A DNA stretch of 64,000 bases, from IMG/VR virus record IMGVR_UViG_3300025655_005747, one strand, 5' to 3'. This DNA is from an uncultured virus (IMG/VR IMGVR_UViG_3300025655_005747) (lineage: Duplodnaviria; Heunggongvirae; Uroviricota; Caudoviricetes). Shown here one piece after another: positions 1 to 64,000 of this stretch. Under the pieces are notes generated by a model that saw only the letters and a program-made list of their open reading frames with translations, had not been told where the DNA came from and searched no databases. Each line of letters starts with the position of its first letter. Position 1 is the stretch's first letter. The position numbers were made by a program, and so were the translations under genes.

Positions 1-1
1 T

Positions 2-376
2 TGGATCAGTATCAGCCCAAAGCTTCTCAGCAAGATAGACTCTACAAGAAGGTTTTTTGCTAGTCATACTGAGTGGGACTTTATACCCTTGGAAGTGACC
101 GAGGAACAATATAAGACGATATTAGACTTCTTTAACGAAACAAGAGGAAGCAAATATGACTGGTTTGGAATGTTGCTATCTCAGTTTCTACCTTTTAGAA
201 TTAAAACAGAAAACAGATGGTATTGCAGCGAGTGGATAGCATATGCTCTCAGAATTGCTAGTGTTGTTGACTGGAAGACAATTAAAATTTATGAACGAAA
301 AGACTTATCACCCAGCGTATTACATGATATAGTAACGAAAATAAAAGAAAATGAAAGGAAGAAAATACAAGGTTGA
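2..376 (+). CDS. Permuted papain-like amidase (YiiX/YaeF-like), 5'-truncated by the window edge
   Basis: The frame is open from base 2 (WISISPKLL...) into the listed ORF. The YDWFG...RWYCSEWIAYAL motif matches the C-terminal catalytic-Cys (CSE) region of permuted NlpC/P60 enzymes. Confidence 0.6.
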   Translation, partial: WISISPKLLSKIDSTRRFFASHTEWDFIPLEVTEEQYKTILDFFNETRGSKYDWFGMLLSQFLPFRIKTENRWYCSEWIAYALRIASVVDWKTIKIYERKDLSPSVLHDIVTKIKENERKKIQG

Positions 377-554
377 CGAGTGGGTTTATTACGATTTCCT
401 ACCCGAGCAAGATACGACAGGCAATTATCGTAAAAAAGCAGTAATACTTTCAATATGTTCTCAGCGTGATTATTATGACTACGAGATCTATATAGAAGAA
501 ACTGGTGTATACAAGAAGGTCCGTGAGGATTCATTATTTCCAGTTGAACAATGA
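351..554 (+). CDS. Hypothetical small protein (SH3/KOW-like beta pattern)
   Basis: 67-aa ORF, co-directional and overlapping the previous gene; no recognisable catalytic motif. Confidence 0.6.
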   Translation: MKGRKYKVDEWVYYDFLPEQDTTGNYRKKAVILSICSQRDYYDYEIYIEETGVYKKVREDSLFPVEQ

Positions 555-573
555 AATAAATTTGTAGTATTAT
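544..573 (+). promoter_or_regulatory. Possible sigma70-type promoter (TTGAAC-N18-TATTAT)
   Basis: Near-consensus -35/-10 hexamers in the AT-rich gap upstream of GAGG and ATG 598. Confidence 0.35.
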
Positions 574-597
574 AAAAAATACTTATTTGAGGAATAA

Positions 598-1389
598 ATG
601 AATAATCTCGTTCTTTTTGACGTTGACGGCACTTTGACTGAAGCAAGGGATGCTATCTCTGTTAGGATGCTCAAGGCACTCAGAGAGCTTTGTAGGTACG
701 CTGAAATAGGGTTTCTCACTGGTTCTGGGCTTGAATACATTAAGGAGCAGCTTTGGCCTGCTTTAAATGATCCAATTATAAAGCAAAATAGCCATCTTTT
801 ACCGTGCAATGGTACCGAATACGTTATAACTGATGGTATTGAAGAACTTATCTTTAACCACATTTCAAAAGCGTCGATGGAAGACGAAATTGGCGATGGC
901 TCCATGAGAGAGTTGCTTAAGGTGCTTTGCGAAATGCAAGCACAAGTGGTACAAGAATACAGCATTCCCTTGACGGGCAATTTTATTCAAAACAGAGGCT
1001 CAATGGTTAATTGGTGTCCTATTGGAAGAGCAGCGAAAGGTGAAGCACGCGAAGCCTTCCTGTTATTAGATGAGCAGCTTGGTATAAGAAGAAAATATTT
1101 TGATATACTCTCAAAAGAAATTGCATCAAGAAAGATTGGCTTAACTTTGAAACTTGGCGGTGATACGTCATTTGATATTTATCCAAATGGTTGGGACAAG
1201 ACATATGCTTTCAAACACTTTAATGAGCACGACTGGAATTTTTGGTTTGTTGGAGACCGATGTTATCCGCAAGGAAATGACTATGAAATATTCGAGCATC
1301 TCAAGCATACCGGTCGAGCGTTTGAAACGTCTGGCCCTCAAGAAACAATAGAAATAATAGATTTTCACATCTTAAGAGACATGTTATAA
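598..1389 (+). CDS. Eukaryote-type (PMM2/Sec53-like) HAD phosphomannomutase
   Basis: LFDVDGTLT (HAD motif I), RGSMVNWCPIGR, GGDTSFDIYPNGWDKTY and FVGDR..QGNDYEIF match the signature segments of the PMM family. Confidence 0.85.
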   Translation: MNNLVLFDVDGTLTEARDAISVRMLKALRELCRYAEIGFLTGSGLEYIKEQLWPALNDPIIKQNSHLLPCNGTEYVITDGIEELIFNHISKASMEDEIGDGSMRELLKVLCEMQAQVVQEYSIPLTGNFIQNRGSMVNWCPIGRAAKGEAREAFLLLDEQLGIRRKYFDILSKEIASRKIGLTLKLGGDTSFDIYPNGWDKTYAFKHFNEHDWNFWFVGDRCYPQGNDYEIFEHLKHTGRAFETSGPQETIEIIDFHILRDML

Positions 1390-1400
1390 GGAGTTTAAGC

Positions 1401-1877
1401 ATGAGTGAAGAAACAAAAACAGTAATGGTATCAGGAGGCTTCGATCCTGTACATGTCGGACACATCCGAATGATTCGTGAAGCGGCTCAATATGGAGATG
1501 TGATAGTTATTGCTAATTCTGATAACTGGTTACATAGAAAAAAGGGCTTTGTTTTTATGGAGTTTGAAAAAAGGTCTGAAATTTTGAGCGCACTCAAGGG
1601 TGTTATCTTAGTCGATTCTGTCGATGATACTGATGGTACAGTCTGTGAAGCAATTCGTCGTCACAAGCCAGATTATTTTGCTAATGGCGGTGACAGGGGA
1701 AAGAAAAACACCCCCGAACAAGACGTTTGTGAAGAAATGGGAGTAGAATTACTGTGGGGTATTGGCGGAGACTACAAAGCAGACGCCTCTTCAACACTAG
1801 TAAACAGGTTCAGAAAAGAACAAGAAAATGTAGAAGTTGCTCCACAACGCTCGAAAATTAAACACTCTGGAAGGTAG
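1401..1877 (+). CDS. HIGH-motif nucleotidyltransferase (TagD / RfaE domain II-like cytidylyltransferase)
   Basis: SGGFDPVHVGH, NSD..L.RKKG and FANGGDR motifs; AGGAG RBS. Confidence 0.8.
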   Translation: MSEETKTVMVSGGFDPVHVGHIRMIREAAQYGDVIVIANSDNWLHRKKGFVFMEFEKRSEILSALKGVILVDSVDDTDGTVCEAIRRHKPDYFANGGDRGKKNTPEQDVCEEMGVELLWGIGGDYKADASSTLVNRFRKEQENVEVAPQRSKIKHSGR

Positions 1878-1902
1878 GTGACGGTGTGCTACATAAACAA
1901 GC

Positions 1903-1910
1903 ACTAGTTA
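1903..1910 (+). promoter_or_regulatory. ACTAnTTA candidate phage promoter motif
   Basis: ACTAGTTA lies 23 nt before ATG 1934; the same motif recurs before at least 5 other genes. Confidence 0.45.
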
Positions 1911-1933
1911 AATTAGACGAAGGGCTCTCGTTT

Positions 1934-2464
1934 ATGGACTATATAACATCCAATACTAAAACTTTGAAGCTAGACTCGTCTTACAGGCCGCTTGAGATAG
2001 TTGATGCTCTCGAAGCCCTAGTTTTGTGCATAATAGGAAAAGCGCACGCCATCGAAACTTACAAAGAAGAAGTCAGATCTGTTTCAGAGTCTTTCAAACT
2101 TCCAGCAGTGATAGTCTTAACGAGATATGTAAAACTTCGTTTTCACTCCATGACTCCAAATAGGGCAAATATTATTTGGCGAGATCAAAACACATGCCAA
2201 TATTGCTCAAAAGAATGCGAAAGCAAAGTTTTAACAATAGATCATGTTATACCTCGTTCAAGAGGCGGTGAAAACACTTGGAAAAACTTAGTTGCTGCTT
2301 GTAAGAAATGCAATCAAAAAAAAGGAAACAGAACTCCAAAAGAAGCTAATATGGTTTTACTACGAGAACCAAAAAGACCAAAATCAAACGTTCTTAGAAC
2401 AGTAAGCAAAAAACAAATTAGTGATTTATGGAAAAACTATTTATGGGAAACAAATGAAAACTAA
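1934..2464 (+). CDS. HNH endonuclease (McrA/HNH_5-like)
   Basis: RDQNTCQYC...LTIDHVIPRSRGGENTWKNLVAACKKCNQKKG. ATG 1934 is preferred over GTG 1886. Confidence 0.9.
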   Translation: MDYITSNTKTLKLDSSYRPLEIVDALEALVLCIIGKAHAIETYKEEVRSVSESFKLPAVIVLTRYVKLRFHSMTPNRANIIWRDQNTCQYCSKECESKVLTIDHVIPRSRGGENTWKNLVAACKKCNQKKGNRTPKEANMVLLREPKRPKSNVLRTVSKKQISDLWKNYLWETNEN

Positions 2465-2711
2465 AAACAAAGTTTGCTATCTATCAGAATTAGGACACAG
2501 AAACTTTCAATATCCTAGTAATAAGAAAGCAATAATGAAATCTGAATGTAAATACGAAACACTTGCTTGGGTTCATGGAAGTAGAGATTTAAAACCTGTA
2601 AAGGTAAATGTGTCGTGTATTATTCCAATGGAACTTGACAACGATCCAGCCTATGATATATTGAAAGATAGCAATGAAAACAAAAACATTGTTGTTTGGA
2701 TAGAAAAATAA
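2454..2711 (+). CDS. Hypothetical protein
   Basis: ORF overlapping the HNH stop; ACTATTTA at 2436-2443 precedes ATG 2454. Confidence 0.6.
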   Translation: MKTKNKVCYLSELGHRNFQYPSNKKAIMKSECKYETLAWVHGSRDLKPVKVNVSCIIPMELDNDPAYDILKDSNENKNIVVWIEK

Positions 2712-2730
2712 TAATTTCATAGGAGAAAAA

Positions 2731-3207
2731 ATGTCTATTGTAACAAAACTTCAATCACTTAACCTTGCAGACGATGCAATGATTCATCTTACATACGAAG
2801 AGGGAGCAGATGTATTCGTACATAATGATACAGAAGTAGAGGATGCAATCAACGAAACTAGCGTTATTTATGAGTTTGCTTCACTCGTTGCTCAAACAAA
2901 GTTGGATGTTAGAAATCGTTGGTCTGGAAATATTCTAGAGCACCTTCGCAACGAAAGTTATCTTGATGATTATGAGCGTGGAACATACGGTTTTGAGAAT
3001 TTTATTGCCGAAACCATCCGCGATAACTTTTACGATGTTGATCTAATTGAATATTCAACTGAGAAGTATGACCACAAGCGCGGCTTCACTACCCTTACAG
3101 CAGAAGTTGACATCCCGTTTGCTAACTTCGTACAGGTTAACCCAAACATTACTGGCTGGAAGGTTTCAGTAGAAACAGACAACGGCACTTTGACTTTCGA
3201 CGCATAG
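2731..3207 (+). CDS. Hypothetical acidic phage protein
   Basis: 158-aa ORF with a strong AGGAG RBS. Confidence 0.8.
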   Translation: MSIVTKLQSLNLADDAMIHLTYEEGADVFVHNDTEVEDAINETSVIYEFASLVAQTKLDVRNRWSGNILEHLRNESYLDDYERGTYGFENFIAETIRDNFYDVDLIEYSTEKYDHKRGFTTLTAEVDIPFANFVQVNPNITGWKVSVETDNGTLTFDA

Positions 3208-3316
3208 TGCGCGCTGTCCTGCTCGCGCATTCAATAAGCGGGAGGGGGCTGCCCGACCCAAACGTAGGCAGAGGTTTACGGTTATCCTAGTTCTAGACAA
3301 AAAACCGTTTCTTTTA
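3206..3316 (+). ncRNA. Candidate structured RNA element (pseudoknot plus hairpins, possibly ending in a terminator)
   Basis: GC-rich intergenic island. Pairings are 3206-3213/3224-3231, 3217-3223/3237-3243, 3249-3253/3267-3271 and 3278-3283/3303-3308, followed by TTCTTTT. Confidence 0.4.
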
Positions 3317-3337
3317 AAATAACACATATATACTTAT

Positions 3338-3487
3338 GTGGAAACAGTGGTAGAACTAACAGTACTGGCGTTAGCCATGTTCTTGGTTGCGTTTTTTTGT
3401 ATGAAGACGTTAGTAGTTCCAAAAAACACAACTACCGCTATGAATAAAATTTATGAAATCGAAGAGACGCTATACCAAAAACGATAA
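3338..3487 (+). CDS. Putative 49-aa single-pass membrane protein (below the ORF-track cutoff)
   Basis: GTG 3338 to TAA 3487 gives METVVELTVLALAMFLVAFFCMKTLVVPK...YQKR, with one hydrophobic segment; no clear RBS. Confidence 0.4.
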   Translation: METVVELTVLALAMFLVAFFCMKTLVVPKNTTTAMNKIYEIEETLYQKR

Positions 3488-3710
3488 AGTTTTGGTTAAA
3501 TCATTTGCTGGACCTGACGTATGTGTCCGCCTTGTTAAACGTTATCTACCGTCTAAAGCCGAACATAAGCTTGGTGTTGAAGGGTGGGAGGCGATCATAG
3601 AGGATAGCAAGGAAGTTAACAAGTTGCGCTCTCATGGTGTACCATATAATAAACAAGAAAAACCGAAAGTATGGGTGTTTGATAATCAAATAATAAAAAG
3701 ATGTCACTAA
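3453..3710 (+). CDS. Hypothetical basic protein
   Basis: 85-aa co-directional ORF. Confidence 0.65.
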   Translation: MKSKRRYTKNDKVLVKSFAGPDVCVRLVKRYLPSKAEHKLGVEGWEAIIEDSKEVNKLRSHGVPYNKQEKPKVWVFDNQIIKRCH

Positions 3711-3729
3711 TTAAACCAGAAGGTCATTT

Positions 3730-5067
3730 ATGCCCCCAAAAAAGAATTATGTGCTAGACACTAGTGTTTATTTAACTGAAGCTAGTTCTATTTTTAAATT
3801 TGAAAATCACGACATCTTCATTCCACTTAAAGTTCTCGAAGAGGTTGACGGACACAAAAAAAGACAAGACTCGGTTGGTTCCAACGCAAGACACTTTATC
3901 AGAATACTTGACGAGTTAAGAGCAAAAGGTTCTCTTGAAAAAGGTGTAAGAATAGATAAGGGCTTGGGAACGGTAAGAGTTTTATCTTATTCGTCTTTGG
4001 ATAATGTTATATTTCCACCTGACTTAGATCTACGTCTCCCAGACCACACCATAATAGCGACTGCAATGGCTGCTCAGATGCTTGAGCCAAAACGAAAGAC
4101 TGTTCTTGTTTCAAGAGACATCAACATGAGAGTTATTTGTGATTCTCTTGGGCTTCAAGCAGAAGACTACACATCGGAAGAAGCCGTAACGTCTTCTGAT
4201 GAACTTTATAACGGCTTTGTGGTTCAGCCAGTCGATGACCAGATAATTGATAGGTATTATGCTGGCGAGGATGTTTTCATTGATGAAGAAGACATTCAGG
4301 AGCCTTGGTATCCAAATCAATATGTAATGCTAGTATCAAACGAAAATGAAAAGAAGTCTGCACTTGCTCGGTTTAAGAGTCATCACGAGCCATTAGAAAA
4401 TGTTATTCACAAAAACATACCAGACTGGAAGATCGATGCTAGAAACAAAGAACAAGCATTTGCTATCGATATGTTGATGGATCCAGAAATAAAAATAGTT
4501 TCATTAGTTGGTCGTGCAGGCTCAGGAAAGACTTTGATGGCTATTGCTGCTGGTCTGCAACAGACAATAGGTTTACGAAGCGAGAATAACCACTACAACC
4601 GCCTTATTGTGTCTCGCCCGGTACAACCCCTTGGAAAAGACATCGGATATCTTCCAGGCACCATGGAGGAGAAAATGCTACCATGGCTGATGCCTATTCA
4701 GGATAACCTCAAGTTCTTGATGGGCGATCGAACATCTCTTGAAATGTATATGGAAAAAGGAAAGATTGAACTCGAAGCCCTCACCTACATCAGAGGTCGC
4801 TCCATAGCAAACGCATTCATTATTATTGATGAAGCACAGAACCTCACAAAACACGAAGTAAAAACTATTATTACTCGTATTGGTGAGGGCACAAAGATTA
4901 TTTTAACTGGTGATGTCGAACAAATTGATAATGTATACGTAAATGAGACATCAAACGGTCTTGCTCACGCAATCGAAAAGTTCAAAGAATACAGAATAGC
5001 TGGTCACGTAACGTTCCGAAAGGGTGAGCGTTCGGAATTAGCTACACTAGCATCAAAAGTATTATAA
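3730..5067 (+). CDS. phoH: PIN domain-PhoH ATPase fusion (PhoH2/YlaK-like)
   Basis: N-terminal PIN domain (YVLDTSVYL, EEVD..K, SRDINMR). C-terminal PhoH domain (GRAGSGKT, GYLPG, YIRGRS, IIDEAQN, LTGDVEQID). Confidence 0.93.
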   Translation: MPPKKNYVLDTSVYLTEASSIFKFENHDIFIPLKVLEEVDGHKKRQDSVGSNARHFIRILDELRAKGSLEKGVRIDKGLGTVRVLSYSSLDNVIFPPDLDLRLPDHTIIATAMAAQMLEPKRKTVLVSRDINMRVICDSLGLQAEDYTSEEAVTSSDELYNGFVVQPVDDQIIDRYYAGEDVFIDEEDIQEPWYPNQYVMLVSNENEKKSALARFKSHHEPLENVIHKNIPDWKIDARNKEQAFAIDMLMDPEIKIVSLVGRAGSGKTLMAIAAGLQQTIGLRSENNHYNRLIVSRPVQPLGKDIGYLPGTMEEKMLPWLMPIQDNLKFLMGDRTSLEMYMEKGKIELEALTYIRGRSIANAFIIIDEAQNLTKHEVKTIITRIGEGTKIILTGDVEQIDNVYVNETSNGLAHAIEKFKEYRIAGHVTFRKGERSELATLASKVL

Positions 5068-5114
5068 ACAAAACTTAATTTTTGATTTATATTAATCGAA
5101 AGGAGTGTCTTATT

Positions 5115-5417
5115 ATGACTAACGAGCAAGCACAAACTGAAGCAACATTAATAAACGAAGCAGAACTAAATACGAGTCCTTTACCATCCATAATTGTTGA
5201 AAAAGACTCCGCCCTGAAGAGCTATTTAGTAGAGTATGTCGGTACGAAACTGAATAATGAATTGGTGACGGTAGAGATGATTACAGAAGTACTAGCAACA
5301 GAGTTCCCAGAATTTGTTATTAGTTTAGCAGAAGAGAATTTTTTACTGGGATATGAACAAGGGTTGAGCGATGCTGACGGATTACATTCAAGAAAAGCAG
5401 AAACAGTTGAAGAGTAA
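5115..5417 (+). CDS. Hypothetical acidic protein
   Basis: AAGGAG lies upstream of ATG 5115; AEENFLLGYEQGLSD motif. Confidence 0.7.
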   Translation: MTNEQAQTEATLINEAELNTSPLPSIIVEKDSALKSYLVEYVGTKLNNELVTVEMITEVLATEFPEFVISLAEENFLLGYEQGLSDADGLHSRKAETVEE

Positions 5418-6060
5418 GTCCATGGACTTTTATACTCCGACTGGGTTACATGTATATATGCAACAACCAGTTGATGGTGTCGATGTGGAAGAAGTTATCC
5501 ATAAAATGGAAACGGTATTGCCGCAACACTTCAGAGACGAGATAGAAATGATCATCTTTGGATGGTTTGATGAGTTTGAAGAGAGGAATATCAATGCATT
5601 CTACAACGATAACGCAATATACGTCTCGCATCTACAAGATGATGCAGCCGACTTATACGATGACTTAATACACGAAATAGCACACTCTTTAGAAGAAGCA
5701 TATGGATATGAGATATATGCCGACGAAGACATCAAAGATGAGTTCTTAAGAAAGAGAAAATACCTTCACGATGTTTTGTGGAAGTTAGGATACAGAGCCC
5801 CGCTGTCTTTTTTTGAAGATATAGAGTTCAACCAAGAGTTTGATGACTTCCTGTACAAGAAGATAGGGTACGATAAATTATCAACCATAATGTCTGGTAT
5901 GTTTATCAGCCCATACGCTGCGACTTCTCTGAGAGAATATTTTGCGACAGCCTTTACAGAGTACTTTTTGGACTCGAACCATGAGTTTTTAAAGAAGGTC
6001 TCTCCAGCAGCATTTTATAAAATTAATATGCTTAAAGATATGAAAGAGCTTGACTTTTAA
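5371..6060 (+). CDS. Putative zinc metallopeptidase (HExxH)
   Basis: LIHEIAH plus downstream YAATSLREYFA, a zincin-like third-ligand motif. Confidence 0.6.
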   Translation: MLTDYIQEKQKQLKSKSMDFYTPTGLHVYMQQPVDGVDVEEVIHKMETVLPQHFRDEIEMIIFGWFDEFEERNINAFYNDNAIYVSHLQDDAADLYDDLIHEIAHSLEEAYGYEIYADEDIKDEFLRKRKYLHDVLWKLGYRAPLSFFEDIEFNQEFDDFLYKKIGYDKLSTIMSGMFISPYAATSLREYFATAFTEYFLDSNHEFLKKVSPAAFYKINMLKDMKELDF

Positions 6061-6077
6061 AAAAAAGCGGTTATGAT
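6050..6077 (+). promoter_or_regulatory. Sigma70-type promoter (TTGACT-N16-TATGAT)
   Basis: Near-consensus hexamers immediately upstream of AGGAG and ATG 6096, which starts a long coupled gene run. Confidence 0.5.
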
Positions 6078-6095
6078 ATAAAGTTAGGAGACAAA

Positions 6096-6857
6096 ATGTC
6101 GCATATATCATATTCTGAATTAAAGGATTGGAGCTTCTGTCCTTTCTACCACAAGCTCACTCGTGTGGATGGTATCGACGGCTTCACCGGAAACGAATAC
6201 ACTGCTTTTGGTTCTGCTATTCACTCTGTGTGTGAGAAGAAGCTTCTTCAAGAAGAGATAGCTGAAAACTTTTTTGTTGAAGAGTTAAAGAAGAATATAG
6301 CTGCTTTGGATGAGGAAGTTGATAACAAGCTTGTTCACCAGATGATGAAGCAAGGGAATGCTATTATTCCTGAAATTGATGACGCTCTTAGTGAATATTT
6401 TGAGGAGTATGAAGTCCTTGCAGTTGAGATGCCTTTGATGGAACAAATTGACGGTCACGAACACAAGTTTAAGGGCTTTATCGACGCAGTTGTTGCTACA
6501 CCCGATGGAAAAGTACACATCTTCGACTGGAAGACTTGTTCGTGGGGCTGGGACTCTAAAAAGAAAAGCGACAAGATGATCACATATCAACTTACTCTTT
6601 ATAAGCATTTCTTCTGCCAAAAGATGGAAGTAGATCCAAAGGATATAGAAACTCACTTCGCACTACTTAAACGTACAGCCAAGAAAAACCATGTGGAGTT
6701 TTTTAGAGTTACTAGCGGTCCAAGAAAAACAGAAAATGCCCTTAAACTTTTAAATACGGCATTGTACAATATTAAAAACCAACGATACATCAAGAACCGT
6801 TTGTCGTGTACCGGTGGTTATGGTTGTAAATTTTATAAGACAGAACACTGTCCTTGA
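6096..6857 (+). CDS. PD-(D/E)XK exonuclease, Cas4/AddB-like with a probable Fe-S cluster
   Basis: HISYS...CP, GSAIH, E...KGFIDAV...IFDWKT, QLTLY; one N-terminal Cys plus three C-terminal Cys (C.....C......C). Confidence 0.85.
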   Translation: MSHISYSELKDWSFCPFYHKLTRVDGIDGFTGNEYTAFGSAIHSVCEKKLLQEEIAENFFVEELKKNIAALDEEVDNKLVHQMMKQGNAIIPEIDDALSEYFEEYEVLAVEMPLMEQIDGHEHKFKGFIDAVVATPDGKVHIFDWKTCSWGWDSKKKSDKMITYQLTLYKHFFCQKMEVDPKDIETHFALLKRTAKKNHVEFFRVTSGPRKTENALKLLNTALYNIKNQRYIKNRLSCTGGYGCKFYKTEHCP

Positions 6858-6864
6858 GGAATAA

Positions 6865-8145
6865 ATGAAAAAGAAAAAAATACTGGTCTTATCTGACCAT
6901 CCGCTTTCTCCTTCTGGAGTTGGAACACAAACTCGTTATATGATCGAAGCATTACTTAAGACCGGTCGATACGAGTTTGTTTGTTTAGGTGGCGCTATGA
7001 AGCACCAAGACTACACACCAGTCAGGGTTGACCCATGGGGCGATGACTGGAGAATTTTTCCAGTAGATGGCTACGGGAACCATGAGATTGTAAGATCTAT
7101 AATGCAAAAAGAAAGACCAGATGTACTTTGGTTTATGACTGATCCTCGTTTCTACGAGTGGCTCTGGGAGATCGAGAATGAAGTAAGAGCTAACGTACCG
7201 ATGGTGTACTATCATGTTTGGGATAACTTCCCAGTACCACATTTTAACGCACGCTGGTACCGCTCAAATGATCATATTGCATGTATTTCTAAGGTTACTC
7301 ACCAAGTTGTACAAGCAGCCGCGCCTGATGTTGATAGCACTTATCTCCCACATGCTGTCCCAAACACGGTATTCCGACCCGCTGAAACAGCAGAAGAAAA
7401 GGCTTCAGCGCAACAAATCAGACAACAGGTTTTTGATTCTAGTTCAATGAAGAACCCAAACAAGAAGATTTTCTTTTGGAACAGCAGAAATGCACGTAGA
7501 AAGCAAAGCGGAACACTTATTTGGTGGTTCAAAGAGTTTCTTGATGAAGTTGGGCACGATAAGGCATCCCTTTTGATGCACACAGATCCGCGAGATCCTC
7601 ATGGACAAGATTTGCCGCATATTATCGAACACCTTGGAATTACAGACGGTCAAGTTTTACTCTCGTCGCAGAAGGTTCCACCAGATGGTTTAGCATCTAT
7701 GTACCGTGCAGCAGACTACACTATTGGTATTAGTGATGCAGAGGGCTTCGGTTTATCAACTTTGGAGTCCCTGTCTAGTGGTACTCCTATCATTGTTAAC
7801 ATGACTGGTGGGTTACAAGAGCAAGTTACTGATGGAAAGAACTGGTTTGGATGGGGAATTCAACCGGCTAGTAAGTCTATCATCGGCTCTTTGCAGGTTC
7901 CATACATTTATGAGGACCGCATAAGCCAAGAAGACTTCAATAAGGTGATGAAAAGCGCACTTAAATTGACCGCTCCGAAATATAAAAAGATGGTCGAGGC
8001 GGGACTGAAACACGTCAAAGATAACTATAGCTTTGAGAAGTATGAAACTTCATGGGTAAATTTAATGGATGAAATTATAGAAAAACACGGTTCTTGGGAA
8101 AACAGAACCAATCACAAAAGATGGTATCTCATGGAGGTGGCATAA
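6865..8145 (+). CDS. Glycosyltransferase, GT-B/GT4-like
   Basis: SDHP...SGVG, RNARRK and EGFGLSTLESLSSGTPII (ExxGxxxxE). Confidence 0.9.
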   Translation: MKKKKILVLSDHPLSPSGVGTQTRYMIEALLKTGRYEFVCLGGAMKHQDYTPVRVDPWGDDWRIFPVDGYGNHEIVRSIMQKERPDVLWFMTDPRFYEWLWEIENEVRANVPMVYYHVWDNFPVPHFNARWYRSNDHIACISKVTHQVVQAAAPDVDSTYLPHAVPNTVFRPAETAEEKASAQQIRQQVFDSSSMKNPNKKIFFWNSRNARRKQSGTLIWWFKEFLDEVGHDKASLLMHTDPRDPHGQDLPHIIEHLGITDGQVLLSSQKVPPDGLASMYRAADYTIGISDAEGFGLSTLESLSSGTPIIVNMTGGLQEQVTDGKNWFGWGIQPASKSIIGSLQVPYIYEDRISQEDFNKVMKSALKLTAPKYKKMVEAGLKHVKDNYSFEKYETSWVNLMDEIIEKHGSWENRTNHKRWYLMEVA

Positions 8146-9449
8146 TGAAGAAAACTGTATTATTGAGAGGACCAGTTCTCAGCCGCTCCGGATACGGAGA
8201 GCAAACTAGATTTGCTTTAAGAGCATTGCGCAGTCGCGAGGATATATTTGATATTTTTATTCATCCGCTCGGATGGGGACAAACCGGATGGGTTTCTTCT
8301 TCTGATGAAGAAAGAAAGTGGATTGATCAAAAGATAGAGAAGACAATTAGTTACGTCCAAAATGGCGGTACGTTTGATATTTCTGTTCAATCTGCACTTC
8401 CTAATGAGTTTGAGAAGCTGGCGACCACAAACATCGGTTACACTGCTGGAATAGAAACAACAAAGTGTGCGATAGAGTGGATAGATAAAGCAAATTCTTC
8501 TGTTGATGAGATAATTTTTGTTTCAAGTCACTCCAAGAATGTATACGACAACACAACTCATATTGTTGCCGTTAATGCTCAAGGGCAAGGAAAAGTAATT
8601 GAAAATCAAAACGATCCGATACTGCAAGATCCCAATTTCCAACTTCGAGAAATGAGTTCAACCGTAGAGACGCACGCAGTAAATTACCCAGTTAAAAACT
8701 ATGACGATCTTAGTGCTCTAGATTTGAATCTAACCACCGATTATAATTTTGCTTGTGTTGCTCAGTTTGGACCCAGAAAGAACCTACAAAATACCATTGA
8801 GTGGTTCATTCAGGAATTCCATGACGATGCCGATGTGGGCTTGATAGTAAAGACTAATGTTGTTAAGAATAGTCTCATTGATAGAGAAGCATGTGAGGGT
8901 CGTCTAAAAGGAATAACGTCAAAATATCCAGATAAGAAGTGTAAAATATACCTTCTCCATGGCGATATGACTGATAAGGAGATGCACGAAATTTATTTAA
9001 ATGATAAAGTATTCGCTGCCCTATCTCTAACACATGGTGAAGGCTTTGGTCTTCCGTTGTTTGAAGCAGCTTATATGGGTGTTCCTGTAATCGCCCCAGG
9101 CTGGTCAGGGCAAATGGATTTCTTGTGTGATGAAAATGGAAAAGAACATTTCTATAATGTTGCGTTCGATTTGAATCCTGTGCAAGAAGAGGCGGTTTGG
9201 CAAGGTGTTATTCTTAAAAATTCAATGTGGGCATATGCTCGTGAGACCTCCGCAAAAGAAAAGATGCGCGCATGCTACAATGACGCTAAAGAAGGCAAGC
9301 TAGATGAATATCAGCAATATGCTGAAGCCCTTAAAGAAAGATTCAACGAGAGCAAGATGTACGAACAATTTATTGCGGCTATGGATGTTGAAGCTTCCTT
9401 TAACGTTGAGTCTTGGTTGAATGATTTAGATATCGAAGAAATGGAATGA
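8145..9449 (+). CDS. Glycosyltransferase, GT-B/GT4-like
   Basis: GPVLSRSGYG, PRKN and GEGFGLPLFEAAYMGVPVI; TAATG overlap with the previous gene. Confidence 0.9.
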   Translation: MKKTVLLRGPVLSRSGYGEQTRFALRALRSREDIFDIFIHPLGWGQTGWVSSSDEERKWIDQKIEKTISYVQNGGTFDISVQSALPNEFEKLATTNIGYTAGIETTKCAIEWIDKANSSVDEIIFVSSHSKNVYDNTTHIVAVNAQGQGKVIENQNDPILQDPNFQLREMSSTVETHAVNYPVKNYDDLSALDLNLTTDYNFACVAQFGPRKNLQNTIEWFIQEFHDDADVGLIVKTNVVKNSLIDREACEGRLKGITSKYPDKKCKIYLLHGDMTDKEMHEIYLNDKVFAALSLTHGEGFGLPLFEAAYMGVPVIAPGWSGQMDFLCDENGKEHFYNVAFDLNPVQEEAVWQGVILKNSMWAYARETSAKEKMRACYNDAKEGKLDEYQQYAEALKERFNESKMYEQFIAAMDVEASFNVESWLNDLDIEEME

Positions 9450-10282
9450 AAATAGTATTTGTCGCTGACTTCTTTGCTGATCAAGTGCTTGGCGGCGGAG
9501 AACTAAACAACGAGGAGCTAATAAATATACTAGTTTCACAAGGACACTCTGTAGAGAAAGTTAATAGCCATGTTGTAACAAGCGAATTCGTTGAACAAAG
9601 AAAAGATCACAAGTTTGTAATTGCTAACTTTGTAGCACTTCCTCATGGAGCCAAAGAACTGTTTTATGATAAGCAGTATATAATATACGAGCATGATCAC
9701 AAGTATTTAAGCACCCGCAATCCGGGTGTTTTTCCTAATTTCAAAGCACCAAGCGAGCACGTCATTAATTTGGAATTTTATCAGAACGCCAAAGCAGTAT
9801 TGTGTCAGTCGGCATTCCATACAGACATCGCACTAAAGAACACAAATCTAACAAACCTTGTAAATCTTGGTGGAAACATATGGGACATAGACTCATTGAA
9901 CTTTGTATCCGAACAAGCCGATGTAGAAAAAAACGGTAGATACGCTATAATGAATTCAAACATAAGACACAAGAATACCGCTGGTGCAATAAAGTTTTGT
10001 AATGCAAAGGGATATGATTACACTTTGATCCAAAGTGGAGAATACAAGCAGTTTCTCAAAGCAATGGGAGAAAACAAGTCGCTAGTATTCCTTCCAGAAA
10101 CCCCAGAAACGCTTTCTAGGATAGTTGTAGAGGCTCGGATGATGAATATGGGGATTGTTACCAATAAGTTAATAGGAGCCGCTAGCGAGCCTTGGTACGC
10201 TCTTAAAGGGCACGAACTGATAGAAGTGATGAAACAAAAGAGAAGTGAAATAACAAACAAGGTTTTGGAGAGTTTAAAATGA
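9446..10282 (+). CDS. Glycosyltransferase-like (GT-B)
   Basis: GGGE N-terminal motif and PETLSRIVVEARMMNMGIVT (Ex7E-type motif). Confidence 0.65.
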   Translation: MKIVFVADFFADQVLGGGELNNEELINILVSQGHSVEKVNSHVVTSEFVEQRKDHKFVIANFVALPHGAKELFYDKQYIIYEHDHKYLSTRNPGVFPNFKAPSEHVINLEFYQNAKAVLCQSAFHTDIALKNTNLTNLVNLGGNIWDIDSLNFVSEQADVEKNGRYAIMNSNIRHKNTAGAIKFCNAKGYDYTLIQSGEYKQFLKAMGENKSLVFLPETPETLSRIVVEARMMNMGIVTNKLIGAASEPWYALKGHELIEVMKQKRSEITNKVLESLK

Positions 10283-11247
10283 AAAAAGAAAAAGTTTATT
10301 GCCTTGACTATAATCAACATGCCGGTAAATGGATATATGATGGATATCAAAGTGCTTGGGAACACCTTGGCTACGAATTACAAGTCGGGAGAGATTCTGA
10401 AAATTCTCAAACGACCTGCCTTTCTCTGATCCCGACCAACTCTGAACTATTAAGCGAAGAGTATTACATGATGTCTGTTGCCTCGCTTTTTGGAGATTCT
10501 GATAGTATTAAAGCCCTACAGCATTCGAAAAAATCGTTTTTGTTTGTACAGCCAAAAGTATTTCCAGAACCATGGGGAAGACACCCAAACTATGTTTGCA
10601 ATCTTGAGCAGCAATGGGTTGATGAGATAAGTAAATTAGATAATGTTATTCTGTGGACATTTACAAATGTTAGTGAAGAAGGCCAGCAAAAGTATTTTAC
10701 TCAATGGGATAAAAAAATACACACTTTCCCATTAGCATTTGACTCTATCAACTATAAGCCACAAGAAGTTGAGAAAATGAAACAGTTCGATATATGTTTC
10801 GTTGGCGGTTGGGCGGACAATGGTTTTAATGAGAAAAGAAAGATAATTTTAGATATCTTCAAGAGCTTTATGGAAACTGATTTAAAGTGTGGTTTTTTCG
10901 TAAACAAAAATCTGACTCACCAACAAGAATGTAATCTTTTAGCAAATAGCAAGCTGACACTGAATATTCATGATGCTTATCAAAGAGTTCTTGGATACGA
11001 TACAAACGAGAGGACGTTTAAGTCTTTGGGTCTTAACGGGCTCATGGTATCAGACACGGTCGGACAGTTGAACCAAATATTTCCAGATGTAAGGACAAGT
11101 TTGGAACCAAAGCAACTCGTAGAAATTACGAAAGAAATATTAGCAATGCCGGAAAATGATAGAGAAGAGTTGCGTCAAAAGAACAAAGATGATATATTAA
11201 AGAACCACACCTATGTGAACAGGCTGCAAGAGATGCTGAAAATATGA
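10279..11247 (+). CDS. Glycosyltransferase, CgeB / Glyco_trans_1_2-like
   Basis: PLAFD, DICFVGG, LNIH...NERTF, and HTYVNRL C-terminus. Confidence 0.75.
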   Translation: MKKEKVYCLDYNQHAGKWIYDGYQSAWEHLGYELQVGRDSENSQTTCLSLIPTNSELLSEEYYMMSVASLFGDSDSIKALQHSKKSFLFVQPKVFPEPWGRHPNYVCNLEQQWVDEISKLDNVILWTFTNVSEEGQQKYFTQWDKKIHTFPLAFDSINYKPQEVEKMKQFDICFVGGWADNGFNEKRKIILDIFKSFMETDLKCGFFVNKNLTHQQECNLLANSKLTLNIHDAYQRVLGYDTNERTFKSLGLNGLMVSDTVGQLNQIFPDVRTSLEPKQLVEITKEILAMPENDREELRQKNKDDILKNHTYVNRLQEMLKI

Positions 11248-11978
11248 GTCCCAAAGTAACCATCATAATACCTTGCTATAACTCAGAGAAGTGGATCGAA
11301 GAATGTATCATGTCTGCGCTAAACCAAACTTATGATAACAAAGAAGTAATTTTTGTTGATAATGAAAGTTCCGATTCAAGTTTAGAAATAGCAAAAAGAA
11401 TACAAGAAACTCACAAAGAATTAGTAGTCGAGACAGCAGAAAACATCTACAAACATTCTTATCAGGAACCAGTAGAAAAGGCGCTGAGTATTTCGACCGG
11501 TGAATATGCAACAATATTGGGATCTGATGACTTCATCGATGAAGACTATATAAAAAATATAGCCGAAATTTTAAGCAAGTCTGATAAAATTTCCGTATTA
11601 CAGTCTCCGGTAAGGGGCGTGAAGGGCGTAGAAAAAACATTTGTAGGGGAGATCTCACATTCTTATAAAAATCTGCAACAGTTTAAAGAACAGCTTTTCA
11701 TTCGATGCCCAGTAACGACACCGACGATAGTGTTTAAAAAATCTTTGTATGATAGTGGAATTGTTAGATGGAAGTCAGAAGAATACCTTGGCGCATGCGA
11801 CTATGAGCTATATTTTAACTTGACAGATAATAATGTTTTCATATATCCTTTTCCGAAATGGATTGGGTACTACTATAGATGGCACGAAGATCAGTGTACT
11901 TGGGGAATGCACAAAGAAAAAACTAACTTCGATCAAAAAATCAAAGACTATTGGAGAAACAAGTGGACACAAACTTAA
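11244..11978 (+). CDS. Glycosyltransferase family 2
   Basis: VTIIIPCYNSEKWI, FVDNESSD, ILGSDD, DYEL and YYRWH. Confidence 0.92.
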   Translation: MSPKVTIIIPCYNSEKWIEECIMSALNQTYDNKEVIFVDNESSDSSLEIAKRIQETHKELVVETAENIYKHSYQEPVEKALSISTGEYATILGSDDFIDEDYIKNIAEILSKSDKISVLQSPVRGVKGVEKTFVGEISHSYKNLQQFKEQLFIRCPVTTPTIVFKKSLYDSGIVRWKSEEYLGACDYELYFNLTDNNVFIYPFPKWIGYYYRWHEDQCTWGMHKEKTNFDQKIKDYWRNKWTQT

Positions 11979-12571
11979 CAGAAGAAGACTTGAGAAATTT
12001 TGAATTAGAAATATTTGATTTATTCAAGAATAAAAAAATTCATTCTCCAATCCATTTGCGTGGCGGAAACGAGAAACAGTTAATAGAAATTTTCAAAAAT
12101 ATAAAACACGAAGATTATTGTTTTGCGACTTGGGCTAGCCATTTAGAATGTTTATTGAAAGGCGTTCCAAGAGAAGAATTAAAGAAAGCAATATTGAAAA
12201 ATAAATCTATTTGCCTATCTTTTAAAGAATACAATATTTTGTCTTCTGCAATTGTTGGTGGAAATGCGCCGATCGCCGTTGGTATAGCAAAAGGCTTGAA
12301 GATGAAAGGTTCAACTCAACACGTATGGTGTTTCGTGGGCGATATGTCGTTCTATACAGGTAGCGTACAGGAAAGTTTAAGGTACGCAGAAGTACATGAC
12401 TTACCAATTACTTTTGTGGTAGCTAATAATCACAAAAGCGTTGAAACGCCGACAGAAGAAGTGTGGGGTAATGATATTAAGGAACTTGCAATTAACTCAA
12501 AGAAATGCATCTATTATGAATATGAAAACCATTTCCCTCATGCTGGAATTGGAGAGAAGGTATTATTTTAA
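11963..12571 (+). CDS. TPP-dependent dehydrogenase E1 alpha-like subunit (compact)
   Basis: HLRGGNE, SAIVGG..PIAVG and the GDM...NN TPP-binding motif. GTG 11963 follows GGAG. Confidence 0.85.
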   Translation: MDTNLTEEDLRNFELEIFDLFKNKKIHSPIHLRGGNEKQLIEIFKNIKHEDYCFATWASHLECLLKGVPREELKKAILKNKSICLSFKEYNILSSAIVGGNAPIAVGIAKGLKMKGSTQHVWCFVGDMSFYTGSVQESLRYAEVHDLPITFVVANNHKSVETPTEEVWGNDIKELAINSKKCIYYEYENHFPHAGIGEKVLF

Positions 12572-13104
12572 TGACTAACTTAAACTACGCAGAAGAATTA
12601 AACAAAGCAATGTCTTATCTTTCTGAACAGGAAGATACCATTTTTCTTGGACAAAGCATGGTATATGGAGGAATTGCTATCGCTAATTCATTTAACTCTA
12701 TACCTTTGGAAAAAAGAATTGAGATGCCTGTCGCAGAAAACCTACAGTTAGGCATCTCAACTGGAATGGCGTTAACGGGTTATATCCCGATATCCGTGTA
12801 TCCAAGATGGAACTTTTTGATCTTGGCATCAGACCAGTTGGTGAATCATTTAGACAAACTTTCGGAAATGACTTTGGGGCAATATAAGCCAAAAGTAATT
12901 ATAAGAGTGGCAGTCGGAGTAACAAAGCCGGTGGATCCACAAGAACAGCATGTTGGAGACTTTACAGAAGGTTTTCAGAAAATTGTAAAGAATATTAATA
13001 TTGTGAAGCTAGAAAAGGCAGAACAAGTTATGGAAGAATACATCAAGGCGTACACACGCACAGATGGAGTTTCGACTATTCTAGTAGAAGAACATCAGTT
13101 TTAA
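12571..13104 (+). CDS. E1 beta / transketolase pyrimidine-binding domain protein (C-terminal domain absent)
   Basis: FLGQ, EMPVAENLQLGISTGMAL, DQLVNH and QH motifs; only 177 aa. Confidence 0.85.
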   Translation: MTNLNYAEELNKAMSYLSEQEDTIFLGQSMVYGGIAIANSFNSIPLEKRIEMPVAENLQLGISTGMALTGYIPISVYPRWNFLILASDQLVNHLDKLSEMTLGQYKPKVIIRVAVGVTKPVDPQEQHVGDFTEGFQKIVKNINIVKLEKAEQVMEEYIKAYTRTDGVSTILVEEHQF

Positions 13105-13105
13105 A

Positions 13106-14011
13106 ATGAAGATACTGTTAGTAGCAAATAAAACTATCAGAGGAAACCCAGATAGTATTTCTTGGTATTTCGCAGACCCGATGAAAAGTCTTGGGCATGA
13201 GGTGTATTTTTACGACACTGTTAGCGGCGATCCATCTGGTACTTTTACATCAGTTCTAGAGAGCTTTAAACCAGATCTGGTGTTCTGTATTACAACAGGA
13301 AACCAAAACATGACGCCATATGAGCCATGGGAAGAACTTCTTAAGGAAACGAAGTCTGGTCGAACTAAAACATTTAATTGGTTCTGTGATGATACATGGA
13401 GATTTGACAACTTTTCTTCAAAAGCATGCGAGAACTTCACGGTGTGTTCGACTCCAGAGAGGAGCCACTTACAAAAATACAAAGAAATAGGTTACGACAA
13501 TATTATATTAGCCAATTGGCATGCTCCTTCTGAGTATTTTCCAAGTGTAAAATTTCAAGATAAGAAATTTGAAACTACTTTTATTGGTAGACTTTCGCAA
13601 CAAAGAATAAAGTTTCTTGAAAAAACAAAAGTAAAAATACAAGTCATACACAACTTAACTCAGGAACAAATGTTTCATGCATTTTCAAATACAAAATTTG
13701 GAATCAACCTATCAGTAAACTACAATGATCCAGAACTGAAAACACAAATGAAACAAAGAATATTTGAAACTACCGCTGGTGCTGGGTTGCTTGTTACTGA
13801 ATATCACCCCGGTATAGAAGAATACTTTGAGATAGATAAAGAAATAATAACGTTCGAAACAACAGAAGAGTTTAGAGAAAAAGTTACTTTCTTACAAAAC
13901 AAACCACAAATAGCTGAGAAGCTAGCAAAAGCAGGTCATGAAAGGTTTTTGAAAGAACATGACTCAAAGATAAGACTAAGCAGAGTATTAGAAGAGATAA
14001 TGGGAATATGA
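13106..14011 (+). CDS. Glycosyltransferase, CgeB / Glyco_trans_1_2-like
   Basis: WFCDD.WR, FIG, KQRIFE...G.LLVTEY and GHERFLKEH...RL. Confidence 0.85.
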   Translation: MKILLVANKTIRGNPDSISWYFADPMKSLGHEVYFYDTVSGDPSGTFTSVLESFKPDLVFCITTGNQNMTPYEPWEELLKETKSGRTKTFNWFCDDTWRFDNFSSKACENFTVCSTPERSHLQKYKEIGYDNIILANWHAPSEYFPSVKFQDKKFETTFIGRLSQQRIKFLEKTKVKIQVIHNLTQEQMFHAFSNTKFGINLSVNYNDPELKTQMKQRIFETTAGAGLLVTEYHPGIEEYFEIDKEIITFETTEEFREKVTFLQNKPQIAEKLAKAGHERFLKEHDSKIRLSRVLEEIMGI

Positions 14012-14856
14012 ATGTTTTAATCACCGGAGGAAAGGGTTTTCTTGCAAAAGAGATGGTGCGCTATTTTTCGGACAAAAAACAATACACCTTGATGGTCACT
14101 GATAGAAGCACGCTAGATCCTACAGATTATGAGAATGTAAAAGATTTTTTTGATAATGTAACCGTAGATGTTGTTATACACACTGCTGTTAAGGGTGGAA
14201 AGCGTGGGCATTTCGATAACACAAGTAATTTTTTTGATAATATTGCAATGTTTGATAATTTATCAAAATTCTCAAACAAGTTTCAAGTAATGTTTAATTT
14301 TGGTTCTGGTGCTGAATTTGATAGAAGGTTTGATATCAAAAATTCTATAGAGACAGATGTTTTTAAATCAAATCCTGTGGACATGTATGGTTTATCAAAA
14401 AATTTAATAACTAGAAGAATATACGAACTTGATACCAATATCTATAACTTAAGATTATTTGGATGTTTTGGGGTACATGAAGAACCACAAAGGTTGTTTA
14501 AAACATGTTATGAAAACTTTGCAAAGGGAATAAACGCGAATATAACCCAAGATAAGTATATGGACTATTTTTACGCACAGGATATCGGTCGTGTTATCGA
14601 GTACATCATTGCAAACCACGACATATGGGAAATGTCACCGGACTTTAATCTGTGTTACAGAGAAAAATACAAACTAAGCGAGCATGCTGCAATGATAAAA
14701 AGATTGACAAATAACACCGAAGATGTTATTATTAAGTCTAACGAGATTGCATATTCCTATACCGGAGATAATTTTCTTCTGGAAGAATTAAATATCGAAC
14801 TCGTTGGACTAGAAAAGGGTATAAAAGAATGTCTGAAAAATTGGAGCAAATCCTAA
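14008..14856 (+). CDS. NAD-dependent epimerase/reductase (extended SDR)
   Basis: LITGGKGFLA, GSGAEF, YGLSK and LRLFGCFG. Confidence 0.85.
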   Translation: MNVLITGGKGFLAKEMVRYFSDKKQYTLMVTDRSTLDPTDYENVKDFFDNVTVDVVIHTAVKGGKRGHFDNTSNFFDNIAMFDNLSKFSNKFQVMFNFGSGAEFDRRFDIKNSIETDVFKSNPVDMYGLSKNLITRRIYELDTNIYNLRLFGCFGVHEEPQRLFKTCYENFAKGINANITQDKYMDYFYAQDIGRVIEYIIANHDIWEMSPDFNLCYREKYKLSEHAAMIKRLTNNTEDVIIKSNEIAYSYTGDNFLLEELNIELVGLEKGIKECLKNWSKS

Positions 14857-16169
14857 ACTTAGTTTCTGAGTATGTTGCTGAGAAGCAAGAAAACGAGAAG
14901 TGGATACCCGGTCAAGACTGGGTTTCTTATTCTGGACCGGTCTTTGACGATAAGGAATATCTTGCGGCTATTAGGCAAGTGCTTGACGGTTGGATGATCT
15001 TTGGAAAGAACGCAAGTGAGTTCGAGCAAAAGTTTCCATCAAAGCTTGGAAAATTGTACGGAGCACTCACAAACTCCGGAAGCTCCGCCAACCTTCTTAT
15101 GGTTGCAGCTACAAAGTCCAATAGATTCAAGAAACAACTGAAAGACGGTGATAAAATCATTACACCAGTTGTTTGTTTTCCGACAACCATCAACCCCATC
15201 ATCCAAAACAATTTGGTTCCAGTATTTGTAGATGTTGAGTTGCCCAGTGTTAACTTGGACCTCGACAAAGTTGAGGAAGCCCTTGAGGCAGACCCAAGCA
15301 TCCGAGGAATTATGTTTGCTCATGTTCTTGGAAACCCGCCAGACATGGACCGCTTGATGGCGCTTATTGAAAAGTATGATCTTGTCTTTTTAGAAGATGC
15401 CTGTGATGCTCTTGGTTCTTATTACGACGGTAAGAAACTTGGTTCGTTTGGCGATATGTCTACTTGCTCTTTCTTCCCTGCTCACCACATGACGATGGGT
15501 GAAGGTGGTTTTATCGCAACAAACAGTTTGAGGACAAAGACTATTCTTGCTAGTGTTCGTGACTGGGGTCGTGCTTGTTATTGCAACACGCAGAAGCCCG
15601 GAAACGTAACAAGCGCGACAGCATGCGGAAACAGGTTTAAGAACTGGTTGCCGGGGCTTAAGGAAGCCGTGTATGATCATCGCTATGTCTTTGACGAAAT
15701 TGGATATAACCTCAAGCCGCTTGATTTACAGGCTGCAATGGGTCTGCAACAGCTTGATAAGCTTGAGATGCTAGATAGTGCTCGTAGGGTTAACTGGGAG
15801 AAGATGAAGCAAATATTCGCCCCTTACGAGCGTTTCTTTCACATTCCAGAAGCAACAGAAAAGTCTGATCCTTGCTGGTTTGCTTTTCTTCTGACTGTAA
15901 AAGAGGATGCACCGTTCTCCAGAAGCGATATTGTTGAGCACCTAGAAAGCTTCAAGATCCAAACAAGATCTTATTTCTCTGGAAACATTCTTGCTCACCC
16001 CGGTTACATACACATGGCTGAGGAGTATGGCGACATGAACGTTACATTCCCTAATGCTCAGTTGGTTACAACCAACTCATTCTTCTTGGGGACATATGCT
16101 GGTCTGACTGACGAGAAGATTCAGTATATCAAGGAAGCGGTTGATGGTTTTTTGGGAGACTTTGAGTGA
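14829..16169 (+). CDS. rfbH: NDP-4-keto-6-deoxyglucose 3-dehydrase (E1; RfbH/AscC family)
   Basis: DegT fold with NSGSSANL and EDACDALG. SFFPAHHMTMGEGG has His in place of the Schiff-base Lys. RDWGRACYC...CGNRF Cys cluster; YDHRY. Confidence 0.9.
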   Translation: MSEKLEQILNLVSEYVAEKQENEKWIPGQDWVSYSGPVFDDKEYLAAIRQVLDGWMIFGKNASEFEQKFPSKLGKLYGALTNSGSSANLLMVAATKSNRFKKQLKDGDKIITPVVCFPTTINPIIQNNLVPVFVDVELPSVNLDLDKVEEALEADPSIRGIMFAHVLGNPPDMDRLMALIEKYDLVFLEDACDALGSYYDGKKLGSFGDMSTCSFFPAHHMTMGEGGFIATNSLRTKTILASVRDWGRACYCNTQKPGNVTSATACGNRFKNWLPGLKEAVYDHRYVFDEIGYNLKPLDLQAAMGLQQLDKLEMLDSARRVNWEKMKQIFAPYERFFHIPEATEKSDPCWFAFLLTVKEDAPFSRSDIVEHLESFKIQTRSYFSGNILAHPGYIHMAEEYGDMNVTFPNAQLVTTNSFFLGTYAGLTDEKIQYIKEAVDGFLGDFE

Positions 16170-17116
16170 AACTCGTTTATGTGACTGGATGTCTAGGCTT
16201 TATAGGCTCGTATGTTACTAGAAAGTGTCTTGAGCGCGGCTGGAAAGTTTACGGCATTGATAAGGAAACATATGTCGCCAACAGGTCTTTGTTACAAGAG
16301 TTTCTTGCTCACGACAACTTTCATTATTTAAATGTTGATATAAAAGACCTAGACCATCTATATGACTGTGACTATGTTATTAACACTGCCGCTGAATCTC
16401 ATGTTGGAAACAGTATTATTGATAGCAAAGAGTTTATCAACAGCAATATTGTTGGCGTACAAAACCTTCTCGATCTAATCAAAAATAAGCCCGTTAATTG
16501 TAACCGTCGTCCAATTTTCTTCCATTTTAGTACCGACGAGGTATATGGAGACATTGTTGAAGGCGAGCACACGGAAACAGATTTGCTTCATCCTAGTAAC
16601 CCTTACTCTGCCGCTAAAGCCGCGGCAGACATGCTTGTTCTTGCTTGGGCGAGGACTTATGACTTAGAATACGTCATATTGCGACCAACGAATAACTATG
16701 GTATTGGACAGTATCCCGAAAAGCTTATACCTCTGTCTGTTAAAAACCTTATGAGAGACAAAAAGATACGCTTGCACAACGGGGGCACTCCAGTTAGAAA
16801 TTGGCTTCATGCAGATGATACTGCGGAAGCCGTGATGGCTATTATAGACTCCGGAAATGTAAATGAGATCTATAATGTTGCCGGTGGATTCGAACAAAAA
16901 AATATTGAGACAGTATTAAAAGTAATTGACTGTTATCATGAAAGTGATTATAAATGGGAAGAACATGTCGATTTCTCATATTCTCGTGAAGGACAAGATG
17001 TACGATATGCTTTAAATGATGATAAATTGAGAAACTTAGGGTGGTCTCCTAGAAAAGTTTTTGATGATGAAATTAGGTCCATCGTAGAATATTACAAAAA
17101 TAATTTTATATGGTGA
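16166..17116 (+). CDS. rfbB: dTDP-glucose 4,6-dehydratase-like
   Basis: TGCLGFIGS, AAESHV, STDEVYGD, PYSAAKAA, NNYG..QYPEKLIP, RNWLH and D.RY. Confidence 0.88.
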   Translation: MKLVYVTGCLGFIGSYVTRKCLERGWKVYGIDKETYVANRSLLQEFLAHDNFHYLNVDIKDLDHLYDCDYVINTAAESHVGNSIIDSKEFINSNIVGVQNLLDLIKNKPVNCNRRPIFFHFSTDEVYGDIVEGEHTETDLLHPSNPYSAAKAAADMLVLAWARTYDLEYVILRPTNNYGIGQYPEKLIPLSVKNLMRDKKIRLHNGGTPVRNWLHADDTAEAVMAIIDSGNVNEIYNVAGGFEQKNIETVLKVIDCYHESDYKWEEHVDFSYSREGQDVRYALNDDKLRNLGWSPRKVFDDEIRSIVEYYKNNFIW

Positions 17117-17119
17117 ATA

Positions 17120-17995
17120 ATGAAAACTGAATGGCACAATGGATTGAAGAAGACCATTATAGGTATACCTTTATCGAAGAAGGCGCCGCGATGGCGCTCA
17201 TCTCCACCACGACCAGAATTGCAATTGGCTGACCTGGGTTCACGCGGACCATTTGTAGATGGATTCCGAGATTACGTGAAGGATGAGCAGTTAGCAAAAT
17301 TAATCGAAGGCAAAAGAATCGCTTATGTTTGCCCATCTCCTCACTTGAAAGGAATGAAGATGGGAGAGTATATTGATTCTCATGATCTTGTTGTAAGAGT
17401 TAATCAGGCATACCACATGCGCGAAGAAGACTGGGAAGATTACGGTCAACGGACTGATATATTGATGAACTGCCTCAACATAAACAAGATCAATGCACTC
17501 CGCAAAAATATGGATTACGCACGCTCATTAAAATATATTGTGTGCCCGATGGTATCCATGTGGGATATTCAGAGAGTAAACGATTTCCTTGACGAAACCG
17601 GTACACCATGGCATAATGTATGTGATGGTTATTTGTTTAAAGTATTCAAAGAAGTGGGGACTACTTGCAACACTGGGCTGATGGGTGTCATAACACTTTT
17701 AAACTATGATGTAAAAGAAGTATACGTTACAGGTATGACCTTCTTCAACATGAACACATTTGGGCAAGTATATTATGGGAAGTATTACGAGGAAGCTCTA
17801 AAAAATGGTAATTTTAACGAAGCATCAAAAAATATCCCCAATTTTGCAGATCTTCGGATTGACATTCATCAACAAGTTCCACAAATAAATTATTTTCACA
17901 AGATGGTTTATTTTCACTATGACAGAAAACTCACATTAGATGATTATCTGGAAGAAAACTTTAAAAAAACAATAGGATTGATTAAGAGAAAATGA
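17120..17995 (+). CDS. GT29 sialyltransferase-like protein
   Basis: Sialylmotif-L-like GEYIDSHDLVVRVNQA...DYGQRTD, sialylmotif-S-like NTGLMG...EVYVTGMTF and a C-terminal His. Confidence 0.65.
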   Translation: MKTEWHNGLKKTIIGIPLSKKAPRWRSSPPRPELQLADLGSRGPFVDGFRDYVKDEQLAKLIEGKRIAYVCPSPHLKGMKMGEYIDSHDLVVRVNQAYHMREEDWEDYGQRTDILMNCLNINKINALRKNMDYARSLKYIVCPMVSMWDIQRVNDFLDETGTPWHNVCDGYLFKVFKEVGTTCNTGLMGVITLLNYDVKEVYVTGMTFFNMNTFGQVYYGKYYEEALKNGNFNEASKNIPNFADLRIDIHQQVPQINYFHKMVYFHYDRKLTLDDYLEENFKKTIGLIKRK

Positions 17996-19131
17996 AGACA
18001 GTAGCAATGATTCCTGCTCGCATGGGCAGCACTAGAATTCCAAAAAAGAATATTCGATTGCTAAACGGTGTTCCAATGATAAGCTATATTATCAGGGCAG
18101 CAAAAGCAGCAAACTGTTTTGATGAGATTTACGTTAACTCTGAATCAGACATCTTGGGCAAGATTGCGCTTGAAGAGGGAGTAAAGTTTTATAAAAGGCC
18201 AGATGCGCTTTCTACGAATCGCGCAACAAACGATGAGTTTACAGCAGACTTTATGAACAATATTGACTGCGATGTGCTTATTCAATTGCTACCGACCTCT
18301 CCTTTTATATCAAAAGACGATATTGAAAGCTTCACCAGAAAGATGATTGATGACAACCTAGATACACTTATATCTGTTACAAACCAGCAAATTGAATGTG
18401 TATACAACGGTAGTCCGATTAACTTTGATCAAAAGAAACTGTCTCCTCCCTCGCAAGACTTGACACCAATTCAACCTTATGCGTGTGGATTGATGGGCTG
18501 GAGAACTGAAAATTATATGAACAATATGAGTAAATATGATTGCGGATACCATGGTGGAGATGGAAACATCGGATTTTACACACTTGATGGTTTTGCAATT
18601 GTTGACGTTGATAACGAAGAGGATTTCCAGCTAGCAGAAGTTGTTGCACGTTCACTATCCTCTGAACAGTATGCACCACAATACTATGGCGAGGAACACT
18701 CGGAAGTTGATGTTCCATCAATCTTAGCAAAGGATGGGGTGATGAATAATAACTTGCATGATGCGAATAAGGAGATCGTCAGTGTTAACGATATCAGAGC
18801 GTCTTTTGATAGTAGCACATCGTGGAGCCACAGAGTAGTCAACACCGAAAACAACAGTGCTACCATTATTCACCAACAGCCCGGACAAGGAAACCGTCGC
18901 CACTACCACCCAGATTGGAATGAATGGTGGTTTATTATTGACGGAGAATGGATTTGGGAGATTGCCGGCGAAAAGAAATTAATCAAAAAAGATGACATAG
19001 TATTCATCCAGAAGGGAGTGGTTCATAGGATTGAAGCCACCGGAGACAAGCCTGCAATCAGGCTTGCGGTCAGCAGGGAAGATGTCGCACATGTTTACCC
19101 AGATGGAGATATGGAAAATGTCGAAAAATAA
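17992..19131 (+). CDS. CMP-ulosonic acid synthetase (NeuA/KdsB family) fused to a C-terminal cupin
   Basis: IPARMGSTRIPKKN, PTSPF and VDVDNEEDF; cupin HYHPDWNEWW...GVVHRI. Confidence 0.85.
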   Translation: MKTVAMIPARMGSTRIPKKNIRLLNGVPMISYIIRAAKAANCFDEIYVNSESDILGKIALEEGVKFYKRPDALSTNRATNDEFTADFMNNIDCDVLIQLLPTSPFISKDDIESFTRKMIDDNLDTLISVTNQQIECVYNGSPINFDQKKLSPPSQDLTPIQPYACGLMGWRTENYMNNMSKYDCGYHGGDGNIGFYTLDGFAIVDVDNEEDFQLAEVVARSLSSEQYAPQYYGEEHSEVDVPSILAKDGVMNNNLHDANKEIVSVNDIRASFDSSTSWSHRVVNTENNSATIIHQQPGQGNRRHYHPDWNEWWFIIDGEWIWEIAGEKKLIKKDDIVFIQKGVVHRIEATGDKPAIRLAVSREDVAHVYPDGDMENVEK

Positions 19132-19927
19132 AACAATATTTATAATTGGATCTGGGCCCTCTTTAAAACAAATTGACATGAGCTTACTGAAAGACAAAGA
19201 CACTTTTAGTATGAATAGACAATATATTGCTTATGAAGACTGGGGGTTTTATCCAACTTATTACGCAATGATTGATCGTAATCTTATTAAAACCGTGTTT
19301 GCAGACGATGTTGAGCCAAATATGATAAACAATGATAAATGTAGTATCAGTAAATATATTTTTTCAAACAACTACCAAACTGGACTTACCAACCTCGACA
19401 AATATCAAGATCCTCCGTTTGATTGTAAAACAAATGTTATGGTGGTTGAAAGACTTTCAAGTGTGTTTACTGAAGAAAAATTAGAGTTCCTCAATAATAG
19501 AGAAAATAATAAATTTTCAATTTTGGAAGGCAAAACCATAGTTCATACCGCGGCATATGGGAATTGTGGAGTATTTGCTACAGCTATGTCTGTTTTAATG
19601 GGGTATGAGAGAGTTGTCTTACTTGGGGTGGATCTAAAATATGTTGATTGGAAAGAAAGCGTAGAATCCGGAGAGGACCTGTCGCACTTCCATCCAAAGT
19701 ATTTTGATGTAGAGTCATTTAATGAAAGCAGAACTCATGGGCCGCCTTCTCGCGAAAACATTACTACTGAGCCGTGGGAGAAAGTAATCAGTTTACTAAA
19801 CGAAGCATTCTCCGAAGCCGGCCTTATTCCACCAGAAGTTATATCTGCTACCCCCGGTTCACCTCTTAACTCAGTGTTTAGATATATCCCTTTTGATGAA
19901 ATCATAAGAGAAGAAAATGAAGATTGA
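19118..19927 (+). CDS. Maf / DUF115-like putative ulosonic-acid transferase
   Basis: IIGSGPSL, MNR, P.YY..ID, MGYERVVLLGVDL and HF...YF, typical of Maf / GT42-related folds. Start set at ATG 19118. Confidence 0.6.
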   Translation: MSKNKTIFIIGSGPSLKQIDMSLLKDKDTFSMNRQYIAYEDWGFYPTYYAMIDRNLIKTVFADDVEPNMINNDKCSISKYIFSNNYQTGLTNLDKYQDPPFDCKTNVMVVERLSSVFTEEKLEFLNNRENNKFSILEGKTIVHTAAYGNCGVFATAMSVLMGYERVVLLGVDLKYVDWKESVESGEDLSHFHPKYFDVESFNESRTHGPPSRENITTEPWEKVISLLNEAFSEAGLIPPEVISATPGSPLNSVFRYIPFDEIIREENED

Positions 19928-20633
19928 TTTTGAAAACAAAAAAGTCCTTGTCACGGGTGGAACCAGAGGCATTGGTAGGCAGATTGCCAAAGATATGCTA
20001 GAACTCGGTGCGGATGTTACTATCACTGGACGAAGCCCTGAAGTCGATTTCACAGGTGTGGAATATATGCAGGTAGACTTTCTGGATGACGACAATACAA
20101 ATAGGTTTATTGAAGAAATTTCAAACCGAACATACGATGTCTGCATAAACAATGCTGGGATAAATAAGATTGATTCATTTTGTGATGTTGAACGAGAGGA
20201 TTGGAACAACATTATGAAAGTTAACTTAACGGCCCCATTTCTTGTGCAGCAGGCAGTTGCTCCAAGCATGATTAAGCAACGCTACGGCAAAATAGTGAAT
20301 ATATCCTCTATATGGGGTTCTATCAGCATTGCTGAGCGCGCCTGCTACTCTACCAGTAAGTTTGGCTTACGAGGTCTTACACTAGCCTCCGCGGCTGAAT
20401 TAGCGCAATTTAATGTACTTGTTAACACTGTGTCGCCCGGATTTACACTGACTGACTTAACTCGGCAAGTACTTGGTTCAGAGAAAATGCAGGAAATATC
20501 ACAAAACATTCCCATGGGCCGCATGGCAGAACCAGAAGAGATTTCAAAAACAGTTTTATTTGTAGCAAGCGAACTGAACTCATACATCTCAGGTCAAAAC
20601 ATAATTGTTGATGGTGGGTTTGTAAATGTTTGA
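19917..20633 (+). CDS. Short-chain dehydrogenase/reductase (FabG-like)
   Basis: TGGTRGIG, NNAG, NISS, YSTSK, VSPG and IIVDGG. Confidence 0.92.
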   Translation: MKIDFENKKVLVTGGTRGIGRQIAKDMLELGADVTITGRSPEVDFTGVEYMQVDFLDDDNTNRFIEEISNRTYDVCINNAGINKIDSFCDVEREDWNNIMKVNLTAPFLVQQAVAPSMIKQRYGKIVNISSIWGSISIAERACYSTSKFGLRGLTLASAAELAQFNVLVNTVSPGFTLTDLTRQVLGSEKMQEISQNIPMGRMAEPEEISKTVLFVASELNSYISGQNIIVDGGFVNV

Positions 20634-21699
20634 GATTGATTCACTGAAGATTAAGTCATATCGAAGAGAATACACAGTGGATTTCTGCAATCTAAACAAA
20701 GAACTATTGAGTTCCTATGATGACAGTACGCGCATCATAATCGATTCAAATATATACAAGAAATATCCTATATTTAAACAATACTTTGATGCATCAAATA
20801 TGTACATCATCGAAGCAAGCGAACAAACAAAAACACTCAAAACTTGTGAAGAAATAATAAGTTTTTTGATTTCTAGCAATTTCAAGAGAAACCATAAGTT
20901 ATTAGCAATTGGCGGCGGTATAACTCAAGATGTTACTGCTTTTACTGCATCTGTTATTTATCGCGGTGTTGAGTGGGAGTTTATGCCTACAACATTGCTT
21001 GCCCAAGCAGACAGTTGTATTGGGAGTAAGAGTTCTATAAATTTCTTAGACACAAAAAATTCATTAGGGACGTTCTATCCACCATCTTATATTAACTGTT
21101 GCCCAGAGTTTTTGAAGACACTGAGCACTGATGATATTAAGTCTGGTATCGGTGAGATACTACATTATTATCTGATTGAAGATAGTCAACTTATTCTTAA
21201 TTTTGTTAGCGATTACAATAACATATTATTGGATCCTGTGCGTCATTTATCTAAATATGTTGCTGAGAGTTTGAGAATTAAAAAGAATATGATCGAGAGA
21301 GATGAGTTTGATCAAAACGAGAGAAGGGTCTTTAATTACGGACACACATTTGGTCATGCGATTGAATCGATAAGCAATTATCGAATACCCCACGGTCTTG
21401 CAGTGACTATTGGTATGAATTTGGCTAACTATGTTTCACTCAGAAAAGGCTTTATCAACAAAAATGAATACGATCAATTGCATTCAGCAATAGTGATGAA
21501 CCTGATTGATTACAGAGTTCCTGCAAACTTACAAGAAGAATACTACTCTCTGTTGATGAAAGATAAGAAAAATGTTGGCAATTGTATAGTTTGTGTGTTA
21601 CCTTATGGTATCGGAGACATACGAGTAACAAAAATCACCGATCATCGAGAACTAAAAAATATCATCCACGAATACATGTCGGGTAATTTATGTCTATAG
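20626..21699 (+). CDS. 3-dehydroquinate synthase-like sugar-phosphate cyclase
   Basis: GGGITQD, RG....PTTLLAQADSCIGSK, KN..GTFYPP, NYGHTFGHAIE, PHG.AV and DKK. Confidence 0.88.
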   Translation: MFEIDSLKIKSYRREYTVDFCNLNKELLSSYDDSTRIIIDSNIYKKYPIFKQYFDASNMYIIEASEQTKTLKTCEEIISFLISSNFKRNHKLLAIGGGITQDVTAFTASVIYRGVEWEFMPTTLLAQADSCIGSKSSINFLDTKNSLGTFYPPSYINCCPEFLKTLSTDDIKSGIGEILHYYLIEDSQLILNFVSDYNNILLDPVRHLSKYVAESLRIKKNMIERDEFDQNERRVFNYGHTFGHAIESISNYRIPHGLAVTIGMNLANYVSLRKGFINKNEYDQLHSAIVMNLIDYRVPANLQEEYYSLLMKDKKNVGNCIVCVLPYGIGDIRVTKITDHRELKNIIHEYMSGNLCL

Positions 21700-22859
21700 C
21701 ACGAAGCACTAAATTTAATATTAAGGTAGATTTTGAAAAAAGTCACGATTCTTATCTGTTTGACAAAAGAACACAGAGAGAATATCTAGATTTTTTTGGG
21801 ATGTATGCCTCGTTGCCCTTGGGTTATAGTCACCCTATATTCTCCACACCGGAGTTTATAGAAGAGTACTTGAGAGTATCAAAATATAAGATCAACAACT
21901 GTGAGTTTGTATCGGATGAGACTGAAGAATTTGATAGAATGTTTAGTGAATATGCTGGAAAGGGTCGCTTCTCACATTTTCACTATTCCTGCACAGGAGC
22001 ACTAGCGGTTGAAGCAGCAATCAAGACATGCCTACAGTACAAAAAATACCACACCTTAAATGTCGTATCTTTCAACAACAGCTTTCACGGTATAAATGGT
22101 TATGGCGGTTTTGTGACTTCAAGGTTCCCCGGCGCCGATGCTAGATTAGATGGTCTTCCAGAGGCTTACTCGACAAAGATATACCCAGATATTAGAGAAG
22201 TACACAGGACCCTTGGGAGAACCGACGTTACCTGCTTGATTGTTGAGCCTATACAATGCAGTGCCGGAGATGTCTACTTTGACAAGCAGTTTTTCCAAGC
22301 CCTAAGAGAGGCATGCACCAAACATGACGTTCCTCTTGTGTTTGATGAAATTCAAGTTGGTTTCGGAGGCACGGGTAAGCTTTGGTACTACGAACATTTA
22401 GGTATCGAACCAGACATTGTTATATTCGGCAAGAAAACACAACTTTCTGGGATTATGGCACAAGAAAAGTACGGAGAGATGTTCAGCGCACAAAACTCTA
22501 TCAGGCTTGAAGTTACTTGGGATGGTGATATATCTGATATGGTAAGATGCAAATATATTATGAAAGCATATGAAGAAGACAACATACTGGATAATGTAAA
22601 CAAACAAAGTAACACTTTGGTCCATGGGTTATCTGATATAGATGGAATACTAAATTTAAGAAATTGTGGATTAATTATAGGATTTGATTTACCAAATTCT
22701 CAAAAACGTGATATATTGGTAGAAAAGTTGTATAAAAACGGACTAATTTGTAACAAAACGGGTGTTAGATCGATCAGATTAAGACCAAATTTAAATTTGA
22801 ATGAGAATGAGGTTGACCACGCACTCCAAATTTTTAAAGGAACAATGGAACAATGTTAA
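21690..22859 (+). CDS. Class III PLP aminotransferase (lysine-6-aminotransferase / GABA-T-like)
   Basis: YLDFFG..ASLPLGY, GALAVEAAIK, FHG, EPIQ, FDEIQVG, FGKK, TW.G...DMVR and IRLRP. Confidence 0.88.
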   Translation: MSIARSTKFNIKVDFEKSHDSYLFDKRTQREYLDFFGMYASLPLGYSHPIFSTPEFIEEYLRVSKYKINNCEFVSDETEEFDRMFSEYAGKGRFSHFHYSCTGALAVEAAIKTCLQYKKYHTLNVVSFNNSFHGINGYGGFVTSRFPGADARLDGLPEAYSTKIYPDIREVHRTLGRTDVTCLIVEPIQCSAGDVYFDKQFFQALREACTKHDVPLVFDEIQVGFGGTGKLWYYEHLGIEPDIVIFGKKTQLSGIMAQEKYGEMFSAQNSIRLEVTWDGDISDMVRCKYIMKAYEEDNILDNVNKQSNTLVHGLSDIDGILNLRNCGLIIGFDLPNSQKRDILVEKLYKNGLICNKTGVRSIRLRPNLNLNENEVDHALQIFKGTMEQC

Positions 22860-23458
22860 TAGATTTTGAAAACATCGAGGACAAGTGTAACGCCGCAGCC
22901 GCTAGCGACGAATATGCTATTCTGGTGGAAAAAGTAAACAATGCTAAGAAGATATTTCTTATTGGTAATGGCGGGTTACACTATGTTGCGAGTCATATGG
23001 CAACAGATTTATCACGACTGATACCTAATAAAGCAGTCTATTCCTTCGACAGTGTTGGGTTTATTACATCCAACGCTAACGATCATGGATATAACCAGAT
23101 CTTTATCAGGTGGTTGGAGACAATCGCAAGTGTTGAAAATCCAGAGGAGTGTTTAATTATTGGGCTCTCATGTTCTGGTAACTCTGGAAATGTTATCGAC
23201 ACACTACACTGGGGTGAAGACAAAGGATTTGCTACATTTTTGATTAGTGGCGCTGATTCCGAGGTATTGAGAGACGACATCGATGAGTTGCCGATTAAAT
23301 GCAATTATTTCCACACTGTAGAAGTATCTATTCTCATGATTTTCTACGATCTTATTCATCGAACAGGTAACCATTGTCCATCGATTAGGCAAGAGAAAGA
23401 CAGACTCGCAGATTCCCCACTAAGAAAATCAACCGAGGAATCTTGGGAGCCACTTTAA
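22853..23458 (+). CDS. SIS-domain sugar-phosphate isomerase (GmhA-like, divergent)
   Basis: IGNGG....SH..DL, ANDHGY...F and LSCSGNS.NV. Confidence 0.8.
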   Translation: MLIDFENIEDKCNAAAASDEYAILVEKVNNAKKIFLIGNGGLHYVASHMATDLSRLIPNKAVYSFDSVGFITSNANDHGYNQIFIRWLETIASVENPEECLIIGLSCSGNSGNVIDTLHWGEDKGFATFLISGADSEVLRDDIDELPIKCNYFHTVEVSILMIFYDLIHRTGNHCPSIRQEKDRLADSPLRKSTEESWEPL

Positions 23459-23484
23459 GTGAAAGACAAAAAGGATAAGCCTGG

Positions 23485-24381
23485 ATGACGACTGTGGTAA
23501 CCGGAGGTAGCGGTTTTCTTGGACGAAGACTTAAGTTGTCGAAACCAGACTGGACTTACATCTCTTCTAAAGACTGCGACCTAACCAATCCCGAACAAGT
23601 AAAGCAACTATTCGGAGACACAAAGCCAGATGCTGTTTTGCATTTGGCTGCACGTGTTGGTGGCATCAAAGACAACATAGAAAACCAAGCAGACTTTTAT
23701 CACATTAACACAATGATGAACACAAATGTTATTCATCAGGCGTACAAGGCTGGTATTCCTCGCGTTCTTTCATCTTTGAGCACATGCGCGTTTCCAGAAG
23801 AAGTAACGTTCTTTCCGTTTGTTGAAGAAGAATTTTTCAATGGTCCGCCAACAATAACAAACTTTTCATATGGAATGACGAAGAGAATGCTTCACGTATC
23901 GTCTTGCGCTTATCGTGAACAATATAATATGAACTATTCTACGTTTTGTCCGTCAAACATATATGGACCAGAAGACCATTTCGGAAGTCAAGCATCACAC
24001 TTTGTAGCAGCACTTATACACAAAATATACAACGCAACTGATGGTGATATCGTAGAGATGTGGGGAACTGGAATGCCTTTACGACAACAGTTGTATGTTG
24101 ATGACCTATGCAAGATCATTCCTATATTACTTGAAAAGCACAACACTAGCATTCCTTTGATAGTTGCACCAAATGAAAACCTTTCTATCTTGGAAATGAC
24201 CAGAACTTTGGTTGAACAAACAGGCAAAAATGTGAGAACATTATTTAATGGGAATATGGATGGACAGTTCCGTAAAGACGGTTCCAACGGTCGTCTACTA
24301 GAACTCATAGGACCATTCGACTTCACTAGTTTTAGAGATGGAGTACACAAAACATACCAATGGTATTCGGAGAATAAATGA
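23485..24381 (+). CDS. fcl: GDP-L-fucose synthase-like epimerase/reductase
   Basis: [38 protein letters not shown] and WGTG.PLR. Confidence 0.88.
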
Positions 24382-25364
24382 GCAAACAAAAGAAAGCATT
24401 AGTAACAGGCGCCACGGGTCAAGACGGCTCGTATTTGGTCGATCTGCTACTAGATAAAGGCTACGAGGTTGTAGCAGTCAAAAGAAGAACATCGCTTATC
24501 AGCACAGATAGGATCGATCATGTATTTTCAGACTTAGAAAAGATGGACAATTTTAGTTTAGTTTATGGAAATATGATTGATGCTGGAAACATCCATCGCC
24601 TACTTCTGGACCACAAACCAGATGAAATCTACAACCTAGCCGCCCAGTCGCACGTCCGAGTCTCATTTGATACACCAGAGGAAACTGCTGAGATAGTTGG
24701 TATGGGTACTCTTAGGCTTTTAGAGGCAGCCAGAAACATTTGTCCTGATGTGAAGATCTATCAAGCATCGTCCTCCGAGATGTTTGGCGACAACCCAGAG
24801 AACCCACAGTCAGAAGCCACACGTTTGATGCCTGCTTCGCCTTACGCTTGCGCTAAGGTGTTTGCCCATAACCTTTGTCGAAACTACCGAGAAAGTTATG
24901 GTATGCACATTTCTAGCGGTATTCTGTTTAACCACGAGTCCCCCCGCCGCGGCGAAACATTTGTAACACGAAAGATCACAAAGGCTGCTGCTCGTATTCG
25001 TCTAGGACAGCAAGATAAATTATATCTTGGTAACCTTGAAGCCAAGCGCGACTGGGGTTTTGCAGGCGACTATGTGGAAGCAATGTGGCTAATGCTACAA
25101 CAAGAAAACCCAGATGACTATGTTATTGCAACTGGCGAGACGCACACTGTTGAAGAGTTTCTTCACGAAGTGTTTGACTATGCTGGTTTAGACGTTTCTA
25201 AATACGTTGAGATAGACGAGAGGCTGTTTAGACCTCACGAGGTACCTCTTCTGCTAGGAGACCCCACAAAAGCCAAGGAACAGCTTGGATGGGAACCAAA
25301 AGTCAAGTTCAAAGAACTGGCTAGGATGATGTATGACGAAGACCTCAAAGCCAGCGCAAAATAG
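24378..25364 (+). CDS. gmd: GDP-mannose 4,6-dehydratase
   Basis: [60 protein letters not shown] and RP.EV. Confidence 0.96.
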
Positions 25365-25587
25365 TAAATTTTCCAAAGGACAACTTATTACTTGGCACGA
25401 AAGATACGCTGATGGTATTGCTATCAAGAATGTCGGTGTTGGGGTAATAATTGATATTAAAGAATACTCATACAATTCACCCGATGGGAGTGTGTTTGAG
25501 TATACAAATTTTGAAGTATACAGAAACGAATTTAATGATATAATAACGTTAAGTGAATACGATATACAATCTTTACAGGAGAAATAA
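25333..25587 (+). CDS. Hypothetical protein
   Basis: 84-aa co-directional ORF. Confidence 0.55.
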
Positions 25588-25588
25588 G

Positions 25589-25795
25589 ATGCATTTATCA
25601 AATCAAGCCCTTGGAGCTATTATGATGGCGCTCCAAGAGTCACTTTTAAACGAGTTGGACATTGTTCCAATTTTGAGCGGTTTCAAGTTAACTGAGACAG
25701 ATGGTGGTCTCGTTGTAGAAAACCCACCAACTGTTAGAGTTAGCGATAACTCAGCCATCACCGAAGAAGACCTCGAAAAACTGGCACAACGATAA
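25589..25795 (+). CDS. Hypothetical protein
   Basis: AGGAG upstream of ATG 25589; TAATG overlap with the next gene. Confidence 0.7.
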   Translation: MHLSNQALGAIMMALQESLLNELDIVPILSGFKLTETDGGLVVENPPTVRVSDNSAITEEDLEKLAQR

Positions 25796-26055
25796 TGCCA
25801 ATTTTTAAGTATAATTGTGAAAAGTGTGAAGAAATCACAACCGTCATGCACATGATAGGAGACAATTTGCTTACTTGTCCTCATTGTAATGAGGAGGGTC
25901 ACATGACCCGTTTGCTTAATAAGCCTTACATAACCAAGAAAAAAGAAAACCCAAACAATGTTGGGGACTTAACTAAGAAATTTATTGAAGAGAATAGAGA
26001 AGTCCTCGAACAACAAAAGAAGGAAATAAAAGAACAAACATATGACGAGTCTTGA
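25795..26055 (+). CDS. FmdB-like zinc-ribbon protein
   Basis: MPIFKYNCEKC...CPHC. Confidence 0.8.
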   Translation: MPIFKYNCEKCEEITTVMHMIGDNLLTCPHCNEEGHMTRLLNKPYITKKKENPNNVGDLTKKFIEENREVLEQQKKEIKEQTYDES

Positions 26056-26386
26056 AATCATATTATCAGCAATACTTTTATTGTCCATCGGTTTAAATGG
26101 GTTTCTTGTTTATTACGTCAGAAACGCTATTGTCCGTCTTTTGTCTATATCCGAAGAGATGTATGACTTCAAGACAATGACGGACAACTTTGCGACACAC
26201 TTAGAACAAGTTTACGAACTTGAAATGTTCTACGGAGATGAAACACTTGGGGGACTTATGGAGCACGCAAGGTCCTTTAATGAACAATTAGAGACCTTCG
26301 AATATATTTATGGACTAATTGAAGAAGATGCCCCAAACGAAACAGACGACGCAGCAGACACCGACACCGAAGAAGAAACGTCGTAA
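26042..26386 (+). CDS. Single-pass membrane protein with an acidic tail
   Basis: N-terminal hydrophobic helix IILSAILLLSIGLNGFLVYYV. Confidence 0.7.
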   Translation: MTSLEIILSAILLLSIGLNGFLVYYVRNAIVRLLSISEEMYDFKTMTDNFATHLEQVYELEMFYGDETLGGLMEHARSFNEQLETFEYIYGLIEEDAPNETDDAADTDTEEETS

Positions 26387-27053
26387 GAAAAATCACTATT
26401 TCACACAAGATCACGAAGATGCAATAATAAGATATTGTCAGACGAAGTGTATCCGTGAAAGAACCGAACTTTATGTAAAATGGATCGAACCAGCCTTTGA
26501 TGAAATGGTTGACAAGATTGTATTCACATACAAGTTCACAAATTTACCAAACATCGATTACCTCAGAGACGAGTGTAAGGTTTGGTTAATGACGATCTTA
26601 GATAAGTACGACCCAGCAAAAGGCTCAAAGGCATTCTCTTATTTTTCCGTTATTACAAAGAACTGGTTTATTCACAAAGTCAAAAAGCAACAACGCAAAA
26701 ACAAAACAGAAGTTAACTTTGATAATCTAGCCAAAAACTACGAAGAGCAGTATCTCTCCACAGATGAGTCATATGTTACCGAGCGAGAGGAAGACGAGTT
26801 CTGGAAACTGTTCTATAAGGAACTAAAATCTTGGGACACATCCCAAATGAAAGAAAATGACTTGAAGGTTTATCAAGCCATTTGCGTTCTGTTTGACTCA
26901 AAAGAAGATATCCAAATTTTTAACAAAAAAGCTATTTACTTATATCTGAGAGAACTGACTGGTTTGAATACAAAACAAATAGTTAACTCTCTTAAGAAAT
27001 TTAAAAAGAAATATTATTACTTCACGCAAAGTTGGAATAGCGGTGTCTTATGA
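26328..27053 (+). CDS. Phage sigma factor (T4 gp55-like, sigma region 2)
   Basis: HYFT...E, FTYKF, and KYDPAKGSKAFSYFSVITKNWF, which resembles the region-2 FDP...AF.YF motif of phage late sigma factors. Confidence 0.7.
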   Translation: MPQTKQTTQQTPTPKKKRRKKNHYFTQDHEDAIIRYCQTKCIRERTELYVKWIEPAFDEMVDKIVFTYKFTNLPNIDYLRDECKVWLMTILDKYDPAKGSKAFSYFSVITKNWFIHKVKKQQRKNKTEVNFDNLAKNYEEQYLSTDESYVTEREEDEFWKLFYKELKSWDTSQMKENDLKVYQAICVLFDSKEDIQIFNKKAIYLYLRELTGLNTKQIVNSLKKFKKKYYYFTQSWNSGVL

Positions 27054-27349
27054 GTAAAAACGATCTGGAATCATTGATAGCAGAAGCACTGGGAAACATC
27101 CGAGATGACCGAAAGTCAGCAAGAGAGTTCCTCAATGAGATAGCGAACTGTATCGCTACATCACCAGATCAAAACAAATACCTCAGCCCTGTAGCAGCAA
27201 AGCATATAGAAACTCTACAACGCTCAAACGAACAACTTGTAAAAATTATTTCTATACAAAAGAAAGATCAGGAAACGTCATTTGAGTTAACAGATGAAGA
27301 TAAAGATAATTTGTTTAACCTGATACAGGGAGAGACCGCTGATGGCTAA
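27050..27349 (+). CDS. Hypothetical helical protein
   Basis: 99-aa ORF with an ATGA overlap. Confidence 0.7.
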   Translation: MSKNDLESLIAEALGNIRDDRKSAREFLNEIANCIATSPDQNKYLSPVAAKHIETLQRSNEQLVKIISIQKKDQETSFELTDEDKDNLFNLIQGETADG

Positions 27350-28664
27350 AGATTTTGTATCATTTCCTGATTTGAATTCTGGATTAGGCGGCATAGACTT
27401 ATTAGCAGATGCAGCAAGAAAAACATTAGGCGAGGATGCTAGCAGCAACAAAACGCTTTTTAAGGCTTTGGTTTTAAGAGCAGTCTCCGGACAAGAACTA
27501 TCAGAAACCACTATGGCGAACGTTCAAGGTGCCGATGAAGTAAAAGGAAATGGAACTCGTTCAACTGGTACCCGTGCTTATTTTGTTAAGATATTGGAAG
27601 ATTCTCCTCATAGATATCTTCCTGATGCTTGCCCAGATGGAACACCCGGTGTAGCAAATATCGGAAACAATCATTTGATACAATCAATGTATACTTATGC
27701 TATTGATAAAAGCGGAGGTTCATTATCTCCTAATACTGTTGTGCTGGTAAGATTAGAAAGGAAAGATTTCGGATACGATACAGATACAGGAACTATAGAG
27801 GGAGTAATAGGTGCTCGTGAATCGGAAAAGATCATACGAGAAGCAGAACTAGGTTGTGGTAGCCCTATGAAAGCCCATAAAGATCCTAAGAAGAAAAAGA
27901 AAACCCTCACAACGCCAAACAGTGACCCGGCCTACCGAGGCGTTCAATTTCCCAATAATAATATCTATACAATATTACTAAATGATGCTGAAACTTTAGA
28001 AAGTTATCAATACATATCGTCTTCCGCTCCGGTTTCACCGAAATTAAAAGGTATCGTCGAAACAGAACTTGATTTCTGGAGCGATAAAATAGAAACAGAT
28101 GAATCTGCAAAACCTAGACTCAAGTTATATTGGGACAATCTAGACGTGAAAGAATGGACTGCTAAAGGCACAGCGTGGTCCGCGGCATTTATATCTTATG
28201 TTGTAATGAAATCAGATAGAACTTTTCCCGGCTCGTATGCTCACTGGTTATATTCCGAATCAGTAAAAGATAGCGAAGGACCATGGACTCTTTGGAAAAC
28301 AAGAGAAAACAAAATAACCGCTCAAGTTGGTGATGTGCTAGTCAAAGCCCGAAGAGGTTCAAAAGCTCCCAATCCTCCTGTGAACACCGCCACTCATGGT
28401 GACGTGGTGTATAAAATAGAAAATAATAAGGCATATTTAGCAGGTGGTAATCTTGGCGGCGGTGTGTCCGGAAAACAAACTGCTAAAATAGCAACAACAC
28501 TATCTTTAACTAAAGAAGGATATTACCAGTCATATGGACAATATGAAATAGTATTAAAGAAAAACGGACAAATATATAATGAAACAGACAAGCCCTCCGC
28601 GACAGTGGCTACTGCTGAAACAGAATCCTTTTTTGAGAGCTTCTTGGACTTCTTTACCTCATAA
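27342..28664 (+). CDS. Putative baseplate-hub protein with a C-terminal DUF2272/CHAP-like cell-wall hydrolase domain
   Basis: AWSAAFISYV, GDVLV, HGDVV and AGGN motifs; position just ahead of the baseplate genes. Confidence 0.6.
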   Translation: MAKDFVSFPDLNSGLGGIDLLADAARKTLGEDASSNKTLFKALVLRAVSGQELSETTMANVQGADEVKGNGTRSTGTRAYFVKILEDSPHRYLPDACPDGTPGVANIGNNHLIQSMYTYAIDKSGGSLSPNTVVLVRLERKDFGYDTDTGTIEGVIGARESEKIIREAELGCGSPMKAHKDPKKKKKTLTTPNSDPAYRGVQFPNNNIYTILLNDAETLESYQYISSSAPVSPKLKGIVETELDFWSDKIETDESAKPRLKLYWDNLDVKEWTAKGTAWSAAFISYVVMKSDRTFPGSYAHWLYSESVKDSEGPWTLWKTRENKITAQVGDVLVKARRGSKAPNPPVNTATHGDVVYKIENNKAYLAGGNLGGGVSGKQTAKIATTLSLTKEGYYQSYGQYEIVLKKNGQIYNETDKPSATVATAETESFFESFLDFFTS

Positions 28665-28675
28665 TAGAGAGTTTT

Positions 28676-29653
28676 ATGACTAAAAAAATAAACGAATCAC
28701 CAACTACAAACAAAGCAGACGGAATATATCCTTACCCTCCAACCCACGCAAAAGACGGAATATTTCACACTCCACACCCTGGACCTTTTGCAAAATTTAA
28801 GGTAGCCCCTAATGAGTACACTATACAAAACGAAGGTGCCTCTATTGTATTGGGAACTGATAGACCCAGTTCAATGGCTAGTGGATATGGCGCCATGGGT
28901 TCCGATAAAGCTAACTCTATTGATTTGGTTGTTGGTAGAATGGCTAATGCTGATGGGGGAAATGGCCCTCCGGGTCTGAAAGAGGGTGACGCTGAAGTTG
29001 ATAACTCTATGTATGCTGACGCTGCGCGCATACTCATAAGCCAATTAACAGATGTAGATAAAAACTTTGGATTAGCAGCGGGAAATCTAGGTCCGTCTAA
29101 ATCCCGTGCATCAATTGCATTAAAAGCAGATACTGTACGAGTCATCGGCAGAGAAGGTGTAAACATTGTTACAGGCGAAGCACAAGGTGTTGAAGGTTAT
29201 GGGTTGACCGGCGAAACAAACTCTATGGGTGGAAGAATCGTCACAAGAGTGCCTCAAATTAACTTGATTGCTGGAAATCATACGGGCACTTACATCACTT
29301 TTGGTGGTATTTATCATCCTCTTGAGACAATTAGAAACCTTCAGCCAGCAGTGCGAGGTGAATTAACAAGAGACGCATTCTTAGAGTATTCTGAAATAAT
29401 GGAAGATTTAATGTCTATTATAACACTACACACATATTCAAATATGATTCACAATAGTCTTTTATCTTTCCTGGTACCCTTTTACAATTTACCGGCTGCG
29501 TTAGCTAACGTCACATTTTATGGCGCTATGATTAACCCTTGGGTACTGCACTCGCTGTATCAGTTAAGAACAACACTCAATTTCATCAATTTTAACTATT
29601 GTAACTCTGGAGGCTACAAGTATATTTGCAGTAGAAACGTGCATTTAACGTAG
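28676..29653 (+). CDS. Putative baseplate spike (gp5 C-terminal-like)
   Basis: Short beta-strand pattern (IVLGTDR, DAARILIS, IALKADTVRVIGREGVNIVTG) and gene context. Confidence 0.5.
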   Translation: MTKKINESPTTNKADGIYPYPPTHAKDGIFHTPHPGPFAKFKVAPNEYTIQNEGASIVLGTDRPSSMASGYGAMGSDKANSIDLVVGRMANADGGNGPPGLKEGDAEVDNSMYADAARILISQLTDVDKNFGLAAGNLGPSKSRASIALKADTVRVIGREGVNIVTGEAQGVEGYGLTGETNSMGGRIVTRVPQINLIAGNHTGTYITFGGIYHPLETIRNLQPAVRGELTRDAFLEYSEIMEDLMSIITLHTYSNMIHNSLLSFLVPFYNLPAALANVTFYGAMINPWVLHSLYQLRTTLNFINFNYCNSGGYKYICSRNVHLT

Positions 29654-29661
29654 GATAAGAA

Positions 29662-32600
29662 ATGGCTGAAGATAAATTTGTAACATTTAATAAGACTATG
29701 GTCCCATCTAACGAGATGGAAATGACGCCTCGTGCGCAATCTCCATTCATCAGATTTCAAGATAAGAATGGCGATGGTATCGATGATGTGTGTGCCGATG
29801 GACCAATCCCAATTCAAAAATGTAGACAGTGTATACCAAATCCATATTCGATCGTTTCAAATTGGCGCAATAGAAACCAGTTGAACCCCATTCTTAATGA
29901 AAAAAGCTGTAAGTATCAAATAACCTACGTTACTCCTGAGACAACGACTGGCTTCTTGGAAGGTATGACGGATGAAGAAGCAGACGCTGTCTTAAAATCT
30001 CTTTACGATAAATACGCTTATCAAGCAGTGCAAACACTCGTCGAATATTTTCAGAAAGACGACTCTCGCGAGACAATACAGAATCTTCTAAAAGTAACAG
30101 ATTATACAGATTTTTATCTTGAGGCAAGAGCCGGCTCAAGACTTAAATTGCTTTATTCAATAGATTTTGATTACATCTATGATTTGCCTCCTATTGAAGA
30201 TGATTTCTCTGATACAGATGAGGAGGAAGCCGAAGCGGACGACATAGTAATAACAATGATGGCTGCTAATATCAATAGTGATATCGTTAAGCTAAGGAAA
30301 ACATTAGATCTCTACAATAGATATCTCAAGGTTTACAGAGCCACAGAGGGTGGTAATCTAAAATTTAAGAAAACTGATAGAATATTCAACCTTGGAGATT
30401 ACGGCGATAACGGTCTTTTTGGTAATGGTATTTTAGCGGATACTTATAATCAATTAGACAACTGGTTGGCTGGTAGAGGTTATACACTTGGCGTAGGCTT
30501 TTTTGATTTTTTCAGTTCTGATGAACTTATAACTAAAATGCGAATGGTGTTTAGTGGTCAATACAGAATCAAAAAATTGGAAGTGTATACTCAAGGCTGT
30601 AGAGACAAACCTGCCGCCGTATACAAACAAAGAAGACTTGCTACCTTAAGAAGACAAAGTGGCTGGAGAGATAGAACAGCCGTAGCATATTTTGCTAACC
30701 AGAAGAACATGATTCGTGATGCAGAAGCCCGACGACCAAAGCCTTGGTTGGACTTTTTGCAAGAGCATACATATCCAGAAATTTATGTTTATCAACCTGC
30801 GGAAGGTCCAGTGGGCAAGCCTAACATCAGCGATTGTGTGGCTAACAATCTTGAAAACGAATTCAAAGAACTTGGACAGGACATTTTTGACGAAGTGTTT
30901 AGCATTGGAGACGCAATTGCTAAACAATTCCATGAGTCACTTTGTCGTTCAAATCCAGATGAAGTAAGAAAAGACTTAGCCGCACAAGGACTGGAGCCTG
31001 GAACTACATTCACAGATCTATTCAACATGCAAGCCCAGTCACAAATGCAAAACTTTTTCACAGTTAATGAAAAAGATCCCATTTTTATTAATATGTGTAA
31101 GAGAGCGTTGTTGGGCGCCGGCTTTGGTGGAATGGGTATGGCGCAATTAGATTCATTGTACCGTCACGGTCTTGGTCCATTAACATATTGCGGTTTGTTT
31201 GATTTGCTTTTTGAAGCGATAGAGTGTTTGTTTAAAGGCTTAACCTTAGAACAAGCTCTTGGTAGAATTTTATTAACTGCTCTCAAAGCGATGGGAGTTG
31301 AGGACTTTGGTGCCCTATTCGTTGGGCTGCCTCCAGATAAAAGAGCAGAACTAGATGCACTAGTAAGAAAGAATTTACGAGAAGGAAAACCATTTAAAAA
31401 CTTAAGTGACCGTTCTCCTGCTGCTGAAGATGCACCATTCTGGGGCGGATTCAAAATCGAAAAACCATGGGAGAACGAAGAGTTTGTAGCACACCAGCAA
31501 GCAATAGCCCGCCCCGGTCCATTTGGAGACACACAAGCATCTAAAAGTATTTCTGGCTATGACCCAACACAAGAAAGAAGAACACTAGCACAAAAACTTG
31601 GTGGACCCTCGTCTGCATCGAAGGATGGGTTGGATCCAAGCGTTGTTTTAGATGCTTATGTGTTGGCTTTGATCGAAGTATATGAAGATAATTATCTCGC
31701 ACTTTTGGACCATTTAAGCGCATTCCCAGGCGCCCAGCTTATTTCAGCAGTTATAGCGTTGTTCGACTGTCCAACACCTCCGTTGTTTAATCCCGGTATT
31801 ATGGACTTTATTAAGAGTCTAACCCTTCCGTTCTGCAATCAACCTACGCCCATCGTATCAATAAGATTGGAAAACCCTTTCCGTGCATGGCCAAAAATAA
31901 GTGATATCCTCGGTTTAATTTTTGCAGTATTGAAAAAGCTGCTGATAATGTTGCTTATGAAGATTCTTTTGATGATTCTCGCAAAGGTTTGCGAAATCAT
32001 TGCAGATGCTATTTGTAAGGCGTTAGAAACTGTCGGCGCTATAGCTGGTTCTCTTCCTGCCTTGTTAAGCGGAAGAGAGTCTTTGTATGGAGTTATTAGA
32101 GATACCATCTGCGGACCCGACGCTGACCAGCAAACAGTTGAGGATACAGTTGTCTCTCTTGTTGAACAACTTGGTGTCGGTGGTGCTGCTTTAGCAGACA
32201 GAGAAACAGCAGTAAACTTCTTTGCTGACTCAATCAATACAATGACGAGAGAAGAGGTGTTAGGAGCCTTTCTGGATGGACCATCAGACACTGCGCTTGA
32301 TTTGATGGACAATATTATTGAGTTTGACTACCCAGAATATCGTGATGCTTTTCCGGGAAAACCAGCGCTCTCAAGTTTCTTTAAAAATGTTGGTGTACTA
32401 ATTCCGGCACAAACAAGAGCAGACATGAGAGATATTCTTGAGGCGTTCCCAGAAGAATTGGGTACTCCAGCAAACCCGTCTATGTGTTCGACTCCGGAGG
32501 AACTCCAGCTTTTTGAACAACAAAGATGCTCACTTTTGGAAGGCAGAATGTCTCCCGCTCAGTGTGAGGCTTTAAATGAGAGCGCGAGAGGACAGCTACT

Positions 32601-35600
32601 TGAAGATCTGGACGACATTGCTAAGACGCTACAATTAGGACTTCCAAATATGATTGAGGCTAACATGCCCCCGGTTTTCTCTGATCCTGGGTGTAATAAT
32701 GGAATGCTTCCATATGAGCCGGAAGAATTAAAAGAAGCAGCAATGCTCACCGTTGAGGGCGATGTAAAGAGAATAGAAATGATGTTTGCGTCAGATATGT
32801 TAGCTGATGGAGGCTTTTCTCTTTTCGACAATCAAGATGATTGGGGATTTTTCAACATGGTCCTTTCAGATACATATGGAAATCCTTGGACTGTCCATCA
32901 AGATAAGGTTGCAGCAAATGCTCGTTGGGTGTCCTTTTATGGGGAGCCTAGTGAGGATGTGTGGGAGGGGCCACCATCTCCTCCGGGCAGCCCGTTTGCA
33001 ATACCGGGCTGGCTTGGCGCGCTACTCGTATGGGCAATACTCTTTCCTTTACAGATCATCATTAGAGTAATAAACTGGTTATTTTTTAGTGATGTACGCG
33101 GTGCATACCCACAGTGGATTGCAGGATACCTACATGAGCAATTTAATCCAGCCGGCGCAGGGCAAGGACGCAAAGCGTCTGCTCCTGCATATGGACCAGC
33201 AGATTTTAATACTGAATTAAGAGGTGGCTTTTCGTTCGCTTTATACGATGAGAGAACGAGTTTACCAGTACAGTCTATGCGATTTTCTTCAACAAATAAT
33301 TGGCGCCGAGACAAGAGTTTTTCTAGAAGTTTTGATAAGTTAGGCTTTGAGGGCTTCTTTTGGGACACAGACGTAGAGTTGGTTGATACAGCAAACTATG
33401 GTTACAATGTTTCCGCCAAGGTTGATTTCGCAAATGACCGCGTTAGATTCACTAAGAAAGGCAGAAAAAATACTCCTGATATTGTTTTAACTTATCGAGA
33501 TAATGGTAAGGGCTACCGCTCTGGTTGGAATAAACTGGGGGATTATTTTGGCGGCTCGCCTGCACAGTGGGGGTTTGGCTATGAAGTAAGGGCGTTTTAC
33601 CAAGATCTGGTCAAAAAAGACGAAAACATTTTTAATAGATCAGACGACTGTGTCCGTGTAGAGGTGATGACGGCAATTAATGTAAACTCCGCCTATGGGC
33701 TTGGAAACCCATCTATTTCAACCGGCCAAGAAAACGAGGCATTAAGTAATGGTGGTGATCTTGAAGATCCAGGGGTCATCACGTCACAAAGATTTGAGTT
33801 TTTATCTGTTGATGATACGCTTGACCATGTTGATTTAATAGACTTTCCTCTCTTGGCTTCTAGCTTTGAGACACAAAAGACAATGTCTCCACCAGTTCTT
33901 GGCTTAGTGGATATGATCAATCTTTCGGAAAGAGAAAATGGTATCACTACCAACATTGGCGATGGTCAAGCACAAACTCTGTACGACACCATTAACCAAC
34001 AATTCTTCGAAGATTTCGCTACAGAAATTTATAACAACGATACTGGTTGGTTGTTCGGAGCCACATATCCAAATTACACACGCAAAGACTTTGAGTATGG
34101 CGTAACACTCGATGCCGAATTGGCGCGCTTTAATGGAGGCGACGATAAGATTGGTACTTGGGTACCTTGGTGGAATCTTAAAGTGTCTGACGGAGAAGGC
34201 GGGGAAACATTTGTGTGGATGTCTGATGAAGCATTCTTGGGTATAAGTTATAACGCTCACGTTAACCGAAATAACCCAGAAAAAATAGGAGTATTTTATC
34301 TCGAACCTGCAAAATACGGCGGTTCTTATAACTTTCCTCCTGTATACGCCAAGCCACCCCCCAACACAGGCTGGACTGGAATGTTAGACATTATGTTCCC
34401 AGAACAAAGCCCGCGCACTTGTAAAAACAAACAAGAGGGAATAACTGGCTTTGGTGAGGTTCAAAAGATGGTTCGCGATACATATGCATCTCTATCCGAA
34501 GACGATCGAATAAATGGTGATCCGGATTGTACAAGAGAAGTACCGTTCGATAGAATTTTAACAAGAACCGGAAAATCGGCTATCCGCGGACTTATAATGG
34601 CTGGTATTCGTTGTTTTGCGAACGTTGAAATAATGAGAGGTTTGGGGACATTTACGACGTTTGCTCCCGACTTTGAAGAAAACTACAGCAAGATGTATTC
34701 TGGATTTATTGTGGAAATCATGAAAGAATCATTCATGACCACCGGAGGCAACTGGCTCAATCCATTCAACGATAATGAATTCTGGTATGCTTTCTTAGAA
34801 ATGAGCGTTCAGTATTATATCGATCGATTAGATGATCCAAATGATGAGTATATTACATTAGAAAATATGTCTGATTCTATTCGAGCGGCCCTCGAAAGAA
34901 TTGATAGGTTACAAAAAAATTATAAGTATCCATGGGATTTCGATGACTTCAATAGCGAGGACTACGGCACATTTGAATCAATGAAGAGTTTCCGAGAGAG
35001 CAAAAACCTTGAAGCAGTCAAAAGAGTTGAGGATGAAGCTAAATTGATATTACAAGAGTTGGTCCACGAACAATTGGTTGCTGTTGGTAAATTGTTTATT
35101 AAGAACGCTGGCCGCGGAGGCTTAAGTCCAAAGTATGTTAATATGAACTACTATTTCTTTAACAAGTATTGTGCAGGTGGAGAAAACTTGGCGCTCCATG
35201 GAGAACATAAATTTAGAGTCAAAAAAGACTCGTTACCCACGTCAGGCTACGGCCACTATTCAACCGGCGATCAACTTGCACTACCGAGCGGCGATCCATA
35301 CGTTGGCGAATATCACACACATATTGATATTGACGGCGAGTTGATATATATGGCTGGTGCAGAGCATAACGAAGTAGAAGAGCAAGACAGGCTTATTCCG
35401 TTTGCTCACGAACTTGAAGTAGTCTCAACAAAAGAAGTGGTCACCCAAGACGGCAATAAGTTTTCAGTTTCGGGCAGCGAGGAACTCCTCGGAGATATTA
35501 TGCCGGCTTCAGATACGTCAAAGAACTTTTATTTAGCAAAATATATTCTTATTGATGGAATCAAGTACAACAACGAGGAAGGCGTCAATACCGTCAGATC

Positions 35601-36471
35601 CAATAGAGGTTTTATATCAGATAACTTCCCTGGAGATATGAGGTTGATTAAAGAGCAAATTATAAGAGATGATCAAGTAATTGGAGAAGGTCGCCCCATA
35701 GGAGTAACAGGTAACCTCGGAGTAGAATACATGCTGGAATTTGGAATGATCAATCCCGGCTCAAGCCAAAAAATACCAATGGCTTCTACGAAGATGAGCG
35801 CGGTTGATGTAGAGTGCGCCCGTTTTATTGGTATTGAAGCAAACAGTAAAATATTGTGGTGCCTAATAAATCAACTCCAACACGAACCGCGTTATCGCTT
35901 TGTCGTAGATTATATCTTCTCTATGAAGAAGTCGTTGTCTCTTCTTGCAATGTACAACAGCCTTGGGCTTACTCCGTCTATTGGTGAGTGGGTAACACCG
36001 TCTGGAACCTTAAAGTCGCCCAAGCTACCGAACCCAGCCGAAGGTGCTATTGATACTCTATTTGGAACACCGCCAAAAGAAAAACCCGGTATGTACGTTA
36101 CTGGTTATGAATGGGATCCGGATACAAAGAGCTATATAGCAACGACAGACGCGGTTCCAGGTTGGTTATCAGAAGATGATCGTAATAGCTGGTTCTCAAG
36201 TTTTGGATATTTAGATTATGATGAATGGGATCAAGAAATTCTTCGTAAGACAACACGCTACATGAAAAATGCCTTCCACACGCACTACCGCAACAGAAAG
36301 TGGACACCACCAGATTATGGAGGACGTGATCCTGTTGCAGAGTTTGTAAGCGGGCTCACATCGAAGTTTAGATTTAACCCAGCTTACAAGATTCTTCCAT
36401 CGTTCCAGAAGAAGCAAGCACGCGGAAATGTTTTTGATGCTAACGGAAACGAGTGTAAGAAAAAGGGCTAG
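29662..36471 (+). CDS. Very large virion-associated protein (2269 aa) with hydrophobic segments
   Basis: Long uninterrupted ORF between the spike-like gene and gp25; two TM-like stretches and a DxNxDG motif. Confidence 0.7.
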   Translation: MAEDKFVTFNKTMVPSNEMEMTPRAQSPFIRFQDKNGDGIDDVCADGPIPIQKCRQCIPNPYSIVSNWRNRNQLNPILNEKSCKYQITYVTPETTTGFLEGMTDEEADAVLKSLYDKYAYQAVQTLVEYFQKDDSRETIQNLLKVTDYTDFYLEARAGSRLKLLYSIDFDYIYDLPPIEDDFSDTDEEEAEADDIVITMMAANINSDIVKLRKTLDLYNRYLKVYRATEGGNLKFKKTDRIFNLGDYGDNGLFGNGILADTYNQLDNWLAGRGYTLGVGFFDFFSSDELITKMRMVFSGQYRIKKLEVYTQGCRDKPAAVYKQRRLATLRRQSGWRDRTAVAYFANQKNMIRDAEARRPKPWLDFLQEHTYPEIYVYQPAEGPVGKPNISDCVANNLENEFKELGQDIFDEVFSIGDAIAKQFHESLCRSNPDEVRKDLAAQGLEPGTTFTDLFNMQAQSQMQNFFTVNEKDPIFINMCKRALLGAGFGGMGMAQLDSLYRHGLGPLTYCGLFDLLFEAIECLFKGLTLEQALGRILLTALKAMGVEDFGALFVGLPPDKRAELDALVRKNLREGKPFKNLSDRSPAAEDAPFWGGFKIEKPWENEEFVAHQQAIARPGPFGDTQASKSISGYDPTQERRTLAQKLGGPSSASKDGLDPSVVLDAYVLALIEVYEDNYLALLDHLSAFPGAQLISAVIALFDCPTPPLFNPGIMDFIKSLTLPFCNQPTPIVSIRLENPFRAWPKISDILGLIFAVLKKLLIMLLMKILLMILAKVCEIIADAICKALETVGAIAGSLPALLSGRESLYGVIRDTICGPDADQQTVEDTVVSLVEQLGVGGAALADRETAVNFFADSINTMTREEVLGAFLDGPSDTALDLMDNIIEFDYPEYRDAFPGKPALSSFFKNVGVLIPAQTRADMRDILEAFPEELGTPANPSMCSTPEELQLFEQQRCSLLEGRMSPAQCEALNESARGQLLEDLDDIAKTLQLGLPNMIEANMPPVFSDPGCNNGMLPYEPEELKEAAMLTVEGDVKRIEMMFASDMLADGGFSLFDNQDDWGFFNMVLSDTYGNPWTVHQDKVAANARWVSFYGEPSEDVWEGPPSPPGSPFAIPGWLGALLVWAILFPLQIIIRVINWLFFSDVRGAYPQWIAGYLHEQFNPAGAGQGRKASAPAYGPADFNTELRGGFSFALYDERTSLPVQSMRFSSTNNWRRDKSFSRSFDKLGFEGFFWDTDVELVDTANYGYNVSAKVDFANDRVRFTKKGRKNTPDIVLTYRDNGKGYRSGWNKLGDYFGGSPAQWGFGYEVRAFYQDLVKKDENIFNRSDDCVRVEVMTAINVNSAYGLGNPSISTGQENEALSNGGDLEDPGVITSQRFEFLSVDDTLDHVDLIDFPLLASSFETQKTMSPPVLGLVDMINLSERENGITTNIGDGQAQTLYDTINQQFFEDFATEIYNNDTGWLFGATYPNYTRKDFEYGVTLDAELARFNGGDDKIGTWVPWWNLKVSDGEGGETFVWMSDEAFLGISYNAHVNRNNPEKIGVFYLEPAKYGGSYNFPPVYAKPPPNTGWTGMLDIMFPEQSPRTCKNKQEGITGFGEVQKMVRDTYASLSEDDRINGDPDCTREVPFDRILTRTGKSAIRGLIMAGIRCFANVEIMRGLGTFTTFAPDFEENYSKMYSGFIVEIMKESFMTTGGNWLNPFNDNEFWYAFLEMSVQYYIDRLDDPNDEYITLENMSDSIRAALERIDRLQKNYKYPWDFDDFNSEDYGTFESMKSFRESKNLEAVKRVEDEAKLILQELVHEQLVAVGKLFIKNAGRGGLSPKYVNMNYYFFNKYCAGGENLALHGEHKFRVKKDSLPTSGYGHYSTGDQLALPSGDPYVGEYHTHIDIDGELIYMAGAEHNEVEEQDRLIPFAHELEVVSTKEVVTQDGNKFSVSGSEELLGDIMPASDTSKNFYLAKYILIDGIKYNNEEGVNTVRSNRGFISDNFPGDMRLIKEQIIRDDQVIGEGRPIGVTGNLGVEYMLEFGMINPGSSQKIPMASTKMSAVDVECARFIGIEANSKILWCLINQLQHEPRYRFVVDYIFSMKKSLSLLAMYNSLGLTPSIGEWVTPSGTLKSPKLPNPAEGAIDTLFGTPPKEKPGMYVTGYEWDPDTKSYIATTDAVPGWLSEDDRNSWFSSFGYLDYDEWDQEILRKTTRYMKNAFHTHYRNRKWTPPDYGGRDPVAEFVSGLTSKFRFNPAYKILPSFQKKQARGNVFDANGNECKKKG

Positions 36472-36514
36472 TGTAATATTTAACACAGATCTAAATATCT
36501 AAAAGAGGAAGAAC

Positions 36515-36883
36515 ATGTCATCTCTCGGAGTCAAACTACCATTAGCGCGTGATGTTGGTGACGGTTATGGAATGATAAAAAGTTTCAAAACCATGATAAG
36601 ACAGAATTTTAAAATGCTGCTTTTGACTAGCCCAGGTGAGAGAGTAATGGAACCGAACTTTGGCGTCGGATTAAAAAAATATTTATTTGAAAATTTTAAT
36701 GAAAGTGTTTTTGCTAAAATAGAAAGAGATATTTTTAGTCAAACACAGACATATCTTCCCGTTATTAATATAAACGAAATTAGATTTAACACAGCACTAA
36801 TGGACGAAAACCAGTTGGGTATCCAAATTCGTTATTCAATACCAAATTTAAATATTCAAGATTTATTAGAATTTACTATTTAA
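36515..36883 (+). CDS. Baseplate wedge / sheath initiator, T4 gp25-like
   Basis: QNFKMLLLTSPGERVMEPNFGVGLKKYLFE. Confidence 0.92.
   Translation: MSSLGVKLPLARDVGDGYGMIKSFKTMIRQNFKMLLLTSPGERVMEPNFGVGLKKYLFENFNESVFAKIERDIFSQTQTYLPVININEIRFNTALMDENQLGIQIRYSIPNLNIQDLLEFTI
36875..36882 (+). promoter_or_regulatory. ACTAnTTA candidate phage promoter motif
   Basis: ACTATTTA followed by GAGG and ATG 36898. Confidence 0.45.
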
Positions 36884-36897
36884 AATGAGGGTTTTTT

Positions 36898-38694
36898 ATG
36901 TCTAAAAATCAAAAGAAACTTCTTCCAATAGATTATACTCATCGCGACTTTGAAACAATACAGCAAGATCTATTGGAGATAGCAGAGAGGTTTTATCCGG
37001 ATTCTTTCCAAGACTTCAGCGAGGCTTCTTTTGGTTCGCTCATGATAGATGCGGTTTCATATGTTGGTGACCAGCTTTCTTTCTACCTTGACTATAACGT
37101 CAATGAGTCATTCTTAGATACAGCATATCAGTACAGCAACGTCGTTCGCCATGGCGCAGTGCTTGGGTATAAGTTCACAGGTCGGCCATCTACATATGGC
37201 GAGGTTGCGCTTTTCATATTAGCTCCTGCTACTACCGCTGGTATCGGACCAGATACTGATTATCTACCGATATTGAAGCGCGGCACAGTTATGGGAACTG
37301 ATAACGGCTTAAGTTTTGTATTAACCGAGAACGTTGATTTTGCAAACCCAACAAACACATTTGTAGTGGCGAGAACGGATCCATCTACGGGTGCTCCAAC
37401 CTTTTATGCAGTTAAAGCCTACGGTAAAGTGGTTTCTGGAAACTTTGGACAAGAAAGAATTGCTGTGGGTGCTTTTGAAAGATTCAGGACAGTAACTTTG
37501 GAAGCACAAAATGTTGCTGAAATCATATCTGTGTTTGATACCGAAGGCAACGAATATTTTGAAGTTGATTATCTTGTGCAAGACACAATTTTTAAAGAAA
37601 TACCAAATTCCAATTTCCAGAACGATAATGTACCATCGATCATAAAGCCGACCTTGGTTTCCAGAAAGTTCGTAACTCAGATGATTAGAGATACCGTCAC
37701 CCTTCAATTTGGTAGTGGAAAGCTGGCTAACTCAGATGTCGTTGCTAATCCACAAAACTTTGCTGTAGATGTGTTCGGAAAAACATACACAAACACAACG
37801 ACATTTGATCCAAGCCGTCTTAGCCAAAACGATAGTTTTGGAGTTGTGCCGACAAACACCACACTTATTGTAACTTACAGAACAACAAACGGTATCAATT
37901 CGAATGTTGCTACCGGTGGAATTACCAACGTCATAACAGCAAACTTTGATTTTAATAATAGAGACACACTTGTTACATCAAAGGTTAGAGCAGTTGAGCG
38001 CTCGATAGAGGCAACAAACGAAGAGCCAATAACTGGCGATGTTGCATATCCGACCACAAATGAAGTAAAACAAAGAATTTACGACACTTTCCCCACACAA
38101 AACAGAGCGGTAACACAGGCAGACTACGAAAATTTAGCTTATCGCATGCACTCGAAGTTCGGCGCTATCAAGAGATGCTCCGTCCAAAAGGACTTAGATT
38201 CGCAAAAGAGAAACCTAAACATGTATGTTGTATCGGAAGATACCGCTGGCAAGTTAGTTTTGGCTAACTCAACCATTAAAAATAATTTAAAAACATGGCT
38301 GAATCAATATAGAATGATCAATGACACAATCGATATTCTCGATCCGTATATATTGAACTTCGGTATAAACTTTGTCGTCAAGCCACAAAAAATGTCTGAT
38401 AAGTTTATTGTTATAGATAACTGCGTCGAGGCTTTAAGAAGACATTTCGAACAGCCGCTTTTTATTGGAGAAGCATTGTACATCAGTGATATTTACAAAG
38501 TCCTCAAGGACGTGACTGGTGTATTAGACGTAGTGAAGGTAAATGTCTTTCTTAAGAGCGGCGGAAATTACTCAACCGCATCTATCGATATAAACAAGAA
38601 CATTTCTCCTGATGGTTCATATTTAGCAGTCCCGAACAATGCGATAATGGAACTTAAGTTCCCCGATGTTGATATAATAGGAAAGGTTAGGTAA
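36898..38694 (+). CDS. Baseplate wedge subunit, T4 gp6 / baseplate-J-like
   Basis: DYTHRDF, DFSEAS.G, YVGD.LSFY.D...NESFL.TA, LQFGSG and QNRAVT..DY. Confidence 0.9.
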   Translation: MSKNQKKLLPIDYTHRDFETIQQDLLEIAERFYPDSFQDFSEASFGSLMIDAVSYVGDQLSFYLDYNVNESFLDTAYQYSNVVRHGAVLGYKFTGRPSTYGEVALFILAPATTAGIGPDTDYLPILKRGTVMGTDNGLSFVLTENVDFANPTNTFVVARTDPSTGAPTFYAVKAYGKVVSGNFGQERIAVGAFERFRTVTLEAQNVAEIISVFDTEGNEYFEVDYLVQDTIFKEIPNSNFQNDNVPSIIKPTLVSRKFVTQMIRDTVTLQFGSGKLANSDVVANPQNFAVDVFGKTYTNTTTFDPSRLSQNDSFGVVPTNTTLIVTYRTTNGINSNVATGGITNVITANFDFNNRDTLVTSKVRAVERSIEATNEEPITGDVAYPTTNEVKQRIYDTFPTQNRAVTQADYENLAYRMHSKFGAIKRCSVQKDLDSQKRNLNMYVVSEDTAGKLVLANSTIKNNLKTWLNQYRMINDTIDILDPYILNFGINFVVKPQKMSDKFIVIDNCVEALRRHFEQPLFIGEALYISDIYKVLKDVTGVLDVVKVNVFLKSGGNYSTASIDINKNISPDGSYLAVPNNAIMELKFPDVDIIGKVR

Positions 38695-40292
38695 TGGCGA
38701 TATTAAGGTATACAGCAAGCGCTGATAATACAATTGTAAATGCTTATCAGCCTAACTTAACAACACGTGGTACGGGCTCAAACGCAGGTCAAGCAGATGT
38801 ATTGGAGACATACTCGATATACGGTCGTCAGCAAGCGTCTAGCTCTGCTACCAGCGGCTCACAAGAGTTGTCTAGAATTCTTATTAAGTTCCCAATAACG
38901 GACATCACTGCCGACAGATCAGCCGGTAAGATACCAGCATCTGGTTCAGTTAACTTCTATCTTAAGGTCTACAACGCAGAAACAAGCAAGACTGTCCCAA
39001 GGAACTACGCACTTGAAGTGCTTCCGATCGCCCAAGACTGGCAAGAAGGTAGTGGACTCGATCTTGAAAACTATTCTGACCTTACCAGAGGAAACATTGG
39101 CTCAAACTGGATGTCTGCTTCAAATTCTTCCCAATGGTTACGTCCGGATGGAGAGCAGATTATTGGCGGATCGTATTTGACTGGAGCTTCAGATCCTCAG
39201 TTCAAACAAACTTTTGCTAGTGGTTTAGAAGACTTAGAGATTGATATTTCTCCTCTCGTTGAGCATTGGATAGCAGGTACTAAAGACAACTATGGTGTTG
39301 GAATCATGCTTTCATCATCATACGAAGCATATTATTCGGCATCGAATGACGAAGGGTATGATCCTTATTATACAGGTAGTATCTTGAACAATACCGGTGG
39401 CGCTACAACTTCATATTACACAAAGCGCTTCTTTGGTCGCGGAACGCAATATTTCTTTAAGAAGCCTATTATTGAAGCCCGTTGGGATTCCGTAACAAGA
39501 GATGACCGCGGCGATTTCTACTTCAGCAGTTCGTTAGCACCCGGTCCTGATAACTTAAACACACTTTACTTATACAACTACGTTCGTGGTAAATTAACAA
39601 ACATTCCTGCGATCGGATCGACAGGCTCTATCATGGTGAGTTTATATTCTGGTTCGTCAGATAACTCACAGCCTTCTGAAAAACTTACGCTTTACAACGG
39701 CGCTACTGCGGTTACAGGCGGGTTTGTTTCGACAGGTATATATTCTTGTTCAATAGCGATAACTGGAACACTCAGTGATATAACAACGCTTTATGATGTG
39801 TGGTTCTCTGGTTCTGGTGAGGATCCATCGACAAACAATACAGAGTTCTATACTGGCTCTATCAGTGCGAAAGCTTTCTCGGCAACGTCTAACACTCGCG
39901 AGCCAGTGTATTTTATAAACATAACTAACTTGCAAAACAGATACAGCCCAACCGAGACCGCTCGATTTAATTTATATGTAAGAAACAAGAACTGGAATCC
40001 AACGATCTATACCAAGGCTGTTGCAACACCGGAGCACGTCCCAATCGTGAGTGCTTCATATCGTGTTGTTAGGATCATCGATGCACTGGAAGCGGTACCT
40101 CATAACACAGGAAGCGATTTTGCAACTGGTCTGTCTTATGATGTGTCTGGTAACTACTTTGACTTTAACATGAAGTTACTTGAGCCAGGGTACGAATACG
40201 GCTTTAAGTTTGCTTTTTACGATGACGAACTTTCTTCTTGGTTAGAGCAAGACAAGATATTCAAGTTCAGGGTGGCGGGTAATGAGTATTAA
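38694..40292 (+). CDS. Virion structural protein (beta-rich, S/T/G-rich)
   Basis: Coupled to gp6 (TAATG). ADNTI...SRILIKF...W.EG.G...NYG pattern of beta-sandwich baseplate proteins. Confidence 0.7.
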   Translation: MAILRYTASADNTIVNAYQPNLTTRGTGSNAGQADVLETYSIYGRQQASSSATSGSQELSRILIKFPITDITADRSAGKIPASGSVNFYLKVYNAETSKTVPRNYALEVLPIAQDWQEGSGLDLENYSDLTRGNIGSNWMSASNSSQWLRPDGEQIIGGSYLTGASDPQFKQTFASGLEDLEIDISPLVEHWIAGTKDNYGVGIMLSSSYEAYYSASNDEGYDPYYTGSILNNTGGATTSYYTKRFFGRGTQYFFKKPIIEARWDSVTRDDRGDFYFSSSLAPGPDNLNTLYLYNYVRGKLTNIPAIGSTGSIMVSLYSGSSDNSQPSEKLTLYNGATAVTGGFVSTGIYSCSIAITGTLSDITTLYDVWFSGSGEDPSTNNTEFYTGSISAKAFSATSNTREPVYFINITNLQNRYSPTETARFNLYVRNKNWNPTIYTKAVATPEHVPIVSASYRVVRIIDALEAVPHNTGSDFATGLSYDVSGNYFDFNMKLLEPGYEYGFKFAFYDDELSSWLEQDKIFKFRVAGNEY

Positions 40293-43200
40293 GGATTTGT
40301 TTGGTAGGCAAGTCCTATCTGATAAAAACAAAAAAGATTTAGCATCAGACATAGAATCAGCAGACAACTTAAAGGCGATTAAAACAAAGCAAGACTCCTT
40401 TGTCCCGCAGGTTGATTACGATAATCCTGATACGTTTGCTAAATACGGTTCTGCAAATCTGTATTACAAAAGCGCGATTGAACGTATTATCAACTACTAT
40501 CCATATGATGGTTCTGATGCAGAGATAAACACTTTCTACAATAAGTCTCTTGATATAGAGAAATATATTTTTGATAAAAAATATCCGCGCACAACAGGAT
40601 ATATAAAATTATCTACAGCCGGTACATCAACATCTATTGTGCGTAATGGTTATGGGCTTCCAACAACTCTTGAATATATTACTTTTAATGGCGGACCTAA
40701 CACGGTTTCAGAAACCGGAAAACTCAGCACTTTAATTCCTGATCCAACAAATAGCAAGTTTCAATACAACAACTTATATGACGACAACTTATACGTTAAT
40801 AATGGTTATCCATCTGACTACGGCTCTGGAACACGCGAATCTAACTTAAAGTCAGACTTTGATACCGGCGTGACGGTTGAATTTTGGACATCAACAGGCT
40901 CCATTGAGATTTCTAGCACAGAAAAACAAGTTGTTTTTGATATGTGGAACAATAACGCCAGTTCTAGTGCTGATTATGGTCGCATCACAATTGAGTTAGA
41001 TGGTACTGCTGCCGCTAGCCCGTGGTTAATTACGGTCCAGTCTGGCGCAACAGGAATTTTTCAACAAACTTTAGGACAAGAACTCAACTTAAACAGTTTA
41101 GAAGATTGGAAACATTATGCATTTGTTTTCCAAAACTCGGGCTCTGATTTCCATGCCAAACTTTATGTTAATGGAGAACTAGAAGATACAAACATATATA
41201 CGTCAACTACAATTGGAGAACTTACTCCAAATGCAATGCAAGGGCGCCTCGGTGCGCTATTAACAGCGCCGGCAACATTAGCTGTTGGGGGCGTTCTACC
41301 ATCGGCATACATCGGCGCCGGTAAACTCAGTGGTTCTATCGATGAGTTTAGATTTTGGAAGACTGCGCGCAATGCCGAACAAATTGGTAGAAACTGGTTT
41401 ACTCAAATACGTGGTGGCGTCAACACCGACATCGCTAACACAACGCTGGGTATGTATTACAAGTTCAACGAAGGTATCACAGGCACTTCAAGCATTGATA
41501 GTGTTGTTCTGGACTACGGTGGTCGTGTTTGTAACGGTACTTGGACAGGCTACTCTTCGGTGTCTAGAAATACTGGTTCTGCTATTGTGTCTGCATCCGC
41601 AGCCAACTTCGAGTATTTAGACCCTATTATTTATGATACTCACCCAGATGTAGTAACACTCAAGAGTGATCTTGAAGCGAAGGGGCTCTATCACGATCGC
41701 CAAAACTCAACACAATTTATTAATCTTATTCCATCATGGGTTCTCGAAGAAGTGCAAAACGATGGCGGCGCAGACGGAGATAGCGATCTTGAGAAGCTTT
41801 CTCATATCATGGGTGCATACTTCGACAAATTATACTTACAGATCTCAGCATTACCAAAACTGAGACACGAACAATATACAAGTTCTTCTTACAAACCGCT
41901 TCCTTTCGCACAACATCTTCCGGAATCATTAGGCTTAATGATGCCTGAGATTTTTGTTGACGGGAATGTGTTAGAAAAGTTTGCAAACAGAAATGATTCT
42001 GAGTTGTATGAAAGCGAACTCAACGATACCAAGAATATCATCTATCAGAATCTCTATAACAGTTTAACTTCGATATACAAATCTAAGGGCACAGAAAGAT
42101 CAATTAGAAATGTATTGAGATGTTTCAATGTTGATGATAACTTGGTTTATTTTAAGACGTATTCCGATAATCAAACTTATGAACTGAACACAAATGTCAA
42201 GCAAACACTCAAGAAAAAGAAAAGACTAAACTTCAATACTGCGTCTGCCGCGCATGCTGTGATGTATCAAGACGCCGATCCGGCTATTCCAGATTCGCAA
42301 GGCTTTATAACAGGCGGTACTGGTCAGCCTGCAATCGACGGAGTACCGGCAGGTGTTTCTTCGGCAACAGGTTCACAAGATAGATACGGCTTCACGGTAG
42401 AGTCTAGCATCTACTTCCCTAGATTCTTTAACATTGCAGACTCTTATCAAAGAAACTTCTTCACAGCATCTCTGTTTGGTATGCAGACGGTCTTTACGGG
42501 CTCGACTGGTACTGGATATGCCGGCGGCACAACATCGCTTACAGGTGCTCAAGACATCGCAAACTTCCAAGTGTATGCTATCCGAGATGACTTAAACTCT
42601 AGAAATGTTCGGTTTAAATTAACTTCGTCCTTCGATCCTCACCCGTTCGATGCATTAGAGTCGCAAACATTTATGAGTGCGTACAACTCTGAAAACTGGA
42701 ACTTATCTGTTGGTTTGCGCCCGACTAAGAAGTTCTCAGGCTTTGTCTCGGGTTCCGATGATTATGCTTACGAGGTTGTTTTCAGGGGCTTCAACAATAA
42801 GCTGGGAACAATAAACAACTCGTTTGCTGTTAGTGCATCAATAACTGCTGAAGCTGGAAAGAACATGATTCGTTCTAACAAGCGTTTGTATGTTGGTGCT
42901 CAAAATACAAACTTAACTGGTGCTAACGTATATCCTTGTGACGTTGAGTTTAATGGCTTAAAATATTGGACTCAATATATTGATGACTTGAGTCTTAAAC
43001 AACATTCTCTGGATAGAGAAAATGCAGGTATTTCAGGATCTTACCAAAATACATCACCATTTGATAGCGAGAACACAACGCACGATGTCTATAACTTAAA
43101 CGCCCTCGCGCTTAACTGGCACTTCGGAACTATCACAGGTTCAGACTCATCCGGAAATTTCTACTCAACAGACATCAGTTCGGGTTCTGCTTTTGTGAGA

Positions 43201-46200
43201 GACAACTTTGGCTGGAACGCCAAGATATCTGGATATCCACATCCCGGTAAGGGTCATGGCTTTAGAGCCAGTAGCGACATTGTGGTCAATAATGAGTTGG
43301 TAAACGAATACAAGTTTATTGATCCAGAGTTGGTAACATCTGATGATATGGTAAATGTGCTCGATGCTGATGATGAATTGTACGGCTTGTTTGATGAAGT
43401 GCCGTCATATGTTCACACTGTAGAGAAGAGTTTATACGCTGCAATATCAGAAGAAATACTTGACTATTTTGCCGGCGCAGTCGATTTCAACAATATCATT
43501 GGCGATCCAGTTCATCGTTATAGAGAAAATTACAAACCACTCGAAACTTTAAGAGAAATTTACTTCAAAAAGTTCAACAATATCCGAACTGTTGAAGCAT
43601 TCACAGAATACTATAAGTGGTTTGACGACGCAATTGCAAACATTATTGAACAAATTGTCCCAGCATCAGCAAACTTTGTAGGCGATGCTTATAACGTTGT
43701 CGAGAGCCACATACTAGAAAGACCAAAATACAAGTCACAGTTCCCAACCATAGAGTTTAAAACACCAGAACTGGAAGCAAGTCTTGCCGGGGCCGAAGCA
43801 TTAAGGTTATCTTACATTGATGATTTGTTTGGTGGCGTCGAGGCATCTCCTCGTCCGACAAATATCCATAAGAACTATTGGAAAAAGCGCGCCCAACCCG
43901 GAGCGAGAGGTACCGGCTCGTTTGAGATTTCTTCCGGAGACGCTGAAGTTGATGCGCAAAGAGTAAAATTAAGAAACATCATGCACAGCAGACCAGCATT
44001 TTCAGCGTCAAATGCGACACTGTCTCAGGCTGACGGCACAACTTATCAAAGAAACCATCGATTACAAACACAACTAGGCGGTACAGTTAGTTTTGGAAAC
44101 TCTGAGTTAAACAGAACCATTAAGGGTGGCGTTAACTTCCCACCAAACAAGAGTTTCGCATTCGCATATGCGTCAACATACCCTGCTGGCCCCGTTAACA
44201 CCACCGATGGTGTTTTCATTCCTGAAAACGTTCTGCTTGGCTTCACGGAAGATTTTACTCCAATAGACAACATAGAACAGTGGAACGAAGAAGGAAACGT
44301 TGGCAAGAAGCGCCATCGTACAATTGGTGTTGTTCAAGGTAGAGACTATGACGGCGGATATAACTATACAAATATAAAGAGCAATTTTGCATTCCCATTC
44401 AACATAATGAGCGGCACCATCAAGGGTGGAGCAGATGATTATATTTCTGCACGCCTTTCGTCGAGCGTCACAATCACAAACTTACACAACGATGTATATG
44501 GTGACGAACTTGAGAAGCCAATGCAAGGACCATTCACGGAATACGCTGTTGGTGGTCATCAGTCACGACACGTTAGCCTGAACTCTGGCTCCGACGACTA
44601 CACTAATAGAGCAGAAGCATGGAAGATCCTCTTGGGTCTTCGTGGTCCTTGTCCGGGCGACGTATGGTTGTCTGGTGCGATCGGCTTAGTCAGTGCCGAC
44701 TATCCATGGCCAGAAGCAAACGAAGTTGGCGAAACGCCTTATCCGATGACTGCATCTCACAAAGCAGTTTACTATCGTGACTTTGTTGCAAAGCGCCCAG
44801 TTAACATTCGTAACATTCTTATGCGTACTGGCTCAACGATCCTTGGAAACTACGAGCATAACTATGAAGTTGTTCACTCGTTTGATACATACGCCAACCC
44901 AAGACAGTTCATTGAAACGCAGCCAGCACTTCCAACACAAATATTCCAAAATAACTCAACAAGTTCAACGCAGACAAGAACATTCTTAGATCTACACAGA
45001 ACTGATGAAGGACACTATCAGTTTGTTGACGAGTATAACACTCACTACCTCACAGGCACAGCAAACAAGTCTATCATTGCTACTCGTTTTAGCACCGTTG
45101 GTGGGGCACTTACAGATGGAACAGGATACAGAGACTTCCGCTCTAACACGTTCTCTCCTTACAACGCTATTAATAACAGATATTTAACAGTCATTAAACC
45201 CTCTCAGGGACCGTCTGGGAGCATTTCAGAAGCGACAGGCAGTGGTACCACCGGTATTCGTGTATACGACATCCACGGCAAAGACTACGGTCTTAACTCG
45301 CATTATGCTCGCCACACTGCTCGCTTCGGTCGCGACTCACTTTTTGTGACTGCTCCGGGCACATCATATGAAGAACTCCCCGGTTTCCACAAGACACATA
45401 GAAATAACATATGTGGTCTCCGTGTCCTTTCCACAAACATTGACCATGTCGACCTCGATGGCGACAATAACCCAGATGCCTACCAAGAAATTTCAACTAT
45501 CGGCAACAAGCCACTTTACGACAACTTTAATATCCAACACCAGATCCCTCGCGACACAAGACAATACGCTTGGATCGCTGCTTCGCTTGAATCGACAGCA
45601 TCGTGGTGGAGTTGTGGCTTTACTCCTGCAAGGTTCGAAATCAGAAGCGGTTCAACCATGATAGAGCCTCTCAACTTTGTTAGTGCGAGCGAAGTTGGAA
45701 GAAATATTGTAGGAATCTCGACGATCTGGTTCCCTAGATATGCTAATCAGCCTGGAACCTATGTTAATGCATTCGTTCCGCAGACCCCTGGGATAAACTC
45801 AAATATTTATGAACCACTGACGGCTTCAACTAACACTTTGGGCTATCCCACATCGATTCCTCTGACGGACACGACAGAAGCCAATACACAATACTTGAAC
45901 ACTTCTAATATAGGTTTAGTACTAGGTGGCGTCGTATCTGATGGTCCAGCATTTAATAACCTAATGTGGAAGCGAGGCAACCAATATGCCGGCGCAAACT
46001 GGGTTCGCATGCGTCAAGGCGATCATCCAATATTAGTTAACGAGAGAAGAAACAACACACTCTCGACAATATACACAGGCAGTGCTTTGAGGCACTTCGC
46101 TTTGCCTCCAGTTTCCACAAAGGGCCGCCCAGTCCTGCTTAATATGGACTACGCCAACTCGTTCTCTACGTCAGTCGGCGGCTACCGCGAGCAAGTAGAA

Positions 46201-49200
46201 AACGTAACACTTCAAACAACTTACAACAATGAGATGATCGGCTTCAATGAGCAAGAATTAAACACATTTGCTAACATTAACTTTGATAGCGAAGTAACTT
46301 CGTTCGAACAACTTGTTGCGATGAGAGCGAGAAACAACATCAACTTAAACTGGATTGTTTACTCAGAGAACTTGTTCCCCTCGGCTAGAAGAGAGTTTAT
46401 TTCCTCCTCTACGACTCGTGTTGGATACGACAACGCATTCTGGCGCGATACCATCGAAAACAGAGTAACAGGCGGAATGGGTGTGCCGAACTCTCTTGGA
46501 GTTGAAAATTACTTTACTCCGAGTTCTACAGATCCCGATGGTGCGGTAAGATACATTACACAAAGTATTTGGCCTCTTGATGAACCTTCTGACTTTGAAA
46601 CTAGAACTGCACCCCCCATTGTTTTCTACGATGGATCTGACTATTATGAATCATCTCTGATTGTATCAAATAGTGCTGGAGAATTACAAAACACATACAG
46701 TTTATATCACTTTAATACATCTATATTGACGCTTCAGAAGCGTCTCGATATCGGCAGCACTATCAGAAATGCAGGATTATATTCTCGTAAGCACATGCTT
46801 AACTCCCCACTGTCGGCATTTAACCCAGTTGGTATATCATCATCTACAAATAACTTAGTAGACGGCATGGAAGCAAACAACACACGCCTTGCGCTTCCTT
46901 CTGAACCTGTTGCTGCTGGTGTGACTGCTTCGTTTGCTACGGGCTCTGGTGAGGCCGCATGGCAAGCACCGACACTTGCCGGTTATCTTACAACATCGAA
47001 TGGTGTTGTTGGCTTTGTTTCTAGTCCGTCTAAGCCTTGGTACAACGACTATGACGACTTCCGTTACGATATCAAGACAATGGCCAAGGGCTACGGAGTC
47101 GTACCAGAGTTCAGAGTTTCGGAACAAATTGAGAAATATGGTAAGGTTGGTATCGATGGCGAGATATTCGATTACTTGGAGATCCCCGGAACGAACTTAA
47201 GCAGTTCACAAGACACGTTCTACAAAGACTACTCCAACTCTGACTTCATGCAAAACTTCTTGGACATTAAGGGTATGTCTGGACTGAAAGCATCTGAAAT
47301 CAGACTTACCTGCAAGGCTGCAATTAAATTCAACCCATATAAGGGTTTCTATCCGGCGCAAAGAACATTAGATCTAGTAAGTCAGTTCTCAAGGTCTTAC
47401 GCTGATAGTATATCGTTTAGTTATACCGGTCCCGGTGGCACTGATTGGGGCACTATCGCTGATTCAAGGAATATACAGTTTTCATTTACAAGACCTTTGA
47501 TCCAGCCTCTTTTCGCGCCCGGAATTATGTATAATTCGATTAAATCTGGATTGGCGGTTGATTATCCAGTTGTTACAAATGGCTGGAAGGTTTTAAATCA
47601 GCTTGTAACTGGTGCTGCTGATGCATCGGGAGATTATCCAGAAAACTATATGATAGCATCTACATTCTCTTCTAGTGTGGATATTGGCGGCGGAAGCTCT
47701 GATTATACATCTGGCGCTTTCTGGGATTTAAGGGTTCCTTTTGAAGCGATTATGAACCCAGCTAGATATCTTAATGGTGTTTCGCTGCCGGATATTGAGC
47801 CTCATCCCAAATCACGAGTTCCAATCACGATATCAGCATCTTTGAATGCACAAAATGCCGGCGAAGAATATAACAGAATGTCTTCAAACTTCTTTGCAGA
47901 AGTCGGAAAGTTCTTCTTACAAGGTGGCGATTACACCAAACTTCGCTCAACTGGTGTTGATTTAGGTAAGAAAAAGTTCACCGGTGAAGAGGTATACGGC
48001 GCTCGTTTAAGGATGAGAACATCCTACGAAGGTTCGCGAACTTATGAAAACGAGGTTGGCTCAGACGGCACCAACTATTTCTATTCAGCCAATGGTGCTC
48101 AGGCATTCTTTAAGAATTACACGACTGCTAGTACTCCCGCCGCCTCGGAAATCACCGGCATTTCTGGCTCATATGAATTACCACAAGATCCAGAAAGACA
48201 GACTAGCTTTAAACACAACTTTGTTATGTACAGCAGGCCCACAGCGTTTGGTCCAGCGGTTTCTGGTCGCCAAGATGTATATGAATTGCTGCCCGGAAGA
48301 GTTGCGAGTGCAGATACTGGTGGCATAGAAGTCTCAGGTTCTGATTTCAACTTATCAGCATCAGCATATGGCGTGAAAGACTCTCTCAACGGCTACAACT
48401 GGTCGTTCACGCCCCCATACTACTACGGCGAAGCTTGGGTTGACTTTATTTTCAGACCATCTGCTAGTGTTGAATACGATCTCACAAGAATCTTGGCTGA
48501 AACAAGAATTGTTAAGAGAAGGTATGATCCCGGCTCCGATATGGTAGGACACAAAAAGATAGAAGGATTTTATTGTCGCACTTTGCACCGAGACCAAGCA
48601 ATGATATGGTCTGATTCAGGGTCTTTAGATAGTTACTTCGATAGTTTTTCGCAGATTGTTCCATCGGAAACAAATTTTGGAAGCAACTTCACACCATACG
48701 CTAGTGAAAACATCAACGACAATGCAATGCAGTTGGACTCATGTCTTAACTTATTCGGTATTGAATACGAACAAAAAGCAAAAACCAACAAGTTCGGCTT
48801 ACAAATATCAAAGGACAACGAGCAAGCAAGCCAAAGATGGGTTATTCAGCCTAAGTTTGAGACCCCAATGATGAACTTTGCCGACTCTGGCGTAAGACCA
48901 CTAACAACCGATAATGTTACGATACCACAAAACTTTGGATCGGAATCAGTACCACGAGGTATGTGGCATCAATTTGGAACACTTCCAAGTTCACGTACAG
49001 AAGGCATCTTCATGGAAATCGGAGATATTCCAGCAAACTGGCTTAAGAACCATTACGAAGTTGTGACTGGGTCATCAATTTACAACAATTACGCTGCTAG
49101 CGGTGATCCAAACCTCTACAAGAACATGAAGTCATTCTCTAAACTTTGTGGCTTTGATGAGAACAACTCAAGCGTAAGACTTGGTGAAGTTGCCGATAGA

Positions 49201-50061
49201 CAAACAATTCGAGAAGCAGTTGTTGCTATTCCGTATCTGGTCGAAGGTTTGACGGAGGGTGAAACACAACCCACAACAGAGAACGCCAAGACTAGAAAGA
49301 GGTTTATTAACATTCCAACGAAGAGATGGAAAAACGCTCGTCAAGAAGAAGAAGGCAGCATTGAAGGAGATTCGCTCAACACTGCTGGAGCATCTATCCG
49401 CCGTCTTGCGGAGCAGATGGAAAGATACGTGCTTCCTCCGCAGTTTGACTTCTTGAACAATAAAGACATTGACCCGATCGCTATGTATATCTTTGAGTTC
49501 AAGTATGAGTTGGACAAGAATGATCTTGCTTACATCTGGCAAAACCTTGCACCAAGAGGATATGAAAAGGCTACATTCGAGAAAGATATGGTTGCGCACG
49601 AGCTTCTGAACACAGAGTTGCTTACGGAGCAAAACCTGTTATCTAACCCGAACTTGCGATGGATGGTGTTCAAGGTCAAGCAAAGAGGACAAACGCTGTA
49701 CCGAGACATGATCACTGGTCAAATCGACGAGTCCACCTTCCAGCCCGGTTTTGCTGAAAACGATGCAAGCGGCTATCCTCTACTGTATAACTGGCCATAT
49801 GACTACATTTCCATTGTCGAAACAATCAACTTTGATGTAGATGTTAAATACGATAGAGAAACAACCAAGAAAATGAAGTCAGATACGATGAGAAACATCG
49901 GCGCCCAAAACCAAATTCTGAATAAGAAACAACGTGGACCGGGCATGACTATGAAGAAATTGGATAAGAAACAAGTTTCAAAAGAAATTCCCGATAAGGG
50001 AGTAAAGCCAAAGTCGGCTAGTAAACGCTCTGCTCGTACATCGACAAAATATAGAAAATAA
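40282..50061 (+). CDS. Giant baseplate/tail protein (3259 aa) with LamG-like domains and a gp7/P2-I-like segment
   Basis: LamG motifs TVEFW, WKHYAFV, LYVNG and GSIDEFRFW. IYKSKGTERSIRNVLRCF resembles the KGT motif of gp7/P2 gpI wedge proteins. Confidence 0.75.
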   Translation: MSIKDLFGRQVLSDKNKKDLASDIESADNLKAIKTKQDSFVPQVDYDNPDTFAKYGSANLYYKSAIERIINYYPYDGSDAEINTFYNKSLDIEKYIFDKKYPRTTGYIKLSTAGTSTSIVRNGYGLPTTLEYITFNGGPNTVSETGKLSTLIPDPTNSKFQYNNLYDDNLYVNNGYPSDYGSGTRESNLKSDFDTGVTVEFWTSTGSIEISSTEKQVVFDMWNNNASSSADYGRITIELDGTAAASPWLITVQSGATGIFQQTLGQELNLNSLEDWKHYAFVFQNSGSDFHAKLYVNGELEDTNIYTSTTIGELTPNAMQGRLGALLTAPATLAVGGVLPSAYIGAGKLSGSIDEFRFWKTARNAEQIGRNWFTQIRGGVNTDIANTTLGMYYKFNEGITGTSSIDSVVLDYGGRVCNGTWTGYSSVSRNTGSAIVSASAANFEYLDPIIYDTHPDVVTLKSDLEAKGLYHDRQNSTQFINLIPSWVLEEVQNDGGADGDSDLEKLSHIMGAYFDKLYLQISALPKLRHEQYTSSSYKPLPFAQHLPESLGLMMPEIFVDGNVLEKFANRNDSELYESELNDTKNIIYQNLYNSLTSIYKSKGTERSIRNVLRCFNVDDNLVYFKTYSDNQTYELNTNVKQTLKKKKRLNFNTASAAHAVMYQDADPAIPDSQGFITGGTGQPAIDGVPAGVSSATGSQDRYGFTVESSIYFPRFFNIADSYQRNFFTASLFGMQTVFTGSTGTGYAGGTTSLTGAQDIANFQVYAIRDDLNSRNVRFKLTSSFDPHPFDALESQTFMSAYNSENWNLSVGLRPTKKFSGFVSGSDDYAYEVVFRGFNNKLGTINNSFAVSASITAEAGKNMIRSNKRLYVGAQNTNLTGANVYPCDVEFNGLKYWTQYIDDLSLKQHSLDRENAGISGSYQNTSPFDSENTTHDVYNLNALALNWHFGTITGSDSSGNFYSTDISSGSAFVRDNFGWNAKISGYPHPGKGHGFRASSDIVVNNELVNEYKFIDPELVTSDDMVNVLDADDELYGLFDEVPSYVHTVEKSLYAAISEEILDYFAGAVDFNNIIGDPVHRYRENYKPLETLREIYFKKFNNIRTVEAFTEYYKWFDDAIANIIEQIVPASANFVGDAYNVVESHILERPKYKSQFPTIEFKTPELEASLAGAEALRLSYIDDLFGGVEASPRPTNIHKNYWKKRAQPGARGTGSFEISSGDAEVDAQRVKLRNIMHSRPAFSASNATLSQADGTTYQRNHRLQTQLGGTVSFGNSELNRTIKGGVNFPPNKSFAFAYASTYPAGPVNTTDGVFIPENVLLGFTEDFTPIDNIEQWNEEGNVGKKRHRTIGVVQGRDYDGGYNYTNIKSNFAFPFNIMSGTIKGGADDYISARLSSSVTITNLHNDVYGDELEKPMQGPFTEYAVGGHQSRHVSLNSGSDDYTNRAEAWKILLGLRGPCPGDVWLSGAIGLVSADYPWPEANEVGETPYPMTASHKAVYYRDFVAKRPVNIRNILMRTGSTILGNYEHNYEVVHSFDTYANPRQFIETQPALPTQIFQNNSTSSTQTRTFLDLHRTDEGHYQFVDEYNTHYLTGTANKSIIATRFSTVGGALTDGTGYRDFRSNTFSPYNAINNRYLTVIKPSQGPSGSISEATGSGTTGIRVYDIHGKDYGLNSHYARHTARFGRDSLFVTAPGTSYEELPGFHKTHRNNICGLRVLSTNIDHVDLDGDNNPDAYQEISTIGNKPLYDNFNIQHQIPRDTRQYAWIAASLESTASWWSCGFTPARFEIRSGSTMIEPLNFVSASEVGRNIVGISTIWFPRYANQPGTYVNAFVPQTPGINSNIYEPLTASTNTLGYPTSIPLTDTTEANTQYLNTSNIGLVLGGVVSDGPAFNNLMWKRGNQYAGANWVRMRQGDHPILVNERRNNTLSTIYTGSALRHFALPPVSTKGRPVLLNMDYANSFSTSVGGYREQVENVTLQTTYNNEMIGFNEQELNTFANINFDSEVTSFEQLVAMRARNNINLNWIVYSENLFPSARREFISSSTTRVGYDNAFWRDTIENRVTGGMGVPNSLGVENYFTPSSTDPDGAVRYITQSIWPLDEPSDFETRTAPPIVFYDGSDYYESSLIVSNSAGELQNTYSLYHFNTSILTLQKRLDIGSTIRNAGLYSRKHMLNSPLSAFNPVGISSSTNNLVDGMEANNTRLALPSEPVAAGVTASFATGSGEAAWQAPTLAGYLTTSNGVVGFVSSPSKPWYNDYDDFRYDIKTMAKGYGVVPEFRVSEQIEKYGKVGIDGEIFDYLEIPGTNLSSSQDTFYKDYSNSDFMQNFLDIKGMSGLKASEIRLTCKAAIKFNPYKGFYPAQRTLDLVSQFSRSYADSISFSYTGPGGTDWGTIADSRNIQFSFTRPLIQPLFAPGIMYNSIKSGLAVDYPVVTNGWKVLNQLVTGAADASGDYPENYMIASTFSSSVDIGGGSSDYTSGAFWDLRVPFEAIMNPARYLNGVSLPDIEPHPKSRVPITISASLNAQNAGEEYNRMSSNFFAEVGKFFLQGGDYTKLRSTGVDLGKKKFTGEEVYGARLRMRTSYEGSRTYENEVGSDGTNYFYSANGAQAFFKNYTTASTPAASEITGISGSYELPQDPERQTSFKHNFVMYSRPTAFGPAVSGRQDVYELLPGRVASADTGGIEVSGSDFNLSASAYGVKDSLNGYNWSFTPPYYYGEAWVDFIFRPSASVEYDLTRILAETRIVKRRYDPGSDMVGHKKIEGFYCRTLHRDQAMIWSDSGSLDSYFDSFSQIVPSETNFGSNFTPYASENINDNAMQLDSCLNLFGIEYEQKAKTNKFGLQISKDNEQASQRWVIQPKFETPMMNFADSGVRPLTTDNVTIPQNFGSESVPRGMWHQFGTLPSSRTEGIFMEIGDIPANWLKNHYEVVTGSSIYNNYAASGDPNLYKNMKSFSKLCGFDENNSSVRLGEVADRQTIREAVVAIPYLVEGLTEGETQPTTENAKTRKRFINIPTKRWKNARQEEEGSIEGDSLNTAGASIRRLAEQMERYVLPPQFDFLNNKDIDPIAMYIFEFKYELDKNDLAYIWQNLAPRGYEKATFEKDMVAHELLNTELLTEQNLLSNPNLRWMVFKVKQRGQTLYRDMITGQIDESTFQPGFAENDASGYPLLYNWPYDYISIVETINFDVDVKYDRETTKKMKSDTMRNIGAQNQILNKKQRGPGMTMKKLDKKQVSKEIPDKGVKPKSASKRSARTSTKYRK

Positions 50062-50083
50062 TACAAAGGCATAATTACCATAA

Positions 50084-51169
50084 ATGACGAAGATTCTCGA
50101 CAAGAAACAGACAGTATTAGATTTTCAGTTAACTGGCTACGGCAAGTATCTGATGTCAGTAGGTCAGTATGCGCCAAAGTATTATGCTTTTTACGATGAT
50201 AACATTGTATACGACAACCAATACAATAACATAAGTGAATCACAGAACTCAATTAACGAAAGAATTAAAGATGAAACCCCATATATAAGCACGCTAACTT
50301 TATTTGAAAATATCGACGGTTTACAGCAGCAATTAGTAAAAACCGATACGGAGGAAGTACTCAGGACCGACATCGGTACGGGCACAGCCTATCGATTTAT
50401 GAAAGCAGATAATTACTTTCTTTCTGATATTACCCCGATTAAGTACGCGCCGCGTAAAGATATCTTTAGATACGGCGCCGCAATTGGGGATGCGCTTTTA
50501 GAATCCAAAGACACAGACGCAGCCCCAGCTTGGAAAGTTATTGTACTAAATGGAGAGATAACAAGCACACAAACTCATTTTGAAGTACAAGCAAACGTTT
50601 CGGGAACTATCCCGCAAGTAAACATAACAGTTGATTACAAAAAAGAAATTAGAGACAGCAGATATCCAACTAGACAATCTGATCAAATTTCTCCAAACGG
50701 ATCTTCACCCCGCGCAGGAGCCGCCAGCACATCAGAATTTGAAGATGGAAACTTTGTTTACTTGTCTGCGCAAGATCCAATAGTATATATCGACGAGGTT
50801 AACACAGAATTGCTAACTGAAAACTATGATGTAGAAGTATTTATCGTGTCTTCATCAGCAGGAAGTCCACCGGATTTGCAAAGAAAATTCTTTGAGACTG
50901 TTGACGAACAAATTGTAAATGGAATGATGATAAAAGCAAATCCGGATCCAAAATACAGTGGTGAAATACCAAGAACAGCAGTTGAATATTATTTTGATTT
51001 TAATAGTGATAGTTTAGCGGACAGAAATATAGTTTGCCGACAACTACAAAATTACAACAAAACATCGTATTATATTGACTTGGATATCGATTGCGCGGGT
51101 ACAGAGACAGAAGATGTATACTTTGATATTTACGGAAGCCAAGTGGAGCCTGAGATATGCCTAGACTAA
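50084..51169 (+). CDS. Virion structural protein, N-terminally paralogous to 60303..61328
   Basis: LDFQLTGYGKYLMS.G....YYAFYDDNIVYD. Confidence 0.65.
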   Translation: MTKILDKKQTVLDFQLTGYGKYLMSVGQYAPKYYAFYDDNIVYDNQYNNISESQNSINERIKDETPYISTLTLFENIDGLQQQLVKTDTEEVLRTDIGTGTAYRFMKADNYFLSDITPIKYAPRKDIFRYGAAIGDALLESKDTDAAPAWKVIVLNGEITSTQTHFEVQANVSGTIPQVNITVDYKKEIRDSRYPTRQSDQISPNGSSPRAGAASTSEFEDGNFVYLSAQDPIVYIDEVNTELLTENYDVEVFIVSSSAGSPPDLQRKFFETVDEQIVNGMMIKANPDPKYSGEIPRTAVEYYFDFNSDSLADRNIVCRQLQNYNKTSYYIDLDIDCAGTETEDVYFDIYGSQVEPEICLD

Positions 51170-54100
51170 CAAAAGAACAAGCCATAGATTACTACGGCAG
51201 AAACCTTCCCACACCAACAATTGATAAGATTACCTTATCGAATCTTCCAGACTCTCTTAAGGAAGAAGCTATTGAACTGATAAAAACTGAAGATTCAGAC
51301 TTTAGTTCCGAAATCGAAGTGGAGAGTTTTTTATCTGATGTTATTAAGGTAGACATCGACGTTTCTTTTCTGTTTTCAACAGACGAAGAATTCAACACAA
51401 AAGACATTGAAAAGGCTTTATTCGATGTACAAAAGGATACAGATGGTGATGATCGATCGTTATACTTAACTTTGTATACATCGTATGACCGAATAAGAGA
51501 TAATGAGTCGGTTTTTAAAACTGATATTGTAAGTAATTTTGTTCCATCTCCCATGTTGCGCGATATGATAATGTCTGAGGCTTATGAGCCTGGGACAATT
51601 GATTTTAACAGATTTGAAAGCAATAAATTTTTTACTGGTGTCTCTGAAGTAATTCCTTTGATATCTGTTCCGTTGTCTGATTATGAGACTGTTGCAGAAC
51701 TAACGCCAGAAATGGATGCTGACGGCAACGCAGTAATCCGAATAGCAAACATAAAAATCACAACATATCTAAAAGATTTTGAGAGTCAAGAAAACATGAA
51801 TGTGTTTTGTGCTGTTAGCTCAAGACATCCTTATGAAATAAAAACGCCAACATCTTTTTCGCTGGATCCAATTACAATTTCAATGAACTACAGTGATATT
51901 AGTTATGAAACAATAGTCAAAGACGGTAAAATATCAATAATTGAAGAGCCAACATATGTTGATAGCAACGGTATACAATACCCGAACAAGCCTATGGCGG
52001 CAATAAATGGTAAATACTATAAAACAGATGATTTTGGAAAGAAACAAATAGCAAACTCGGTGCTTGCTTTGATAGGCGAATATAAAACCAGAGCAATGGT
52101 AGATGAGGAATTGCAAACTATTTCAGATGAGTTACAAACAATTGTGGTTGCACAACAAAATAGAATAGACTTCTTACAGAGTCTTAACAAGGCAGCCCAA
52201 GGATTTACAGCAACCAACCCAGTTTCGCAGGCAATAAGATTTACAGAAAGACTGCGAATACTGATAAACAACGCAGACGCCGTACTGCGCTCTCAAGAAG
52301 AAGTTGTAAGAAGAGTTTTTCGTAATTATAAGATCGTAGATTCTCGAACAGTTATAGTATCAGAAACATCAGCGCCATCATTTAACGATAGTCTTACTGA
52401 TAGAGATTTTTTGTATCAAGAAGTTTTTAACACGAATATAGCAAATTACGTACCAATGGTCACTGCTGGTTCTGATTACCCCGGAAAAGCAGAGTTACCG
52501 GTGTCTCCATCGGAAATGGTTGGAGAATACAAAGAAGACATAACTCTCATTCGAGAGCAACTGCAAAATATATTAGTCCCTTTCTCAACTGAGGGTTCTG
52601 CAACCGCACCTTTATTAGATAGGATTAACGACGCAATCGAAGACACTGCACGTTGGTGTTTTGATGGTTGGGCTGGTAAGTTTATTAAAGGTAGTACCCA
52701 TGAAGCATATCAAAATGCTGATGGTCATGCTGGTGTTCATTACTATATTACTCCGAATCTTTTTGGCGACGATCCACTGGTGGAATCTAGTCGATGGTAC
52801 TGGAACTGGAGTTACAGCAAAGACGAATACACCATCACAGAAAAGACTAGATACGGCGAGAAATTTTATTACATTGAGTGGTCAAAATTAAAAGATGGGA
52901 TGGCTCCTCATGATAATGAGGTGCAACGTTGGAAAAATTTAGTTGAAGGCACCGTTGGGCGAAGTGGAGAATTACCTAAATTTCCATGGAGAAAAACGAA
53001 CGGGATTTGGTCTGGAATTTCAAAAGACAACCCAGATAACGATAGTATTGAAGGACGCAGCCCGGAGACAATAACAAATAGATTCGGATACATCCCCTCT
53101 CCGGATTCAAGCAGACCAGATAACTCGCCCCCCAATAATGGACCGTCTTACCAAATTTCTTGGACATCCGCCAAACTACCAGATAAGTATAGCAAACCTG
53201 CTTTCTCAAGGGGTGAAGCAGAATCTGATGTTTGGGAAAAAAGAACATGGTATTGGTTTGATCCGTTCTTTTGGACTACGGTTTCTCAAGAAGAGATTAA
53301 CGGACTATATTCTTTAGCACAACAAGAAGAGCAAATCGAATTTTTTGTACCAAATAAGGTAGGAGTCTTAACAGAATATGGGGACTTCGAATGGGAACGA
53401 GATGGCGAATTTGCTTGGGATCCCGATGGCGAACATGCTGATATGTATATGTCGGTGAAGTATGATAAAGTTGGATCAGTCAAGGTGCTTCACTCCAACA
53501 CTCTTTCTGATCCTTACGACGATAGTTCTCCAAGTGGTTTAAGAGGACTCAGCACACTTGATGTTACTAGTCAGCAATTAATATGGTGGCGGTGCGCACG
53601 CAGGAAGTATAATTCAATCTACAACAAAGTAAAAGAAATATTCTACAGCTTCTACGGCATCGATCCAGAAACATTAGAGTTTGTCGGAGGCACAGGGGCT
53701 ATCTCTGGAAGACCCGCCGGAGAAGACACCAACCCAGAAACAGATTTGGATAGATATATTTCCGAGGGTCCATATCGAATAGTAGAAAAAGTACTGCAAG
53801 ACATTTTAGAAAAAATTGATAGTAGACCTGCCGATGACTTTGATACAGAAGCAGAGCGACGAGTTGCTGCTTCTTTGTATATTAATGAACTTGGCGAAAA
53901 AATATTAGATGAAGCGGAAGCGTATTATACTACTAAAGGCTGTAAAATATATGCTTGCACCGCACGCCCAGCACGTCATTCTGTAACACCATTTGGAGAA
54001 CCGACACCGGGAGTATACGGTAATCGCTTTCCAGATGTCGGGATGAAAACTTTGGAGCGTTCTGGGAACTTGCACGGCAGCATTGCTTATGGGGTGTGGG

Positions 54101-55755
54101 GTCCTTTAACTCTTTCAAGTGGTGCCTCGGCAGAATATTCAGAAGGAAATGTATATTACAAAAACTTTGGACAAGATCTAATAAATCTGCTTGTAGAAAA
54201 CTTCAACCAAAACAGAGACGAAATACAACAACTGATATCAAATTACATTAGTCGCCGCGCACTGTTTAGCGGTTTCAAAAGCGATACTGGTATCCACTCA
54301 GCATTGGCGGAAATTGATATCGTGGTCAGTAAGTATGGCTATTTCTTCTTCGATATGGAGAAATACATAAGAAACAATTCGCATTTAGCAAAAGTAATAA
54401 ATGTGGACAGATTTATGGATAATTTTGCGTCTGCTAGGTTTATGACGAATGCAGCATGCAACCTTGTAGAGGCTAGTGTAGAATTGGACAACTTTGGTAT
54501 TGATCCGTTAACTGGTACTTCGACGACCACAAAAGCCGCAAAACTCACGCTTCTTAAAAACGAAAGCGATATGTTAACCAAATCACAGCCATACAATTTT
54601 GAAAACATGACTTTCGAATCTCCGATTGAGCCAGTAACAGAGCGACCACTCGTCTACAGAAAAATAAATGCTTTGCAAGGAATTTCTTTCGAACAAATAA
54701 CAGAGTTTACAAATGATCGCCCTATTGTTGATTCTGAGTCCGCACTCGCTGCCTCCGCAACAGCCACCACCGACCCGCTCTCTGGTGGATCCAGTGGGGC
54801 TCCTGGTACCATAGGATATATATCTGTAGGTGGAGGTGGAGAAACAAGCACCACGGACGTACCCGATGCTACGCTGGGAGAATCTTTAGCAGAAGCGCGT
54901 GAGCGCCTTATGTCTTATGAAATGCAGATTGCAAGACAAGAAGTGGATATAGAAGATTTAACAGCACCAGCTAGTCAATACGCCCCCAAGCAAATACATT
55001 CTAATTTGGTAATGAGAAATTATGCTTTTCCTGGGTATAGCAATCTTTCATTAAAAGCCGGCAAAACTTGGCGCCGAGATTATCGTATGATGATGTTTAG
55101 ATATCAGTTTTTTGTAGACGATGATGATGTGTTTAGATTTTCCGGAGATCCCGAACTAGATGATGGAAATGTTTCTTATGATAATGTGGCTTTTGAAATA
55201 CGAATAAACGATAGATCAGAGCAAACATATTATGAAATAGTTGAACAATTTAGAGTCGCTTTGGAGTATTTTAATGACGAATACGTTGAATATGCAGAGG
55301 AAGCCTGTGCATTTAATTCTTTTGATCAATCGTTTAACAATTTTTTCATAAACCAAATGACTGATAAATACCCGACACCACCCAATACACCATGGCACAA
55401 GATGGTTGCGTACTATATCATATATCGCAACATGCTGTCCGATGAATTTGATGGAAGCACTTTATTGATGTTTGAGGCTGGCGACCGCATTTTAGAAAAG
55501 ATTAGACCTGAAACCGGCAACTTAGAATCGCTTAGAAACTTTTATGATACCTGTCTTGCAACTTTAGCAACACTCGAAGCAGGCGAAGAGTTTTTGGGAA
55601 GCGAGGAATTGGAACAAGAGTTTGTTTTTAGATATGAAGATGTTATTGGAGCCCCGATTATCGATCACATCGGAGATTACTCAGACCGACTTGAAGATCC
55701 TCGTATTTCAGAGTTTGGTGGTGACGAAGATCTGTATGACTACGAAGACTTTTAA
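51157..55755 (+). CDS. Large acidic putative virion protein (1532 aa)
   Basis: Long ORF within the structural module; no recognised domain. Confidence 0.65.
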   Translation: MPRLTKEQAIDYYGRNLPTPTIDKITLSNLPDSLKEEAIELIKTEDSDFSSEIEVESFLSDVIKVDIDVSFLFSTDEEFNTKDIEKALFDVQKDTDGDDRSLYLTLYTSYDRIRDNESVFKTDIVSNFVPSPMLRDMIMSEAYEPGTIDFNRFESNKFFTGVSEVIPLISVPLSDYETVAELTPEMDADGNAVIRIANIKITTYLKDFESQENMNVFCAVSSRHPYEIKTPTSFSLDPITISMNYSDISYETIVKDGKISIIEEPTYVDSNGIQYPNKPMAAINGKYYKTDDFGKKQIANSVLALIGEYKTRAMVDEELQTISDELQTIVVAQQNRIDFLQSLNKAAQGFTATNPVSQAIRFTERLRILINNADAVLRSQEEVVRRVFRNYKIVDSRTVIVSETSAPSFNDSLTDRDFLYQEVFNTNIANYVPMVTAGSDYPGKAELPVSPSEMVGEYKEDITLIREQLQNILVPFSTEGSATAPLLDRINDAIEDTARWCFDGWAGKFIKGSTHEAYQNADGHAGVHYYITPNLFGDDPLVESSRWYWNWSYSKDEYTITEKTRYGEKFYYIEWSKLKDGMAPHDNEVQRWKNLVEGTVGRSGELPKFPWRKTNGIWSGISKDNPDNDSIEGRSPETITNRFGYIPSPDSSRPDNSPPNNGPSYQISWTSAKLPDKYSKPAFSRGEAESDVWEKRTWYWFDPFFWTTVSQEEINGLYSLAQQEEQIEFFVPNKVGVLTEYGDFEWERDGEFAWDPDGEHADMYMSVKYDKVGSVKVLHSNTLSDPYDDSSPSGLRGLSTLDVTSQQLIWWRCARRKYNSIYNKVKEIFYSFYGIDPETLEFVGGTGAISGRPAGEDTNPETDLDRYISEGPYRIVEKVLQDILEKIDSRPADDFDTEAERRVAASLYINELGEKILDEAEAYYTTKGCKIYACTARPARHSVTPFGEPTPGVYGNRFPDVGMKTLERSGNLHGSIAYGVWGPLTLSSGASAEYSEGNVYYKNFGQDLINLLVENFNQNRDEIQQLISNYISRRALFSGFKSDTGIHSALAEIDIVVSKYGYFFFDMEKYIRNNSHLAKVINVDRFMDNFASARFMTNAACNLVEASVELDNFGIDPLTGTSTTTKAAKLTLLKNESDMLTKSQPYNFENMTFESPIEPVTERPLVYRKINALQGISFEQITEFTNDRPIVDSESALAASATATTDPLSGGSSGAPGTIGYISVGGGGETSTTDVPDATLGESLAEARERLMSYEMQIARQEVDIEDLTAPASQYAPKQIHSNLVMRNYAFPGYSNLSLKAGKTWRRDYRMMMFRYQFFVDDDDVFRFSGDPELDDGNVSYDNVAFEIRINDRSEQTYYEIVEQFRVALEYFNDEYVEYAEEACAFNSFDQSFNNFFINQMTDKYPTPPNTPWHKMVAYYIIYRNMLSDEFDGSTLLMFEAGDRILEKIRPETGNLESLRNFYDTCLATLATLEAGEEFLGSEELEQEFVFRYEDVIGAPIIDHIGDYSDRLEDPRISEFGGDEDLYDYEDF

Positions 55756-55780
55756 ACCGAATTGATATTTTATCATAAAC

Positions 55781-55788
55781 ACTAATTA
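55781..55788 (+). promoter_or_regulatory. ACTAnTTA candidate phage promoter motif
   Basis: ACTAATTA in an intergenic gap, followed by GAGG and ATG 55807. Confidence 0.45.
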
Positions 55789-55806
55789 TTCCAAAGAGGA
55801 TACAGA

Positions 55807-56379
55807 ATGTTACTTAGGACATCCATAATAAAGCCAACAAAAGCTCCGATTAGTTCTAAAAGAAATAGAAAACAAATCTTTATAGACAAGATTGTTGATC
55901 CCGCAAAAGAACCTACGCTGTTCAATATTGAGTCAGCAAGGATGAGTGTTGAAGCTAAAACTGGTCCAATTCAAGATATTAAAGAATTAAGAAAACCAAA
56001 ATCAATCAAAAGTAACAGAAGAGATGTAGTTGCACGCGAAACACTCGCAAAACTCAACGTCACAGCCACTCAGCACACAGAGACGTTTTCTTTATTAGAA
56101 GACAATTCAGATAAAAACACAGTTCGCAATTATAGAATTATGGATGTTAAAGATTTTGAGAACACAATAAATTTACAAGTGGTTGCAAAAGATAAGTTCC
56201 CTCATAATAATGACCCGTTTTATCAGTTAGATGAGTCTATCCGCACACCGCGTGTTTATAAAACCGTAACGACTTCTGGTGGTGACTTCAAGAGAGAGCC
56301 AGACTTATCTTTTATTCTATCTAATTTAACAATTTTAAATCAAAAATCTACCTATCACGGTAAATCTAAGTACTTCTAA
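55807..56379 (+). CDS. Hypothetical basic protein
   Basis: 190-aa ORF with a GAGGA RBS. Confidence 0.7.
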   Translation: MLLRTSIIKPTKAPISSKRNRKQIFIDKIVDPAKEPTLFNIESARMSVEAKTGPIQDIKELRKPKSIKSNRRDVVARETLAKLNVTATQHTETFSLLEDNSDKNTVRNYRIMDVKDFENTINLQVVAKDKFPHNNDPFYQLDESIRTPRVYKTVTTSGGDFKREPDLSFILSNLTILNQKSTYHGKSKYF

Positions 56380-56395
56380 GGAGAATTGCTAAACA

Positions 56396-57376
56396 ATGCC
56401 CGCCGCACCAGTTGCCCCAGATCCTAAGCGCGCCAGCCCCACAGATGAGCTAGCAGCAGAATACCCAGAGAGACCAGAAACTATTGTTGGGCTAGATACT
56501 TCAATTGAACTTGAAGGGTTAGGTGAGAATATCACGATCGGCAGTGATTCTATTGATGAGACAACGATTATTGAAACAGGATTGCAACAGATACTTCTTG
56601 GAGACATCATATCTTCAAATATGGATCCTACAACAGGAGACACAATAAATACTGAATATGCGACCGAGTTCACGACTGTTGCGTATGCGACAGATACTCC
56701 GTCCGCTATCCCGGCGTGGTATAGTCAAATACAACAAGATGTTATTTCAGAGTCGGGGTTCGGTGGAATAGTGTTAACCGCCATCTCAGTGAACAGCATG
56801 TATATAGATCAGGACAATGGTGAAAACGATCTTAAAACAGAAAACATAGTCCTTTATGGGCACGTTAATCACCCAGAAGACATGAGTGAACCAATAATAA
56901 GCGATGACGAATCTTCTGTTGGCTCCGAAGATGTGCAGACATACATATATCCTGATCCGTGGCTTTATGATGAGGCAGAAAGAGTATCGTTAAAGACAAA
57001 ATTTGGTTTTGATGGAACCATTCCTCCAATGGCTAGTAATACCGAAAGAAATGTAGCTAGATACCATATACAACAAGAAATGTCCGAAATTGCAGGCTTG
57101 TTGGCGACAGGTTTCTCCGAAAGACAAGGCATAAGAAAAATAGCCCAAAGACCTGATTATGGAGATAATTACGAGTACATACCAGACTCGGAACAAATGG
57201 AAAGTACAAGCCTCGTCCAACAAATTGTAAAGACAAGCACACCATCAACATCAGTCGGAACAGAGCCGGCTGAAATCTCTGCCGATCCAGAATTTGTCGA
57301 TAGTGAATTTGAAGAAGAAATCAGACCAGCGCCCGGTGAGTCTGTGCCGGCACCGGGCACACCAGGAGCATACTAA
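56396..57376 (+). CDS. Hypothetical acidic protein with Pro-rich termini
   Basis: 326-aa ORF with AAGGAG upstream. Confidence 0.7.
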   Translation: MPAAPVAPDPKRASPTDELAAEYPERPETIVGLDTSIELEGLGENITIGSDSIDETTIIETGLQQILLGDIISSNMDPTTGDTINTEYATEFTTVAYATDTPSAIPAWYSQIQQDVISESGFGGIVLTAISVNSMYIDQDNGENDLKTENIVLYGHVNHPEDMSEPIISDDESSVGSEDVQTYIYPDPWLYDEAERVSLKTKFGFDGTIPPMASNTERNVARYHIQQEMSEIAGLLATGFSERQGIRKIAQRPDYGDNYEYIPDSEQMESTSLVQQIVKTSTPSTSVGTEPAEISADPEFVDSEFEEEIRPAPGESVPAPGTPGAY

Positions 57377-60267
57377 TGTCAGAATCATCAGATCCTAGAA
57401 AACAATATTGCTCCCTTGTCGATTTAAACACTGTCTCAGGCTCAAGCGAGAGAATAAGAAACACTCTCGGAGGATATTTTTATACAGATACAGATTCCCA
57501 CGGGCTACTGAATGTTCCTCCGTCATTTGAAAAAATGAATCCAATTAATAATATCCACCCAAGCATTCTTTTAGTAGAATCTATATTTGGCGATATTGTA
57601 CAAAGCCCGGAATCAGAAAGAGGATTTGGGGAAGGATATTCAGATTTTCGTAAAACACAAATACCATATACCACTTTTATATGCAGAATTGAGGGTGACC
57701 CAACATATGGAGATTTGAAAAACGTTTTAAAAGGTAACAAATACTGGAAGTCGTTGTTTGTCGGCGGAACTTATGGGGGACAGTATATTTCTGCAATGTT
57801 CAACACAGGGACGTATGATAACAACTATACTGTAATTAACCTTCCATACAATAACAAAAACAAAATACATCTAAAGAATTCGGAAGAGTTATATGATTTT
57901 GTTGGCGCAACTTATGACTACAATAGGTATTATGCAAATTACCAGAGTTTTGCCGCGTTAATAGATAGCGAAAGAAAACTACCAAATTGGTATGTTCTTG
58001 CAAATACCTCTCTTGCCGGCGGCGTGCCTTCGACTTTTGGAGGGGAAATTAACGAAGATTTCTCAAGAACGCTTGTGCAAAATCACAATTTAGATTACTA
58101 TACTTTCAACAAAAAGATAGGATTAATAGAACTTTATAGTCGCATGGCTACCATCCCAGCACTGTCTGAGGAACCAAGAATACCGGATCCGTGGACTGAG
58201 CAGATGGTGTCGTCTTCGTATTATATTAATTCTATGTTTCCAGCAAATTATAATATGATACCTGCTGCTGTTCGAAACGAACAAGATATGAGAAACATGA
58301 ACATTATTTTTCCTGCAAACGAAACCCGCACCTTCTTGGACCCCAGTTCAGACTACGCACAAACCTCTCATGCATTTCCATACTTTAATAAAATTACAGT
58401 GAGCACTGATCTAACAGAAACTTCTAATATGTTCAAACAAAAGATATTGGATAATAAAAGCGATACAATCTTTATGAAGATTTTAAAGAAGGCTTTTCTT
58501 GAGCAAACCGATAACGGTGTCCCAGTCAAAATGACGCAGTTTATGAAAACTTCAAAATATAAAGCACCATCTAATAATACAATGATGGATAGCGAAGTTA
58601 CATCAAACACAGCCGTAGCATACCGTACAGTGGATATGATTAAGATGCTCATGTACGGATATGAAAATGTGCTGGATGAATCCAATGACTTTCAGATAAT
58701 GGGTCTTAATGAGACAGATTTGCTCGCCGCGGTAGATACTCGCGGTATATATCGATCGGTCAATAGTAAAAAGTTATCAAGTTTAATTGTGGATATCTAT
58801 AAGACATTTGGTGATGATGATTCTGCAACAAAAATCGATAACATCACTTCACTTCTAAACTGTCAGTATGAAAATGTTTCTCGCGATCCAGATTCGATTG
58901 AAACACTGAGACCGGTCCCAGCTACAACTGAAGTAGTGGCTTATAGAGTAGAAAAACTAAATAGAACTCCGGGCGGCGATTCTGAAACAACTGGCGTAAT
59001 ACAAAATTTCTGGATGTTTCCAAATGCTTCGCAAGAAGAAATAATGCTTCTTGATAGCCAAGTGAAATACGATACCAACTATGAATATAAAATATACGCC
59101 TACTACGCCGTGAAGGGCTACAAATACAGGTACTCAGATTTGCAATTGACTAGAATTATAGGACAAGTTAGTGCAGATGGTTATGCTGGTCCTGCTGCCT
59201 TTGGTTCCGGAGAAGATGGCGCCCCAGTTGAGCCTCCCCTTGGGTACTGTTTAGAATATTACGATCCGTTTACAGACAATGCTATCCCTGATTATTTGAT
59301 ACCAGATGCTGCTACCTACAATATATCTACCGAGGTTGCCGAAAGAATTTCAAGTCTTTCTGGGGAAGCTCAAAGAATCGGCTTATCTTCTTTTGAGGGC
59401 GAGTCGGGAGAAACCTACCCCCCATACGTAGCCCAGTTTAACGTCACTTTGCAGCCATCAATAAACATAATCGAAGTACCACTGCTGAGCAAAATTTATA
59501 GAATATTAGATAATCCACCAAATAAATTAGATGTTGTACCGGCTTACACTTTAAACAACGACAACACAATAACTTTTGAGATTAATTATGAGACATTCAG
59601 TCCATATAAGTATCCCAGAGCAATTAGTGAAAATGATAAGATGGTGAAATCAGAATATATAAATGGGAACGATATTTCTAACACAACTCATATTCAAAAA
59701 GAAACAGTATCGTATCCAAGTGAAGTTGAAATTTACAGATTAGATACAAAGCCAAAATCATTTGAAGATTTTGCAGCTTCTACACCAAGAAGAGTATCTT
59801 TAAAAATAGAGGGAAGTGATTTCGCTTATACAACAGCTAATTTTAGTGATATTATTAAATCAAACCATAAGTATTACTACTTGTTTAGGGTTCTTAACGA
59901 TAACCGAGTACCGGGAAATGTTAATACAATAGTTGAAGCAGAATTGGTAAATGATGGTGGATACAAGTATTCATTGTTTGATGTGCTTTTTGAGGAAGAT
60001 CTGATAGAAGAAGAATTTACTTTTCCATCAACATCGTTCAAGAATATTTTCCAATTGGTGCCCAACATGTCCCAAGTCACGATAAACACAGACGAAGTGA
60101 ATTTCCAAGACACAGCTAAAAATCAATACGAGAATATTAAAGTTGGAGTTGCGGAAGATTTAATATGGGGTAAGACTTTTAAGATTCGTTTAACATCAAA
60201 GAAAACAGGCAAAAAAATTGATTTAAACATTACTTATAGTGACCCTGATATAAATTTAGAAGAATAA
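57376..60267 (+). CDS. Putative virion protein with FN3/Ig-like C-terminal motifs
   Basis: AYRVEK, LLDSQVKYDTNYEYKIYAY and FSDIIKSNHKYYYLFR resemble FN3 strands. Confidence 0.6.
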   Translation: MSESSDPRKQYCSLVDLNTVSGSSERIRNTLGGYFYTDTDSHGLLNVPPSFEKMNPINNIHPSILLVESIFGDIVQSPESERGFGEGYSDFRKTQIPYTTFICRIEGDPTYGDLKNVLKGNKYWKSLFVGGTYGGQYISAMFNTGTYDNNYTVINLPYNNKNKIHLKNSEELYDFVGATYDYNRYYANYQSFAALIDSERKLPNWYVLANTSLAGGVPSTFGGEINEDFSRTLVQNHNLDYYTFNKKIGLIELYSRMATIPALSEEPRIPDPWTEQMVSSSYYINSMFPANYNMIPAAVRNEQDMRNMNIIFPANETRTFLDPSSDYAQTSHAFPYFNKITVSTDLTETSNMFKQKILDNKSDTIFMKILKKAFLEQTDNGVPVKMTQFMKTSKYKAPSNNTMMDSEVTSNTAVAYRTVDMIKMLMYGYENVLDESNDFQIMGLNETDLLAAVDTRGIYRSVNSKKLSSLIVDIYKTFGDDDSATKIDNITSLLNCQYENVSRDPDSIETLRPVPATTEVVAYRVEKLNRTPGGDSETTGVIQNFWMFPNASQEEIMLLDSQVKYDTNYEYKIYAYYAVKGYKYRYSDLQLTRIIGQVSADGYAGPAAFGSGEDGAPVEPPLGYCLEYYDPFTDNAIPDYLIPDAATYNISTEVAERISSLSGEAQRIGLSSFEGESGETYPPYVAQFNVTLQPSINIIEVPLLSKIYRILDNPPNKLDVVPAYTLNNDNTITFEINYETFSPYKYPRAISENDKMVKSEYINGNDISNTTHIQKETVSYPSEVEIYRLDTKPKSFEDFAASTPRRVSLKIEGSDFAYTTANFSDIIKSNHKYYYLFRVLNDNRVPGNVNTIVEAELVNDGGYKYSLFDVLFEEDLIEEEFTFPSTSFKNIFQLVPNMSQVTINTDEVNFQDTAKNQYENIKVGVAEDLIWGKTFKIRLTSKKTGKKIDLNITYSDPDINLEE

Positions 60268-60277
60268 AAAAACCAAT

Positions 60278-60285
60278 ACTATTTA
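60278..60285 (+). promoter_or_regulatory. ACTAnTTA candidate phage promoter motif
   Basis: ACTATTTA in an intergenic gap, followed by GAGG and ATG 60303. Confidence 0.45.
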
Positions 60286-60302
60286 TTGAGAGAGGAAATT
60301 AA

Positions 60303-61328
60303 ATGGCATTTTTAGATAACTCTGGCGACATTATATTAGACGCCGTACTCACAGATGTGGGTAGAAAGAGAATGGCTGCTGGTAACTTCAGAATCACCAA
60401 GTTTACTCTCGGTGATGATGAGATTGACTACAGTCTGTATAACAAAGATCATCCATCTGGTTCCGCTTACTACGATCTGGAGATTTTGCAAACACCGGTC
60501 CTTGAAGCGTTTACCCAGCAAAATGCTGCAATTAATTATGGTCTTGTGTCTTATGCTAGACAAGACTTACTGTACATTCCCTCTGCTACAATTAACGAAA
60601 AAACCTTCAACCCAAGAATCGCATCTCGTTCTACAAGCAAGAACGTCTTCTTCTTGGCTGATAACACAAAAACAAACGCTTCCGGCGTACCAACAAGCAA
60701 AGTTATGACCGCTACAGACAGCGTTCCCGAAGCAAACATTTTGATTAGTTCGGACACTGCTGGTAGGTTTATTATGATTGAGACTGGAATTGATAGCACA
60801 GATCTTGCTGCCTCTTCAACAAACCAAGCAACATACATTACCTCTGTTGGTTTAATGGATAGTGGTTTCATGGTTAGGTTTGATAATAGATTTATTCAAA
60901 CTGTCTTGGGAGCAAACTCAGGCGGACAGTTTTCAAATGGTACTCAGCAAGGAGCAACCCTTCAGGTCTCACTTGGTGGCTCTGGAAACACAAGAAGATC
61001 TCCTTCACTGAAAAACTACAACGAAGCGACTATTGGAGCCGCAGTAAACAGAGTGTACTCTAACGTCGGCACAACCGGCACCACTGTAGATTCCAGTACT
61101 CAGTATTCAGCAGTTACAGGTCCACGCGGCGCCTTCACTGCACTAAACTTTTTGATTAGAGGCGATATTACCCAAACGGACTATGTTAAGTTTGGTACAA
61201 CTTCTAACGACCTTTTCGGCAGCGGACAATTGTATGACTTTATTGATACTACTGTCTATGTACAAGGACTTGCAAGTAACGCCAATATCCAGTTGCCTAT
61301 CAGAATTATCAAATTGGCTCAGACATAA
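60303..61328 (+). CDS. Virion structural protein (baseplate/tail-collar associated)
   Basis: MAFLDNSGDIILDAVLTDVGRKRMA.G.F.ITKF.LGDDEIDY N-terminus. Confidence 0.7.
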   Translation: MAFLDNSGDIILDAVLTDVGRKRMAAGNFRITKFTLGDDEIDYSLYNKDHPSGSAYYDLEILQTPVLEAFTQQNAAINYGLVSYARQDLLYIPSATINEKTFNPRIASRSTSKNVFFLADNTKTNASGVPTSKVMTATDSVPEANILISSDTAGRFIMIETGIDSTDLAASSTNQATYITSVGLMDSGFMVRFDNRFIQTVLGANSGGQFSNGTQQGATLQVSLGGSGNTRRSPSLKNYNEATIGAAVNRVYSNVGTTGTTVDSSTQYSAVTGPRGAFTALNFLIRGDITQTDYVKFGTTSNDLFGSGQLYDFIDTTVYVQGLASNANIQLPIRIIKLAQT

Positions 61329-61341
61329 ACGGAGAAAATGA

Positions 61342-62433
61342 ATGCCTGTTTCTTATGAACCCTTAAACGTAAACACAGATGTAACAACAACTAAGACGAT
61401 CCTTCATGAGGTCATCCCCTTAACAGGTACAATCATCAACAGTGGTACGTATAACAACGAAAACATCAAAAACTATACACACGGCATGTTCCAGTCTGTA
61501 TATGACTATCCATATTTAAGTTCTTCTGCAAACCATATCTTTGATATCACATGTGGATACGACGAAAGTTCAGCACTTTCGGCATCTACAAACGTGCAGA
61601 ACAGCAAGAAAATTAATATGTACAACCAGTTCTCTCAAGTTCTGCTTGGCTACACTGGTTCTGCTAACACGGTTAGATTGTTTGAGAATGACCTGAAGTT
61701 GGATCAAACAGGTTCGATGAAAAACGTCATGGTAGTTTCATTCTCGCGTTTGATTACCAAAGACCAAATCAAGAAAGGCACCTTCTCACTTCAATTAGGT
61801 ACCGGTCCCTGGGGCGACAGGCACTCTGAGACAGTCACTCTCCAAGATATCAGTGCATCAACAAACGGCGACGGCACCACAAACACAATCGGTGGCGACT
61901 ACGGTGTTCTTTATGCGACTTCCGGACTTGCTACTGGTTCTGTTCACGGTAACGCTCATGGTGTTATTTTCTATCAAGCAGGTATTGCAGTTATCTCTTC
62001 GTCAGTTTTTGATATGTCGGCATCTACTGGCTACGGTCAGTTCGCTTCTGGGGCTGCGACCGCATTTACGTCTTCTCTTGGTCCTGCTCTTGGTTGCTCC
62101 GCTTCGATCGCTACCGGTTCTATCTCAAGTTCCGCTGATGCACTGAGAGAAAGAGTTACAAACCTTACGTTCAACAACTCGACAGAGATAAATTCAACGA
62201 TCTATTTCTGTAGACTTCCAGTCAACAAGTTCAACTACAGCGCAAACCCAACATATCTTTCCGCTAGTAAACTTAGAGTCAAGAATGAGGCAGGAGACTT
62301 ACCTGTATCATATGTGACTACTGTTGGTCTCTACAACGCACGTAACGAACTTCTGGCGGTTGCTAAGTTGTCTGAGCCGCTCAAGAAGACCCCACAAAAC
62401 GAGTTGACGATCAGAGTAAGATTGGATTACTAA
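61342..62433 (+). CDS. Virion structural protein with a tail-collar-like C-terminus
   Basis: FNYSANPT...YVTTVGLYNARNELLAVAKLSEPLKK...IRVRLDY. Confidence 0.7.
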   Translation: MPVSYEPLNVNTDVTTTKTILHEVIPLTGTIINSGTYNNENIKNYTHGMFQSVYDYPYLSSSANHIFDITCGYDESSALSASTNVQNSKKINMYNQFSQVLLGYTGSANTVRLFENDLKLDQTGSMKNVMVVSFSRLITKDQIKKGTFSLQLGTGPWGDRHSETVTLQDISASTNGDGTTNTIGGDYGVLYATSGLATGSVHGNAHGVIFYQAGIAVISSSVFDMSASTGYGQFASGAATAFTSSLGPALGCSASIATGSISSSADALRERVTNLTFNNSTEINSTIYFCRLPVNKFNYSANPTYLSASKLRVKNEAGDLPVSYVTTVGLYNARNELLAVAKLSEPLKKTPQNELTIRVRLDY

Positions 62434-62435
62434 AA

Positions 62436-63764
62436 ATGTCTTTCCGTAAGTTTGGCCCAAATGATATTGTGCTGAACACAATGAGGGCATTTCCACAAGT
62501 ACGCTTTGACGTGTATAACTTCAAAGTATACTACAATAACACGCCGCATCAATCGGGTGCCTTCTCGGATAATATACTTGGTATGTCGTCAAGTTTACCG
62601 GGCGCCACTCGCTCAGGTACTGACGGCGGCATCAGTCTGCACGAATATAATATAGATCGCAAAGGAACAACTACGTTACAACCTGATGGAACATTGATAA
62701 CAACTGGACAAAACCCGCCGATAATTCCATATATCACAAAAGATTCTGCTCGTGCCTCATTCAAAACCGTTGGTAAAACAAGTTACAACAATGAATTTCG
62801 CTATGGAGACACGCTGTATTCAGATTATCCGCTGACTGCGTCTATAACGCGAGAGTTTATGTACCCTAACGCAGGTGCAAGAGAGTCTGTTTATAATACG
62901 TTTGATAGCGATAGAGAATTTTTAAGCGGTGGTGCTCCAGTATATCGTCATTTCTATGCACTCAAAAACAGACTTGATAGTTATGGTTACATGAGTCAGC
63001 ATTATGTTGTTTCTTCCTCTCTTGGTTGGAACAAGGCAGAACAAACAATCAACATGATCAGCATCCCATCTATATTCTATGGCTCAAGAATACAGGAAGG
63101 TTCCGTATCTCTTAGATATTATGTTAGCGGAACACTGCAAGCAGAGTTAAGAGACGCAAAAGAAAACGGAGAGTTGATACAGTACTCAGGAACTATGTCT
63201 TCTGCAAACGATGGAGACGTAGCGGGTGTGGTACTTTATAACGAAGGTATCATTCTTCTTACGGGTTCTTGGGAAATAAATGACCAAGAACTGCCGTTAA
63301 TTGATGGCGCCACCGGTGGAGATGTGGTAACTTCAAAGTGGATTTACTTCGGTGTCGGCGCTAATGATATTATTAAACCAAATGTGATCAACGCCGATTT
63401 TGCTTCAGCATCATTCGAGATATTGTTTAACGGACAGACCGAGACACAAGTTCAAACAATGTTTGCGCACGCAAGAAGAGGCGAAGTAAACTACTCAAAC
63501 AACCCAACGTTCTTACAGTATGGTCAGGATCAATTGTTTACAACAAGTTCAATGGTATACGAAGAGAACCCAAACAGAAAAATAAAGAACACGGTGTCTT
63601 CTAGTTTCGCGACATTCGATGCGCCTTTCAAAAGACAAGTATACATTTCCAGAGTCGGCATATACGACAAAGACAAAAACCTCATTGGAGTCGCAACGTT
63701 AGCCGATCCGATCTTAAAAGAAGAAGGTGATGATTACACCTTTAAGTTGAAGTTAGATATATGA
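62436..63764 (+). CDS. Virion structural protein, paralog of 61342..62433
   Basis: G.V.YNEGI, NYSNNPT...YISRVGIYDKDKNLIGVATLADPILK...FKLKLDI. Confidence 0.7.
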   Translation: MSFRKFGPNDIVLNTMRAFPQVRFDVYNFKVYYNNTPHQSGAFSDNILGMSSSLPGATRSGTDGGISLHEYNIDRKGTTTLQPDGTLITTGQNPPIIPYITKDSARASFKTVGKTSYNNEFRYGDTLYSDYPLTASITREFMYPNAGARESVYNTFDSDREFLSGGAPVYRHFYALKNRLDSYGYMSQHYVVSSSLGWNKAEQTINMISIPSIFYGSRIQEGSVSLRYYVSGTLQAELRDAKENGELIQYSGTMSSANDGDVAGVVLYNEGIILLTGSWEINDQELPLIDGATGGDVVTSKWIYFGVGANDIIKPNVINADFASASFEILFNGQTETQVQTMFAHARRGEVNYSNNPTFLQYGQDQLFTTSSMVYEENPNRKIKNTVSSSFATFDAPFKRQVYISRVGIYDKDKNLIGVATLADPILKEEGDDYTFKLKLDI

Positions 63765-64000
63765 AAATACCAATAATAATAGTTTCCCCAAAGTTCACAA
63801 AAGCAGTATCATGGGTTGTTGATGTAGCAGCCATAACACTGTTTCCATTTATTATCAGCAAAGAAGAGATGTCGGAAGACACTTTGCGACACGAAAGCAT
63901 ACATATTGCTCAACAAAAAGAGTTACTTGTGATATTCTTTTATTTGTTATATGGTTGGGACTACTTGAGAGGCTTCATGAAACACAAAGATAAAGAACTG
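63761..64000 (+). CDS. HExxH membrane-associated protein, 3'-truncated
   Basis: ATGA overlap; translates as MKIPII...AITLFPFII...LRHESIHIAQQKELLVIFFYLLY... and runs off the window. Confidence 0.7.
   Translation, partial: MKIPIIIVSPKFTKAVSWVVDVAAITLFPFIISKEEMSEDTLRHESIHIAQQKELLVIFFYLLYGWDYLRGFMKHKDKEL

What the first reader, a model, noticed from the sequence alone, without database searches (positions are those of the whole stretch)
38694..63764. [S/T]-[G/A/S]-S tripeptide saturates a subset of virion proteins: candidate glycosylation sequon
Seen in sequence: TGS/SGS/SAS/TAS/SSS/TSS recurs as dispersed single copies, often after a hydrophobic residue (YTGSI, FSGSG, VSASY, ISGSY, LTAST). Approximate by-eye counts are ~16 in 38694..40292 (532 aa), ~45 in 40282..50061 (3259 aa), ~13 in 61342..62433 (363 aa) and ~7 in 62436..63764. 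There are only ~0-3 each in the neighbouring 2269-aa, 1532-aa and gp6 proteins. The codons vary, so this is a protein-level motif and not a DNA repeat. Established: some mycobacteriophages and giant viruses glycosylate virion proteins with their own glycosyltransferases. Inference: the tripeptide is an acceptor sequon for O-glycosylation by the adjacent 20-gene glycan cluster, giving a densely glycan-coated baseplate. I know of no described phage sequon of this type.
Basis: partly seen in the sequence, partly recalled or inferred. Interest (0 to 1): 0.85.

Follow-up and report, generated by a model that had tools for sequence, protein, structure and literature searches.

The report
Phage tail sugar-attachment tag
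Outward-facing tail proteins of this marine phage and its relatives carry a Ser/Thr-small-Ser tag about four times too often, and the tag fades in relatives that lost their sugar-building genes, so it probably marks where a phage-made sugar coat attaches, though no chemistry shows this yet.

Summary
In detail: [S/T]-[G/A/S]-S occurs 16, 48, 13 and 7 times in four tail-region proteins, against 3.3, 11.9, 2.6 and 1.6 in shuffles. In 17 orthologs picked by homology it is 323 against 89, with enzyme-like rules: S/T only at position 1, S only at 3, Pro almost never next. It is clade-wide (immuto, Mel-JY01, hundreds of marine contigs) and lies on the outer sheath domains. Two GT4 genes (6865, 8145) are the only cluster genes shared by motif-rich genomes; a model supports a heterodimer (0.77, best control 0.00). 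In four sister comparisons, lineages that lost the glycan cassette have fewer motifs; one with an empty locus has none above chance (1.14x against 3.34x). Against: lineages that keep only the pair are weakly enriched, a pelagiphage without the pair reaches 1.7x, and no glycan is shown. Best reading (0.62): an internal sequon for phage-encoded O-glycosylation of the virion. The scan noted the same motif before on two other genomes. A cultured relative (immuto) makes it directly testable.

The parts
38694..40292 (+). 532-aa tail-region protein right after gp6; 16 motifs. Baseplate role inferred from position only
   Evidence: no family hit; orthologs 8 to 15 motifs in G002-G005, 0 in G071
40282..50061 (+). 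3259-aa tail-region protein with a LamG domain (residues 194-368); 48 motifs
   Evidence: orthologs 46 to 51 motifs in G002-G005
61342..62433 (+). 363-aa clade-marker protein; 13 motifs; no known fold
62436..63764 (+). 442-aa paralog of the 363-aa protein; 7 motifs
6865..8145 (+). GT1: GT-B fold, GT4-type glycosyltransferase, core gene of the clade; its last 8 residues dock on GT2 in the model
8145..9449 (+). GT2: second GT4-type glycosyltransferase (longest frame opens at 8094); complete GT-B fold, nearest solved structure chlorovirus B736L
9446..25364 (+). Variable glycan cassette, 18 genes: further transferases (GT2 family, GT1_2, GT29-like), epimerases/dehydratases, aminotransferases, cytidylyltransferase, DHQS-like and SIS proteins
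   Evidence: content differs between relatives
6096..6857 (+). PD-(D/E)XK nuclease gene; left marker of the glycan slot
26319..27053 (+). Conserved 244-aa gene; right marker of the glycan slot (no family hit; 'sigma-like' is my recalled label)
36515..38694 (+). gp25 and gp6 baseplate wedge genes; gp6 is a motif-poor control (1 vs 1.0)

Best explanation
The tripeptide, more fully (hydrophobic)-[S/T]-[G>A>S]-S-(not Pro), is the acceptor sequon of a phage-encoded protein O-glycosylation pathway. Shown: the motif, its rules, its restriction to certain virion-region proteins, and its decline where glycan genes are lost. Inferred: the conserved GT1-GT2 heterodimer adds the first sugar(s) to a hydroxyl of the motif on unassembled tail subunits in the host cytoplasm; the swappable cassette behind it makes donor sugars and extends the chain; selection for a dense coat on baseplate, sheath and fibres keeps adding sites, and relaxes when the cassette is lost. 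Which hydroxyl is the acceptor is open (I lean 55:45 to position 1, with the Ser at position 3 as recognition residue, by analogy with N-X-S/T). The coat most likely shields the particle or tunes adhesion.
For: Rules in 17 held-out orthologs: 323 vs 89 (10-residue local shuffles: at most 128 in 200); position 1 S x3.4, T x3.9, the other 18 residues x0 to 1.4; position 2 G x5.4, A x3.4, S x2.5; position 3 S x3.6, T x1.1; Pro follows at 2 of 323 sites; no Asp before. Columns swap within the class and are gained or lost whole in 121 homologs. Sheath: 63 vs 22.1 in the outer part, 2 vs 7.1 in the core for 7 clade sheaths; 16 vs 11.3 in 8 others. GT1 and the 363-aa protein occur in the same 7 of 50,697 phage records; GT2 is in 18 of 18 records at least 90% complete (3 of these were picked through GT1). 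Only GT1 and GT2 are shared by all motif-enriched genomes. Density by locus state in 91 records: full cassette median 2.37 per 100 aa (n=81), pair only 1.00 (n=9), empty 0.13 (n=1). Four separate reductions on the tree, each below its sister: 1.14 vs 3.34, 1.55 vs 3.80, 1.88 vs 3.66, 2.72 vs 3.36, same order in families not used for the tree. LR756508 has GT1 but no GT2 and shows 1.08x; its GT1 lacks the docking tail. GT1-GT2 model: score 0.77, best of 3 controls 0.00, runs agree in at least 93% of contacts, partner pLDDT at least 87; the mark was reached by 116 of 157 solved and 2 of 215 mismatched pairs. Nearest structure of both is a viral transferase, chlorovirus B736L.
Against: No glycan has been seen. 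Nine records keep an intact-looking pair yet eight of them are only x1.1 to 1.9 and the ninth x2.7, so the pair is not sufficient. The empty-locus case is one 67-kb fragment (37% complete) on a long branch, sister support 0.86; the genes could sit elsewhere. LR756508's group is strongly acidic (D+E 15 to 19%), a confound. Four contrasts give only p = 0.06 by sign test. Cassette size shows no positive trend among full loci (rho -0.20). HTVC008M lacks the pair but reaches 1.70x, with one 2001-aa protein at 24 vs 9.9; P-SSM2 has one protein at 20 vs 7.8. Mel-JY01 also enriches [ST]GT x3.6 and has a split GT1. RM378 has the pair (GT2 very divergent) but its sheath (2 vs 1.7) and 363-aa homolog (1 vs 1.2) are not enriched. 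Of 13 sites on the 363-aa model 7 are all coil, 2 all helix, against 58% coil overall. B736L itself has no known acceptor (PMC9614988, passages). That the four window proteins are in the virion is inferred from gene position.
Confidence: 0.62

Rival explanations
1. The motif is modified, but the initiating enzyme is not the GT1-GT2 pair: a transferase of the variable cassette, or a non-sugar or phospho-sugar transferase, reads it, while the pair has another acceptor.
For: Density follows cassette presence more than pair presence. Pair-only lineages have eroded motifs.
Against: No cassette gene of the window is shared by all motif-rich genomes (9446 profile absent from G085, G089, G107, immuto, Mel-JY01), yet the motif rules stay the same; pair-only lineages keep TGS and SGS at x2.1 to 2.4.
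Confidence: 0.14
2. A structural or compositional habit: small hydroxyl residues in turns, strand ends and helix caps of beta-rich tail proteins; the link to the glycan locus reflects shared history, rate or habitat.
For: Some sites are nearly invariant (SSS at 60 in 121 of 121); one LamG site lies on the conserved strand; HTVC008M 1.70x and single P-SSM2 proteins without the pair; motif-poor lineages tend to have long branches.
Against: The same folds exist without the motif: 28 of 150 family representatives have under 1 per 100 aa and three have none. Thr is not accepted at position 3 and Asn, Asp, Gly, Ala not at position 1, unlike capping preferences. It spans unrelated folds. T4, P-SSM2, 121Q, PAU and PTm1 give 0.72 to 1.21x. 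Long-branch G026 and G147 keep about 2 per 100 aa.
Confidence: 0.15
3. The cassette remodels the host surface or the DNA, as proposed for cyanophage clusters, and the motif is read by something else (a host enzyme, a decoration protein or a protease).
For: Host-surface modification is the published reading of cyanophage clusters (PMC7824862, passages); the host is probably Bacteroidota, which have general O-glycosylation (recalled; host of this window not determined).
Against: The Bacteroidota motif D-[S/T]-[AILVMT] is not enriched (11 vs 15.8). immuto already carries a 7-deazaguanine DNA pathway. T4 DNA alpha-glucosyltransferase scores Z 17.8 vs 29.3 for B736L. P-SSM2, with its cluster, shows 1.16x. 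It does not explain the four contrasts.
Confidence: 0.09

Closest known systems
Mycobacteriophage virion glycosylation (Freeman et al. 2023; paper not readable; seen through citing passages in PMC12619734, PMC12894461, PMC12582341)
   Same: A tailed phage with its own glycosyltransferases that would coat its particle.
   Different: There the glycans sit at the C-termini of capsid and tail tube subunits (PMC12619734). Here the sites are many, internal, on baseplate-region, sheath and fibre proteins; tube and portal are not enriched and the capsid only marginally.
Chlorovirus capsid glycosylation and B736L/A546L (PMC9614988, passages)
   Same: Virus-encoded soluble transferases and atypical sequons; B736L is the best sequence and structure match of GT1 and GT2 (E 2e-16 and 7e-6; Z 29.3, rmsd 3.1, 343 aligned).
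   Different: N-linked on Asn (NTxT and others) of the major capsid protein of a eukaryotic virus; NTxT is 0 vs 2.1 here; B736L's acceptor is unknown.
GtfA/GtfB system of serine-rich repeat proteins (PMC6973325, passages)
   Same: Logic: a conserved two-protein priming complex in the cytoplasm, Ser/Thr acceptors, a variable set of extending transferases. This is what it most likely works like.
   Different: GtfA is only a distant fold match (Z 17.2, rank 49); both phage proteins keep catalytic motifs; acceptors are dispersed tripeptides in globular proteins, not S-x repeats (SxSxS 6 vs 4.2); no secretion system.
Moraphages (PMC12619734; abstract, passages, section 11 part 1)
   Same: Large aquatic phages, predicted Bacteroidota hosts, four core glycosyltransferase groups, a Rhodothermus phage near them in the capsid tree.
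   Different: The paper gives no acceptor or motif in the passages seen; whether this window belongs to that lineage was not tested.
Bacteroidota general O-glycosylation, D-[S/T]-[AILVMT] (motif recalled)
   Same: Three-residue O-glycosylation sequon in the likely host phylum.
   Different: Different motif, not enriched here; acts on exported proteins (recalled), while virions assemble in the cytoplasm.

Membership tests
Phage-encoded virion glycosylation (mycobacteriophage type) | Phage encodes glycosyltransferases | tested here: met
Phage-encoded virion glycosylation (mycobacteriophage type) | Glycan on virion proteins shown chemically | not testable with these tools
   no proteomics or staining available
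Phage-encoded virion glycosylation (mycobacteriophage type) | Acceptor at the C-terminus of capsid and tail tube subunits | tested here: inconclusive
   the motif is internal and the four window proteins end in Y, K, Y, I; capsid and tube genes lie outside the window and their C-termini in relatives were not examined
GtfA/GtfB serine-rich repeat system | Two-protein priming complex | tested here: inconclusive
   model supports binding, 0.77 vs best control 0.00; a prediction, and GT-B dimers are common in solved structures
GtfA/GtfB serine-rich repeat system | Acceptor with alternating-serine repeats | tested here: not met
   SxSxS 6 vs 4.2; irregular spacing
GtfA/GtfB serine-rich repeat system | GtfA-family membership with DUF1975 | tested here: inconclusive
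   no such Pfam hit; GtfA E 0.005 by profile, Z 17.2
Chlorovirus N-glycosylation | Asn sequons NTxT or N-X-S/T on virion proteins | tested here: not met
   NTxT 0 vs 2.1; N-X-S/T 48 vs 57
Bacteroidota O-glycosylation | D-[S/T]-[AILVMT] enriched | tested here: not met
   11 vs 15.8; motif definition recalled
GT4 / GT-B glycosyltransferase (GT1, GT2) | Two Rossmann domains, Gly-rich loop, E-x7-E motif | tested here: met
   Pfam Glycos_transf_1 above cut-off; EGFG..E motifs; GT2 model pLDDT 92.5, Z 29.3
immuto / Mel-JY01 / RM378-like myovirus clade | Shared gp6, 60303, 61342 families and GT1 | tested here: met
Moraphages | Clusters with them in MCP, TerL and PolB trees | not tested
   genomes not at hand; markers lie outside the window

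The most novel reading that the evidence does not exclude
A very large, widespread clade of aquatic myoviruses encodes a general, sequon-directed, cytoplasmic protein O-glycosylation system: a GT1-GT2 heterodimer reads [S/T]-[G/A/S]-S on any protein, swappable cassettes set the glycan 'serotype', and each virion carries hundreds to thousands of glycans on sheath, baseplate and fibres.
Probability: 0.42. Interest if true: 0.88.

Novelty: new variant of a known kind. Interest (0 to 1): 0.74.

Why it matters
Phage virion glycosylation is known from few phages, and in the searches I ran no paper describes a phage sequon. If true, the many glycan cassettes of this clade get an acceptor, abundant marine viruses would be sugar-coated particles with effects on decay, adhesion and grazing, and a soluble two-enzyme system with a three-residue tag would be a simple glyco-engineering tool. 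A cultured member with 60 motifs in one tail spike (immuto) makes it testable with one proteomics run.

Tried and rejected
DNA repeat or codon artefact: rejected. Global or local Ser richness: rejected. Known sequons N-X-S/T, NTxT, D-[S/T]-[AILVMT], acidic-SG (14 vs 11.3): not enriched. The 9446 gene as universal initiator: rejected. Cassette size as a dose: no positive trend among 81 full loci. Fold of the 363-aa protein: no match by Foldseek (best T4 gp6, E 0.36) or VIA-align (best Z 5.2); model pLDDT 66, so surface exposure could not be judged. An alternative motif in LR756508: none stands out. No whole genome is held for the window; the nearest record is a 25-kb fragment. The 192-kb contig that encodes G071's protein was not found in metagenome or genome scans, so G071's other 63% stays unseen. 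33 fragments without a GT hit also gave no PD-(D/E)XK hit (no positive control in that call) and were dropped as truncated. Of loci scanned, 2 of 155 and 3 of 150 had no family hit and were dropped. The IQ-TREE run timed out; FastTree was used. Freeman 2023 could not be read. No supplements were opened; the moraphage and immuto papers' supplements could bear on clade naming and virion proteomes.
Full report
Observation. The counts hold: 16, 48, 13 and 7 copies of [S/T]-[G/A/S]-S in 38694..40292, 40282..50061, 61342..62433 and 62436..63764, against shuffle means of 3.3, 11.9, 2.6 and 1.6, each at the floor p = 0.001; none of the other 39 of 43 genes tested is enriched. TGS, SAS, SGS and SSS are the top four of all tripeptides in the pooled proteins. 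The sites use 73 different 9-mers and all Ser codons, are irregularly spaced, and account for the whole Ser excess of these proteins (0.068 without them vs 0.069 in six neighbours).

Context. The window is part of a T4-like myovirus: gp25 and gp6 at 36515-38694, a LamG domain in the 3259-aa protein, and a 20-gene glycan cluster at 6865-25364. The four proteins have no other family hit; their place in the virion is inferred from gene order. The 363-aa protein has homologs in 7 of 50,697 phage records: four immuto records, Mel-JY01, RM378 and LR756508. The first glycosyltransferase (GT1, 6865) hits exactly the same seven.

Motif rules. In 17 orthologs from four complete relatives, chosen by homology, there are 323 sites vs 89 expected; shuffling within 10 residues gives at most 128. 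Position 1 takes S (x3.4) or T (x3.9) and nothing else (x0 to 1.4); position 2 G (x5.4), A (x3.4), S (x2.5), with Cys at 4 cases; position 3 S (x3.6), not T (x1.1). The residue before is hydrophobic in 54% (background 32%) and never Asp; Pro follows at 2 of 323 sites. Among 121 homologs of the 363-aa protein, 120 exceed z = 2; single columns swap among SSS, TSS, TAS and SAS, and others switch between TGS and unrelated triplets. This is how a recognition motif behaves (inference).

Where it sits. In G002-G005 the same four families are enriched, plus sheath (9 vs 3.4 to 5.8), neck in three of four, and unnamed proteins near the head genes; portal, terminase, hub, tube and the orthologs of the 2269-, 1532- and 963-aa proteins are not, and the rest of each proteome matches expectation. 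In immuto the tail spike has 60 vs 20.4, gp215 17 vs 3.0, sheath 10 vs 4.0, and 138 non-structural frames 28 vs 40.7. In 7 clade sheaths, 63 motifs (22.1 expected) map to T4 gp18 residues 88-345 and 2 (7.1) outside; 8 other sheaths give 16 vs 11.3. That this range is the outward part is recalled; Pfam places the conserved sheath domains of immuto at 431-701, behind all 10 motifs. The capsid protein is marginal (1 to 5 per copy vs 1.1 to 2.2). The AlphaFold model of the 363-aa protein (pLDDT 66) puts 7 of 13 sites in coil and 2 in helix against 58% coil overall, which says little.

Outside controls. In all proteins with at least 15% Ser+Thr, a motif-blind set, the ratio is 3.25 for the window, 2.1 to 2.9 for G002-G005, 2.1 immuto, 1.9 Mel-JY01, 1.9 RM378; and 1.12 T4, 1.16 P-SSM2, 1.21 121Q, 0.72 PAU, 0.98 PTm1, but 1.70 for HTVC008M, which lacks GT1. 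So a weaker background exists in some marine tail proteins. Mel-JY01 also enriches [ST]GT (x3.6), and RM378's sheath and 363-aa homolog are not enriched although several of its other Ser/Thr-rich proteins are.

The transferases. GT1 and GT2 (8145) are adjacent in all 28 records where GT1 was found among 48; GT2 is in 18 of 18 records at least 90% complete, 15 of them picked through the baseplate protein. They are the only window cluster genes shared with immuto, Mel-JY01 and RM378; the third gene, 9446, is in 56 of 70 informative loci but absent from several motif-rich genomes. Both keep catalytic motifs. Their best solved match is chlorovirus B736L by profile and, for GT2, by structure (pLDDT 92.5; Z 29.3, rmsd 3.1, 343 aligned, next 25.9; GtfA 17.2, T4 alpha-glucosyltransferase 17.8). 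B736L binds GDP-mannose but has no known acceptor (PMC9614988, passages). A complex model supports binding: 0.77 vs best control 0.00, at least 93% contact agreement, partner pLDDT at least 87; 116 of 157 solved and 2 of 215 mismatched pairs reached the mark; GT-B dimers are common, so memory may contribute. GT1's last residues 419-426 pair with GT2 267-275.

Natural losses. In the window's subclade the glycan genes fill a slot between a PD-(D/E)XK gene and the 26319 gene. In 91 records with both ends known, the 363- and 442-aa families carry a median 2.37 motifs per 100 aa with a full cassette (n=81, minimum 1.16), 1.00 with the pair alone (n=9, maximum 2.14) and 0.13 with an empty slot (n=1, G071). 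These are not independent, so I built a tree with motif columns removed: four separate reductions lie inside full-cassette lineages. Over four families, enrichment is 1.14 vs 3.34 (G071 vs G107), 1.55 vs 3.80 (seven pair-only records vs G094), 1.88 vs 3.66 (G079 vs G134) and 2.72 vs 3.36 (G114 vs G089); the two families not used for the tree give the same order. LR756508, with GT1 but no GT2 in its whole record and a GT1 that lacks the docking tail, shows 1.08x and sheaths with 0 and 1 motifs; its 16 nearest family proteins have a median 0.42 per 100 aa, 40 vs 20, but are very acidic, a confound. Limits: G071 is 37% complete and long-branched, four contrasts give p = 0.06 by sign test, the pair alone does not sustain full density, and cassette size shows no positive trend. 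28 of 150 family representatives are motif-poor with unknown gene context; they show that the fold does not need the motif. The 153 loci all had 1.34 to 3.11 per 100 aa; 7 of 147 were at or below 1.0.

Mechanism. Most likely (0.62) the motif is an O-glycosylation sequon: the GT1-GT2 pair primes, the cassette supplies and extends, and the coat covers the outside of the tail. This works like the GtfA/GtfB pathway (conserved priming pair, variable extenders; PMC6973325, passages) without being a member. Rivals: another enzyme of the locus reads it (0.14), a structural habit (0.15), host-surface or DNA modification with an unrelated motif (0.09; PMC7824862, passages). Known sequons are not enriched.

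Novelty. Phage virion glycosylation is known (Freeman 2023, not readable; seen through passages of PMC12619734, PMC12894461, PMC12582341), with C-terminal sites. Nine searches (listings only unless named) and passages of PMC13738210 showed no phage sequon; subscription papers and supplements were not seen. The moraphage paper notes four core glycosyltransferase groups in a possibly related lineage but no acceptor. The scan noted the same motif on two other genomes and this clade's cassettes on six; these are unchecked notes, not support. Verdict: real, clade-wide, a new variant of a known kind, with comparative but no chemical evidence; interest 0.74.

Noticed in passing
G002 156816-159326 (locus L201): GT2 is 836 aa with an intein-like insert right after the catalytic HGEGF motif (starts with Cys; HN-C/S/T near residue 684). 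Inteins favour conserved sites of essential proteins (recalled).
   Followed up: partly
Mel-JY01 4747-8430 (L244) and 83441-84932: A 1227-aa protein joins a GT2-like GT4 domain, a weak TibC N-domain hit and a GT9 domain, next to a 508-aa protein with 24 motifs; GT1 is split into two frames.
   Followed up: no
LR756508 and P0271-P0286: An acidic (D+E 15 to 19%) motif-poor subgroup with GT1 alone, two sheath genes and a different cassette with GT29-like genes.
   Followed up: partly
G074, G076-G078, G080, G082, G084: Pair-only clade with a GT2 about 16 residues shorter in the N-domain; SAS and TAS not enriched, TGS and SGS x2.1 to 2.4, DGS 36 vs 15: possibly a shifted specificity.
   Followed up: partly
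window 17120-17995 and 20626-23458: A soluble GT29 sialyltransferase-like gene, and DHQS-like, aminotransferase III and SIS genes that suggest an aminocyclitol or heptose-type building block.
   Followed up: no
window 5371-6060: Weak Pfam hit to the ATLF domain below its cut-off (24.7 vs 27.4 bits); probably a zinc-peptidase-like fold; an ortholog is in G071.
   Followed up: no
HTVC008M 37918-43923; P-SSM2 18953-20746: Single proteins with 24 vs 9.9 and 20 vs 7.8 motifs in phages without the pair: background preference or genes taken from the clade.
   Followed up: no
RM378 Ser/Thr-rich proteins: Top tripeptides are TLS, TFS, SGS, TVS: beta-strand alternation, or a relaxed middle position with its divergent GT2.
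   Followed up: partly
G071 38853-40447 and 15685-24901 (L647-L649): Terminase large subunit and the 3259-aa ortholog each come as two frames.
   Followed up: no
window 61342-63764: The 363- and 442-aa proteins are paralogs with a shared C-terminal domain; Mel-JY01 has five copies; 3184 clusters at 50% identity match the family, which has no name or fold.
   Followed up: partly
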